A stretch of DNA of 63,803 nt, filler included, from Chrysochromulina tobinii (GCA_001275005.1; 7 parts of 7 records of this genome joined end to end with filler, not necessarily neighbours in it); one strand, 5' to 3'. Shown: positions 1 to 63,803, numbered from the whole stretch's first letter. The notes: generated from the letters alone by a model not told the origin. Made by a program: numbers and translations.

Positions 1-363
1 ATTGTGACGAGCTCTTCTGCATTTATGACTTCCATGATGTTATGGTTCAAATCCATGATTTCTCACTAAGACCCAATTGCTGATGCCCGCCGACGCGTCG
101 CCGCCGCACGCTGCATGACACGCTGGTACGCGCGAGCCGGGCGCCGCCGCGACCGTGTTATTTAAAGCTGCACGGTACCCTGTGGACCGGGCCGCCTCTA
201 CTCACTACTCTATTCCTACACTGCGGAGAAGGGCAGAGGCCCACCCACAGTGCGTCCCAAGCTTCCAATTCGAGAGAGTCTGCGTCGAACCTCGAAGCAA
301 CGACACCCGGGAATCCGATCTCTGACACCCATCATGCGTCACACTAGGCTCACCGGTAGAGGC

Positions 364-1197
364 TCAACGTCTGCGCTTCGCATTGCGTCCGCCGGTCTGC
401 AGATTGACCGTATGCGCAACTTGCTCTCCCGCTGGCGTGAGCTGCAGCACGCTGGCACCGCCTGCGCCCACACGCTGCTCAGTGACCAATTGCTTGCCGA
501 GTAGATCGCGCAGTACGAATTGAAAATCGAGCTGGGATTGCGTGATTACCCTTTTCACAGCTGCGTGGCGCTCGACTGCAAGCCTAGGCGAGCGGTGGAA
601 CTTCTGCTTCCACAGAAATCGCAGGGCCTCCTCGCGGCATCGGAGCTGCATCACCATGAGCCTCCCTGCTTGTGGCAGCGCCCACCCCCACTTGCCTTCG
701 CCCGACTGTGCAGAAGGAGCCTCCTCTGGTCCCTGAGCCTGTGCCAACACAGAGGATGCAGCGGGGGCTAGCCATCCGGCTTGTAATGCCCGAGCCGCCA
801 TGCCTTCGAGCGTGCTGACAGCCATCCCCGTGGACGCAATCAGCTCTTCCATGGCCACTGTGAGGCCTGCACATGAGGCTACGCACACGGCCAACTCGTC
901 GAAACCGGCCTCGCGCAACGCGGCGGCGTAGTGTTCCGTGCGCACTAGAACGTGCTCGGTGCCGCGGGGCGTTGGAATTAGAAGCACGTGCACACGATGC
1001 GCCAGCCGAAGCCGCTCGATCTCCCGATCGACATCAGTGCCATCTTTGACGATAGTGTACAGGTAATGCTGACTTGCAACTGGATTGCGGCCGCAGATGC
1101 GGGAAGCCGGTGGAGCCTGTGCGGCCAGAAGTGCCAAGGCGGCCTCCGTGTCGCTCGGCAACTCGAAGATGTTCGGGTCGTCCGCATCGGACGCCAT
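364..1197 (-). CDS. STK19: STK19-like winged-helix protein (transcription-coupled repair factor)
   Basis: 277-aa ORF. Segments LYTIVKDGTDVDREIERL...VLVRTEHY, WALPQAGRL and FVLRDLLGKQLV..G..LQL resemble the STK19 family pattern (recognised by eye). Confidence 0.8.
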   Translation of the reverse strand: MASDADDPNIFELPSDTEAALALLAAQAPPASRICGRNPVASQHYLYTIVKDGTDVDREIERLRLAHRVHVLLIPTPRGTEHVLVRTEHYAAALREAGFDELAVCVASCAGLTVAMEELIASTGMAVSTLEGMAARALQAGWLAPAASSVLAQAQGPEEAPSAQSGEGKWGWALPQAGRLMVMQLRCREEALRFLWKQKFHRSPRLAVERHAAVKRVITQSQLDFQFVLRDLLGKQLVTEQRVGAGGASVLQLTPAGEQVAHTVNLQTGGRNAKRRR

Positions 1198-1397
1198 GCT
1201 TTACGCCGCGAACTTGCACAATTCGAACACACCTTGAGCGCTGACGAAACTTCGATTGCTCTGGATTTGTGGAGCTCACACAATCGGGGTGTCAAGTTGC
1301 CATCTTCACGTCATGGACGCGGTGGTATGTCCCCCACGCGTCTGTTTGTTGGAGTTTGCCGATCGCGTTGAACGTCGCCCGTCCAACCGAGCGAAAG

Positions 1398-2198
1398 ATG
1401 ACCGTCGACTACATGGCGGGGATTGCCGCCCCGCCTCGCAAGCCACCGAAGATCATGGGCATTGACCACCTACCTGAAGAATTCAAGGAGGGCAAGTTCG
1501 CGTCCGGGAAAGGCGGCGAGTTCCGCGAGGATCCGCAGCGCGCCTACTGGGAACACTTGAAGCAAGAGAGGAGGAAAAATGCCGTCACGGCGAAGAGCCT
1601 CCGTGAGCAGAACATCGAGGCGCTGCGAGATGCTCGCTCCGAAATGGCACGTCTGCTAGGGCAGAAGCTGCAGCCATTCGATGAGTTCACTGTGTTCGGC
1701 CTGCCCAGCAATCATCGCCGCACCGAGAGTGAGATGGCAACAACTAAGGATTGCCTGGACTTTAGCCACGTCGAGCGGCGACCAGGCTGGGGCATCAAGC
1801 CGCTGCCCTCCGCTCGCGCCAACCAGCTGCAGAAGGACATCGTGAATCTCGAAAGGGCGCTCTACCTACCGAAGCGGCCATTGTCAGCCCGCGAAGAACA
1901 TAGGCCAGCCCCGCCTCAGAAGGCGTCCTTGCGCTTGGGATCGGCGAGGCGCCGGCCGGTGACTGACATCCCTGCGTACTGGGCCGCAGGCCTCGAACCG
2001 GAGGCAGCCATGTGGCTCAAACCCGAGGCTCTCAACTTGATGGAGGGGTTCCGCAGGTCCAAGGCAGATGAGCAGATACTGCTGGGTCACCTGAGCCTCA
2101 TGGCACAAAGACTCGCACCTCGACCTGTCTGGAAGATGAAGCGCTTCGATGGGGTGCGCCCGAAGGTGGCCATGGGGTTGCCCGAGCTGATGGATTGA
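1398..2198 (+). CDS. Hypothetical protein
   Basis: Intronless ORF with coding-like codon bias. First ATG is at 1398 (MTVDYMAG). No family recognised. Confidence 0.65.
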   Translation: MTVDYMAGIAAPPRKPPKIMGIDHLPEEFKEGKFASGKGGEFREDPQRAYWEHLKQERRKNAVTAKSLREQNIEALRDARSEMARLLGQKLQPFDEFTVFGLPSNHRRTESEMATTKDCLDFSHVERRPGWGIKPLPSARANQLQKDIVNLERALYLPKRPLSAREEHRPAPPQKASLRLGSARRRPVTDIPAYWAAGLEPEAAMWLKPEALNLMEGFRRSKADEQILLGHLSLMAQRLAPRPVWKMKRFDGVRPKVAMGLPELMD

Positions 2199-3049
2199 CG
2201 ATGTCCACGGATACGAGAAGCTCGAACAGTCAACAGACCCGGGCTTGCGCGCGGCACAACAGAGGGACACATCGAATCAGATGGATGATCGATGAATCGA
2301 CGGAGAGTCGCTGTTGACTCGACGAAGAAACACTTCAATGCGTGATTCAACTACGAATCCAACATACAGTATACATGATGCATGAATGCAATGGAACGAT
2401 CCATCTTGCAGTTGCAGTTCCACATGCAATACCAATAGCTCTAACACATCTGTCGTAACACTCGGCCCGAGTGGACGGCAACCTGCTCGTTGACTGCTAG
2501 TTGACTGCTATCGCGTATCGGTTCGGTTACGGTAGGTACAACAAAATATTTTTAGGAGTCCTCTGAAACAAAACTTGCGTGTGCTCCTACGCCCCGTACC
2601 GGCCTAAGGCGCGAGCCACGGAGGCCCGTGAGCCGGTGAGCGCGCCGGCCGGCGGGCGGAGCGACGAGCGTGGAACTGGAAGCCGTGGACGGGAGCGTCG
2701 AGAACGACTGAACCGCGAGAACGGAACCGGACGGAAGTACAGTTCTCAGTTGCTACAGATAATCCGATCGCGCCCGCTAACACCAAACACGCCGCGAATC
2801 CCGGACGGCGGGACCGCGCGGGCGCGCGCACGAAGCTCGATCGACGATCGAGCCGGAGCACGTCGGGGTGGGCGCGGGCGTCGTAGTGGTAGTCGGTTCC
2901 GGCGCAATACACCAAAAAGTGATATCAGTTATCACGCGCATGCATTCGTGCGAACAATGTAAAAATGATGCAGAACACAGACACGTTTCCCGCCCACCGC
3001 CGCCTCGGACTCGGTCATGGCCTACTACATGGGCCCACAGCGTCAAGAG

Positions 3050-6000
3050 CTAGAGCGCAGGAAGCATCGACCGAGCTGCAGCTTCGCGCGCGAGGGCAGT
3101 GAGCGCGGCGGCGATGGCCGCCGCGGAGCGTTGCTGTCCCGGCTGCCACGCGCTGGGAGCGAGCACCTCATCCTCGGGCACCCCGATACGCAAGCAGGCA
3201 TTCGTGAACGCGGCGAGCTTGTCTGCGGCCGAAGCGCCCGCGAGCGGTGCGGCGACGCCAGGCACTGCTCGGACGGCGAGCGCCAGCAGCGCCTCGCCGT
3301 CCTCGAGAAGGGTTGGTAGGTCGCCCGGCGGCAGCTCGTAGCCGAGGCAGCGTTGCACCCACGTGCGCAGCGACGCAAGCTGCAGCACGAGCGTGGCACT
3401 GCGTCGCTCGGGTGCGGTAGGTCGCACCGAGGCCTCGCCCACTGGACATGCGAACGCGTCGGAGGCTGGCTGCGTGCGAGGCGTCGTTGGCGGCGCCGTG
3501 CCGCCAGCGTCGCGTCGGCCAGAGGCGCCCTGCGAGGCTGGCGTGCCAAGGTGCACAGACGGCGAAGCACCACGGCCGCGGCTCGCGCCAACGGCTCCGC
3601 CGCCCACGATCGTCGCGGGAGTGTAACCACCGACCATCGGCGCGCGCGTCGCTGGTGGTGGACGAACGGGTGCAGCGCGGTTAGGACGGTTGGGGGGTGC
3701 CGCGGCGCCAGTGGCGCTTCGGCCGCTTCCGAGCGGCGTGGGCCGCGCTGGCGGAACGCGGGCACCTCCCTCGGAAGCTCGCTTCGTGAGCTGCGCCGAA
3801 GCAGCCTGGTGGGCGGCGGCCGTGTCCGGTTGCGTGGTGGGTGGCGCCCAGACCGCCGCAGATTCCACAGACGGTGCAGTCGTGCGGCGGGGCTGCAGGT
3901 CGAACAAGACGGGCGGCTGCAGCGCCGGCGATGCGGGCGGGGCCGACGGCGGCGGAGGCGGCGGAGCGAAGCCCGTCGAGCCACCCTCAACCCAAATTTG
4001 GGTCGGTGGAGCGCCAACCGCACCGGCATACTCGTTGAGAGCGGCTGTAGCGTCCGCGGCGAGCTCACCGCTGAGGGCGCTCGCGCCGGCGGCGCCGCCT
4101 GCGAGCGCCTGCTGACTCATCTTGAGCCGTAGCCGCTCGAGGAGCGATTGCATGCGCGCATTGGCCTGGCGCATCTGCTCACGTTCGTGGCGCATGCGGG
4201 CCGCTTCCTCCTGGTGCGCCGCGAGCGCCGCGGTCGCGCGCGCCGCCTCGGCGCGTGCGGCCGCCTCGGACTGCTCGCGCTGGCGCAGCGCCTCGGTGAG
4301 GGTCGATGTCTCGATCGACCGTTGTTCGAGGCCTGCCTCGAGGGCGTCTCGCTCCGCCTTGAGCGCCTCAAGCTCCGAGCGCCCCTCCTTTTTCGCATCG
4401 AGCAGCGCGTGCTTGAGAGAGCGCAGCTCCGCCTGGGCACGCTCGCGATCGGCCTTGGCCTGGCTGGTCACCACACGCTGCTCCGCGAGGGCCTGGCCCA
4501 CCTCCTCCTCCTTCTTCAGCCGCTGCTTGAGGCTCGCCTCTGCCGCCTTGAGCTTCGTCACCTCGGCCTCGCGCGCCGCCTTGAGCGCGAGTGCCGAGTC
4601 GCGTGACTGGCCCAAGTGGGAGAGCTCATATTGCAACGCATCCACTTCGGCCACGAGCGCGCGCGCGCGCGCCTCGGCCTCGAGCCGTGCGATCGTCTCG
4701 TCATGCAGCGCCTTGGCGTTCTGATCGCTCTTCTTCCCGATCTGGATCTGCGAGGTCTCGAGAGTCGCCCACCCCTCCGAGAGGCTGCCGAGCAGCTGCG
4801 AGAACTCGTCTCGGCTGCGGCGCAGCTCGCCCATCGCGGCGCGCAGCAGCCGGAGCAGCGGCAGCGCGATCGCCTGCTGCTGCGCCTGCGAGCCGAGGTG
4901 CGCCGAGTGCGCGCCGCCGCCGCCGCCGCTGCCGCTGCCGAAAAAGGACGCCTTCGTGATCGCCTCGGCCGCCTCCGCGGCCGCGGCTTCTGCCATCCAG
5001 ACGCACACGGTGCCATCGGCGCACGCGCCCCACACCTGGCTGGCCGCCGCCGGGCGCAGCGCGAGCAGTGGCGCGCACGGCAGCCGGCGCGTGCATGCAT
5101 ACGTCCAACTGAGCTCCGCCGAGGCTGTGGCAGGTGAGCTCTCGCGTTCCCACAGCGCGACGCCGCCCAACTCGCCGCTACCGGTCCAGAGCTGCCGGCC
5201 GCGGCCGACGATGTGGACGCAGCTGATCGTGTCCATCGCCGCCGCGGCGCACGCGAGGCGCGCGCGCAGCCGCGCGTTGCCGTCGAGCACGAGCACGCCG
5301 TCGCGCCCCGCCGTCGCGCATACGAGGGTGCCGTCGACCGAGGCAGCGAGCTCGCTCACGTCCGCGTTGAGCTCGATCGTCTGCGGCGGTGGCGGCGCGC
5401 GCGCGGCGGCCCCGCCGTCCTTGGCGCCCGCCGGCGGCCGCTTCGGCTCCCACACACACAGCGTCTGGTCGGCATCCACGCTCCAGACGCGGCAGCGCTC
5501 GCGCTGGCTGTCGCCGGCGCCGTCAGGCGCCCACACAGGCAGCATCGCGCGAAGGGCGGTGCCGCCGCCCGGGATGGAACGCAGGCACTCGGCAGTGCGC
5601 GCATCCCACAGGCGCATCGCGCCATCCTCGCCGCCCGACAGCACGATCGACGCGCCCACCGCCGGCGTCGACGGCGGCGCGCCGGGCGAGCACAGGCACG
5701 CGATCGCTCCGCGGTGGCCGCCAAGCGTCGTGCGCAGGCCGAGGTCACCGCCCCCGAGCACGGCGATGCGCCCATCCGCCATCCCAGCCCACACGATGAG
5801 ATCGCAACCGAATCCCTCTGCCGAACCCTTGCCTTTCGGCGCGGGCCCGCCTCGCAGCGGGTTGGCCGGCCGCACAGTCTCGACGACCGTTAGGCACATG
5901 ATCTTGGACTCGAGGTTCGTCGCGCCAAGCAGCGTCCCGTTGGACGTACTCCACGCGTTGATGCGGCCGTCGGCCGTACCATCGCCGTCGCCGCCGCAGA

Positions 6001-6217
6001 AGACGCGACCCGCCGCTCTAGCTGTCAGCACAGCCGAGCGGTGGTGCCGCTGCGGCCGTGATGCAAGGCAGCGCAACCGGACGAGCTTCGGGTCGCTGAG
6101 GCCCGCCGTGAGGCGCGGGTCAAAGAGGCGCAGCAGCGGCTTGTTGGCCGACGAGAGTAGCCGCCCGGAGGGTGTTGCTCCGGGCGGCTGAAAGGCTCGC
6201 GCATCAGCACGCGACAT
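3050..6217 (-). CDS. WD40-repeat / coiled-coil / Pro-Ala-rich / C-terminal calponin-homology domain protein
   Basis: 1055 aa. WD repeats (GHRGAI...SGGEDGAMRLWD), a long heptad region, and a CH-like C-terminus (LRTWVQRCLG...LEDGEALLAL...FTNACLRIGVP). Confidence 0.8.
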   Translation of the reverse strand: MSRADARAFQPPGATPSGRLLSSANKPLLRLFDPRLTAGLSDPKLVRLRCLASRPQRHHRSAVLTARAAGRVFCGGDGDGTADGRINAWSTSNGTLLGATNLESKIMCLTVVETVRPANPLRGGPAPKGKGSAEGFGCDLIVWAGMADGRIAVLGGGDLGLRTTLGGHRGAIACLCSPGAPPSTPAVGASIVLSGGEDGAMRLWDARTAECLRSIPGGGTALRAMLPVWAPDGAGDSQRERCRVWSVDADQTLCVWEPKRPPAGAKDGGAAARAPPPPQTIELNADVSELAASVDGTLVCATAGRDGVLVLDGNARLRARLACAAAAMDTISCVHIVGRGRQLWTGSGELGGVALWERESSPATASAELSWTYACTRRLPCAPLLALRPAAASQVWGACADGTVCVWMAEAAAAEAAEAITKASFFGSGSGGGGGAHSAHLGSQAQQQAIALPLLRLLRAAMGELRRSRDEFSQLLGSLSEGWATLETSQIQIGKKSDQNAKALHDETIARLEAEARARALVAEVDALQYELSHLGQSRDSALALKAAREAEVTKLKAAEASLKQRLKKEEEVGQALAEQRVVTSQAKADRERAQAELRSLKHALLDAKKEGRSELEALKAERDALEAGLEQRSIETSTLTEALRQREQSEAAARAEAARATAALAAHQEEAARMRHEREQMRQANARMQSLLERLRLKMSQQALAGGAAGASALSGELAADATAALNEYAGAVGAPPTQIWVEGGSTGFAPPPPPPSAPPASPALQPPVLFDLQPRRTTAPSVESAAVWAPPTTQPDTAAAHQAASAQLTKRASEGGARVPPARPTPLGSGRSATGAAAPPNRPNRAAPVRPPPATRAPMVGGYTPATIVGGGAVGASRGRGASPSVHLGTPASQGASGRRDAGGTAPPTTPRTQPASDAFACPVGEASVRPTAPERRSATLVLQLASLRTWVQRCLGYELPPGDLPTLLEDGEALLALAVRAVPGVAAPLAGASAADKLAAFTNACLRIGVPEDEVLAPSAWQPGQQRSAAAIAAALTALAREAAARSMLPAL

Positions 6218-6368
6218 AAAACAGAGCCGGTAGCGCGAAAGTCCTGTGAACTATTGCGAAAGCGTCGGGCTCTCTGCTGTCCGCAGAGATTGATGAATCT
6301 TTGTGGGGCGGAGCTCGTTCGGTGGCCTAAGTTCATAGCCCCGCAATTTCGCACCCGCTTCGTCGTCA

Positions 6369-6995
6369 ATGTTCAGGGTCGCGCGAAGAGCGATCTCGAT
6401 CGCGCCGACGACGTCGGCCACACGATGCGTACGCGGCGCTCGCCGACCGCCGGGTTTGCTCGCGCGCACACTCTCGTCCAAGCCTCCCAAACCAGCCGCT
6501 GGCGGCAAATCGTCACCTGGGAGGGACGAAGAGTGGCTCCACTCCGAGGAGCGGTCGGTGGCGCTTTCGAGGTCAGAGCGCATGATCATGGGCATCGCCG
6601 TCGTGAGCTGCACGTTGGCCATTGCCATGTTCACATCGACAAAGTGGGAGGTCGAGCGTCGCGTGCGTGAGCAGCTGTCCGAGGAGGACCAGAAGCGCTG
6701 GTATGCTGGCACGTACGTTGACACAAAGAAGCTGATGGAGGAATTGCGACAGAAGGAATGCGATGGCTTCGAGGCGGCTGACGCGTTCACGGGGTCTCGC
6801 AAAGGCATGGTTTTCAAGTCCGGCCCGGTGCGCGTTCGATGCCCACATCCTTGCACATGACTGAGCACGTCCGTGATGCAGGATGCTTTGCTGTCGGCCC
6901 AGCAGCCCTCATGTGTACTTGTTCGCGTCGCGTTGGGCGCACAGATGGGGCTTGGCTACTACCCTGACGTTATGCGCGACCTGATGGCGCCATGA
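6369..6995 (+). CDS. Small single-TM protein with mitochondrial-like presequence; exons 6369-6827, 6945-6995
   Basis: Arg/Ser-rich N-terminus and one TM helix. GT-AG intron 6828-6944 joins FTGSRKGMVFKSGP to MGLGYYPD, completing an F-x-G-x3-G-x-V-F-K-x-G-x2-G-L-G-Y-Y motif. Confidence 0.7.
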
Positions 6996-7871
6996 GCTTT
7001 TCTACCGGTCACTCGCTCCTCTTCGATCATGTCCGAGCGCTCTTCCAGGCCAGTGCGACGTACGAGAAGAACAGAAGCAATACATCACTGATGCTGTTGG
7101 ATTCGAGCCTCAGTGAGTTTTGTTCTTGGATGTACGGTGCGGCGCGGAATACGTGTAGTGATGGGTACAGGTACTCGATGGTGACCACTGGCCGCGAGCT
7201 CTTGTGCTGCACACGCGACCACGCAGGCGGCACCCACGTAAGCAGCCTTTTGGCTTTTCCCCCTCATACGACCGAACTCAATAATCTTGGTGTCTTGGAG
7301 TGCACCTATTCGCGTCAGCGCACCGACCCGCGGCGGCGGCGGAAAGGGGGGGGCGCGATGTAGTATAAGCACCCTCGGTCCGAGATCACCGACCACACCC
7401 GACCTCGGCGCGGGCCGATGTCGCTAAATTCGATTCCGAGTTAGGAGTTACGCATCCGATCATGGTATAGTGGACACCGGTCACCGCCGTTTCCCACACA
7501 CACACGGGGACAGAGACACCAGCCGCGTACAGCCGCGCAGCTGTAGGAAGCCGAGACGTGAGAGAGATTTTTCATGGTCCACGATGCTCTGTCATGTTAT
7601 TGGCTCATGCTCTCATGCGCAGTCGTCATCTGCACCAGCTGGGCCAGCGTCGGCGAGCGGCCGCCACCCTTGCTCCACGGCACAGATGCAGGTATAGGCT
7701 CCCGGGGGCCCCCATGGTACGGCGCCATCCGCGCAACGTCTTCCCTTCCCATTCAGACCGGACCTGCGCCGCCACGCGAGGACGACACGCGCACGAGCGG
7801 GCGTGAGAGTCGGCAGCGCGGGCTCGCCACGCCGGCGCCGGGCTGCACGCAGGGCGCGGGCCGCACGCGTG

Positions 7872-7971
7872 NNNNNNNNNNNNNNNNNNNNNNNNNNNNN
7901 NNNNNNNNNNNNNNNTTAATTAATTAANNNNNNNNNNNNNNNNNNNNNNNNNNNNNNNNNNNNNNNNNNNN
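7872..7971. other. Assembly spacer (N-run, TTAATTAATTAA, N-run); same spacer at 18552-18651, 26497-26596, 34552-34651, 55974-56073, 59178-59277
   Basis: Identical 100-nt linker carrying stop codons in all six frames. Confidence 0.99.
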
Positions 7972-10900
7972 CCTCGACCTGCACCTGCGTCTTGTCATCG
8001 CTCAATTTCGTCACCTTCCCAATGTCGGAGGCAGACTCAAACGGCGCGAGCACCGTTGGCGCCTTCTCGCCCTGAGGCTTGTCCGAGAGCATGACCTTGT
8101 CGCCGACCTTGATCGACTTGGCCTTATGCGCCTCCTCCCACTTGGTAAGAGACAGGCACAGGCTCTCAACCTCTCCGTCTCCCGCGCAATTCTCGAGCGC
8201 GACCGCGAGAACACCGCCCGCCGCGGCGCGAACCGTCGTCGGACGCGTCTCGTCGATCGAGATCGCGTAGATCGGTCCTGATGAAGGAGACCATCAGGAT
8301 ATTATGATACTACGTACTATGCCATCAGAGGTAATCAATAGGCCATCAATAGGCCATCAATAGGCCATCAATAGGCCATCAAGGGGCCATCAATAGGTCA
8401 TCAGCACACCGTACACCTCCGGGTCGAAGGCGAGCTCCGCGCGTAATCAAAGGTCATCAGAGGTCATCAAGAGCCCATCAGCGCACCGTACACCTCCGGA
8501 TCGAAGGCGAGCTCCGCCCGATGCTTCTCAAAATGGCCGAGCGTCCTCGCGAGCAGCACGAGCGCCAGCTTGCACACGGGCTCATCGTCGAGCGCCGCCG
8601 CGTCGCAAAAGTGCTTCACGATGCTCCCGTTCTCCTTCATCCGGTTGAGGACCACCGCGCCCGCCGTCTCGCCGCTCGCCGTCGCTGCTGCCGCGGCGGC
8701 GGTGTCGCCCGTCGACTCCGGTTCGTCATCCGTATTAGGCAAGCCCATGCCTGTGCCTTCGGCCTCGGTGACCGTGTTGAGCACGTCGAGCAGCTGGAGC
8801 AGATGGGCATGTCGCGCCGGCGGCGTCGCCGGATCACCCTGTTTGGCTTTGAGGTACTCGGCATTGCGCTTGGTCGCCTGCTCCACCTGATTAGGGAGGT
8901 AATCAGTCGCGCTCAGCTCGCAATCAGGAGACCATCAAGAGGCGACGGCGCACGATCGCCTGCTCCACCTGATGAGCTAGGCAATCATCGTAATCTGAGG
9001 CAACCATCGTCATCAGAGGCAATGCACCTCGCTTGGCAGCCACTTGGCCACGTTGTCGCAGAGCGCTTGCACCGGGGCCATGCCACCCAGCGTCATCGCC
9101 TTGATCAGGTCGAGCACCACATCGCGTAGCGCCGCCTCGAGCGCCTCCATATTCTTGTCGCGTAGGGGCTCGTCCGTCGCCGCGAGGAGGAGCATCACGA
9201 TGTCGGAGACGACCTCTTGCTCGAGGAAGGCGCCAAGGGCGGTCGCCTGCTCGGCCGTGGCGGCGGCGTCGAGTTGGGCGGCCTGTTTCTTGTCGATGCG
9301 TGCGGCGAGCGCATGCACAAGAGTACCGGCCTCGACGAGGTACCTGAATGAGGGAGGCAATCCGAGGTCATCAGAGACCATCCGAGGCAATTAGAGGTCA
9401 TCCGAGGCCATCGAGGCCATCCGAGGTCATCCGAGGCAATGGAGGCCATCAGAGGCCACATTGAAGGCCATTAAGAGGGGATTGGAGGCCATCAGAGGTC
9501 ATTAGAGGTCATGAAGAGGCCATCAGAGGCCATTAAGAGGGCATGAAGAGGGGATTGGAGGTGATTGGAGGCCAGCCGACGTACTGGAGGGTGGCTGGCG
9601 AGAGCTTCTTCGTGCCCAGCATCGCCTTCGACTGCAGCGAGCTCGAGAGCGAGGAGGTGCACTGTGGATCGATCTGCAGGGGCGGCCGCAGCGAGGGCGA
9701 TGCGCGCAGCATCTTAGCGAGCGTTCCGAAGAGACCAGTGAGGTTCCACTTGGGGAGCAGCTCGCAGAGAGGGTCCTTATTCCCTGGATCGAGCGCTTGG
9801 CTCATATCGGCCCGTGAGCGTTGCACGCTGCTCTCGCCCCACGTGATGGCGAGCGACAGCACTGGGCCCATCGATTTGGCAGCTCGAAAATCGATGCTCG
9901 TCGAGATCATCGAGATCGTCGCGTCGGCGGTGTCGCCGCCGCCGTCGGTGCCGCTCTCGGCGAGGGCACGGCAGATGCGCTCGCCCGCGCTGAAAACCTG
10001 CAGCACGCTCATGCCGCGCATGAAGATGTCGGTGAGCGTCTCGGCACGCGCCTTTTCGACCCCCTCAAACGGCGGCTCCGTCAGCAACGAGCGATCCGAG
10101 TTCTTCTTCTTCAGCTCATTCTCAATCTTGCGAGCACGTATCGTGCTGAGCAGCGCCGCGCGCTCGTCAAAGAGGACCTCGAAGCTCTGGCGCGCGCCCT
10201 CCATGGCCTCCATCAGCTGCTGTATCAGCGTCGCTCCCTCCGCCGAGCGCAAGAAGCGTCCCCACAGCTCGCACACCGAGTCCAGCGTGCTCACGTAGCT
10301 CGCAAGCGTCGCGAGTGCCGTGACTGCATGCAGCTGCACCCGCTCCGTGCGCATCGGATGGGAGAGCACCCACGAGATGACGCGCAGCGACGGCACGAGG
10401 GTTTCGTCATTGGGCGAGTCATCGGCGTGGAACACGGACTCCATCAGCGCACTCGCTGCCGACAGAGCGAGCTCAAGGACCTGCTGCCGTGGCTCCGAGT
10501 GATTGGCACCGGTGGTCGTGCCTGAGCACACAGTGGCACCGGCAGTCGGCGATCAGGGTCAATCAAGCGACGCACCCGAGATCTCTTTGAGCCACGCAAT
10601 CAATGGCAATCAATGGCAATCAATGGCAATCATTTCCAATCCATGGCAATCAAGGACAATCAAGGCTGATTAATGGACGGCGGCGCACCCGAGATCTCTT
10701 TGAGCCACGCCGAGAGACGATTGAAGACGTCACTCTGTCGCACCAGCGAGCGGCCTTGCTTGTACCCTCCCTTCTTAACGCCTCCGGGCAGCGCCTCCTT
10801 TCTGAGTGCCTCCGACGCACTGACCATCCCGGCCAGTGCATCCACGAAGCGCGGCGCCGTGACATCGGCAGCGTGCGCCATCGAGGCGACAGTGTGGTTG

Positions 10901-13900
10901 ATCACAAGCTTGAGCGACTGGCCGACGCGCTCGGCGGGCGACGCCGACCGTCGACCAACTGTCCCGAGGAGCGCAGCCGCCTCGACGCGACAGCGTAGGA
11001 AGGCGGCGGTTTCGGAGAGGGGCTCGTCCGTAGGCAGGTCCTTGAGTGCGACGACCGAGTGAGCGAGTTGGATCAGTGGCGTGACATCATACGCATCGAC
11101 ATCGAGGTGGGCAAGCACACCGAAGAGGTCGGCGAGCATGCACGCCTCAGGCGCCAGCAGGGGCTTCTCCACTGTCTTCTCTACCGTCTCGAGTGCCTCC
11201 GCACCCATCGCAGCAGCAGCGCCAGCAGCCCCCCCTGCAGCCCCGCCGCGCTCTTGGCGCCTCAGGCCATTCACAGTGAACAGGGCGGCCGCAGAGAGCT
11301 CGCCCGTCTTCTGCGCGGCCGTCATTCCACTCGTGATCACTTTGATCACCTCCTCCGTGCTCATGCACGACGGGTGGCGGAGCAGCGCGCGCACGAGACG
11401 GAGGCCGGCTGGCGTCAGCGCCTCTTGAACAATGCGCGGTGGCGATGGCATGAAAAACCCACCGCCAACAGTTATGTTCGAGGCCGGGGCCGGAGCCGGA
11501 GCCGGCGTGAACGAGCCACCAAATGATCTCTTATCTGCGCTAGTGACGCCCCCCGTCGAGAAGAGGAAGATGGAGGCCTCACGAAGCACGCCCATCAGAT
11601 CGATGCCCTTCGAGAGAGCACTCTGTCGCTCGCTGTGGCTCCAGCTGAGCTGCTCGACGATGAGGCTGAGCAGACGGATCCAGCTGGCATGCCCACCCGC
11701 CACCTTGTCGTGTGCACTCAGCGCGTACCGACGTACGTGCTCAAAGTGTTCCTTGTAGCTGAGCAGCTCCACGACGATCTCGGTGTCGGCGAGCGCGAAA
11801 AGCAGCTGCGAGGCGCTGTCGAAGATGTCATGGGACGGTGCGCCGATGAGGAAGACGAGCTCCTCGATCGCACCACGTGGCAGCGTGCTCAGCGCCCTCT
11901 CGTGCCAGAGGCCGTTGCGCCCCGCGCTTGGTCGTTCAAAGGGCCTCATGGTCCGGCGCATCGCCTCGCACCGCGCGGCGTTGTTAGGCTTCGAGGCGAT
12001 CTGATCCGTCGTCGCATCGGCCTCGGCCGCACTCAGCCTGCCTTGCGCCACGGCGCGCTCCAAGTGCTGATCGAATTGCGCCTCGAGCGTTTTGAGAGTT
12101 TCGTTCACACCGGGGATGCCGATGCGGCATGCCAGGTCGCCGCCCGCCTCCGGCCGCGTCGTGTCGAGCAGGTTCGCGGCCGCCTCCAGGGCGAACGCGA
12201 GCGGAGAGCTGCCCTGGGCCGACCCCCGCTCTGAGCGGGCCTGATGCGCACACAGCAGCTGCCCAAGCAGCGCAAAGCAGCTCGCCACACTCTGGCAGCA
12301 GAGCTCGCGCGCCTCGTCGTCATCGCTCTCGTCGCCACCGCTCTTGTCGTCAGCTCCATCCGGCCGAAGGTGCGCTCCTCCGGATGCGCGCTCGCCCTTT
12401 GTGATGAGGGCCGATTTCCATGCGCGTCTGGTGGAGATGCTTCGCGCCTTCAGGGCTGGAGCGACGCTGCCCTCCTTGTCGGCGCTCACCACTGCGCTCT
12501 TGCTGCCCGCTCCGCCCACCGGCTCCTTTTCCTGTGGCTGGGCGAGCGCACAGAGGGCGTGCAGGCAGACCGCGAGTGCGATGACGTCGCCATCGAGCGC
12601 AATCCGATCGCACAGCGCGCGCACAAGCACCGTGTGCACGCGCCCCAGGTGTGCGCCGTCGAGCGGCAGGAATTCGAGCACGATCAGCTCGAACAGCGCG
12701 CGCAGGATCGCGTCGCCGGCGAACAGCCCGCCGCGCCCAGCACCGCGTCCGACGCTGGACAGTGGCGACGGCGCCTCCAGGCGAAGGACAAGGCCCTCAC
12801 AGATATCCTGGATCGCCTCGAGCGCCTTGTTCAGAGAAGGGGACAAACCACCTTCGAGCTTGGGTCCGAGCTGCGCCGGCGCGCCTCCGAAAACCCAGTT
12901 AGCTGGCGCGGGCGCGCCTCCGAAGAGGCCGCCGCCAGCAGCAGCCGGCGCGCCTCCGAAAAGGCCGGCAGCTGGCGCCGGCATCGACTCCACACATTGC
13001 CAGCCGCTCCCCTCCACCACTGGATTCTTCTTGATGGTATAGCCGCTCCCATCTTCCAAGATAAGCCAGCCGTTCACTTCGCCCTTCATCATCAGCGATG
13101 CCCCGTCCGTGACGGTCGTGACCACAGACGATTCTAAGCTGGGGCCGCTCCGGATGTTGTAAGTAGTTTCAGTTTGTAGCTTCCAGAGCTTCGGAGATGG
13201 ATACATCACGGCCGGCTCCGGCGCCGCAGGGGCCGCTGGAGGCTGAACGCCGCTGAATGGCGAGAGTGCGGCACGCGCGGCGGCCGTAACGCACACTCCA
13301 GTACATGCCGGGCACAGGTCGTAACGGCATTTGGAGCAGTGGAAGTAGTGGCTGCAGTGCTGCACGAGGCCGCTGCGACCGCACGCGTCGCAACGCACGC
13401 TCGTGCTTCGGTACGTCGCCGGCAATGTACCTTTTTCTTGTCTCGCCATTTGGTGGCCTTGTTTGCACAAAGGCTCACCACCCGCGGCGGGACCTCCGAA
13501 GAGGCCGCCAGCAGCAGCCGGAGGGCCACCGAAGAGGCCGGCAGCTGGCGCGGGCGCGCCTCCGAAAAGGCCGCCGCCAGTAGACCCCGGCGCGCCACCG
13601 AAGAGGCCGGTGGCAGGCAAGCCCGCGCCGAAACGGAAACCGGCAGCTGGCGGCGCCGGCGCGCCTCCGAAGACGCTGCCAGCTGTAGCAGGCTTAGGAG
13701 TTATCGTCAGCTCAAGCACCTTCAACTGGTTCGGAGCTGGGTCTCCAAACAATTCGTTGACGGCCTTCAGCTGCCCTTTAGCCAGAAGCTCGCGCGCCTG
13801 CTCTGTCACAACTTTGCCTTGAGCTGATCGGGTATTTTCTTGACCATGAGACGTGTCGGTCGCGAGAAGCCTGGCCCCATACCAAGCCTCTACGATGTTC

Positions 13901-16900
13901 GATGCTGAGGGCCCATCGTCCGAAGCCTGGACGACATCCCCTTCTTTGAAGGTCATCTTCACAGTCTTGGCCTCAGCGGCCGCTGGCGGCGGCGTCCAGG
14001 CGGTGCACTTCAGCTCCGGCTGGTCAACCCAAGCATTACCGCCCGCGGCCGACTGCCATGTCTTAGAGCTCACGTCGGGTGAAGCAGCAGCTGAGTCTCT
14101 TAGGACCAGGTAGCCCTTCGTCGAACCGAGATCATCCTCAGGCTGCCCTATCCATGATTTCCCTCCAGCGAACGCAATCCAGCAAGTTGCATCGCTCGTG
14201 TGCCGATACGCGGGCCGTCCGTTTACAAGCTTCCTCGGATCAAGCTTGTAGGTGCCTCCGTATTTGGCCACATTTCCTGGCAGCGAGCCACCTTCGAGCT
14301 TGAGTCCGGGCGGAGCTTCCAGAATTCGGATAGCATGGTCGAAACGCGCGTCGCCGGGAGCCTGTACTTGACCCATTCTGGCTGCCTGCAGTGCGTTATT
14401 GTCCTTTCTAGTCTCCGCTGTCTTGTCCGCGCCGAATTCGAGGAGGACTCCGACCATCTCGCCATGGCCCTTGGATGCAGCCAAGATGAGTGCCGTGATC
14501 CCTTTGTCATCCGCCATGTTGATTAGGTTTGAGTCCGAGGCGAGCAGACTCTTCACATCGATCAACTGATTCTCCCTCACCGCCGTGTGTAGCTTCTCCA
14601 GTGCAGCAGCGCCACCACCGCCAAACATAAAGCCAGCGGGCGCGGGCGCAGGTGCAGCAGCGCCGCCGCCAAACGCGGGTGTGCTGACTCCCATCCCCGA
14701 AGCCTGCCCAAATATGGGCGTGCGAACGGGGCTGGCGCCGATAGAGAAGGCGGACGCCGGTGCTGGGCTGCCGAACGAGAAGGCAGGCGCCGATGCTGCT
14801 GGTGCCGTGGTAGACGGGCTGCCAAACGCGCCTGGCAGCAAGGCTGGAAGGGAGGTAGCCTTTGGTGCTTCGGGCCGCCTCGCCTTGTACAGCTTGGAGC
14901 GCGCCCCCGCACGATGGCCGCCTGGCTCGTCGTCGCCCGTCTGGTTTACCTTGAGAGCAGAGAAGCCGAAGCCGAGGGTCTGGTTGCCGTCGGCGGCGTC
15001 ACACCGGTCTGCCTCCCGACGGAGGATGCGGCCGCAGCACGCGGTGAGGCGGGCGGCGAGCTCGACGACGGGCTCGGCGGGGTGGAGCGAGGCGCGGCGG
15101 AGCAGCTCGAGAAAGGTAGCGCCGCCGTGGCCTGCCGCGGGGCTCGCCGCGCCGCCGTCACTTGCCACCTTTGTGCGCGCCGTCGTGAGCAGATGATGGC
15201 ACGTGAAGGGCGAGTCGAGGAGCAGGCGGTCGATCGCTTGGGCGCAGCTGGGCAGCAGCGCGGCCGCCAAAGACGGCGGCAGCTGGCCGCGACGCGGGTT
15301 CGTCGGTTTCGTCGGTTTCGTCGGTTTCGTCGGTTTCGTCGGTTTCATCGAGTCCACGCGGTCGTCGACGTCGAGGTCGCCGTCGACGTCGCCGTCGCCG
15401 TCGAGGGTGCGCGCGAGGCCAAGGGGCGTACCGGCGGCCAGATCGAGCTCGGCTTCGTCGGTTTCGTCGGCGAGGCCAAGGGGCGTACCGGCGGCCAGAT
15501 CGAGCTCGCTGGCGCCGTCGCCGTTCTCATCGCCATCGCCACGCGGCACGTCGACGCACAGCTCGAAGCAGCCGAGCAGCTGCACCACCGCCTCAGCAGT
15601 CGTGCTGTCGACAGGCTCCTCGGCCGGTCCGATGGTCGGTGGCCGCGCGGCAAAGTGACGCACGGGCGGCTTCAGCTTGTTCCGGTGCGCGTCGTGCGCG
15701 ACCGAGAGCCGGCTGTGCAGGTCGATCAGCACGCCCAGCTCCACTGCGTCCGACGCCTCGTTCGCGTTGTGCGATGACGTGGTGGTGGTGGTGGTGGTGG
15801 TGGCGCTCACGGCGGGCGCCGACTCTGCTGGCGCCGGGGCTGCAGCAGAGGGGCGTCTGAGGCGGCTCTCGAGCTGTGTGGAGAGGAAGCCGACCATCAA
15901 CTCGCACTGACTCTGCAGCGCACACGAGACGTTCGCACGGTGCGGCACCGACCGCACGACGCTCAGGATCGAGGCGACGTAGTGAGGCAGCAGCAGCGAG
16001 CTCAGCCGCGCGTCGCACGCGACCGTCTGTGCGGCTTCACACAGATGCTGCGCGACGGCATCGGCCAGCCTGGCTCCCGCGGGGCTGGCGGCGAGGGTGT
16101 TGACGAGCTTGGCCGCGTGCAGGCCGACCGCCTCGCTCGAGAAGCGCCATTGCCAGCCGCGGCTGAGGGAGGAGGGCGGCGAAGCTTGCCTGTGGGGAAA
16201 GGAGCGCGCGCGCCGTGGTGAGCACACTCGCATGCACGCCACCGAGGAGGGCGGCCAAGCCACCCCCGGCGATGCAGCATCGCCCTTCGCGGGCGCGGGC
16301 GCCGTCTCGGGCGCCGTCTCGGGCGCCGCCTCGGGCGCCTCGGGCGTCGTCCCGAGCGGCTCCTCGAGCGCTCGCACGCTCGTCGCAAGCATGGCCACCC
16401 GGCTGATCGGGTTCTCGTAGAGCTCCTTCGCATGGAGAAGGAAGAGGCACTCGGCCGCGTGTGGCATCGAGCCGTCGTTCGTGTTGAGCGCGCTCGAGGT
16501 GCTGTTCTGCACCTCGGTGCCATACGCTCCCTCGACGGCCGCCAGCAAGAAGCCGAGCACCTGCTCGAGCAGCGGCAGCATGCTCGGCTCGTTGGCGATC
16601 CGAAGGCTCGATGAGACACGCGCGAGGGCGATGATCGCGGCGTCGCACGTCACGTGGTCGTTGACGGAGTGCTGGCGGCGCAGCTTCTTGTCGACCTTGG
16701 ACTCGAACTCGAGCAGGCGGCTGAAGAGGCGCAAACAGTGGCTCAGCCGCACGCAGCTCTGTGCCTTCTCGTCCACGACTGGCTTCGCGTCGTGTCCCTC
16801 GTCCACAGCCGGCTTCGCGTCGTCGTGAACCTCGCGCACCCGATCCACGAGTGCTACGAGCGCGTGCGCGAGGTACACGGTGGCGTGCATGTTGTACAGG

Positions 16901-17304
16901 ATCCCGACGCCGTTGTGGATCTCGTCCGAGATGATCGTGTCCAACGCGGCGAGCACGCTGTCGATCGACACGCTCTCGCTGGGCTCGGAGTCGGGAGAGT
17001 GCGGACGGTGGGACTCGTCTCGCGCCCCGTCGCCCTCGTGGTGGCCGCTTCTAGTCGTAGCAGACGGCGTCGAGGCGAAAATTTCGAGGTTTTTAATCGT
17101 GATCTGTGCCAGCCCCGACCGCTGCACGTCGGCCGTGGTCATGCGTACGTGCCGCTTCATCTTCGCCCGGTCGCTCTCCAAGACCTTGCTGCGCTGGAAA
17201 ACGGCCGAGACCTTCTCGGTCAGATCCGAGTGCTCCATGTCATCGTCGGTGTACGCCCTGAACAGCCGCGGGTTATCAGAGGCGGAACGAGTGGGGACCA
17301 GCAT
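7972..17304 (-). CDS. Giant (>2,800 aa, 3'-truncated) mosaic protein: ARM/HEAT-like scaffold with FG/GLFG repeats, ankyrin repeats, ZZ-like Cys finger and SH3b-like domain; exons 17304-10689 (probable extra intron near 16190-16263), 10521-9585, 9343-9028, 8886-8487, 8277 to gap
   Basis: Four GT-AG introns join ORFs 10660-17304, 9533-10531, 9013-9390, 8467-8886 and an open frame 7972-8277 with consistent phases. Motifs: GITALILAASKGHGEMVGVLLEFGAD (ankyrin), CDACG..HCSKCRYDLCPAC (ZZ-like), NIRSGPSLESSVV..NGWL (SH3b), GGLFGGAPA repeats. Confidence 0.75.
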
Positions 17305-17694
17305 GAGTGTCGCGCTCCGCTCGCTAGTTTCTGCGCTCGCAAAGTCGGGTTGGCCGACCCCGCGCGAGGCAAAGTTTCCAGTTAGACCTCGTATTGGTCC
17401 GACTCACGGACGCTCTCTCAAGCATCTCGAACCTGCACCCCGTCCTCTGACAAAGAATGACAAAGAGTGTGGGGATAATCTAAGGCGAAAGCCTTTTGAA
17501 AGCACGCAGTGAAGGACCCGTCTCTAAACGTCCACAGCCATCCAGCTTAGGGCCCCTAGACAAGGACCTGCCCCTCTCCTGCGTCCTGCGCGCGGGGGAG
17601 GCAAGGTTTCACTGGTGGGAGCTGCCGATCGGATAGATGTTGTTTGTTGAGAGCGTCGATCGTCCGAGGTCCGTGTACCGTCACAAAGATACCA

Positions 17695-17785
17695 GTCAGT
17701 CAGTCAGTTTCGTCGCGGTCCCCCCGCGCTCACCACACCACCGTCTCAAAGGACGGCTCCGCTACCCTCGTGAAGAGCAAGTAAT
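17695..17785 (-). repeat. Dispersed ~80-nt repeat ending in (ACTG)n; second copy at 51925-51994 (+)
   Basis: Both loci share GCCGTCC..TGGTGAG..GGGGGGACC(C)GCGACGAAACTGACT. Confidence 0.7.
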
Positions 17786-17925
17786 AGACGGTGTCCGGTG
17801 ACGAGCTGCGAGGCGGATTGGTGTTTCATTCGGATGATCGATGTTAGCTGATCACGCGAGGGCTCTCTTTCATGGCCTGCTTCCTACCGAGCATCAGCAT
17901 GCGCCCCGCTTCTCTGTGGCTCTCT

Positions 17926-18551
17926 CTATGGCCCAACGGGGCAGTCGGCGGGCGGAGCAATCCTCGTAGACTGGTTGCGCCCGATTATGTAATAGACCGG
18001 ATTATAGGTGTGCGCAGAGTCCGGGCTGGCGTTCGCGTCCGGCGCAAAGGCGCGCACCTCCGCCTCGGGGATCCCTGATCGACCGAACGAGTGCAAGTTC
18101 TCGCCATGGCGGTTCGCAAGCCCCACGAGCATGCTGATAAAGCTCGGATCTAGCCGCCTCGGCACATAAATGAGAAGCTCACTCCACATCGTCGCGCAGC
18201 GGGTCAGGTTGGACTTTCTGCTGATCATACGAAACGGCAACATGAGCTTGCCGTCCTCGTCGGGCGGCGCTGGAAGCGGCAGCGGCTTACGAAACACAAG
18301 GTCCGCGCGAGAGATCAACATCGCAGAGCGCGATCCCCACTCCGCCGGCCCAGTTCGATTCGCCCACATCATCATGTCCACCATAGACTCGGACTGAGTG
18401 CGCTTCCGATACGTCTCGCTGATGCGCTCGATGGTTGCAGCGCGGAGCCCGCTTGCGCTCTTTGCTTGCTGCCAAGCGCTGTGCAGGTGAGAGGGCATCA
18501 CCACGTCGATGGCGAGGCCGACTCGCCATCCGAGGGTGCGTGCGGGCGCGA
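17926..18551 (-). CDS. Hypothetical protein, 5'-truncated by gap
   Basis: Frame is open from the gap to the stop at 17926. No family confidently recognised. Confidence 0.55.
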
Positions 18552-18651
18552 NNNNNNNNNNNNNNNNNNNNNNNNNNNNNNNNNNNNNNNNNNNNTTAAT
18601 TAATTAANNNNNNNNNNNNNNNNNNNNNNNNNNNNNNNNNNNNNNNNNNNN

Positions 18652-20619
18652 AATGCACGCTGGGTGGACGTACTGCAAGAGCCATACTTCATCACGCTTC
18701 TGAGCTTCACTGCGCTGACTCTCGTCCTCCTATGCGGCTGTGACGCGCGCCTGCTCGGCTCGCGCGCCCGCGCCATCGAGCGCAAGCTGGCGCACCAGCG
18801 AGCTGAGAGCGGCACGGGCGCGGCGAGCGACGGCGTCGTCCTGTCGGGCGCGAGGGCGGATACAGCACTGAGCCAGCTCGCGCGCCGTCAGGTGCGCCTG
18901 CTTCGGCTCCTCTATCCCGTCGGCGCCGGCCTGCTCGCCGGTTGCACCGCGGTCGCCGCCGCCACCGTCGCCGAGTGGCTGCAGGCCTACCTGTGGCAGC
19001 CCGTGAGCTATCCACTCTCCATCCTCGACGGCTGGCCGCTCGTGGTAGCGGCGGCTGTGCCGCTACCGGCGATCTTGCACCTGTACACGCGGGCGCTCTG
19101 CCTGTTCGAGGCCCAAGTCGTGCTGCCGACCTTCTACGTCCTCTACGTCCTCGTCGAGGTGAGCGGCAAGGGCGCGTACTACGGCGTCTTCGACTGGGCC
19201 TGCCTGGGGGTCATCCGGATCGCTCCGTTCTTCGTCGGCTTGGCGGTGGCGATCGCGAGCGTGCTCACCCTCCATGCGAGTAGAGCTGAGCAGATGCATC
19301 GAGAACGACCCAGCCGCGTGCTCCCGCTCAAGCACGACGCGCCCGTGACGCCGCCCACGACGGCGCCCATGACGGTGCCCGAGCCCGCCCGCTCGATCGA
19401 GAAGCCTCCGCCCGAGGAGCCCACACTCGACCCACTCGATCGCAGCTTCGCGCAGCTCAAGCACGAGGCGCAGATGGCGCGTCTCGCGGAAGTGAAGCAT
19501 CAGGAGGAGCTTGAGTACATCGCTCGCGCCTTCGCGATTGCCGACGCCGACGGCGACGGCAAGCTCAACCCGCGAGAATTCGCCGTCTTCGTCGACCTCA
19601 CTCAAGGGGCGAAGCTCGAACGCGCGCCGTCGCTCGTTGAGGGCACGGTGCTCGATGAAGGGCTCGATCCAAAAGGTCAAGCCGAAGCTGAAGCCGTAGC
19701 CGCTGCGCCGGAGGCTGCATCCACTGCCGCCGAGGCGTACGAAGCGCCCGAGGGTGCCCAGGCCGGCCAAATCTTCATGGTCGACGGGCAGTATTACAGT
19801 GCAGTGCCGCTGCCGTCAGAGCACCCGCTGCCGTCAGAGCACCCGCTGACCGCGGCCCCGCCGCCGCCGCAGCTCTCGCAGTATCCGCCGCTCAGCGACG
19901 ACCCGACGGGTATGCTCGAAGAGGTACGCGCGCAGCGCGAGATGATAGAGAAGCTGCAGCAGACGTTGCTCGAGCTACGCAACGGCCAGCAGCCGCCGCC
20001 GCCGCTACCGCCGCAGTTCAGCGACGACCCGACGGGTATGCTTAAGGAGGAGGTACGCGCGCAGCGCGAGATGATAGAGAATCTGCAGCAGACGTTGCTC
20101 GTGCTACGCAACGGCCAGCCGCCGCCGCCGCCGCTACCGCCGCAGTTCAGTGTGCCCGAGGGCACCAGAGCAGGCCAACTGTTCGACATCGACGGGCAAT
20201 ACTATGTGGCCATGCTGCGAAGCCAGACTCAGCCGAGCTTGATGAGGGTGCAATCGGAGCCGAGCTCGGACGGACGGCTGCCGGCTGTGAATGGACGGCT
20301 GCAGGCTGTGAATGGACGGTTGCCGCCGCTCCCACCGCTGCAGACGCTGCAGACGCTGCGCGAGCAGTGTAATCTCCAGCAGCGGGCGCGAACCGCTCCG
20401 CGGCCGCCAGCGCAGCCGCAAGGGGTTCTTAGTTACGCCAACCACACCAATTATTACGCTGACCGTTACGATGAGCCGGTTCCGCCTCAGCTCCTGTGGC
20501 GCCCCGGTACGGCGCCGCCCGGTTCGGCGCCACAGCTCAACGTGCCCGAGGGGTCCGAGGCCGGTCAAGTCTTTGTGGTGGATGGACAACAATACATTGC
20601 AATGCCGCGCAGCTGCTGA
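18652..20619 (+). CDS. NIPA/DUF803-like Mg2+ transporter (5'-truncated) with EF-hand and repeat-rich tail
   Basis: TM helices with RALCLFEAQVVLPTFYVLY..GAYYGVF (NIPA-like), EF loop DADGDGKLNPREF, a ~42-aa tandem duplication and three PEGxxAGQxFxxDGQxY motifs. Confidence 0.7.
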   Translation, partial: NARWVDVLQEPYFITLLSFTALTLVLLCGCDARLLGSRARAIERKLAHQRAESGTGAASDGVVLSGARADTALSQLARRQVRLLRLLYPVGAGLLAGCTAVAAATVAEWLQAYLWQPVSYPLSILDGWPLVVAAAVPLPAILHLYTRALCLFEAQVVLPTFYVLYVLVEVSGKGAYYGVFDWACLGVIRIAPFFVGLAVAIASVLTLHASRAEQMHRERPSRVLPLKHDAPVTPPTTAPMTVPEPARSIEKPPPEEPTLDPLDRSFAQLKHEAQMARLAEVKHQEELEYIARAFAIADADGDGKLNPREFAVFVDLTQGAKLERAPSLVEGTVLDEGLDPKGQAEAEAVAAAPEAASTAAEAYEAPEGAQAGQIFMVDGQYYSAVPLPSEHPLPSEHPLTAAPPPPQLSQYPPLSDDPTGMLEEVRAQREMIEKLQQTLLELRNGQQPPPPLPPQFSDDPTGMLKEEVRAQREMIENLQQTLLVLRNGQPPPPPLPPQFSVPEGTRAGQLFDIDGQYYVAMLRSQTQPSLMRVQSEPSSDGRLPAVNGRLQAVNGRLPPLPPLQTLQTLREQCNLQQRARTAPRPPAQPQGVLSYANHTNYYADRYDEPVPPQLLWRPGTAPPGSAPQLNVPEGSEAGQVFVVDGQQYIAMPRSC

Positions 20620-21087
20620 TGTGACGACCGGCGCGCCGCTCGGCAGGTGTTGCTCCGATATCGCGCGATTCAGCCAGGGCCCGACTTCACAGAGATCCAC
20701 TGACGACACGGCGACGATAGAAAAGCACCCGGCGGTTTCTATCGTCGCCGAGTTACGGTAACGAGATAATAACACCTAGCCGTGGAGCGCAATAACCCTT
20801 TTCGGCTTCAAAAGCGGATGCCGAGGCGCGCGAGTATGTCACACTCTCTGCGAGTTACGTCTCCAGACCCGCTACTTTAGATTCGGTCGCTTGGGTGCGG
20901 TCTTATGTGTTGGGCGGGTAGTGATTTCACATAGAAGGGTGTGCGATATCACGGGCGCGGGTGTGAATTTGAGATGAACGCCAACGAAGCATGGACGTGA
21001 TCTGCGTAACTTACACATCTAGGACCGCCGTCCGGCCTCGCATAACGAAACTCACGCAACGGGGCAGAGTCGAGTCGGTTCACTCAC

Positions 21088-24000
21088 TCACTGAGCGTCG
21101 TAGAGCGCGTCGGGGTCTCGGGGTCTGACGCTGAGCGAGCTGGCGCTCCGCGCGGCTCTCAGCCGCATCTCATCCCGTTTCTGACGCCACTGCGGGTCAG
21201 CCGTCCGCTTCTCCGCCGAGTTCCTGTCCGCCGCGCCGGACATCGGAGTGCGCCGTTTGCCCGCTTCGAGCAGCACGGAGGGCGCGGCGGCATCGAGCTG
21301 GCGCAGGAGACCCGGGAGGCCGACGACGCACCGGTCGTCTTTTCCCGCTTCGCGAAAGGCGCCTTGCGGCTTGCTCGTCAGGAAAGCGAGCGCGAGCCGT
21401 CGTTGCTCGGCTGCATGGAGGTCGAGCCGCGTGCGGTCGCGCAGTTCACTCTCCGTGCTCAGGTCCGCTGCGACGCAGGCGCTGGGCTGGATCTGGCAGA
21501 GGAGCTCGTGCACGTTGCACCAGCATGCTTCTCCCACGCGCGCGCGCTTGCCGTCCACGAGCGTCACACGCACCCGCGCAAGATTCTCGCGCGCACCACC
21601 TCCATCGCCTCCCTGGGGCACTGGTCGCCTCGCGACTGGTGTAGCGAGGATGCCGCTGTAGCTGCCGCCACTGTAACCGTAGCCACCATCACCGCCGAAG
21701 CCGCCGCCACTACCGGGTGGAAGACTGCCATCGTCCGCGTAATGAAAGCCATCGTGGTGGCTTTCATTACGTAATGGAAGACTGCCATCGTCCGCATAAT
21801 GAAAGCCACCACCCGCGTAATAACTGCCCCCACCCGCGCCGCCCTCGTAGAGCTCGTCAGCGTTCTGCATGCCGGGAGGTATGGGGTCGAATTCCGCATC
21901 GAGAATCCGCACCTCGAGGCCGCTTGAAAGGGGTAAGACACCGCCAAAGAAGTTTGGGACCATCACATAGGCAGGCGCACTCAGCGCGGTCGCACTCACG
22001 CGGGTACGCGCGGCGGGCCGAGCCGCACGTACACGGGCGCCTGCCTCGCCTGCCGAAGGCAACGGCTGCTCCATGAGCATCAGCTCGTCGTGCCCGCGGG
22101 TCAGCTCGACTTCGCACACGCGCCCGTTCGTGGGCCGCTGCACACCAACTACCCGAAGCAGCGCTCCGTCGGCCACCCGGACGGCCAACGCGCTGTGAGG
22201 CACCATGAACGCCTTCTGCACTTGGTGCACATCGTCGGCGGCCACCTTGCACGTCAGGGCACGTGGCATCGGGCTTCGGGTGTTCGCCCAGCGGATCGTC
22301 TTGTCACGGTGGGCGGTGCGCTTTGCTTCACGCACCAGCGCCGCGCGCTCGACCCAGAGAGCCAAGGTGCTCGCTTTTCGATCGGCGCACAGCTGCTGCC
22401 AAAACAAGAGGGCCCTCGAGCCAAAGACGATGTGAGCCGTGTCGCGCCCGATCCAGCTATTGAGCGCCCTGCGCTCCGCAAGGCGCTGCCACCCCGCCAT
22501 CGCCTGCAGGAAACGCCGCCGCGAGGCGATGCCAAAGGCATACACTGAGAGCCACTTGTTCAGGCCGCGGCGCACCTTGAGGTTGAAGATCGCCATCAGC
22601 GCCGATCGCTGGCGCCGGCGCACAGCCATGCAGAATGCATGCTCCGACTGCCAGCTGTTCATGCCGAGCCGAAGGTTCCTGTTGAGGAGCGCACTGAGCG
22701 CCTTTCGACGGCGAGAATGCTCGCTCGCCGTGGATTCATGAGTGTCCAGCCAGCAATTGAGGCCGCGCCGTGCCTTGAGGTTCTTCAGCGCGCCAATCGC
22801 CGAGTGCATCGATTCCCACAGCCGAGCTTGCTCGCTGTTGAAGCCCATCCACGAGTTGAACGCGCGTCGGAAGCGCAGCAGTGCGACTGCTCGACCTGCC
22901 ACCGCCGCCTGCTCCTGTGGAATGCACCTTCGCATCGGGCACTCGTAGATCCAGATGCGAAGGTACCGGTGCATGCGAGCGCGCAGCACCGGGTTCAGCA
23001 TTGGGTATTCCGCCTTCCGCTGTGAAATGCGCACCGGGTTCAGCACAGGGTACAAGACGACAGGGTTCAGCGACCGCGTGCGCGCGGCAAGGTCACGCCA
23101 TATGCGCACGGCGTCGTCGTACGCAAAGCGCTTCCACAGCACTGCCGCATGGCCGAGCCGCTCGCAGACTAGCTGCCTAGTTAGGCGGTGCTCGATGAGC
23201 GTGCTCAGCCCAGCGCGCACGCCGCGCTGCCGGAAGGCCGCCGCCGCCGCCCGCATCTGTGCGAGTGCAAGTGCCCTTTCGTGCAGCATCGTACCCCAGC
23301 CCTTCAGTCCCTTGCGCAGATCGCGAAACAGCAAGCCACGTGCCGCGCGCTTCGCCGGGCCGCGCAGCCGGCCTGCAGCTGCAAGCTGCTTCCAGGCCTT
23401 GACGTGCTCTCGTCGCATCAAGGCGATAACCGCCGGCCGGAGCTTTTTGAGCACCGCCTGCCTCATTTGGCACTGCTCGAGGAGCGTGTTCAGTACGGCG
23501 CGCTCGCCGCGCTGCCGGAAGGCCGCCGCCGCCGCCCGCAACTGCAAGAGAGCGGCTGCGCGCTCGTGCACAATCGCGAGCCAGCCGTTCAGCCCCTTGC
23601 GCATGCCGCGGCGCAGCAGGTTGGCGGCTGCGCGCTTGGCGATCCTAAACATGCGCGCGAGGGACCGCAGCTGGTTCCATGCCTTGAGGATGTGGCGATT
23701 GACGAGCGCACGCCCGGCACCAGCGAGTCGATCCAGCATTTCGCGCCGCTCGAGCCTCTTGGTAATGAGCGTGTTCAAGCCTTTGCGCAGGCCTTGGGAT
23801 CGAAACGCCGTGGTACCGGCGCACAGCTGCAGCAGCTTGTGCTTCTGCTGGACCACCATATCCAGCCAAGAATTATACCCAGCATGCTGTGCACGGTGCA
23901 TGAATGACGCTGCCGCACGCCGCTTGAGTTTGAGGAGGGCGGCGCCTTCGACTTGCTTCGACTTCCACCTGCTCATCATGACCCGCTTGTACAGTGTTGC

Positions 24001-24228
24001 CGAGTGAGTTGTGGCGACCCCGAGGAGCTCATCCTCCACATGCGCGATGATCTCGTTGATGCGCAAGCGGCTGCCAACACCCACCACGAGTGCCGCTCCA
24101 ATGACCCGCTGCTCTGGTGAAGGCGGAGCAGGATCCGTTAGCTTACTCGCCAGCTCGTTCACCTGGCGTTCCGCCTCCTCCATCTCCTCTCGATGCCGCC
24201 GCTCGAGCTCCGCCAGCCGCCTCGCCAT
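21088..24228 (-). CDS. Sfi1-like (centrin-binding repeat) helical protein
   Basis: Repeated basic A..L..R.LRKG(L/F)N.W units. Probable start is MARRLAELE at 24228. Confidence 0.55.
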   Translation of the reverse strand: MARRLAELERRHREEMEEAERQVNELASKLTDPAPPSPEQRVIGAALVVGVGSRLRINEIIAHVEDELLGVATTHSATLYKRVMMSRWKSKQVEGAALLKLKRRAAASFMHRAQHAGYNSWLDMVVQQKHKLLQLCAGTTAFRSQGLRKGLNTLITKRLERREMLDRLAGAGRALVNRHILKAWNQLRSLARMFRIAKRAAANLLRRGMRKGLNGWLAIVHERAAALLQLRAAAAAFRQRGERAVLNTLLEQCQMRQAVLKKLRPAVIALMRREHVKAWKQLAAAGRLRGPAKRAARGLLFRDLRKGLKGWGTMLHERALALAQMRAAAAAFRQRGVRAGLSTLIEHRLTRQLVCERLGHAAVLWKRFAYDDAVRIWRDLAARTRSLNPVVLYPVLNPVRISQRKAEYPMLNPVLRARMHRYLRIWIYECPMRRCIPQEQAAVAGRAVALLRFRRAFNSWMGFNSEQARLWESMHSAIGALKNLKARRGLNCWLDTHESTASEHSRRRKALSALLNRNLRLGMNSWQSEHAFCMAVRRRQRSALMAIFNLKVRRGLNKWLSVYAFGIASRRRFLQAMAGWQRLAERRALNSWIGRDTAHIVFGSRALLFWQQLCADRKASTLALWVERAALVREAKRTAHRDKTIRWANTRSPMPRALTCKVAADDVHQVQKAFMVPHSALAVRVADGALLRVVGVQRPTNGRVCEVELTRGHDELMLMEQPLPSAGEAGARVRAARPAARTRVSATALSAPAYVMVPNFFGGVLPLSSGLEVRILDAEFDPIPPGMQNADELYEGGAGGGSYYAGGGFHYADDGSLPLRNESHHDGFHYADDGSLPPGSGGGFGGDGGYGYSGGSYSGILATPVARRPVPQGGDGGGARENLARVRVTLVDGKRARVGEACWCNVHELLCQIQPSACVAADLSTESELRDRTRLDLHAAEQRRLALAFLTSKPQGAFREAGKDDRCVVGLPGLLRQLDAAAPSVLLEAGKRRTPMSGAADRNSAEKRTADPQWRQKRDEMRLRAARSASSLSVRPRDPDALYDAQ

Positions 24229-24678
24229 CGCTTCCGGCTGGACGCACGACCACAAAAATCGACGCCGCACGACATGGAGGACAAGTGTGCCGGAATCGTT
24301 ACAAAACTTCCGGCCTTTACGTTTCCCCACAGAGCGGTGGCCTGCCGCGATCGTGCTTGTGAGGTTCGTCTGTGTGATCCGTGTGCCCATGTGTCCCGTG
24401 CGGCGTGTCCCGTGCGGCGACCGGCGTGTCCCGTGTGTGTCCCGGCTCCCCAATTGCGGCTCCCCCGATGTTTTTGATAGTTACTCGGTAACTAACACGC
24501 GCCAAACCCGAGTCCGCACGGGCCAAACGCGTGCAAAGAAGCACGGCAGCGAGCACCCAGACCGGCGGCTACATTACGTGTACCGCGCATACAATCACAC
24601 ACGTCCGATAGAAAGTAATGAGATGAGCGTCTCAGGAGCGCTTGTGGATGTGCGGTGAAGGCAGCGTGCGGAAATGAA

Positions 24679-25491
24679 TCACGACTCAAACGTAGTCGTA
24701 GACTCAAAGTCAAAGTCTCCTTCCTCATAGCCGCTCCGTGGGCTGAAGCTCGCCACTAGGACCGCGCGCGTGCCATCCTCGACGGGCAAGCCCGCATGAG
24801 TCAGCCGCCCCCCCCAAAGTAAAGCAGTGCCTGCAGGAGGCGCGAGCGATACCGTCGGCGGCCCACGAGGTTGCAAGGCGTTCGTGTCCGCGCGCCAAAA
24901 TCCGGTACCACCGCCTTTGAATGCGTCGGAGGTCGTGAGCGGGATGAGGACGGTTAGTGCCTGGCCGTCCTTGTGCGGCAGGAACTCTCCTCCTTCCTTG
25001 TACACGTTGACAGCTGGCTCGCGGTCGGCCCACAGAAGAGCATTCGCGGCGTACATGCTGGCTAAGCTCCCTTTCCCATGTCCAAAGAGGAGTCGTAGCG
25101 AAGGCAGTTGCTCGTCAATGACATCTAAGCAGCGCGTGAGCAGCGCTTGCACAAGAGCGTCCGCCTCGTGCGTGAGTGCGACTGGGCAAGGCTTGCCTTG
25201 AGCTTGAGCTCTTTGAGTGGCAGCAATACATGGGAGACGGACACGGCCGTGCGTGAAAGGCTTTGAGCTCGCTGATGCACGGGTGGCAATCTCACATGCT
25301 GCGTCCACAAGGGCTGAACACTCAGCTGCACTGGCAATGCCCGGAAGCATCAGCACCACTTCGCTGTTCCTGACAGCCTCTCTGACGATCATAGAAGTGT
25401 CGCCGGTTATCTTTCGATCTGTGATCCAAACATCCTGCCAGCGTGACGTGGTCAGGAGTGCCATTGGCAGCAGCCATGCAGCAGCCAACAT
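24679..25491 (-). CDS. 2OG-Fe(II) dioxygenase (prolyl-4-hydroxylase-like)
   Basis: VNVY..GGEFLPHKD (HxD), GGGTGF and HAGLPVEDGTRAVLVASF (distal His, RxS-like). Signal-like N-terminus from ATG 25491. Confidence 0.85.
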   Translation of the reverse strand: MLAAAWLLPMALLTTSRWQDVWITDRKITGDTSMIVREAVRNSEVVLMLPGIASAAECSALVDAACEIATRASASSKPFTHGRVRLPCIAATQRAQAQGKPCPVALTHEADALVQALLTRCLDVIDEQLPSLRLLFGHGKGSLASMYAANALLWADREPAVNVYKEGGEFLPHKDGQALTVLIPLTTSDAFKGGGTGFWRADTNALQPRGPPTVSLAPPAGTALLWGGRLTHAGLPVEDGTRAVLVASFSPRSGYEEGDFDFESTTTFES

Positions 25492-26361
25492 CACTTTGCT
25501 TTTGTCGACGCACCAACCGCAGGGTCCCACCCCACACGAACGCGGTCCCGCACTTGACCCGCACGTGCTCCAGGCCTCCAGGCACCAAAGGCTGATCAGC
25601 CCTGAGACACACGCCAGCACAGTCGCTTAAGCACCATGCCCCACGAGTGTACGAGCTCTCCCGCGGGGGCGATTGGCTGTGAATTCAGGATGGTTTTCGT
25701 GAACGGACTTCCGACCCATCCTGAACTCACACAGTGTCGACCCGTCTTCCTTCCTTTCATTCATTCATTCCTCGTACGACGAAGAAGACTGCCCCGATTG
25801 CTGGCCTGTTACTTACTGTTACCAGCAGGGGGTCATGTATACATGTCGATGTACATGTTACGGCGCGCCCCCCGAGGACCCGCTTGCATGAGCGCCGCTC
25901 TACTGTGTGGTCCTGTTTTAATTCACACACACACACATCATCACACATACACCATAACTTCATAACACCATGGCGGGTATTGGCGGGTACAGCACGGGGG
26001 CGGTTTAGAAGGGCGCGGCATCTTGCCCATGGTGAGGCGTGAGCTTGACTGATCTAGCTTAGATGTTAGAACCACTCCGTTATCATGTCCGTTATGCGTT
26101 CGGTTTCCCGTCCCGCGCTTGTGCTTTTGAATTTGGTCACACCGGACCATACAAGGTCTTCATAGGTCCATACACTCAAGTACGCGGCCCACACGCGCGC
26201 GCGACCGTGGTCATCCGAGGCCGGGCCCTCGCGCATATAAGTTCACAAAGTCGAAAGTGGGGGGCGTCATAGGGGGGCGGGGTAAAAACTATCAGTAGGT
26301 CCTTCTTGCGTTCGGTGGGCAGCCCGGCCGGTGGGACGGCGGTCGATGAATTGAGCCCTGG

Positions 26362-26496
26362 CCTCGACAACTCGACAGGAAACTCGACAGTTACTCGACA
26401 GCTAGTAAACAGCTAGTCAAAGCTACTCGACAGTTACTCGACAGAGCTACTCGTGACTCCATGTGCCTGTGCGTCAAGGTGTCAAGCTCGACAGCT
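26362..26496 (+). repeat. Irregular CTCGACA(G) repeat array at contig end
   Basis: About seven CTCGACA copies with variable spacers. Confidence 0.75.
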
Positions 26497-26596
26497 NNNN
26501 NNNNNNNNNNNNNNNNNNNNNNNNNNNNNNNNNNNNNNNNTTAATTAATTAANNNNNNNNNNNNNNNNNNNNNNNNNNNNNNNNNNNNNNNNNNNN

Positions 26597-28760
26597 GGCG
26601 GCTTCGGCGGCTGCTGCTTCGGCTGCTGCTGTGGGGGCGAGCGCGATGTGGGCGGCACCTGTGGCGCCGTCGTGAGCATCTCGAGTGCCGCCACCACGTC
26701 ACCATGGACGCGCTCGAGCGCAGTGCGGGCTGCGGGCGCGCTGAAGCCCATCTCGACCATCTGATGAGGGAGGCAATCATCCTAATGAGGGAGACAATCA
26801 TCCTAATGAGGGAGGCAATCATCCTAATGAGCGAGCCCATCTCGACACTCACCTGTTGCACACCGAGCGTCACGATTTGCTCGTGCTCGCTGCCCGCCGC
26901 GTGTGCGCTTGCTGTGCCTGCCGCCTTGGGCGCCGCCTTGGGCTGCGCAGGCTTTTGCGCCGTCGCCGGTGCGGCCAAGGACGCCGACGCCGCCGCCGCC
27001 GCCGCCGGTGCCGGCGACGGTGCGGCAGCTGGTGGCGCCCGTGACGGCGCTTTGGGTGGCTCGGGCGGCACCTTCGTCTTCGCTTCCTTGCCCAGCGCCG
27101 CCAGCAGCTCGCGCGCCGTCGTGAGCAGCGCGGCGCCCTTGTCCACCTTGGCCTCGACGCCAACGGTCTCGGCGCGTCGAATGGCGGCCTTGAGCCGCGA
27201 GCGCGTGCACTCCTCGTCATCGAGCACCGCCTGCAGCTCAGCGGCGGCGATGCGCGCGGCTTCGGACTCCTCGGAGCGACGTCTCTCGTCCTCACGTGCG
27301 CAGAGCAGGCGCTTGAGCGCCCCCTTGGCATGCGCTTGTACCTGTGGGGACGGGAGGCGCCGTGGTGAGCACTTGCATGCAGGGCAGGCGCTTGAGCGCC
27401 CCCTTGGGGCGGCTTCGATGGCGTGCGCTTGCACCTCCTTGCACACACCCACGCGCTGCGCCGAGGTGAGCACGCGCTTGATCACCTCCTCCTGCTCCTC
27501 GATGGCCACAAGCACCAGAGGCAGCTGCACGCTGCCGCCGCCGGCGCTGTCGCCCGCCGACCGGCGCTGCAGCTCCTCGATGCGTGCAAGCCCCTCGTCG
27601 ACGGCGTGGCGAAGCTCATGCTCCACCTCCGCCTTACGTATCTCGATTTGGACCTCACGCCTCCGGGTTTCGTCACGTCGCTTGGCCACTGCCGCCGCCT
27701 CCGCCTGCGCCTTCTCACGCTCTCTCTGGGCTTCCGTCTCGGCCTGGACGCGCTGCTGGCGCGCGCGCTCGCGCCACTCGCCCGCCGCCTTGGCCACCTC
27801 CGCCGCGAGCTGCGCGCCCTCGCTGTCGCTCACCCCGGTCTGCCCGTGCAGCTCGGCGGAAGCGATGCATGCGGCGGCGGCTTGATCGAAGGCTTCAGCA
27901 GCCGCTTCGTGCTTGCCGAGGCCCGCGAGCGCCATCCCGAGCCGCCCGTGCGCCTTGTCCCAGTCAGGTGAGAGCTTGGCGCACTCGACAGCGTCCTTGT
28001 AAGCCTCCTCGAAACGCTCAAGCTTGGCATAGGAGGCAGAGCGGTTCGAGAGCAGACGAGGGTTGCGCGTCGGTGCCATCGCCTTGAGCGCCGCGGAGTA
28101 CTGCGTCACCGCCTTGGCATACCTGCCCGCGGCGAAGGCCTGGTTGCCGCGCTGGCGCAGCTGGTCGGCGCGCGTGGGCTCGGCCGCCTCGGACGCCTTC
28201 TGCGCGCAACGTTGGCGCGCCTGCTCGAACTGTCGCTGCACTTGCTGCTGCGCACGGCGCATCTCCTCGCGCTGCGCCTCCTGCGCGCGCCGCCAGTGCT
28301 CCTCCTGATGTATGTGCTCCGTGCGAGACGTGTGCTCCCTGCGGTGGCGGATCCCATCCGCCTCGCGCTCGAATGAAAAGCTCCCATCGTGGCCGGCGAG
28401 GCCTGTGAACACAAAGCCGCTCCCCGGCGCAAAGACGCTTCCCGGCGTGCGGGGGCCGAAGCCGAACATGCGCTCGAGCAGGTCGGAGACGAGCTCGTCG
28501 TCGTCGTCGTAGACCACGACTTCTTCCTCGTCGTCTTCGTCGTAGTCGTCATCGTCCTCGTCATCAAAGCGGCCGGATTCATCGGCGGCTTGCAGGCACG
28601 TGTAGGCGTCTTGGATGCGTTGGAAGCGCTGGTTCGCGTCCGGATGCTTGGACTTGTCGGGATGCTCCGTGAGCAGCAGGCGACGGTACGCCTTGCGCGC
28701 GTCATCGAAGCTGGCGTCGGGCGCGAGCTCAAGAATCGCGCGAGCCTCGGATGTGCGCAT
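26597..28760 (-). CDS. J-domain / TPR / UBA co-chaperone (3'-truncated); exons 28760-27435, 27341-26853, 26760 to gap
   Basis: J domain with HPD, TPR triplet (GNQAF..GRYAKA; LLSNRSASY; WDKAHGRLG) and UBA-like MVEMGFS..ARTALE..GDVVAALEML after intron 26761-26852. Confidence 0.85.
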
Positions 28761-28933
28761 TTCGCGCGCGGCGAAGCGCGTGAGGAGGGAGCGAGCCGAC
28801 GGCGTCCGCTCGCACGCGGCGCGATGTGAAAACGCGAAAGTAACATGTGCCAAGATATGGGTCTTACACCATGAGTAAAAATGACTATCGGCTTATAACA
28901 AAGTATGAAGAATCGGCCACGCCGGCGGCGAAC

Positions 28934-31900
28934 ATGGGCAACCAGCTCGCGTCGCTCTCGCACCAGCCCGACAACACGATCGCCCTGCCCGAGGGCGTGA
29001 CCTTCGAGGATCGCCTGGGCGGCGGCCAGTTCCTCAGGACGCTCAAGTGCGGCAGCGAGGACGGCGCGCTCGTGGTCAAGGTGTACTCAAAACGCGAGTC
29101 GCGCACGGCGCTCTCGAGCTATGAGGAGATGCTCGCCGTTGTGCGCGAGCGTCTGACGCTCAACGGCGCGCCCAACGTGATGCCCTTCCGCTGGTTCGAG
29201 GAGACACCGCAAGCCGCCTACCTCGTGCGCCAGTACTTTCACTCCAACCTTTTGGAGCGCATGAGCACGCCGCCCTTCCTGACGGTCGTCGAGAAGCGCT
29301 GGCTCGCCTTCCAGCTGCTGCAGGCGCTGCAGCAGTGCCACGCGGTCGGCGTGTGCCACGGCGACGTCAAGGCCGAGAACATCATGGTCACGTCGTGGAA
29401 CTGGCTGTTCCTGTGCGACCTCGCGAACTACAAGCCCTCCATCCTGCCGCAGGACGACCCGACGATCTTCAACTACTTTTTCGCCACCTCGCGCCGCGCG
29501 TGCGCGCTCGCGCCCGAGCGTTTCGTCGAGCGGCCGTCCATTGCTGCCGCCACTAAGGCCGCCGCCGCAGCCGCTCGCGACGGCGCGATCGTCGCGTCGC
29601 CCGCCGACGGCGGCGCCGCCGATGTGGGCTCTGCGCCGCCCCCGTCGTCGCCCGCGCCGCCCGCGCCGCCGCCGCCGCCGCCCGAGGGCTGCACCGAGCA
29701 CTCGGACGTCTTCTCGTGCGGCTGCGTGCTCCTCGAGCTCTTCACCGAGCACGGCGCGCCCTTTGAGCTGCCTCAGCTCCTGCGCTACACGCGCAATGAG
29801 CAAGGCGCACGCGAGCCTCTCGACGCGGCGCTCGGGCGGGTCAAGGAGGCGCCGCTGCGCGAGCTGCTCGAGCTGATGACGCGGCGCAATCCCGAGGAGC
29901 GCCCAGATTCTGCGCGCTGCCTCAAGCTCGCGCGCGGCACCGTCTTCGAAGAGAGCTTCTACACGTTCGCCTTCGACTTTTTCAAAGGGATCCGCCTGAT
30001 GGACCAGCACGCGCAAGCAGCGGAGCTGTGCGACCACTTTGAGCGTCTGCTTCTCGAGCTCGCTCCTCCCGACGAGCTCGCCCCCGCCGCCGTCGGCGGC
30101 ACGGCTGGGCTCGCGGCGGCGGCGGCCAAGGCGCAGGCGGGCGCGGCCGGCTACCTCGAGCGTGTCGAAGAGACCAGGCGGGCACAGCAGCAGCAGCAGC
30201 AGCAGCGGCAAGAGGCGGCCGCCGTCAAGGGCGTCCCCGCGAAGCCGGCGGCGGTGGCGACGGTGGCGAGCTCGTCCGAGGGCGCCGAAGGCGGCGGCAG
30301 CTGCCTGGTGCTGCTCGTCGGATGCTTCTGTGCCTCCATTCGGAATGTGACCTCGTCCGGGCTCAAGCTGCGATGCATGCAGTTGCTGCTCCGTCTGGCG
30401 CTGCGGTGCGAGGACGCGGTGCGCACGCACCGCGTGCTGCCCTATCTGATCGCGCTGCTCTCCGACCCCACGCCGCTTGTGCGCGCCGAAGCGATCGCGC
30501 TCACCTCGGCGCTTCTCGCCTCGGTCGAGACGCTGCAGCCGTCCGACGAGCGCGTGATGCCCGACTACGTGCTGCCCGCCGTCTCGCGATGCGCGCACGA
30601 CCCCGAGGAGCTCGTGCGCTGCGCGCTCGCGCGCACGATCGCCGAGCTCGCCGAGACGGCGAAGAGATTCATCGAGATCTCGCAGTGGATGCGCGTCGTC
30701 ACGCTGCGCAGGGACGGCAGCGGCGGCGGCCTCACGGCGAGCGCCCTGGGCGGCGGGAGAGACAGCGAGGCGCCCGCGGCCATCCTGCAGAGCTTCGACG
30801 CCGAGCTGGGCGCTCTGCGTGCGGACGTGGCGCGCGTCGTGATCGACCTGGTCACCGGCGACATGGTCGCGTCGTCCTCCTCGGTGCGCCGCTCGCTGCT
30901 CGACGATCTCACGCGCCTCGCCATCTTCATGTCGCGCCAGCTGACCAACGATGTGCTCCTACCCCACTTCATCTCCTTCCTCAACGACCGCGACGCCGCG
31001 CTGCGTGTCGCCTTCTACGAGTCCATCGCGGGCGTGTGCGCCTTCGTGGGCATAGCTTCGCTCGAGGCCTTTGTGCTCCCGTGCATCCTGCAGGTGATTG
31101 CATGCTGATTGCGAGTTGATTGCATGCTGATTGCACCTTGCGAGTGCATGCTGATTGCTCCCGTGCATCCTGCAGAGTGGGCTGTACGACGTCGAGGAGG
31201 CCGTCGTTGCCGCCGCGCTGCACTCCCTCTGCCGGCTCGCGGACGTGCACCTGCACACACGCGCCTCTCTCATCGAGATCTCGACCAAGGTGGCGCCGCT
31301 GCTCACGCATCCCAACACGTGGGTCCGTCATGCGGCCGTTGCCTTCTTTGGCTCGGTCGGCCAGCAGTTTGCACCCGTCGAGACCTTCTGCCTGCTCCGT
31401 CCGGTGCTCCGACCGTTCCTGGCCCGCCCGCTGCTCTCCCTCGAGACGAAGCTGCTGCTCGCCGCGCTCAAGCCTCCCGCCTCCCGACTCATCTTCGACC
31501 TCGCGCTCGCCTGCGCCGCCGAGCAGCAGCAGCTGCACGCCAACCTCCTCACCCTCAATGGCGGCGCCGTGCTGGGCGTGCCGGGCGCCGTGCCGGGCAG
31601 CACCGACGCGGACGCCGTGTCGCGGCTCGGCTTCCAATCGGCCGAGGACGTGTCGGCCTTCGACGGCCTCGACGTCGACGACGACGAGGGCGGCGAGCCC
31701 GATACGGCGCTTTGCGAGGCGCTGCTCATGTCGGGGGCTCATGAGGTGAAGGCGGCGCCGCCCGGTGCGCCGTCGGCGAATGCGACGGCTCCGGCGGCGC
31801 AGGCGCTGGCGGCGGGGACGGCCTCGTCTGGGCTGGCGGAGGTGGCGCCACTCGCGCTGCACCAGGTACGTTGATTGCCACTGATGACCTGCCTTGCATG

Positions 31901-34056
31901 CAAGTGCTCACTACAGCGCGAGTGCTTCGCTGAGCTCGCGCTGCACCAGATGGCGCTCGATCTCACGTGGATTGCCACTGATGACCTGCCTTGCATGCAA
32001 GCGCTCACCACAGCGCGCGTGCTTCGCGCTGCACCAGATGGCGCTCGACCTCAGGTCGATCCCGTCGCTCTCGCCGGAGGAGGAGGCGGTGCTGCAGGCG
32101 ATGCGAGAGTACATTCGCGCCGCGTCGCTCCAAAAGATGGCCAAAGTCCGCATGTGGGAGACCGAGAATCTGCAGCTGCTCCAGCAGCAAATCAAGGGAG
32201 GCGGCGGCGGCGGAGAGCTAGTAGCCTTCCGAACCCTCTCGCAGCACATCAAGGTCCATCGGCTCGGCCCGCCGCAACCCCCTGCCTCGCCCGCAAAGCC
32301 CCGCGGCGGCTCGCTCATCGGCAGAGCGCGTACCGGAGCCGAGATCAAGCCAGCCTCTCCCTCAGCGTCGCCGGCGTCGCCTCGAACGGCGGGTGGCGCC
32401 GGCGCGGCCGGAGGGATGCTGGAAGGCAATGGTGGCGTCGGTGGCGTCGGTGGTGGTGCTGCGGCGGCCGGGGGGGGCGGCGATGGCGCCGACGGCACCC
32501 AGCCCAAACGCACGACGTCCATGGCGGCGCGCGCGACGTCCATCGCGAAGGCCAATGTTGCCATCTTTGGGCGTCCCAAGGCTCGGGTGGACGTCGCGGC
32601 GGTCGGCAGGGTCGGTGCGGAGGTTGGCACGGCGATTGACGAAGCCGCCTGGCCCGCAGGCCGTCGGCTGCCCTCGGGATGGCATGGATGCGCGACACCG
32701 GGCTCGTTGGTGGCGGCGCTGCGCGCCCACCCCGAGGGCGTTCGCCAACTCGTGCGCTCAAGCGACGGCCAGTGGATCGTCTCACGCGGCTCGAGCTCTT
32801 CGTTGCACCTCTACAGCAGCCGTGCGCTCATCGAAGAGTTCTCCCATTCGCCCATCGCACGCCAGCCGCTGCCCGGGCAGTCGGTGACCGCCTCGGGCGT
32901 CGCCTTCTGCATGCAGGACGCCGCCGTCGCGCTCGCCACCAGTGACGGAACTCAGGCGCTGCAGGGTTCGGCTTCGTCACACGTCTCGCTGCTCGCAATG
33001 GAGCGCTTCGGCGCACCCGACGCGCTCATCTCGCGCTTCAGCCTGTCGGGCGAGCAGGGCTGCCTGCTCAATCTGGGAGTGCTCGGCGGCGGAGGAGCAG
33101 GCGGAGGCGGAGGAGGTGGTGGAGGTCTCGTCCTGTACACGACGGAGTCGGGCGAGGCTTGCGCCATCGACCCTCGCTCAGGCGGCGCCGCGTGGCGCGT
33201 TCGATGCGGCCGGCCCCTCGGCCTCATGCAAGCCCACGCGACGGACGCGGCGGGCCAGTGGCTCGTCCTCGGATCGAGCACAGGCCACTGTGTGCTGTGG
33301 GACCTGCGCTACTCACTCAAGCTCAAGCTCGCCACGTGGCAGTGCCCGAACGCCTCGCGCGTGCACACCATGCTCGCGGTGCGTCCGCCCGCCTCGACGC
33401 GCCCGACGCTGTTGCTCGGGACCGATGACAACCTCGTGCTCGGGTACGAGCTGGGAGACGAGAGTCCCCGATGCACCTTGCTGCTGCAGCCTGAGACAAC
33501 GCCCGACGCCCTCGCCTTCGCCGCCGCTGCGCCCGTGCGCCCGCCGCAGTCGGTCCTTCAGCCGTACGCCCTCACCCTCGCTGCCACAGCGGCCGGCCCA
33601 GCGGCCGCGGCGGCGGCGGCGGCGGGTAGCGCCTCGGTGCGCGCTCTAGCGGCACCTCTGGATGGGAGCTGCGTGCTCACGGCGAGCTCGGACACTCGAC
33701 TGCGCTGCTGGCAGCTGCGCGCCGAGCCGAGCACTTCATTCCTCGTGGGCGGCCAACCGCTCGACACGCTCCCCACACGCTTCGAGGAGGTGCGTGTGAG
33801 CCAGCTGGCCGGCTGCCGTGTGGTGCGCGAGGTGCGCGCCTATGCGCGAGATACCTCATCGGTCTCACTCGGCACGGCGGGCCCCGCGAAAGACATGGCG
33901 CAGCGACCAGCCACCGTGGGTGCAGAGGATATGGGCTGCGCGGCCGCGGTGACGAGCATCGTGTACTGCCCCGCGCCACAGGCGCAGCAAGCAGGCCTCC
34001 TGCTCGCCGGCTCGCTTGATGGCACCGTGCGCGTGTGGCGCCATGTACGTGTGTGA
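28934..34056 (+). CDS. VPS15: PI3K regulatory subunit VPS15/PIK3R4; exons 28934-31093, 31176-31865, 32038-34056
   Basis: MGNQL myristoylation start, kinase-like domain (EKRWLAFQLL, HGDVKAENIMVTSWNW), HEAT repeats and C-terminal WD40. The two introns restore one frame. Confidence 0.95.
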
Positions 34057-34814
34057 GAAAAAAAGCGCCCTCAGTTGCCCCCGAATACAGCGACATCAAA
34101 ACGATGGGTGTGCGCGTTCGGTTTCGTGCGTGCCCCTGCAGTGCGTGTGTGGCATGCACCAAATTTATTTCTCAAATAAGAAAGCCATCATGTAACCAGA
34201 AGTACCTCTGCTCCGGCGCGGCCTACACGCTTACCGAGAGGAACCCTCTTCCGAGCTCGGGGAACTGCACCTGTGACCGGCAAGGCACGACGCGCGAAGC
34301 AGCCACTGCACGGAGGGTCGCGCGCGCGCCTGGACGGACGAGGAAGCACGACCGCTAATTTCGCAAACTTGCACGCACCCGTTAACGAAACCAACCAACA
34401 CGGCGCCAGTCCGAGCGGCACACGCAACAGCGCCGACGAGTGGGGCAAGCGGGCCCGTTGCCGCGGTCCTGGCCGGAGCGCGCAGAAGGAACAGGGTAGC
34501 CACATACGACGAGACCAGCCACAGGACGGGACCGCGCAAGCAAAAGATACTNNNNNNNNNNNNNNNNNNNNNNNNNNNNNNNNNNNNNNNNNNNNTTAAT
34601 TAATTAANNNNNNNNNNNNNNNNNNNNNNNNNNNNNNNNNNNNNNNNNNNNGGGGGGGGGGGGGGGGGCGCGCGCGCGGGCCGGCGGGCGGAGGCTTCCG
34701 CTCTCAAACGTTACAAATTTACGTAAACGTTTTGCGTTTCCGATTCCATCCGCCGTTCGATAGCACGGCATCGGCAAAAAACAAACAGCGCAACCGGGGG
34801 GCGCTCCTGCTCTC

Positions 34815-35077
34815 TCAAGTCGCAATCGGCCAACGTGCACAGCGACGCGCGACGCCCATGCGCATCCAGTAGAAGGGCGTCTTGCTGGTCGGGATGTCGA
34901 GGTCAAGGATGTAGTTGCTCGAGGCGCACGTGGTGGTGAGCACACCCTTGCGCTCGGCAGCCTTGTAGAGCGGGCACGCAAAGTCCTTTTTGTTGTGCTC
35001 AAAGTTCTGTCCTGGGATGAAGTGGAAGACGGGCATCGTGTCGAACATCTCCTCTTGTGGTACGAGTCGGCGATCAT
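34815..35077 (-). pseudogene. Orphan C-terminal fragment of an axonemal dynein heavy chain
   Basis: EMFDTMPVFHF..FACPLYKAAERKGVLTTT..SSNYILDLDIP..YWMRMGVA matches the dynein heavy chain C-terminal signature. There is an apparent frameshift after MIADS and no upstream dynein sequence. Confidence 0.7.
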
Positions 35078-35124
35078 GCTGGACGCACGTGGCGAGGCGC
35101 TGGCGCCTCCGTCGTCCACGTCAG

Positions 35125-36424
35125 TTACCCCCAGCCTCTCTCGCTGTGGAAGCTGTCGTCAGCGCTGCTGCGCCGACTGACCTCAGTGATGGAAGAGAGG
35201 CTGACCTGATCTGCGCTCTTATATCTCGGGCGAAGGTGTGCCTCCAACAGGCTAGTCTTTGCCTGGGCTCGGCTTACCAGATTTCGCTGCTGCTCCTCGG
35301 TGAGTGGCTTGAGCGACCAATCACGCTCCTGCTTCTCGCAGAGCGTGCGCAGCTCGAAATAGTAGGAGGCGTACAGCGAGGCGGAGATGGACACGTTATA
35401 CTGCACGAGCTCCAAAAACTGCTTCTCGAGCCGGTTGATGTCCTTGAGCGAATACGCAGAGCAGATGACCGAAAAGTCGACGTTGAGGAGCGATTTGTCG
35501 TCCCACACCTTTTGTGCCACGATCATCGCGGCAAGCAGTATGGGCTGCCAGTTCGACATGAGAAGGTGCAGTCCGGTGAGCGAGCGCAGCCGTTCGATGT
35601 ACAGGAGAGAGATGACGAGGCACTCCGACGAGAACTCTGCAATCGAGTAGATCGACTTGATCGCAAGGAAGATTGTGTCCTCGGACGTATCTGCTGAGGC
35701 CAGCTGCGCGAGCAGCGGCTTGCTCTGCATGTTGAACACCTCGGGTAGCCGTTTGGCCATCGCCGGGTCGTCCTGCAGCGCCTTTTCGCCCTCCTCGATG
35801 CGATCGTGGATCACGATCGATACGCAGAAGATGATCTCATCGGTGCACGGCCTCGTGATGGTGGAGTCGATGTACAACGACGAGGTCGAATTGTATTTCG
35901 GCCTAATGTGCGACGGAGTTTTGAAGCTCCCCGCGGCCGAAGGAGGCTCGGAAGGCGCGCAAGAAGTTGAAGGCTCGGAAGGTGCGGCCGGCGCGGCGGG
36001 TAAGGCCGGCGGCGGCGGCAAGGCTAACGTCGGAGCAAGAGCGTTGATAGCGAGCATCTGCACGAGCGAGGATGCGGGGCGTGAGGAGGGCAAACGCAAG
36101 CATGCGTTTGCGTCTGGGCTCGCGGAGAGCTGCGCACCAGCCGTCGCCTGTGGCCCTCGACGGTCACAAGCTCTCTGAGTTTCGTGTCGGTGAGCTCACG
36201 CAGCTGTGCCGGCTCCACCACGGCGTCAGCGAAGGCCTGTTTGTATTGGGGCTGTGCGAGGAAGGGGAGAGAGAGAGAGCGAGGGAGAGAGAGAGAGAGA
36301 GAGCGTGAGATTTGCCGTAACATTGGGCGCGGCAGGGCAGGAGTATCCTTACCAGCCCGATGGCTTGCAGCCACTCGGCCACGTCGTCCACCTCCTTGGG
36401 AAACGTGCTGATTTTACCATACAT
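35125..36424 (-). CDS. SAM-domain / cyclin Y-like protein; exons 36424-36353, 36251-36138, 36057-35125
   Basis: Spliced N-terminus DVAEWLQAIGL|PQYKQAF..LRELTD..GHRRRL|MLAI forms a SAM domain. Cyclin Y box: NWQPILL..AQKVWDD..INRLEKQFLELVQYNV..YASYYFELR. Confidence 0.85.
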
Positions 36425-37104
36425 ACGGGCCGCAAGACTCCACGTCGAAGGCGCGCAGCGCGTCGAGTAACCCGCGAAGCCTAGGGTGGGCGAGTTTCGC
36501 CCCGCGGCGCACTTGCGCGCTCGCTTGTTGCTCTTTCTCCCTCTGGAAGGCAGTCGAAGACACAACAAACATGCCTGTTTTGGTTTCTTTCTAAAACGTT
36601 TTAGTACATCTAGGATAACTGACCTGGTAAGAGATGGCCAATGGCGGTGAAGCTTGTGGCCAACGTTCCCGTACGGGACGCGAGCCCCGACGCTAGCCTT
36701 GGCCCTTGGGGGGATGCGGAGCCGGGGGGAGTCGCGCGTGTGCAATGACTTAGGACTTCGCTCTTCGGATCACTCAACAGATCTCGATCATCACGAGTAA
36801 CACGTGTCTACTATTTATGGACCCAAACAGAAACAACACCGAGTTTCGATCCGACTCTCCCTTCCCATCTGCCATCACCCATGAGTCGAGGCCCCTGATC
36901 GGTTTTATCGGTATAGGGTGGGGCTGTGCGGGTACGAGTGCATCCGCACGTACGCGGAATCGCGGATGCCAGTGAGTAATTGAAACGGAGAGTCATGTAT
37001 TAAACACGAATCACAATCAGGACGAACACTGTGAGACTTCTGACTTGAGAGTCACTACCTGCCTACATACAGATGGAAGCGCTCATGGTACATGATTGCG
37101 ATGG

Positions 37105-37542
37105 CTAATCGCCGCCACTACCTCTACCACTACCGCTGGCATCGGCGGCCGGCACAGCTGGCTTCACTGCCGCAGCACCGCCTCGCTCTCCTGGCATCGC
37201 ACCAGCGCCTCCCACTTTCAACAGCGTAGCCTCAAAGTCGTCGGCAATGTTGCTCAGCGCCTTTGACTGGATCTTGGCGTGATCGAGCTGCACTGCGTTG
37301 AGGCGCGCTTCAAAGGCCTGCAGCCTCTGCGCCATTTCCGCCTGTTGCTTGACGTTGAGGTTCTCCATGCCCTTGAGAATCGTGTCGGCGAGCTTGTCGG
37401 CGAGCGCGGTGCGTGCCTGTGCGTTTTGCTCAAGCTGCTCGCGCTGCTGCGCCTGCAGCGCGCGCGCACGTGCGAGCGTCTCGGGCGCCGTGCGGTTGAG
37501 CTCGCGCAGCGCCTTGACCGTCGTCCACAGGCGCATCAACAT
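37105..37542 (-). CDS. Hypothetical coiled-coil protein
   Basis: Helical Q/A/E-rich ORF from ATG 37542, divergent from syntaxin-16. Confidence 0.55.
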   Translation of the reverse strand: MLMRLWTTVKALRELNRTAPETLARARALQAQQREQLEQNAQARTALADKLADTILKGMENLNVKQQAEMAQRLQAFEARLNAVQLDHAKIQSKALSNIADDFEATLLKVGGAGAMPGERGGAAAVKPAVPAADASGSGRGSGGD

Positions 37543-37717
37543 TTCACGCGACGCCGCGACGAGAGGGCTTTCTCGAAATAGTTCCGATATCGAGATGTAG
37601 AAATAGAGGCACTCTTGCGTGTTGTCAAATCGCGTTGTGTTGAACAGCGAGTTTCCAAGTTTTTCCTCTTGTTTTTGTGTGCACTCGCGCGAGCGCATTG
37701 ACAGTGTCTTCACGAGA

Positions 37718-38893
37718 ATGGCATCCCGCAACCTGACGGCGGCGTACCTGCGCCACCGCGAAGCCACGCGGAGTCACAAGAGCATCAGGAACAAGACCAA
37801 CATGGAGCTCCGCGACTTCAAGGTGCAGAAGAATCTGTTGGCAGCGCACAGCGACGACGAGGGCAGCACAGTGGATGCGCGCGTCTACAGCGTGCCGCCC
37901 ATGTGGGTGTCGCTCGTGGACGACATGAATCGTGACATCTCTCAGATCAAGATCAAGCGTACGCGCGGATTTCCGGACGGAACCTGCGTGCGCGGAGCCG
38001 CCTTCGCTCGACAGTGCACTGACGTGCCGCTCCCCTGTGCCTCGCCCAGTCTCTGAGCTCAACACGAGCGCGGGAAAGGCGCTGCTGCCTGGCTTCGCGG
38101 ATGATGACGACTCGGAAGACCTCGTGGGAAACACGATCGGCGAGGTCAAGGGGCTCTTCCAGGATTGCGAGCGCAAGCTCAAGGAGCTCATCAAAACCAA
38201 AAGCGAGGGTTCGCAGGACGAGGTGAGCGCGCGATTCGCACCCGTCGCCAGCGCGCGGAGCAGACGATCTTGCTCGCCACAGCCCTTGACGCCGTCCCGG
38301 CGCGTGCGCGCGCCACCCGCCCTCTGCAGACGGCGGTGCGGAAAAACATCGAGCGGCGGATCGCGCAGCAGCTGCAAGATTTGGGTGGCGAGTTCCGAAA
38401 AGGACATAAGCATTACATAGCAAAGCTCAAGGGGCAGACGATTGAGGAGTACAAGCCCGACCTGACCTTCAACTCAGGACCTAGCGGCAGCGGCGGCGGC
38501 GGCGGCTTCTTCGACGACGATGAGGAGAAGGGCGCGGCGGGTGGGGGTGACCCACGGTTCTCAGCTGCGCAGACGCTGCAACTGGTGATGGCGGAACGGA
38601 TGACTGAGGAGCGCGAGAAGGCGATCACCAAGGTCGCCGAGAGCGTGAACGATCTTGCCGAGATCTTCAAGGAGATCCAGGTGCTCGTCATCGATCAGGG
38701 CACCATCCTCGACCGCATCGATTACAACATCGAGCAGGCGGCCGACCGCGTCGTGGCGGCACGCGGCGAGATCGAGAAGGCCAACGATTATCAGAAAAAG
38801 AGCCGCACAATGATGTGCATCTACCTGCTCCTCGTCATGTGCGGCTTCATGGTCTGTATTCTCATTGTCAAGAAGATGGCCCTCGGCGCGTAG
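37718..38893 (+). CDS. STX16: Syntaxin-16/Tlg2 Qa-SNARE; exons 37718-37958, 38050-38222, 38330-38893
   Basis: N-peptide MASRNLT..Y, PPMWV, SNARE motif LVIDQGTILDRIDYNIE and a C-terminal TM. Two GT-AG introns are in phase. Confidence 0.93.
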
Positions 38894-39285
38894 CGCTTGG
38901 CTCGCCGGGGTCGTTCGCACGTCCAGCCGCAGCAGACTGAGCGGTTCTGGCTGTCACTCACTGCAGGCGCGTACTAGAGTAAATTGTGGATTGCCATCTC
39001 CTTCGGTGTGCTGCTCGTTAGTCTGAGAGCCGGACGATTACGATATGAAATCTACTAATTGAAAGACGGATAGACGGTCAACTTACTAAAATTTTCCGGG
39101 CCCCTCCGAGCCCAAAAGGCAAACCTTTACCTTCAGCTTAAAGCTAGGGCGAGGGCGACCTTCGTCTCGGTCGGGAGGGAGGTGGGACAATCTCAAGCCC
39201 ACAAGCCGGGATTTTCCCCACAAAACTGACAGGCAGCGACACAAGAGTTGGCAGCAGCTCTCCCATCTCCTCTTTCCGCGCACGG

Positions 39286-41697
39286 ATGATGATGGTGTGT
39301 CGGGCGCAGGTCCTGCTCGCTCTCCTGCTGCTCCCCACGGCGGCGCCCGCGGTGGTTGCGCTCAATGCGCGCGCGCCGCCGCCGCTGTCGCGATTGTCGA
39401 CCTCCCATTCGTCCGCCGAGGTCCCCCTGCCGCCGACCGCTGAGCTCACAACGCACGTCATAAACAATGAGCAAACCCTGGTCCCTTCGGCGGCCCATGG
39501 CGCCATGCCATTCGTCAGCATCGACGCGAGCAACCAGACGCTAAACATCCATCCGGCCGCGCTCCACGCGCTTGCCAGCGCGCCCGCTCCCATCTGCGTC
39601 CTCTCGATTGCCGGCGCCGCCCAGGAGGGCAAGTCGGCATGGCTTAACATGTTCTCGCACTGGCTGCGCGAGCGCTGGCCGACGGTCGGCGCCACAGACG
39701 CGGGTGTCCCCTTCAAGATCGGCCGCAGCATCTTCGACGACGACTCCACGCAGGGGGCGTGGCTGCGCGTCTTCACCGGAAAGGGTACGACGGCCCGCCC
39801 CTCTCCCCCCTTGGCTCTCTATCGCGAGCCTCGCGGGCCGCCTCGCTCACGCCCTGCCCTCCCACACACTCTGCCCTGACCCCCCGCCTTGCCCTTGCGC
39901 TGGCAGAGGGGCGGCCGTTGCCAGGCACCGAGTGCATCTCGGTCGCCTTGATCGACACGCAGGCACCGCCGCGGGCGCTCTCGCTCGACGCGGGCCCCGA
40001 GAGCGGCGTGGGCGTCAGCGCGGGCGCGCACAAGCTCTTCTCCCTTGCCACGCTCGCCTCGTCTGTGGTGACGCTCAATGTGATGAGCCCTGCCCTGAAC
40101 CTTTTCGGCCCGCTCGGTGCGATGCTTCGCGACACGCAGCGCCACCTGCTCGAGCCTGCAGCGGGTGGATTCGTGGGCGAGCCGCCCAATCTCGTGCTCC
40201 TCGAACGAGATGTGCTCCGTCCGGCGGCGTCGACGGCGGTGCTCGAGTACGCGATGCTCGAGCCGCGCGGCGACGCGCTCGACGACGCGCGCGCCGCCGT
40301 GCGCCGCCTCTTCCACAACCGAACGTTGGTACAGATGGCGCCACCCGAGGCCGCCGATCTCGACGCGATCTCGCGAGGCGAGATGCCGCCGCAGCACCGG
40401 CTGCGCAACCTGCCGCTCTCGGGCGTGCGCCCCTTTTACGCGGGCTTCGACGCGGCGGCGAGCGCCACCGTGGGCGCTCTCCGCCCGAAGACGCTCGGCG
40501 GCATGCCCCTGCATGGACGCGAGCTGGCGGAAGCTCTCGTGGGTCTCTCGGTGGCACTCAACGAGCACGCGCCCGCGTCGCTGGCCGCCCAAGTGTACGA
40601 TTCGCTGCGGGCGCAGGCCAAGGAGGCGGCTGATGCGGCGGTGCGTGCGGGTGTAAGGTCCCTCCGCCGCTTCCTTCCGTATGCTGACGCCCTCGACACC
40701 GCATTACCGGTGGGCAGCGGCGGTGGTACGAGCAGCCTGGAGGCGTCACAAATGCGAGCACCTCGCGTGGCCCTCATGTCAGCGTCGTCGCTCGAGCTCG
40801 CGCTGCGGAACGCGACGCAGTCGGCACTCGATGTATTCGCCCAGCTGGCGCCCCGCTATGGCTCAGACCCGATGGACGGCGAGCCTGCGGGCTGGCTGGC
40901 TCCCTACTTGCGCTCTGTGCTCACTGAGCTGGGCTCTCTCTCCCGCCAGGCGCGCCAGGCGCACGTGCACGCGCAGCGCCTGTACGCGCTCGCGCGGCGC
41001 GAGCGCCAGCTGCTGCGACGTCTTCATGAGGCCGAGGCTGTGACTGCGGCAGCCGTCGAGAGCCGTGTGAAGCAGGCCCTCGCCGAGCGCCTTGACGAGC
41101 GCCTCGGGCCGGCGGCCGCGGCCGTTACACAGGCGCACAGGTCGTGGCTCCCCCATTCACCGCCACAGCATCACTCGGCGAGCGGGTCGGGCGGATTGGA
41201 TGATCACTCAGCGACTTGGGACGCGACGGCCGTGCCGCAATGGGCACGTAACCGCCAACTGCGCCAGGTACGCTTCCTAAAATGGGAGACGCTCGACCTC
41301 GCATGCAAGTGCTCACCACGGCGCCCTCTCTTGTCCACAGGATCTGCTGTCCAACCTGCTCCTCCTCGCGCTCGGGGCCTCGGCGGCTGTGTGCCCACCG
41401 GCAGCGCTCATACGGGTGGCACCCCTGATGGCGAGCGCCCCCACCGTCTTCGCCCTGATGGGTATCTATCGGCTCGCCCAGCGGCCCGTGGCCAAGGCGG
41501 CAGGCTTCTTTTGGGGCAGTGTGCGCTCTGTGAGCAGCGCCGTGCTGGGCGCCGCCTCGCGCTTGACGCAGCGGCTGGATGCATCCCTGGCCTCCCTCGT
41601 GACCGGGATCGCCGAAAACCTTGTGAACGACGAGTTTGGCCAGCAGCTTGTCTGCGGCCATAGCTTGCGAAATGTGCCGTGCGCGCCGCCGGCGTGA
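39286..41697 (+). CDS. GBP/atlastin-like GTPase-fold membrane protein; exons 39286-39784, 39907-41267, 41341-41697
   Basis: VLSIAGAAQEGKSAWLN (G1), STQGAW (G2), LIDTQ (G3), KLFSLATLASSVVTLN, LLERD (G4) and RPKTLGG. Hydrophobic N-terminus and C-terminal hydrophobic segments. Confidence 0.75.
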
Positions 41698-41939
41698 CAC
41701 GCGCCGCCGGTGCATGCTGAGAACTACGCCAGAGGGCCACCGGATGCATGCATGTCTACGGCGCACCCGCTGAGCGAGTCGCGCGCGTGTGTGAGATGAT
41801 GTCCATGATGGGCGGCGGTGATCGATGCGAGTGTGCCGAGTGCCCGGAGTTCCTACGCGTAGTTGGGCGCCGTACAGTAACCATGTATGTTAGTAACGGG
41901 CGGTTTTCACGTTCACAGTGATTTCAAAGGTTTTGGAAA

Positions 41940-42011
41940 GTCAAGTCAAGTCTATACATAAACAACAGACACCATACGGAAGCCTATCGACTTGACTTGA
42001 CTTGACTTGAC
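41940..42011. mobile_element. 72-nt fold-back/MITE-like element with GTCAA-repeat arms and candidate 7-bp TSD
   Basis: GTCAAGTCAAGTC ... GACTTGACTTGACTTGACTTGAC, flanked by TTGGAAA at 41933-41939 and 42012-42018. Confidence 0.55.
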
Positions 42012-42134
42012 TTGGAAAGCTCGAGAGACGGCGCGCTCTCTCGCGTCTCGGCCGGCAACGCTCCCTCTTCTCCAGCCATTCTGCTCCGTCGAGCCACACG
42101 GCTGCTGAGCTTAGCCGCAGCGCGGACGCCTGCT

Positions 42135-42614
42135 ATGTCGGCAGCTGGCAACAAGTATGGCATCGCCGAGGTCGCCGGCGACGCGTCCACAACTGAAGAG
42201 CTCCAGGCGTGCAAGATTGGCGGCTGCTGCGGCAAGGATACGCCACTATTGCCAGTAGATGCCATCATGGCGAGAATGAGCGCCCTTCCAGACTGGACGC
42301 TCTCCGCCGATCAGAAAATAATCACCAAGGAATTTGTGGCCAAGAACTGGGCTGCTGCGATGGGATTCTTCAACGCTGTCAGCGAGATTGCAGAGGCTGA
42401 AGGGCATCATCCTGATTTGCATCTGACAAACTGGCGAGACGTACGCGTCGCTCTGTCGACGCATGCCATCGGCGGGCTGTCGATGCCAGATCTGGTCTTG
42501 GCGGCGAAGATCGACGCGATTGCTGTCGAGGTTTCGCCAAAATGGCTGCGCGAAAGACAAGAAGCCAAGGCGACTGGCAAGAGTGGTCAGCCCCACGACG
42601 CGGTGCTCAGCTGA
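42135..42614 (+). CDS. Pterin-4-alpha-carbinolamine dehydratase
   Basis: EAEGHHPDLHL..VALSTHAIGGLS..DLVLAAKID catalytic signature. Confidence 0.92.
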   Translation: MSAAGNKYGIAEVAGDASTTEELQACKIGGCCGKDTPLLPVDAIMARMSALPDWTLSADQKIITKEFVAKNWAAAMGFFNAVSEIAEAEGHHPDLHLTNWRDVRVALSTHAIGGLSMPDLVLAAKIDAIAVEVSPKWLRERQEAKATGKSGQPHDAVLS

Positions 42615-43189
42615 ACCCTAGGGCTCTTCGCGTCGTTGTGTTTCTATTGCATGGTATACGATAAGATCTCTAGTCGGGGCGGCGCTCCGCGGCGGCGGCG
42701 GGGGCGATCAGCCGAGCCAGCGCAACCGCCGAGCGGCCGGCGCGGTCGAGTTAGCGTAACAGGGATGCACGCGGCGACCGCCACGCGCGCCCGCACCGAA
42801 ACACACGGACGCGGACTCTCATAACTTTTGTGTATATTCCTGATGTGACATTATAATAAGGATAGCCAGTAAACGTAGGTCGTAGCGTTAAATTGCAGCG
42901 CCGCAGTATGATGACCCAAAGTCTGTGACTCCATCTGTCACCCCTCACCAGAGGAGCGGAGGAGTCCCGGGGAGGGCGTGGCAGCTACGGAGCTAACAGC
43001 TTACACTGAGCGAGCAGGGGCGAGGCCGCGAGGGCGCATGCATTACTGGCGCTCACCGCGATGCGGGCGACGAGCTCTCGGCTTAGGCGCACAGCGCAGC
43101 TTCCGCGAAGATCTGCGCCACGACGCGAGCTCACCAGCGCGCGATAGTCATCGCGTGGCGCCGTCGAGTGATGTGTAACACCCTAGCAC

Positions 43190-43726
43190 TCAGGGCTTGG
43201 CATCGGGCTTCGTAGGGTAGATTTCGCCCATCAAGGCGTCGACCTCCTCCTCGGAGAGCTCCTCGAAGCGCTTCTGGATCACAGCATTCTCGTAGTCGCG
43301 TAGCTGCTGCGCGTACGTCATGTCCTTGTTGGCGACGCGGAAGACGTAGCTTCCTGTCCACACGACAGTGCCCACACCCACGTAGCCTATCAGGATGACG
43401 TTGCCTGCGAGCACGACGTCCCACCCAAGGTTGTCAAGCATGAACGAGTAGGCGACGAACGGCAGCACGATTCCGACGATGGACCAGAAGATGATGCCGC
43501 CTTTAGTGTTCGGGTTGAGGAAGAAGGGCAGCGACTTCTTGTCGCTCTCCGCAGGAGCAGCTAATGTTGGCGCACACGCACGCGACGTGACGGCTGCCGC
43601 CGGGAGAGGCGACAACCCGCTGATGGCAGCACGGCGCGAGGGAGCCGCAAGCGCTGACGGCGGCGTGCGGAAGCCGTGGACCACGCCGAGGCCAAGGGCG
43701 AGGAGCGGGAGCAGACGTGCCGCCAT
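43190..43726 (-). CDS. DUF3007-family plastid membrane protein with bipartite targeting peptide
   Basis: Signal peptide plus Ser/Ala/Arg-rich transit peptide, two TMs, and WTGSYVFRVANKDMTYAQQLRDYE..QKRFEEL. Confidence 0.85.
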   Translation of the reverse strand: MAARLLPLLALGLGVVHGFRTPPSALAAPSRRAAISGLSPLPAAAVTSRACAPTLAAPAESDKKSLPFFLNPNTKGGIIFWSIVGIVLPFVAYSFMLDNLGWDVVLAGNVILIGYVGVGTVVWTGSYVFRVANKDMTYAQQLRDYENAVIQKRFEELSEEEVDALMGEIYPTKPDAKP

Positions 43727-43879
43727 CTCTACTTCGGGAAATCTGGAAGTTTCATTCACAACACGATCGCACCAAAAGTTTCACAGACACAAGTACTCTT
43801 TTCAGTGAGCCAATGGTTAACATTATTATAGCATTCGCACCGCGAGACTAGAACAGGCAGCACTCCAACTCCTGGCGAC

Positions 43880-46685
43880 TCAAAAGACCGAAAACAAGAA
43901 GCGGGTGTCAGGTAGTGGCTGGATGAAGTCCGTCAGATGCACGAACTCGCGAAGTTCGGCGTCGTCCTCCTTGAAGGCGACGAGCTCCTGATCCCAACGC
44001 CGTCGCCACATCGCGGCTGGCTCCGCCGCCGCTCCCGCCGGGCACGGTGCCGTGCAGTGTGCCCCCGCAAGCCGCCCATCCACCACGCGCGCCGACTCGA
44101 GCGCGGCCTGGGCCAGCGCGCCAGTCTGCCGTTGCGCCGCCGCCGTCGGCTGGAGCGGCTCCCAGCACGTCTCCCAGCATGGAAGTGGCACTTTGCTGCC
44201 CGGCCTCGTATAGTCGCTCACCGGCCGATTGGCGCCCGGGTCGGCGCTCCAGCGGCGCGTACACCGAAAGCGAAGCTCGTCGGGCCCGAACTGGGCCCAG
44301 AGCGGCCAGCAGCCGACGAGGTCGAATTCTGGCACCACGTCACCTGTGGGGAAGGGGGGGGCGTGGTGAGCACTTGCATGCAGAGCGGCCAGCAGCCGCC
44401 GAGGTCGAATGCTGGCACCACGTCACCTGAACAGTTCGCGCACGAGAGTCGCGCTCGCTCGTGCGGCTTATACCAGGACGCGAGCTCGTCCACGTCCCAG
44501 ATGAACCCGTTCGGTAGGGGGATCTTGTAATGGTGCGAGAGCTGCACGCCGACGGCGCCCGCTAGGGTCCTCGGATCGAGGCTCGCCTGTGCCTTCGATT
44601 GGAGTGCGAGGGCCGCTCCAGCTTGATTCAGTAGCTGGGCGCGGCGCACGAGGGATGCTCCAGCGGCCGCGACGCGCGCGTCGAAGGCCAAGCGGGCCGC
44701 CTGATAGAGGGGCTCATCGGTCTCCATGCGGGCACACAGCCGTTGGAGCACGGCATGCGGCGTCACCGCCCCACACGACTCCGGCTCGAACCACGCGTAT
44801 CTGGTCTGCTCTGGGGCAGGCACGCCGGGGATGTCGCACGGGCCGTACCTGTGGGGTGAGGGCGCCGTGCTGAGCACTTGCATGCGTGCAGGGATGTGGC
44901 ACGGGCCGTACCCAGCACAGTCCATCATGCCCGCAGGCCCTCGAGAGTCGCCCTGCCCGCGACGGCGCTTGAAGTCCGCCGCCGCCGATGCGGACTCATC
45001 CATCCTCTTACGGATGTACCTGCACGGCCATCAGAGGCAGTCAGAGAGGCCATCAAGAGAGAGGCCATCAAGAGAGAGGCCATCAAGAGAGAGGCCATCA
45101 AGAGAGAGGCCATCCGAGAGGCCATCTAGAGAGCGACCAGAGAAGCCATCCGAAGGGCCATCTAGAGAGCGACCAGAGAGGCCATCCGAGAGGCCATCTA
45201 GAGAGCGACCAGAGAAGCATTCTCAGACCATCTCAGAGAGGCATTCCGAGAGGCCATCCGTGACCATCAGCGGCACTCTGCGGCACGCACTTGAGAAGCG
45301 CTTCTGGCGGATCGGCGGTGAGCGAGGCACAGCTGCGCTGTGTCCATCGGATGGCCGCGTCGCGCGCCGCCTCGGTTTGTGCTGTGGAGAGCTGGCTTCG
45401 ATACGCGGGCACCTGTCATGCGACCATCAGACCAAAGGTCAGCTATAAAGTCGGAGATGCGATTGGAGATGCGATTGGAGATGCGATTGGAGATGCGACT
45501 GGAGGCACTCAGACACTCCGGAGAGCTGTCGTGCGTTGTGGTGGGCACGGGCGTTGTGGCGGGCACGGGCGTTGTGGCGGGCACGGGCGTTGTGGCGGGC
45601 ACCTGGAGGCCCACGAGGTCCGTCAGCAGGATCAGGAATTCGTCAAAGCGCTCAGTGACGCCCACGAGGTCGAAAGCGGCCCACATGCGTGCGAGGGCCT
45701 GGTGGTGTGGTTCGCGTAACGGCTGAACGCCCGGACCGCCGTGGCAGGCGAGAGCCATCGCCATACGCGACTGGCAGTCGAAGGGGCTGTTCCAAAAGCA
45801 GAGCGGCACGCGCTCGTTGACGAAATGGTGGTGCCACGAGATGTGGGCCATGAGCGGATGGCGGAGCAGCGTGACGAGATTGCACCGGCAGCCGGCGCCG
45901 CGCAGCTTCGCCCGCAGCAGCAACAGGTCGGGCAACGTGTACTTGAGGAACTGCTCGTAACCACCGCCACCGATATGTATCTCGACGGCGAGACGCATGC
46001 CGGAGAGTCCGCCGGGCTGTCGCAGCAGCGTATCGAGCCGGTGCGTCACCATCTGGAACTGCACCTTGTTGTACCGGTTCACAAACGAGAAGAAGTCGAA
46101 GAGGCCGAGCTGCGCATGACGCTGGAAGATTGAGCGGAGCGTCGTGCCCGCTGTCTTCTCGAGATGGTGGAAGAAGACGACGGAGCAGTTGGGGAGCGGC
46201 TGCACAACCACGGCATCGGGCGGCGCTGCTGTGGGTGCCGCTGTGGGTGCTGCTGTGGACGCTGCTGCGGCCGCGGCTGCCTCGGCCTTCTCAATCGCCT
46301 CGCGCGCCTTGAGGGCTTCCACCGCCTCACGCTGCTTCCGCGCCTTCTTTGCCGCCTTCTCAGCCGCTCGCCGCTCGGCCCCAAAGCGCGCCTTCTTCGT
46401 CGCCATCTCCGCGAGCCTCTCAGCCTCGCGACGTGATCTTTTCTCCGCCTCGAGAGATTCCTCCAGCGAGCTCAGGCGCTCGTTGAGCTCCTTGGCCTCT
46501 ACGAGCAACGAACTGCCACCACGCAAAGGAGCCACACTCGCCGAAGTTGTTGGCTGCATAAAGCACAGATACGCGACGATGACCACCCCAAGGAGCATGG
46601 CGACTGCTGCACCGTTGCTGCGCGTCTTGGACGAGCTGGCGGAAGCCAGGCCGGCTCGCTGAACTACTAAATCGCGCGGTTGCAT
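43880..46685 (-). CDS. Type II membrane sulfotransferase-like protein; exons 46685-45603, 45412-45291, 45019-44912, 44848-44427, 44343-43880
   Basis: N-terminal TM and stem, PAPS-binding-like FHHLEKTAGTT, VTLLRHP and FDLVGVTERFDE. Four GT-AG introns give one continuous frame. Confidence 0.8.
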
Positions 46686-46864
46686 TTCCCGCGGGGCTCC
46701 GCGGAATCGGCGCCGTAGTGGGCAAAACTTCGGCGCCACCCGCAGGCTCGGGCACCCTTTTGCTTTGGCTTCGAGGGAGTTTGTCCTTTCAATGTTTATA
46801 TAAGACTTGACTTGACTTCCTTTCACAGCAGGGCGACGTCGCCGCGACGAGAAATCGTCGCGAA

Positions 46865-48277
46865 ATGGACGACTTGCTGCTGTGCTCGACGCCCTTAGCG
46901 ACCGCATCGCTGCTCGACGCGCGAACGGGTGCGACTTTGCAGACGCTCAAGGACTGCCGACCCACAGCACGTGGCCTATGCTCCACCAGCGGCTTTGTGC
47001 TGACCGTCGAGCGGGCGCGCTCGTTTGTGCACATTTGGAGCTGGCGCAAGGAGCAGCCGCGCTTCCGCTGCCAGGCGCCGGAGAAATTGACGTGCGTGAC
47101 GTGCACGTCCGACGGTGCGCACGCTGTCGCTGGCGGCATGTCCGGCAAGCTTTACTTGTGGCAGGTCGCCTCCGGGCGGCTGCTGCTGGCCTGGGATGCA
47201 CATTTCAAGCCCGTCACAGTGCTCGACTTCGCTTTGGCCGATGGGTTCCTGCTGAGCGCGGGCGAGGACGCGATCCTGCTCGCGTGGAACATGGCGAACC
47301 TGCTGAATGCGGCGCGCACCCGGCAGGACGGGTTGACGCCCTTCCGCACGTGGAGCGAGCACATGCTCCCGATCGGTGCGCTGTGTGTGGCGCCCTGTGC
47401 GCAGCATGATCTGATCGCGTCGGCGTCGGCGGACCAGACGGTGCGGGTGTGGCGGCTCTCCGACTCGGCGCGCACGTGCGTACACCACGCCACCTTCCCC
47501 ACCGCGCTCACCGCCGTGGGCGCCCACCCGGGCCACACGAGCCTCTACGCCGGTGGCGCGGACGGCCGCATCTATCCAATGCCGCTGCTTGCAGAGACGG
47601 CGGCGGCGGTGACCGCGCGGGCGGGCAGCGCGCGCACGAGCACGGCGCACACGGGCGCGGTGCGCGCGCTCTGCGTCTCCCTCGACGGCGCGCGACTCTT
47701 TTCGTGCGGCAGCGAGCCTGGCCTGCGCGTGTGGGACACGGCCACTCTCGCACTGCTCTCCGTGCTACAGCCCTCGATGACCATCGAGACGATGATCGTG
47801 CTGCGATCTCGCCCTGACGAGCTCACGAGCGCAGGCGGCGGCGGCGGCACGCTCGATGAGGCCGCGGCCGGCGCCGCGGGTGCGTCCGGTGCTTCTGGCG
47901 CAGGCGGCTTGACGTACGGCTCGACGGGCTCGCTCCTCGCTCCCTTCAAAAAGTTTGCCGAGGCGGCGGGGGAGGCGGATGCCACCGAAGCGACCCCTCG
48001 CCACATGGGCTGTGTGCCCTGTGCCCTTCCCTTGGACGCTAGCGCCGCAACGTGGCTCGCGCCGACGGCCGATGACGAGCTGCCCTTGCTGGCGACCTTG
48101 CCGGCTGGCTGGCGCGTCGAGACGGGCGCGCTTGTGTCGGCGGGATTGGGCGATGGTGGGCGCATGGCAGCAGCTGAGGCCACCATTCGCCAGCTGCGTG
48201 GACAGCTGGCGCAGCTGCAGGAGGTCAATCGCGAGCTGTATGCCATCGCGGCGGACGCTACGATTGGTATGGCATGA
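46865..48277 (+). CDS. WDR18: WD40 protein WDR18/Ipi3 (rixosome)
   Basis: GGMSGKLYLWQVASGRLL..WDAHFKPVT, WSEHMLPI and a C-terminal coiled coil ending VNRELY. Confidence 0.88.
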   Translation: MDDLLLCSTPLATASLLDARTGATLQTLKDCRPTARGLCSTSGFVLTVERARSFVHIWSWRKEQPRFRCQAPEKLTCVTCTSDGAHAVAGGMSGKLYLWQVASGRLLLAWDAHFKPVTVLDFALADGFLLSAGEDAILLAWNMANLLNAARTRQDGLTPFRTWSEHMLPIGALCVAPCAQHDLIASASADQTVRVWRLSDSARTCVHHATFPTALTAVGAHPGHTSLYAGGADGRIYPMPLLAETAAAVTARAGSARTSTAHTGAVRALCVSLDGARLFSCGSEPGLRVWDTATLALLSVLQPSMTIETMIVLRSRPDELTSAGGGGGTLDEAAAGAAGASGASGAGGLTYGSTGSLLAPFKKFAEAAGEADATEATPRHMGCVPCALPLDASAATWLAPTADDELPLLATLPAGWRVETGALVSAGLGDGGRMAAAEATIRQLRGQLAQLQEVNRELYAIAADATIGMA

Positions 48278-48388
48278 AGGCTTTAATTCGCGTTCACAGA
48301 GATGAGAACTGCCATGAGAAAGTGATTGCGTTCCACACAAAAACCGTCCGCGAAGTGCGAAGTCAAATCTGGGCCGGCGCCCCGATCG

Positions 48389-49219
48389 ATGTACGTCCGA
48401 TCGCTCAGTGCAGTGCGAGCAGTCTCAATTTTGCCCCTCTACAGCTGCGATAAGCATGCGCTGTCGTTCAGCGGCGGCGGACTGCTTGCGGCAGCATATC
48501 ACCTCGGCGCGTTCCGTGCGCTCAGCCAGCCCAACGCGCGAGACTCGACGTCCCTCCTGGATCCGATCCGTTCGCCCATGGTCGGCGTCAGCGCGGGAGC
48601 GCTTGTGGCTTCCGTAATGAGCGCCAACGCGCACTGGGACGATTGCGTTGCCTCCCTCGATCGAATCATCAACCAGGTGCGATCGGCGTCCGGGCCCCTT
48701 GGATGCGACATCCTTAAGCTGGTCAAGCCGCATCTACAGGTGCTGCTTCCCATGGATGCGCACGAGCGCTTGCAGGCCCGGGGCACCACCATCTTTGTGA
48801 CCGACGTCTCCTCGCGCCCGTGGCTGCCCGTGGCCCACACGGAGTGGAAGTCGCGTGATGACCTCATCGACTGCATCCTTATCTCGTCGTACATCCCCGG
48901 AATCACGTCGCGCAAATCCCCTGGCGACGGCCGGCACATCGACGGCGGCCTGCGCAACAACTTTCCCATGCACCCGACCGCGCCGCGGACGGTACGCGTG
49001 AGTCCGTTCAGTGGGGAACTTGACATCTGCCCTGAGCTCCGACCTGGCTACCGAAGCCCGCGCCTGGTGCTGATGCCGTCCAAGGTGCGCCTGCACATGT
49101 CTCGGGACAATGCGAGCGCGGTGCTGCGCACGCTCTTCCCGCCCGCAGACGACGGGTGGCTGCAGAAGACGCTCGCGCGCGGCTTTGACGATGCGTGCAG
49201 GTGGTTGAGGAGTCAGTAA
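48389..49219 (+). CDS. Patatin-like phospholipase (PNPLA-type)
   Basis: LSFSGGG..YHLG, GVSAG nucleophile elbow, DGG and VSPFSGELDICP. Confidence 0.9.
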   Translation: MYVRSLSAVRAVSILPLYSCDKHALSFSGGGLLAAAYHLGAFRALSQPNARDSTSLLDPIRSPMVGVSAGALVASVMSANAHWDDCVASLDRIINQVRSASGPLGCDILKLVKPHLQVLLPMDAHERLQARGTTIFVTDVSSRPWLPVAHTEWKSRDDLIDCILISSYIPGITSRKSPGDGRHIDGGLRNNFPMHPTAPRTVRVSPFSGELDICPELRPGYRSPRLVLMPSKVRLHMSRDNASAVLRTLFPPADDGWLQKTLARGFDDACRWLRSQ

Positions 49220-49422
49220 CCAGCCTTCCGTGGGTGGTGAGGATGTGCGCCCCGTTCCTACCACATAACCAAAAACCAACAAGGGTTGAGATAGTAACAG
49301 CGACCAACGCTCTTCCCCCTTGTGTTCAGAGAACGCTCATTACGGCGCTTGAGAAAAGTTGACATTTCCAGGAAACGGGACTCCTGGGCGCCGCGCACGG
49401 AGTGCGAGCGGCCGGAAGCACA

Positions 49423-51447
49423 ATGTGGCTGCTGCGCGGCGCCCGCGCCCGCACCCGGCCGCTGCTCGGAGCAGGCGGTGCGTTCTTGGCCTACCACGGC
49501 CACTCGGCGCAGAGTGATCCGGCGCCCAACGGCATCACGCCATCGGTGCATGCCGAGCTCGAGAAGCTCAGGCCATTAGAGGCAGCGTTTCGGCGCAAGT
49601 GGTTGGAGGACGAGAGCGGTTGGCACAAGCTGCCGCCTCGCGCCTGGCCGCTCACTCAGCCCAAACACGACGAGCTCGACGAGCTGAAGCGGCGGGCGGA
49701 AACAGAGGGCACCGAGAAGGTGCGCTTCGATTTGGCGACCTGCCTGACCTTTAACGGCATCGACCCGGTCGACGGCTTGCGACGCTACAAGGAGCTAGCG
49801 GCGGGTGGCAACCTGGATGCTACGGTGGCTGTAGCGACTGTGCTACTCGAGGGCATCGGGCGCAACCAGGATGATGCCGACGTGGCCGAGGGCGTTCGGC
49901 TGCTGCGAGACGCTAGCGACAAAGGGCACGTGCAGGCCCACTACGAGCTCGGGACCTTGCACTACCTGGGCTCGCACCCGAAGCACGTGCCCGAGGACGA
50001 GGCCCGCGCGTTCCACTACTTTGAGCGCGCGGCCGCGCAGCAGCACACCTCGGCGCTCTTCATGCTTGCTGAATTTCTCATCGAAGGCAATGGTTGCACT
50101 GCGGACGAGGCGAGAGCCGTGCCACTGCTGCACGCGGCGGCGGAGCGAGGCCATCGCATGGCTCGCCAGTACATCCGCGATTACCTCGACCTCGACGCGC
50201 GCCAGAACGCGGCCACCGCCTCTGTGAGCGTCCGAGCGCGTGCGCAGGTTCATGCGGAGCGACTGCCATCGCTGCCCTCGGGGGGGTCGGAACACTTTTG
50301 CATCTTCCGCGGCAGCACTGGGGAGAAGGCAAGCGCGTTCGCGCACTGACGAAATGCGACTGAGTACTCCCGAGTGCCACTGATGGACCCTGATGGACCC
50401 TGATGGACCCTGATGTGCGATCCATATTTGGCAGGCGAGCTTCGACGAGATGCTGGCCGAGGCGGCGGAGAGCGATGTGGTGCTGCTGGGCGAGTGCCAC
50501 GACGATCCGATCGCCCATTCCATCGAGGCATTCGTCCTCATCTCCCTCGCTGCGCGCCGCGACAAGTGCGGACTCTCCCTCGAGATGTTTGAACGTGACG
50601 TGCAGCCGGTGCTCGACGAGTATCTAGCGGGGCTGGTGCGTGAGGCTGATCTGCTCCAGGACGCGCGCCCGTGGGCCAACTACCGCGACGACTACCGCGT
50701 GCTCATTGAGTTTGCAAAGGAGGTCGGGCTGCCGGTAATCGCCGCCAACGCGCCGCGTCGGTACGTGGGCGCCGTCGGGCGACGTGCCGGTGTGCTCGAG
50801 CAGGCTGGGTGGCCGTTGGAAGTGGCCACGTGGCTGCCGCCGCTGCCGTTGCCCAAGCCGTCGGCCGCATACCTCGAGCACCTGCACAATGACCCGGCCG
50901 TCGTGCGTGGCGACCAGATTGGCCTTGATGACGAATTTGGGTTGACGAACCACGGCGGAACGGCCGATTCGACGGTGCCGGGGCAGTGCCCATACATAGG
51001 GCTGCAGGCACGCGACGGGCTACTCGAGCCGATGCTGCTCTGGGACGCGACGATGGCGCACGCGCTTGTGCGCTCGCTCGAGGCGGAGCCTGATCGGCTG
51101 CTCGTACACGTGTGTGCCCCCCTCCTACCCCCTCCCTCCCCAATGGCGAGAGTCTGAGTACCAATGAGACGACCACTGATAAGTACCGCTGTGGAACTCG
51201 ATGGATCCTGATTGAGCCTGTCTCGTTCCCTTGTGAGCAGGTGTGTGGCTCGTTCCACTGTGAGAAGCGGCTGGGCATCGTCGAGTGGGTAGAGGCGCTG
51301 CGCGCCACGCCGACCAAGCAGCTCGTGATCACAATGTACCCCGAGAAGGACTGTCACCAATTTGTGCCCAGCCGGCACGCAGGCAGGGGCGACTTTGTGG
51401 TGCTCACCGACGGTGGCGTCAAGCGCTCGCACGATTACATGGCGTAG
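49423..51447 (+). CDS. SEL1-repeat / ChaN (haem-uptake, Tiki-fold) fusion; exons 49423-50328, 50435-51109, 51241-51447
   Basis: SEL1 repeats (AHYELGTLHYLG; ALFMLAEFL.EGNG) and ChaN motifs DVVLLGECHDD, LSLEMF, IAANAPR, WDATMA, VH|VCGSFH. The join requires a GC-AG intron at 50329-50434. Confidence 0.72.
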
Positions 51448-51924
51448 TCGTGCGCGTAGTAGAGCTTAACGGTGCAGAGTGTCCGCTGCCCGGATCACAG
51501 AGCGCGCGCAGACTCGTGATTTCACGGCACCCACAGTGGACGGGGATGGTGTCTTGGTGTTATTGATGGCTGAGTCGTGACGATTGAATGTCGATTCGGA
51601 CGGGCTTTTTGGTTACCGTGCGAGTTGCGAGGACGACCCGGGTTCGTGTAGAATCGTGTAGAGATATGATTTCAGAACTGAGTGATTCAAACGGCCCAAG
51701 GGGCGTAGGGGAGGGATTGATATCTGGATTTTCACACATTATTTCACATAAAAATCAAAATTAATTTCAATCTGAGTGTCCCCCTCGTCCAGAGTTCACC
51801 CTCGCGCCTGTGAACTGTGTGCTCCGTGACCTCTGTGTTCCTCTGTGCTGGGACACGCACGTGGGCTCGGGGAGCGCGGTCGAGACACGAGAGAGAATTG
51901 AATAGCCCGAGCGAGCGAGTACTC

Positions 51925-51994
51925 AGTACTTGTGTTGACCGAGGGGTGCGTAGCCGTCCCTTGGTGAGGGGGGGGACCCGCGACGAAACTGACT
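51925..51994 (+). repeat. Second copy of the dispersed ..GCGACGAAACTGACT repeat
   Basis: Alignable by eye to the reverse complement of 17702-17785. Confidence 0.7.
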
Positions 51995-52126
51995 TACAGA
52001 CTGAGAGTTCGACCAAAAATGGGAGAGGTCAGCGCTCCTTTTTGCGCCAATCACCACACTCTTTTCTCTGTACGTCCCGGTCGAACATCGGCATCTTTCG
52101 GCCACACTTCACACGATCCGACCGAC

Positions 52127-53452
52127 ATGCCGATCGGCCTCGAGCGGCCCGTTGGCACGACCGCGGGGGAGCAGAAGGCATCAGGCAAAGAGAAGCAGCA
52201 GAAAGCAAAGCGTCAGGATCTTGAAGCCCCATCTACATCGCCGTCCATCGATCAACGTTATTTGTTTTGCCGAACACACTTGTTCTGCACAGACACCAAC
52301 GGGAACGGCAAGGTCTCCGAGGTGGAGGCGCTCTGGTGTTTTGACTGCAACCGCGATAACAAGATTGGCACCTGGGAGAGGGTGCTATGCGTGTTCTCCT
52401 TCATTCTTGCCATTGCTAGCGTTGCCACAGGCGGCACGTTACTTGCCATGCACCTCAGCTCCTGTGTTGAAGTTGATGAACGAGGTCATTGCGTTCACAT
52501 CGACCCACCGTCCATGCAGCCACAGCCGCCACCGCCGCCACCGCCGCTGTCCCCGCCTGCACCGCCCTGGAGGCCGCCGCCACCGCCGCCGTCTCCGCCG
52601 TCGCCTCCGCCACTATTACCTCCGAAGCCACCATCGCCACCGTCTCCGCCTTCCCCGGCGGAACCGCCGCCACCTTCGACCCCACCGTCGCCACCGTTGC
52701 CACCTCCGCCGCCGTCGCCGTCGCCGCTGCCGCCACCGCCGCGCCAGCCGCCGCCGCTCCCGCCGCCACCCTTTTCGCCACTGCCGCTCGGCGTGACGAT
52801 CGAAAATTCGTTCTTCGTCGACTTGTCCATGAACATCTCGGGCACCATCGAAGACCTGACATCGGCCAAGCAGCAGCAGACGATCGATCTTCTCCTCTCC
52901 CTCGGCAGTCTGAGCACCAACCCTGAGCACCAGCCTACCATCCAGCTGACTCCTGGCAGTGTGCAGGTCCACTTCTCGGCGCCGGTGGCTACCGAGGCCG
53001 AGGCCGTAGCCGCGGCCTACACGCTCGGTGAGCACATGAGAACGTCAGCAGAGGCGACGGCGGCACTCGCACCAGTCATGCTGTACGTCGAGACGGCGCC
53101 CTTGATCGAGTTGCTAGTCGTGCCCATGGTCAAGCCACTCCCGCTGCCACCGACGCCACCGTGGCCGCCTGCGCCACCGCACCGCGCCGTGGTGGTCACC
53201 TCCATAGAACGTGACGATGGCCTCGCTGCTGGCTTCACACTCCTGGCAGTCGGCGCATGGATGGCCCTCATCACGTGGACCTTCGTGCGTGTCTTCCACA
53301 AGCGCCTCCTTTTCCTGATCTTCGCTAATAATGACGTACGCACCAACGACGCGTCACACGCGACCAAGGACGCCGAGGTCTCGCTCTCCAAGACGGCCAC
53401 GGTAACGACGACGACTCAGACGGCCACGGAGACGACGATTCAGATTGCCTGA
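52127..53452 (+). CDS. Two-TM proline-rich surface protein with N-terminal EF-hand-like loops
   Basis: DTNGNGKVSEVE and DCNRDNKIGTWE loops, a TM, an SP/PPP-rich linker, an SEA-like segment (GSVQVHF) and a second TM. Confidence 0.7.
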   Translation: MPIGLERPVGTTAGEQKASGKEKQQKAKRQDLEAPSTSPSIDQRYLFCRTHLFCTDTNGNGKVSEVEALWCFDCNRDNKIGTWERVLCVFSFILAIASVATGGTLLAMHLSSCVEVDERGHCVHIDPPSMQPQPPPPPPPLSPPAPPWRPPPPPPSPPSPPPLLPPKPPSPPSPPSPAEPPPPSTPPSPPLPPPPPSPSPLPPPPRQPPPLPPPPFSPLPLGVTIENSFFVDLSMNISGTIEDLTSAKQQQTIDLLLSLGSLSTNPEHQPTIQLTPGSVQVHFSAPVATEAEAVAAAYTLGEHMRTSAEATAALAPVMLYVETAPLIELLVVPMVKPLPLPPTPPWPPAPPHRAVVVTSIERDDGLAAGFTLLAVGAWMALITWTFVRVFHKRLLFLIFANNDVRTNDASHATKDAEVSLSKTATVTTTTQTATETTIQIA

Positions 53453-53928
53453 TGCGATGCGTGAGGGTCTGTGAGTGCCGTGGTAGCTGATGCAAAGGCG
53501 GGATGGGGGGGCAGAGACTCAGGCAGAGACCAGAGTGCGGCGCGGGAGTACGGGGGGCGACACCATGTCCGCGCAGTGCCGCCGGCCCGGCGATTTCTCG
53601 GGACGGTCGCGTTTGCGTGACGGGGAGCGTGGGGCGCGGCCCACCGCCGGCGGGCCGGACCCGGAGTGCGGCGGCGATAAGTTATCGCCGCGGATACCAC
53701 GCACGCCACTCCTCGTCCTCCGCGGCGCGGCGTGTTGTGAGAATCGTATGGTGGCGGGAGCCTGGTGTGTGGTGAGTAACTTTTTTCTGAACTATCAACT
53801 AATTTTCACTTTTCCGCTCGAGCGTCGTCTCTGTCGCGTCGCTTCGCCTTCTGCTCGTTGTGACATCTGACAATCGGCATACCAGAGAAGTCCCCCCCGG
53901 GAGATGGTGCTCACGCGCTGTGCACTAA

Positions 53929-55329
53929 CTAATCGCCCCTATCGCCCCTGCTGCCTCGGCCGAGTTTGCCGAGAAAGTTGCCGAGGGACCCACTTTCGAC
54001 GGCGCTGGGCGGCGCCAAGCGAGAGCGCTCGCCGCGCAGGTCTTCGTTCATCGCGAGGCGAATCTCGTCTCCAGTGAGACCGCGGCCGAAGAGGTAGGCC
54101 ATCTTGGTCGAGATGGCCTCGATGGTCATATCGCCGGCTGAGATGACTCCAATGTCGAGCAGCCGGCGGCCCACCTCATAGTCGTCGAGCGAGACGGTGC
54201 CTTTGGTGCACTGCGAAGCGGCGACGACGAGCACCCCGCGCTCGATCGCGTTCTCGATGGTGCGCAGGAAGCCCGCCTTGCGCGACGGACCGTTGCCCGT
54301 ACCGTAGAGCGAGAGAACGAGCCCCCGGAGCTTGGACGAGTACCGTACCTGATGAGGGAGGCAATCAGCATGCACTCAGAGATCCGGATCCTTTCGAGTT
54401 CCGTCAATTGGGAGCTTCGACGAGTACCGTACCATGCTCTCGATGGCTGAGTCATCGAAGCCGGGCACTAGATGCAAGACCACGATAGAGGTGTCGAGCT
54501 TCAGGTGCACGCGCAGGCGCGAGGTGGGCGGCCGGCGCCAGATCGCGCGATCGCTCGAGATGCGCGCGCCCACGGTCGCGAGTGGCGGGAAATTGGGCGT
54601 GTCGAAGGCGTCGAGGCCGTTGGAGTCCACCTTCGAGGCGCGGTTGCCTCGGAGCAGCCGATCGTTGAAGAAGATGGCGACCTCGCACAGCTCGAGCTGC
54701 GCGGCGAAGACGACCGAGATCAGCAGGTTGCGCCGCGCGTCGTTGTAGATCTCTGCGAGTGGGATCATGGATCCAGTGAGCACCACGGCCTTGCCCAGGC
54801 CCTCGAGCATGAACGAGAGCGCGGACGCCGTGTACGCCATCGTGTCCGTGCCGTGGATGATGACGAAGCCGTCGTAGTCGAAGTAGCAGTCGCGCACCTG
54901 CGTAGCCAGGCCTACCCAGTCATCGGGCCCGATGTTGGAGCTGTCGATGAGCGGATCGTACTCGACGATGTCGATCTCGGGCATCGACGGCTCGTGCATC
55001 TCGGGCATGTTACGGATGCATTGGGCCAGGTAACCCTTGAGCGGCGTGAGGCTGCCATTCTGCAACGTCATACCCATCGTGCCGCCTGTGTTGATGAGCA
55101 GCACCCGGCCGGCCCCGGGCCTGTTATCGAGCACGTCGAGGTCTGACTTCCACCCTCGCTCGGCGTCGTCCTCCTTGCGAGAGAAGAGCGGCACCGGCCA
55201 GCTGCGCTGAGGCGGTGGCGGCGGGGCGTGCACCGCCGGGCCCTCGGCTGGCTCCTGCAGCCGCAACAATCGCAGCCGCGGCTGGCAGCTCAGCGCCGTC
55301 AGGAGGACTCGGCCGACGGGCCATCGCAT
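53929..55329 (-). CDS. L-asparaginase, type I; exons 55329-54433, 54348-53929
   Basis: NTGGTMGM, HGTDTMAY, VLTGSM, LYGTGN, SQC and GDMT motifs. Intron 54349-54432 removes an in-frame stop. Confidence 0.95.
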
Positions 55330-55504
55330 TGGGTGTTTGCGTTAATTACGACACAATCAGCGAATGGCCTCTGCCCCCCGAGAGCGCAGACCCACCCCTT
55401 TCCGCAGCCACGTACGGGGATCCGCGCGGTGAGATTCCGTTATTTTTCGGTGTCACGCCGCGACTGGCTTTGTACAACTGCTCGCTATTTTGGCAAAGCA
55501 TCCA

Positions 55505-55971
55505 ATGGCTGCCATCGATCAAGTATCAATGCCTCCCTCGCCGCCGCCCACACCATCCGCCCTCACCGTCGCCCACTGAAATGTGGCCACCTATCGCCCT
55601 CCACCCTCGTGGTGGCCTCCCTTCCCTCCCCGTCTGCTGGTCGCAACACGTTTTGTGCGGTCCACGAGCATGATGATGCCTATTGACCGCGACTCGCGCC
55701 TCCTCCTCGCCGTCTCGCCATTGCCCCGGCGTGCCGCGCGCCCCTCCTCCCGCCGCAGAGCCTTGATGACATGATCAAGGGCAACGCCCCCGGCCGGCGT
55801 GGCGGTCGCCCCCCCCGCTCCGGCGGCAAGGCACCAGGCGGCTCGCGTCCTTCAACCCGATCGACGCCGTACGCGCGCTCGGGCCCTCCTCGGCTCGGCT
55901 CTTCCGGCGACTCGCACATGTCAATGGCGAGCGTGAGCGACGTCGCCGCCTCCGATGACCCCCTGCTTAAG
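55505..55971 (+). CDS. ALYREF: ALY/REF (THOC4/Yra1)-like mRNA export adaptor, 5' part; exons 55505-55522, 55759-55971
   Basis: Splicing GT-AG intron 55523-55758 gives MAAIDQ|SLDDMIK (UAP56-binding-like motif), then an RG-rich region and TPYAR. Truncated by the gap. Confidence 0.7.
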
Positions 55972-56073
55972 GTNNNNNNNNNNNNNNNNNNNNNNNNNNN
56001 NNNNNNNNNNNNNNNNNTTAATTAATTAANNNNNNNNNNNNNNNNNNNNNNNNNNNNNNNNNNNNNNNNNNNN

Positions 56074-59000
56074 GTCCCTGTTGGTCGAGCGGATAGAGCG
56101 GCTTAATCAGCAGAAGCGAGCTGGTCTGTACCTGGGTGTCTTCGTATCGGCGCCCGCGTAGGCGGGCGTGTGTGAAACGGATGGTTGCAGTGGCTGGAGT
56201 TGCTGAGAGCACTAGGACCTGCCAGCCTAGGCCGTTCAACTCGTCACAGGGGTAGTCGGGCCACATGTGTCGGCCGACTGCCAGCTCGGCGCCGGGCATT
56301 GGGGTCTCTTTGATGGGCTCAAGCGTGACTGGGTGGTCCACTGGCCCGGGCACCTCAGGAGAGGCAGCTCGCGTGGGCGAGAGTGCAGCTGGGCGCGCGC
56401 CTCGAGGCGGATCTCGAGGGGAGAACGGATCGGTGGCGACGCGAAGCGCCTGCTCGTAGGCTTGTATCTCCGCAGCTGCCTTGAGCTGGCTGAACTCGCT
56501 AGTCAGAGCTGCCATATGCTGGTCGCCGACGACTGTCGGGACATTGACCGACTGGGTGCAGTCCACGTGGCACCCGGAGGCCTTTCGGATAAGGGACTCG
56601 TGCTCGGCGACTCCCATGCGGCGGTAGACGTGGAGCGACTCGGGGCACATCCAGCGGCATATGAGCTGGATCATGCCATCGTCCACACCGGCAGCGTGAA
56701 GCGCCGAGGCCAGCCCCGAGCGGAAGGAGTGGAATGAGTAGAGGCCGGCAACCGCCGTTCCATAAAGGTGGGCTAGGGCCGCCCTCAGCATGGAGTGGAG
56801 AAAGTGGTGTGTGTAGGGCTCGCCCGCCGCATCAGCAAACAAGGGCGTCGTGCTGCGGTTGGTGACGAACCTGCCCACGCGCAGCTCGAGGTCCCGCAAT
56901 GCGGTCGCGGCGTTGATTGGGTCATCCGGGTGAAACGTGAGTACCACACCAAATGGGCAGTGGATCTCGCCGGTCTGATCTGGCTTGCTGCGCGGGGGCG
57001 CCAGACGAGCGCCGTCGATTCCTGGGCGCATGGCCGCCAGCTGCGCGGCCGTCGGGTGAGAGATGGCGACGCCCCCAATGACCCAGGTGAGCGACTCAAA
57101 CGTGAGGAACATGATCTCGCCAGACTGGTGCCGGACGATCTCGCCGAGGCGAAAGGCGGTGACCATCATTACGCAAATGAGCCGGCGAAACATGAAGACA
57201 TGGTGGTCGGTATCGCTCCACTGGAGGCCCCCGATACATACGGTGGAAGTGTCCGTAGCAGGGATAGCGAAGAGTTCACGAACCATGCTGAACTTCATAG
57301 GCTCGGCACGCCGCGGCGCGAGGGAGTAGGGGCCGTAATAGGATAGGTAGGCACGCGAGAGGCCTGCGACGGCGGCTTTGAGTACCTTGTAGCTGGGCAT
57401 AGTGACGCCCCACCTCGCAAAGATACGAACGATAGCCAAGGGGTAGGCCAATGCCGAGCGCGGCTTGATGAAGGCCCGACTGCGATCTCGCGGTCGCCCG
57501 ACGGCGAACGCATGGAGCAGTAAGCATGCAAGCAGATGGGCGTTCCGCTCCGGGAAGTCGCGGGCCTCAGCGGCCGAGCGCAGAGGGCTGGTACCCTGAG
57601 CGCGGCAGACTCGCTCCCACATGTCCCAAGCGCGGACGTCCGTATTGAGGGTGTTCGCGTTGATCCCGAAGAAGACGGTCTCGTCGATGACCCCCGCGAC
57701 AGTCATGGCGTCAGTAAGTTCGGTCCGAATAGCCATGCCCGGTTCACCGCCCTCTGCAAGCGCTAAGGTGCGGAGTCGAGCGTACTCAGAACTAGCAGCG
57801 GCCAGACTTGATGATTGTGCCTCAGCCCACGGGGGTTTTGGTGGCATGCGCAAGCCCGCAACGAGCCGCGAGGGGCCAGGATTGTGAAGCCGACGCTTGC
57901 CCAGAAGGGTGCGCGCCGGGGTGAGGCAGCGGGCGAGATCCTCGGCATCCGCGTGGGCAGCAGGGGCCGTTGAAGGCGCGGCCCGCAGGGGGGTCGCCGA
58001 TGCCGAGGGCGGAGGCTGCGTTGAGAGCGCCCGATGAAGCAACTCCGCGCAAAGGCCGACGGCGATCGGCGGTTCAGTGGGGCGCAGGCAGGTGACGAGC
58101 GGCGACGAGGTCGGGGCTCGGGCTGCAACGGGTCGCAACCGGGAGTGTAGCAATGCGGCTATCTCCGCCGAATGACTGGACCCGCCGGGAGACGCATCGT
58201 GGGCTATGGGGCGGCCGTCCATTGATATGTTGTGCGAGCCGAGCGCCGTCGACGTGACAACCGGCCGTGATCCGGCATCCGCACGCTGGATTCCCGCTAG
58301 CCTGTCCTTTTCGGCCTCCGCACGACGAGCCTCCGCCAACCTTTCGCGCGGGTCTCGAGCAAGCCACTCCTCGAGCTCACGCCGCGCCTCCGACTCGGCG
58401 CGTTCCCTCTCCACTCGGGTGGGACGCGGCGGCGATTCGGTGCCATCGAGCCGCATGAGGGTCAACTCCACTCCCCTCCACGGTGCTCGAGCACGGTCAA
58501 TCTCCTCGAGACCTACGGTGTCGCCGAACAGAAGCCCATCCTTCCATTCCCGCTTCGAGAGGACGAGCGTGGCCTCCATAGCCCTCCACTCGGCGCGAGC
58601 GAGTTCTCCGGAATGGACGAAGCCGGGCTCTCGCTCTGCGAGCGCTAGTTCGATTGGTTGGGCGAGCTCGGGCTGGTGGAGTGCTTCATCCGCAGCCCGC
58701 CATTCGGCCAACTCGAGCTGCCGCCCCACCTCGGCGTCGATCATGTACCAACAGACGCGGTTGTCTCCGATGCGGGTGAGACGCATCACCGCGCGGATGG
58801 CACGTGAAATCGTAGAGTTGGCTCGGGGGGAGTAGCGAAAGATGTCGACGAGAGAATCGACAGGTAGATCGTACAGGTGGCGGGACGTAGGCGCCGCAGA
58901 GGACGCACCCTGAGCTATAGGCTGATCGCCGATAAGGTGAGGGTTGAAAACGCCCCGAGCTGTACCTGCCAAGTGAGACCGCTCGCGCAGGCAGCGGATG

Positions 59001-59177
59001 ACAACGCGATAGAGATCGCGGACACCGGCCGAGATATCCAAGAGCTGGGGTCGCACTCCGAGCATCGTGCAGAGCTGGTGAAACTCGGCCCAACGGGCAC
59101 GCGAGATCAAGTCCGCCAGAATGTTGGCATCGCCATAGAGGTGTGCGACGCGAAGGCGCCCATAGAGCGAGCGCCAC
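56074..59177 (-). mobile_element. DIRS-like tyrosine-recombinase retrotransposon ORF (RNase H C-terminus, linker, YR, C-terminal beta domain), open at both gaps
   Basis: In-frame HLYGDANILADLISR (RNase H terminal motif). YR catalytic set: FRLGE (R), RSKPDQ (K), HSFRSG (H-x-x-R), CRW (W), LHVYRR (Y). Confidence 0.88.
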
Positions 59178-59277
59178 NNNNNNNNNNNNNNNNNNNNNNN
59201 NNNNNNNNNNNNNNNNNNNNNTTAATTAATTAANNNNNNNNNNNNNNNNNNNNNNNNNNNNNNNNNNNNNNNNNNNN

Positions 59278-59675
59278 GCGGCCGAGATGATGATCGAGCT
59301 TAGGCTGCAGGCAGTGGCGAGCGTCAAGCCCGTCAGGGCGATGAGCTGCATGTGCGCGGAGCAGCGCGAGGCGGCCTGTGCTGCCCAAGCCGAGGGCGAG
59401 AACAGCGGCTGAGATGATGAGAGAGCTGAAGCTGCAGGCGGCTGAGAGCATCAGGCCTGTCTGGGCAGTGAGCTGCATATGCGCCGAGCGGCGCTAGGCG
59501 GCCTGTGACGCCCAGGCCGAGGGCGAGAACGGTGGCCGAGATGATGAGTGAGCTGAAGCTGCAGGCGGCGGCGAGCGTCACGCCGGTCAGGGCGATGAGC
59601 TGCACGCGCGCAGAGCAGCGCGAGGCAGCCAGTGCCGCCCAGGCTGAGGGCGAGAACAGCGGCCGAGATGATGAG
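59278..59675. repeat. 127-bp tandem repeat, about 3 degenerate units
   Basis: G(C/T)GGC(C/T)GAGATGATG recurs at 59278, 59405, 59532 and 59659. Confidence 0.85.
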
Positions 59676-59719
59676 CATGCTGGAGCTGCTCCTTGACCAA
59701 CTCGAGAAGGCCCTTGTAG

Positions 59720-61270
59720 GCATGGATGATGGATGATGCGACAAGAGCTGATGTGGGGAGAGGTAAGAGAGAGGGAGGGAAGACGAGATGAGATGAGAGA
59801 TGAGACGGAATGAGTGAAGATGGGACGATATGGATGAGATGGGATGGATGAAAGGAGAGAGAGGAGAGGAGCTTGAGCGGGATGAGGGGGGTTGGGGTGC
59901 TGCCGCCAATGGTAAGCGAATGCGTTCCACCGCGGACTCATGCATTTGGGGATTGAGATGGGGGTGAGATGAGATGCGGGATGAGATGAGTTGGGGGAGA
60001 TGAGGTGGGATGGGATGAGATGACGGTAGATGAGATGAGATGAGGCGGAATGGATGGATGGAGATGAGGACGGGAGGAGGGAGTTTGGAGGGGTGCTGCC
60101 GAAGATGGGATTGGCTCCGAGCACACGTGAGTGTACCAAGTGCGTCCCACAGCGGGCCTCTGCATTTTGGGGTCAGGGTAGATGTGCGGGGAGATGGATT
60201 GTGCAGGGCTGGATGGGAAGAGATGGATGGGAGGAGATGGATGCGGTGCGTACATTTGTTGGGCTTGGTGCCTGACGCGGTGCCGTCCGAGAGGAGGTCG
60301 GTGAGGGCAGGGTCGGGGATGGCCTCCGAAGGCTCTCCAGGCGGCATGATGTGCGGCGGCGGCGGCACGAAGCCGGAAGAGCGCTGAGGCGTGATGATGG
60401 CGATGATGGCGGATACGGTGGTGACCAACTGGGCTCTGTCGAGGCCGACGGCGCCGGAGGGGAGGCGGCAAGCTTCGGTTGAGATAGCATCGGGAAGAGT
60501 GAGGTGCTTCGACGATGCTCGCGCGTGGCTGAGATGATGGCGGCGTGCTGGATGGGGATGAGGTCGGTGGCGACGATGAGGGATGCAAGGAGGGCATGGC
60601 GGCGAAGGATACTAGCTTGTAGGGCAGTAGCACCGCTGAGGGAGAGAAGATGGCGTTGGTGATCGAGCCGCTTGCCGAGATAGAGGCGGCGGCGTTCGTG
60701 CCTCTGGGCAGAGCGAGGGCGGCAGCGATCGAGCCACTGGCCGAGATGGAGGCGGCGGTGATGGAGCCCCTGGTGAGGCGACGGCGGGGCGGTTGAGCCG
60801 CCGGCCGAAGCGAAGGTGGTGGCAGTCGCACCGCTGACGGAGAGATGATGGCGGCGGTCATCGAGCCGCAGGCCAGGACGGAGGCGGCGGCGGGTTGAGA
60901 TGCTGGTTGGGCAGTAGCGGCGCGTCGAGCTGTTGGCCGAAGCGAAGGTGGCGGCAGTGGCACCGCTGACGGGGAGATGATGCAAAAGGAGGGCGGCGGT
61001 CGTCGCCGCTGGCCAGGATGGAGGCCGTGGCGGTCGAGATGAAGGCGGTTGCACCGTTGACCGAGAGACGATGGCGGCGGCCGTCGAGCCGCTGGCCAAG
61101 ACGGAGGCGGCGGCGGTCGAGCCACCGGCGAGGCAACGGCGTGGTGGGCGGGGATGAAGTCGATGGCGGCGATGAGGGATGCGAAGGAGGGGATGGAGGC
61201 CGCGGGAGCGGCGGTAAGGCCGGGGCCGTTGCCGGGGGCAGCGGGCGCCTGGGTGGCGGCGATGCCTACG
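59720..61270. repeat. Purine-skewed low-complexity DNA (GATGA/GGAT) and degenerate GAGATGATGGCGGCGG..TCGAGCC repeats
   Basis: Visible directly. ORFs here are low-complexity artefacts. Confidence 0.8.
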
Positions 61271-62098
61271 GAAAGGGGGGGCAGTCGATATGCCGCCAAC
61301 CGTCATCGGTAGCTGCTGGCTCGCCCGAACCTCCGGCATTCCGTATGTTGCTGTAGATAGCGTTGTCGATGATCTTGAGCGTTACTTTGAGACGCTGCCG
61401 AGGATTTGTCAGAGGCCACAGGCCGGGTCCCCTTCTTCGCTCGTGTAGATCTGTTTGGATTTCGACGTGGGCAATGACTGCTCGTCGGATGAGGTGGTGG
61501 ATGGGCCCTGGCGATAGGCCCTGCTCGAGCCCACCGTGTAGGATGGGTTGAGCGCAGGTTAGACGGGCAGTGTCAGTGCGGCGTCGGGTGAAAGGATTGA
61601 AGCGGCCATTCTGTTGGCCGCCTGCAGGAGAGCTGAAAGTACCATCTCGCTTCTCGTGACGTGCGCCGCGGGGCGGGCGGCGAGCCCTGCCAACGCTGAG
61701 TGCACGGGAGAATGTGGAGATGTGAAGGGAATCGTGAATGGAAGATGGAAGGTTTGTGACGAGACTGATGATGTACTGATGATGCGATGAGATGATAGAT
61801 GAGAAGACGGTACGTGCCGGTGATACCGGCTACAGTACTGGATGCGGGATGACGGCCTGAGGCATGTGCGAACCGGCACAACGCTCCCACGCCTGCATCA
61901 CCCGAACGAGCAAGCTCGTTAGCCTGAAGACCAGACAGGGCTAAGCGGCCAAGGGCGGCTCGGATTGGTCTTACATCAGTGACGCGCCGGGCAACGCGCT
62001 CAGCCCCTTCATGTGGTACCAACGGCTGATGCGCTTCTACTCGGGCCCCCGACCAGCGGAGACCCCTTCTTCTTCATAATTCTTCATGTTATTTCATG

Positions 62099-62262
62099 GC
62101 TAAGGACCGGGTTCGGCCTTACACGTACTCAGCCGGCCTCAAGGACTTACAGGTCATGCTCAAGCGCGTGTCGCCGGACGATACGGACTTCACCCTTCAT
62201 GAGGTGCGAGTCATGGGCTGGAACCGGGCGGCGGCGGACAATGCCGCGCTGGCCGAAGCCGT
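62099..62262 (+). pseudogene. Degenerate tyrosine-recombinase fragment
   Basis: RPYTYSAGLKDLQVMLKRV...FTLHEVRVMG resembles the PYT..L..L...HSFR.G segment of the YR at 56700-56830. No W/Y end is present. Confidence 0.45.
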
Positions 62263-62654
62263 TCCGCAACACCGACAACGACATTCACACACACATTAAT
62301 ACACACACGGGTTCACACAAGACTTGTTAACCGACATATAACCGACAAAGACACAACGTCGGGGGCAATTACCACAACGTGAGGTTGTGAGGACAACGCG
62401 TCCGTGCTGGACTGCTGATGCGTGCGGTCGGTGGCGGGTGGCGCGGGTCGCTCGCGGATCACCTCACACCTGGGTGCACCTCAACGTCGAAGGGACTTCA
62501 AGCAGGCAGTTAGCACGCAGTGTTAGAAAAAGATGAATAGAAAATACCCACTTGCTAATCCAATCTACTTCAGAAGCGCTACACTAATCCTCCCGGCCTA
62601 TCCTCCCCCACCCTCGACACACTCTCACTGACTCATTTTGCGTCTATAATTTTG

Positions 62655-63803
62655 TCAACAACTGTCCTGCTCGCTTGTTCTCTCAACAAGTGTCTTGAGC
62701 AGCTCTCGCGCAACATGAATGTCGGACTGCGCCTTTTCGCCTTTTGCATCGCCCATCCGTTTGACGTAGCTCTGTAGGAATGCCTTGCGCTTCTCGTCCG
62801 AGTATTGCTCGCCGGTGAGGAAGACGAGGTCTTGTGGCACCATATGCCGAATGGCGAGCGTCGGGCATACTGTACGCAGAGGGTAGAATTCGGCGTTGCG
62901 CAGCCCGCGGGAGTTGTTGGCGAGGTGAAACTCTCCGAGCATCAGACCTTGGGCGACAAACTCCTCCTTCAGGGCCAACTGTGTACCATCGATGACCTCG
63001 CGCGCGGCGTCGAGGGGGACGTCAGGGAAGAGAAGGAGGATCGCCTTGAAGACGGCTGTCGGGCCGCCCGTCGGGTGAAGGCCCTCAAAGATTGGTATGA
63101 AGCCACGCACGAGCTGCTGCATGGCCTCGGGCGCCGGGTGCGCGCCGGAGTTCACCACTCCAACTCGCATCGAATCGAGCTTGAGGGCCTTCGGTACAAA
63201 AGGACAGGTAGGCCCGGGCCTGCCGAGGAGCGGGTGTGGCTTGCTAAGGAACTCACGCAGGTAACAGTTCGTCAGGCGGAGCTGATAAAGCGCCGAGTTG
63301 GTCAGACCTCCTGGCACGTTGAGCTGCTGAACTGCGTGAGTGGTATACGGGAGCGCTCTCAAGGTATCGAGGGTGGCGAGGGTGTCGATCCCGATGAGCT
63401 CCTCCTGTGAAAAGACCTCACTGGGCCTCTGCATGTCGGTGCCGTCGGTCACACGTCCGCAGTCGCAATCCATCATCTGTCGCTCGATGGCGTACGCGTC
63501 CACCTCTGACGGCGTGAGCAGCCGCACCGAGACGGCACTCGGCAGTGCCGGGCAACGGCCACCACCTCCGCTTCTCCTCGCTGCTCGGGCGGTGCCGACG
63601 CGAAGGCATCCAAGCGACGCGAATATCATGAATGCCAGGACGGTGGAGAGCGCTGCCAGCACCACACGCAGGGGAGACGTCCGACCGGTCGCCAGGGGCG
63701 AGCCCAGCGGCGTGTTGGGCAGCAGCCTCCAAGCCGGCGGCGGCGGCGGCGGCAGCGGCATTGGCGGCGGGGGCGGGAAAAGCCTTGTCAGGGAGGAAAG
63801 CCA
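62655..63803 (-). CDS. DUF6875-like (bacterial-type) domain protein with upstream Pro-rich segment and TM; frame open to window end
   Basis: FLSKPHPLLGRPGPTCPFVP, KAILLLFPD, FVAQGLMLGEFH, GLRNAEFYPLR and LAIRHMVPQDLVFL. Family name is from recall. Confidence 0.75.
   Translation of the reverse strand, partial: WLSSLTRLFPPPPPMPLPPPPPPAWRLLPNTPLGSPLATGRTSPLRVVLAALSTVLAFMIFASLGCLRVGTARAARRSGGGGRCPALPSAVSVRLLTPSEVDAYAIERQMMDCDCGRVTDGTDMQRPSEVFSQEELIGIDTLATLDTLRALPYTTHAVQQLNVPGGLTNSALYQLRLTNCYLREFLSKPHPLLGRPGPTCPFVPKALKLDSMRVGVVNSGAHPAPEAMQQLVRGFIPIFEGLHPTGGPTAVFKAILLLFPDVPLDAAREVIDGTQLALKEEFVAQGLMLGEFHLANNSRGLRNAEFYPLRTVCPTLAIRHMVPQDLVFLTGEQYSDEKRKAFLQSYVKRMGDAKGEKAQSDIHVARELLKTLVERTSEQDSC

Follow-up and report, generated by a model that had tools for sequence, protein, structure and literature searches.

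Introns of Chrysochromulina tobinii that join half of a shared cassette to a copy of the flanking exon, and their possible origin by copying from existing introns

The DNA analysed here (the window) is a stretch of 63,803 nucleotides from Chrysochromulina tobinii, which consists of seven contigs joined by N-linkers and has a GC content of about 63%. Hence, the interval 8278-54432, entered as a single feature in the initial annotation, is not a single locus; it spans N-joined contigs and comprises several loci. C. tobinii is a freshwater alga that is in culture and has wild relatives. Its genome is described as likely haploid and 59 Mb in size, with 16,777 genes that have about one intron each (PMC4580454). 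A non-exhaustive annotation of the window by eye recorded 16 cassette-bearing intervals (Table 1) and about six ordinary-looking introns, and 14 of 14 cassette motif matches in the window lie inside introns. Among the genes concerned, the names VPS15 and asparaginase given initially were supported, while the name sulfotransferase has no Pfam support; 6 of 10 window ORFs were without an entry in the protein collection searched. The shared sequences fall into two cassette groups. Cassette A has a 19-nt core with a CTCAC, which is presumably branch-point-like by consensus, and ends in a pyrimidine tract plus CAG. Cassette B is made of 10-15-nt repeats of a TGAT(T/G)GC motif. Introns that combine a copy of exon 2 with a 3' half cassette are termed type I, and those that combine a 5' half cassette with a copy of exon 1, type II.

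Table 1. Cassette-bearing intervals of the window and the exonic copy of one duplication
Feature	Coordinates	Strand	Composition
B-type repeat intron	8278..8486	-	53-nt duplication spanning its own 5' splice site
Type I B intron	8887..8968	-	13-nt exon-2 copy
B-type intron	8969..9027	-	directly adjoined by the type I B intron
B-type repeat-array intron	9344..9584	-	8-nt exon-2 match
Intron holding an internal B-type array	10522..10688	-	31-nt duplication across the 5' splice site; boundaries by eye
Core-A insert	16190..16263	-	17-nt duplication overshooting the AG by 4 nt
B-type intron	26761..26852	-	3' cassette in three tandem copies; 13-nt exon-2 copy
Type I intron, DnaJ-TPR gene	27342..27434	-	~42-nt exon-2 copy interrupted by a 14-nt insert, core A, 3' tail
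Type II intron, VPS15	31094..31175	+	B-type 5' repeats and a 20-nt copy of the exon-1 end (supplies AG)
Tandem pair of type II core-A units, VPS15	31866..32037	+	14-15-nt exon-1 copy
Full-length core-A intron	41268..41340	+	both splice sites within the cassette; CAG|G at each end
Exonic copy of the 46-nt duplication	44298..44343	-	anchored match
Type I intron	44344..44426	-	46-nt exon-2 copy (supplies GT; 2 mismatches), core A, pyrimidine tract, CAG
Type I intron	44849..44911	-	21-nt exon-2 copy (1 mismatch), 5-nt filler, core A, 3' tail
B-type repeat-array intron	45020..45290	-	without exon copy
Repeat-array intron	45413..45602	-	8-nt exon-2 copy
Type I intron with B-type 3' cassette, L-asparaginase	54349..54432	-	22-nt exon-2 copy (1 mismatch), ~30 nt foreign filler, cassette

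The initial annotation had singled out five introns (at 27342, 31094, 44344, 44849 and 54349) in which one part repeats the adjoining exon. Anchored matching recovered all five duplications with the positions and mismatches of Table 1, against a control of 1488 random position pairs sharing their first two bases, in which matches of at least 13 nt occurred in 0.2% and of at least 20 nt in 0.07%. In the DnaJ-TPR intron the match runs for 16 nt, gives way to the 14-nt insert and resumes for about 26 nt; the last 20 nt of the VPS15 intron at 31094 are identical to the end of exon 1. The exon duplicate indeed supplies one splice site, GT in type I and AG in type II.

The sequence context supports the five segments being spliced introns. 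Removal of 54349-54432 yields an L-asparaginase of 438 aa identical to the annotated C. tobinii protein KOO53767.1, and the junction is gap-free in 19 of 21 homologues aligned (22 of 120 matches were aligned, one of them a read-through). The frames are open after excision in the VPS15, DnaJ-TPR and 44-kb genes, VPS15 having one extra residue at the 31094 junction relative to 9 distant homologues. Retention of 44344-44426 shortens the ORF from 732 to 647 aa, and the 63-nt intron 44849-44911 leaves the frame open and stop-free even if retained. In RNA run X13 the read depth is 27.9 on both flanks with a bin mean of 22.8, 22.3 being expected if 83 nt are skipped, which is a weak hint. The intron 41268-41340, whose first 15 nt are unpaired in the predicted fold, is spliced in RNA runs X13, X14 and X15 and unspliced in DNA run X9; runs X19-X21 held next to no matching sequence words and were left out. 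An assembly artefact, or retention of these segments in the mRNA, is highly improbable as the explanation. Room for it comes from the RNA joints examined (15 of 24), none of which lies at the five introns, those at 27342, 31094 and 54349 being outside read coverage. Nevertheless, the same introns recur in independent assemblies at 96-99% identity, the copies differ by mismatches, the spliced asparaginase agrees with the annotated protein and its homologues, and three RNA runs show splicing of the full-length copy. Mis-assembly in particular is unlikely because one DNA unitig of run X9, which may be the source of the window itself, covers 41985-45072 with zero differences and includes both 44-kb duplications intact.

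The other cassette introns show that exact restoration of the mRNA, as initially proposed, is common and not universal. In the tandem pair at 31866-32037 only the distal AG gives a 1622-aa VPS15; the proteins P0203 and P0206 join across both introns of 8887-9027, and P0197 and P0203 across 8278-8486. The insert at 16190-16263, with its overshoot past the AG, adds 75 nt that are read through in frame within a 2214-aa ORF and is probably retained in the mRNA. Exceptions of a similar kind are the extra VPS15 residue and the inverted or unspliced in-frame copies described below. In 10522-10688 the junction of the array insert lies away from any splice site. That the tandem arrays came from rolling-circle copying of a lariat was considered and set aside, as the array units extend past the branch point.

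To place these introns in a wider sample we used metagenome loci chosen by an exact 19-nt core (at least 135 loci). Removal of ten redundant loci before counting left, among the matches listed, 125 non-redundant loci plus the window, with 211 cores when up to 2 mismatches were allowed and the window was included; all cross-locus statistics rest on these exact-core loci and are biased towards intact core A. The viral contigs searched gave one core-A match, in host-like sequence, and no B-motif match, and the prokaryote genomes searched gave 2 chance matches without cassette flanks. Introns of unrelated genes thus share sequence, as introners in the broad sense do, and coding is restored by splicing, with exceptions, as seen in the RNA for 41268-41340, in frame continuity and in asparaginase. 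A repeat spanning the core and scoring at least 12 was present at 127 of the 165 unique exact cores listed, versus 35 of 400 shuffled flank pairings. What recurs is half an intron copy, of either half, joined to a duplicated flank of variable length: among the matches listed, 77 of the 211 cores are type I, 15 are type II, 6 are full-length copies with 3-7-nt end matches, and the remaining 113 are arrays, internal or unclassified copies. The 6 full-length copies against 92 half copies mean that the similarity at both ends seen in catalogued introners is missing. The listed type I introns are 57-94 nt long with inserts of 53 nt on average; their duplications range continuously from 9 to 46 nt, plus one array of 69, those of listed type II introns from 9 to 34 nt, plus two arrays, and the footprint also appears at 10 of the 27 B acceptors listed. 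This range is unlike a fixed TSD of 3-9 bp, and the foreign inserts of about 53 nt are unlike tandem genomic duplication, where both sites come from the duplicate. Duplicate and exon differ at 79 of 1872 positions (4.2%) among the matches listed, and 29 of the 77 duplicates are perfect. By reading, no terminal inverted repeats were found, the ends of the full-length copies being non-complementary; the listed copies have no short direct terminal repeats in common, their end matches being target-specific, and the copies inspected have no poly-A tails. The claim of variable-length duplication without TIRs was therefore borne out. At least 92 of the 211 cores listed lie in clean introns. Among the matches listed with confidently coding flanks, clean excision leaves the frame intact in 42 of 44 introns of type I and in 10 of 11 of type II. 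An automatic test of unspliced copies made only 5 confident calls, 3 in frame and 2 out, and by itself does not establish a selective filter.

The cassette is not fixed, as had at first been supposed: neither end is constant, parental flank is carried along, and inverted and unspliced copies occur. Among the matches listed, the left overhang of type I introns grades smoothly from about -3 to 43 nt, while at a left-edge GCATGC the match ends in 25 copies versus 6 that end inside GCATGC. The type II 5' cassette is near-uniform (0-4 differences over 49 nt in 12 of the 15 listed) and is preceded by AG in 22 of 26 matches versus 29 of 77 type I donors, again among the matches listed; a 12-bp palindrome can be read at the core edge. 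Such features could suggest a non-autonomous copy-and-paste element served by a Rep/HUH transposase, with one end precise after AG and the other fuzzy, and with repair generating the variable duplication. We consider this Replitron-like origin unlikely, though not negligible. Type II introns fit it in their uniform 5' cassette, AG target, parental flank and palindrome; Replitron-1 is described with a precise left end after RG, a parental-flank right end, variable TSDs and a palindrome, and one Replitron protein or locus was recovered from the C. tobinii genome (PMC10288648). It would also accommodate the GCATGC retention and the intron-only matches of the window. However, the mirror-image type I is more frequent (77 against 15 of type II) and would presuppose another, unrelated end that is fixed on the opposite strand; the unrelated B cassette leaves the same footprint; the Replitron-1 signature seen in type II is not shared by type I or by copies loose at both ends; direct terminal repeats are absent, and donor and target have up to 10 nt in common; and no transposase was found in the window.

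Some daughters carry scraps of parental exon, both within and between genes. Among the loci listed, the intron of locus L063 contains an 18-nt piece of the L061 exon, which lies at a distance of about 1.9 kb; every other listed locus lacks this piece. L063 and L061 are probably in the same gene. The L058 intron contains 16 nt of the exon that adjoins the L017 intron, in a different gene, and a rare 5' variant is common only to these two introns among the loci listed. The gene to whose exon the scrap belongs would indicate the direction of copying. In two further pairs from different genes, L049/L080 and L009/L111, the exon ends agree with the element end over 9-10 nt, against a background of 27 and 13 of 24449 AG sites, these loci included. 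In L020 (in frame, without a stop) and L103, an inverted copy and a nearby sense intron have a rare variant in common, and copies on the same contig share variants modestly more often (0.55 vs 0.45, p = 0.039; 165 pairs, 28 contigs). In some copies both ends lie away from a splice site. The foreign-exon scraps require copying between sites, and inverted in-frame copies cannot descend from an intron at that position; both speak against in-place remodelling, in which full-length introners with short TSDs made the positions and exon copies arose later, without adding positions, through slippage or through recombination with cDNA or an allele lacking the intron. In its favour one may cite the 6 of 211 full-length copies with 3-7-nt end matches (among the matches listed) plus 41268-41340, the 7 of 77 listed type I introns that follow a pre-existing acceptor, and an inverse relation of duplication to filler length (slope -0.75), which is partly a measuring artefact. 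Two homologous pairs of loci, taken up below (L060/L086 and L031/L077), also lend themselves to it, whereas no full-length and half allele pair was seen between strains at one site among the few homologous pairs. We regard it as a distinctly improbable account, more probable only than an artefact.

The junctions themselves carry a signal. At 14 flush left junctions microhomology averages 1.43 nt versus 0.54 (p = 6e-4), an excess in line with the microhomology initially reported, and 4 of the 14 have none. Junction microhomology and an identifiable template, the marks of templated insertion, are thus both present, in small numbers. Of the two routes suggested at the outset, templated insertion with microhomology fits, whereas target-primed reverse transcription of one RNA is disfavoured by the loose ends, the parental flank and the inverted or unspliced copies; in place of a fixed 3' end, 5' truncation only and an A-rich tail, there are a 3'-truncated class, an AG overshoot and tail-less copies. 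An RNA template in a broader sense, in which a reverse transcriptase or Pol theta acting at a nick would copy pre-mRNA or an excised intron, appears improbable to us. It is suggested by the genic location of every window copy, by several traced donors in the same gene, by the AG end of type I, and by duplicate mismatches that are transversion-rich, as in error-prone copying (33:46 vs 46:27 for strain differences, p = 0.01, a comparison biased by the mostly coding differences). Yet parental sequence in the daughters extends over exon-intron borders and beyond the AG, which rules out excised introns as the sole template, and poly-A tails are lacking in the inspected copies while both halves and both orientations occur.

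Empty homologous sites bear on the age of these events. L060 and L086 are homologous genes with 85% identity, which by a motif are probably ornithine decarboxylases; L086, an orthologue or paralogue of L060, has empty sites in place of two duplication introns of L060, and the sole complete L060 duplicate (29 nt, perfect) matches the L060 exon itself and not that of L086. A third intron is common to both genes and has a remodelled 5' half. L031 and L077 differ by one 94-nt unit, possibly through assembly collapse. Every close-strain protein listed that extends to the asparaginase or VPS15 intron site shows the intron (the listings cover 15 of 70 and 15 of 53 members, respectively), and asparaginase homologues at 66-83% identity read through the site, although some may be transcripts or spliced models. 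Strains diverge by 1-2% at most shared loci, versus the 4.2% between duplicates. From the empty or uninterrupted homologous sites together with the presence in close strains, the gains appear to be lineage-specific yet mostly older than the sampled strains. The recent gain initially proposed is limited by this presence in close strains and by the distance between duplicates.

Taken together, these observations lead us to propose, with an even chance, that the introns arise when existing introns are copied at a staggered break or a stalled fork with short homology as the guide, and that selection filters the products. DNA synthesis at the break or fork would jump to an existing cassette intron through a few matching bases, copy about 25-75 bases of this donor and rejoin the gene 9-46 bases back, so that the flank is duplicated; selection would then likely retain those events that splice out cleanly. 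Each product would keep the branch point and one splice site and could serve again as a donor, which would sustain a chain reaction that needs no master element; in this way, existing introns likely seed new ones. The direction of copying, the break or fork as trigger, DNA as template, the polymerase (presumably a Pol-theta-like or fork-restart activity) and the selective filter are what we infer here. Consistent with the copying model are the loose ends, parental scraps, homology-sharing targets, flush-junction microhomology and inverted copies with a local rare variant, as well as the modest variant sharing between neighbours, frame continuity after excision and the empty L086 sites. Other observations run counter to it: 1) a splice-blind process should leave many neutral intergenic copies, and with 14 of 14 window matches intronic and at least 92 of the 211 cores listed in clean introns, some targeting to genes or splice-like sites is needed; 2) the near-uniform type II 5' cassette after AG looks as if derived from a master element; 3) the sharp GCATGC retention at the left edge is not sufficiently accounted for by splicing; 4) 4 of 14 flush junctions are without microhomology and the local-similarity signal is weak. 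The routes may coexist, with an enzyme seeding type II and full-length copies and repair copying spreading the halves. A bolder reading, tentative and a little below an even chance, is a masterless self-propagating system in which any cassette intron, half copies included, is a donor and thousands of introns have arisen in a chain of homology-guided copying events without a dedicated transposase; a crude extrapolation from the 7 core-A copies of the window gives about 6,500 per 59 Mb.

It is not settled where most new introns come from, and the known cases of mass gain involve whole transposons whose ends are fixed. In this cultured and likely haploid alga the scar left by an intron's birth, the empty site and, in some cases, the parent can all be read from the sequence, which makes the mechanism testable. 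If the masterless reading is true, every intron preserves a record of its parent, so that intron births could be arranged in a pedigree for the entire genome, and introner searches that require both ends would miss a whole class. The system behaves as an introner, yet it lacks similarity at both ends, TIRs and a fixed TSD. Published catalogues have a corresponding blind spot: the filter of Gozashti et al. 2022 demands similarity at both intron ends, C. tobinii was among the genomes searched and its name occurs once in the portion of the supplement covered (PMC9860276), and a 2025 introner table gives 0 families for C. tobinii (12 of 14 files searched). The contrast initially drawn with classic introners was too sharp, in that a TIR-less family with a 4-bp TSD and a co-opted 3' site had been published from a Chrysochromulina sp. 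TARA MAG (PMC9860276 Fig. 2C). The C. tobinii cassettes may be related to this marine family and differ from it as published: duplications of 9-46 nt in place of 4 bp, either half missing, and parental flank carried along. The literature searched, with most subscription papers outside its scope, gave no description of introns made of a half cassette and an exon copy, and several known systems share part of the pattern. Replitron-1/N1 of Chlamydomonas reinhardtii (Craig 2023, PMC10288648) are likewise copied and pasted after RG, with a fuzzy parental-flank end, a variable TSD that includes the target dinucleotide, and a palindrome; they are elements of 0.9-3.6 kb with 6-bp direct terminal repeats and one fixed end, for which the text consulted does not describe intron formation, whereas here there are 25-75-nt pieces, a mirror-image class and junction homology. 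The introns of Daphnia pulex ascribed to staggered-break repair (PMC4202315) also consist of an insert and a direct repeat of the adjoining exon, with recurrent secondary insertions, but their repeats are 4-12 bp and their insert sources mostly unknown; here the repeats are longer, other introns serve as the source and the process is repeated throughout the genome. In tandem duplication of an AGGT-containing exon segment (PMC3443670) the duplicated exon similarly gives a splice site and coding is restored, but both sites come from the duplicate with nothing foreign, whereas here a copied cassette gives the branch point and the other site. Finally, the introner-like elements of dinoflagellates (bioRxiv 10.1101/2020.10.14.339549) resemble ours in having one site in the element, the other from the TSD, and both orientations, and differ in that each class has a fixed 3-8-nt TSD and is spread as whole-element copies.

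Cassette sequence is also read as protein in some of the metagenome loci picked by the exact 19-nt core of cassette A. On the reverse strand of locus L062 (about 96-222) lies an 18-nt tandem array whose source is the cassette core and which translates in frame into AHHGAD repeats; this array is a protein repeat made from a former intron signal. Loci L020, L010, L006 and L011 retain in-frame cassette pieces within low-complexity protein regions, and the encoded peptides include GAVVSTCMQ, MQVLTTA and ACKCSPR. Such cassette-derived motifs may misdirect annotation.

Unusual splice sites are predicted in several loci: the acceptors of type II introns (5' half cassette plus exon-1 copy) in L017, L026, L082 and L096 would be AAG, derived from the duplicated exon and lacking a pyrimidine tract, and the donors in L049 and L080 would be GC. 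Introns abutting as AG|GT with no intervening exon occur at window 8887-9027 and in L029, L031, L040 and L118, and are candidates for recursive splicing. Core A with its 3' tail was also recovered on a single IMG/VR contig (L136), which at 68% GC looks like host DNA.

Other repeats and a possible mobile element in the window
Feature	Position	Strand	Remarks
AAGTC/GACTT pentamer arrays	41938-42020; 46805-46820		close to gene starts
Inverted repeat, arms about 16 bp	20706-20745		intergenic, 3' of a gene
Repeat contig, units 127-nt and 33-66-nt	59278-62300		purine-rich strand bias
1034-aa ORF	56075-59176	-	weak tyrosine-recombinase match (PF00589, E 6e-4, below cut-off)

In the DNA run (X9) the depth over the first pentamer array tabulated is very high, which makes this array an abundant repeat. 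No clear gene was found in the repeat contig. The 1034-aa ORF possibly belongs to a DIRS- or Crypton-like element.
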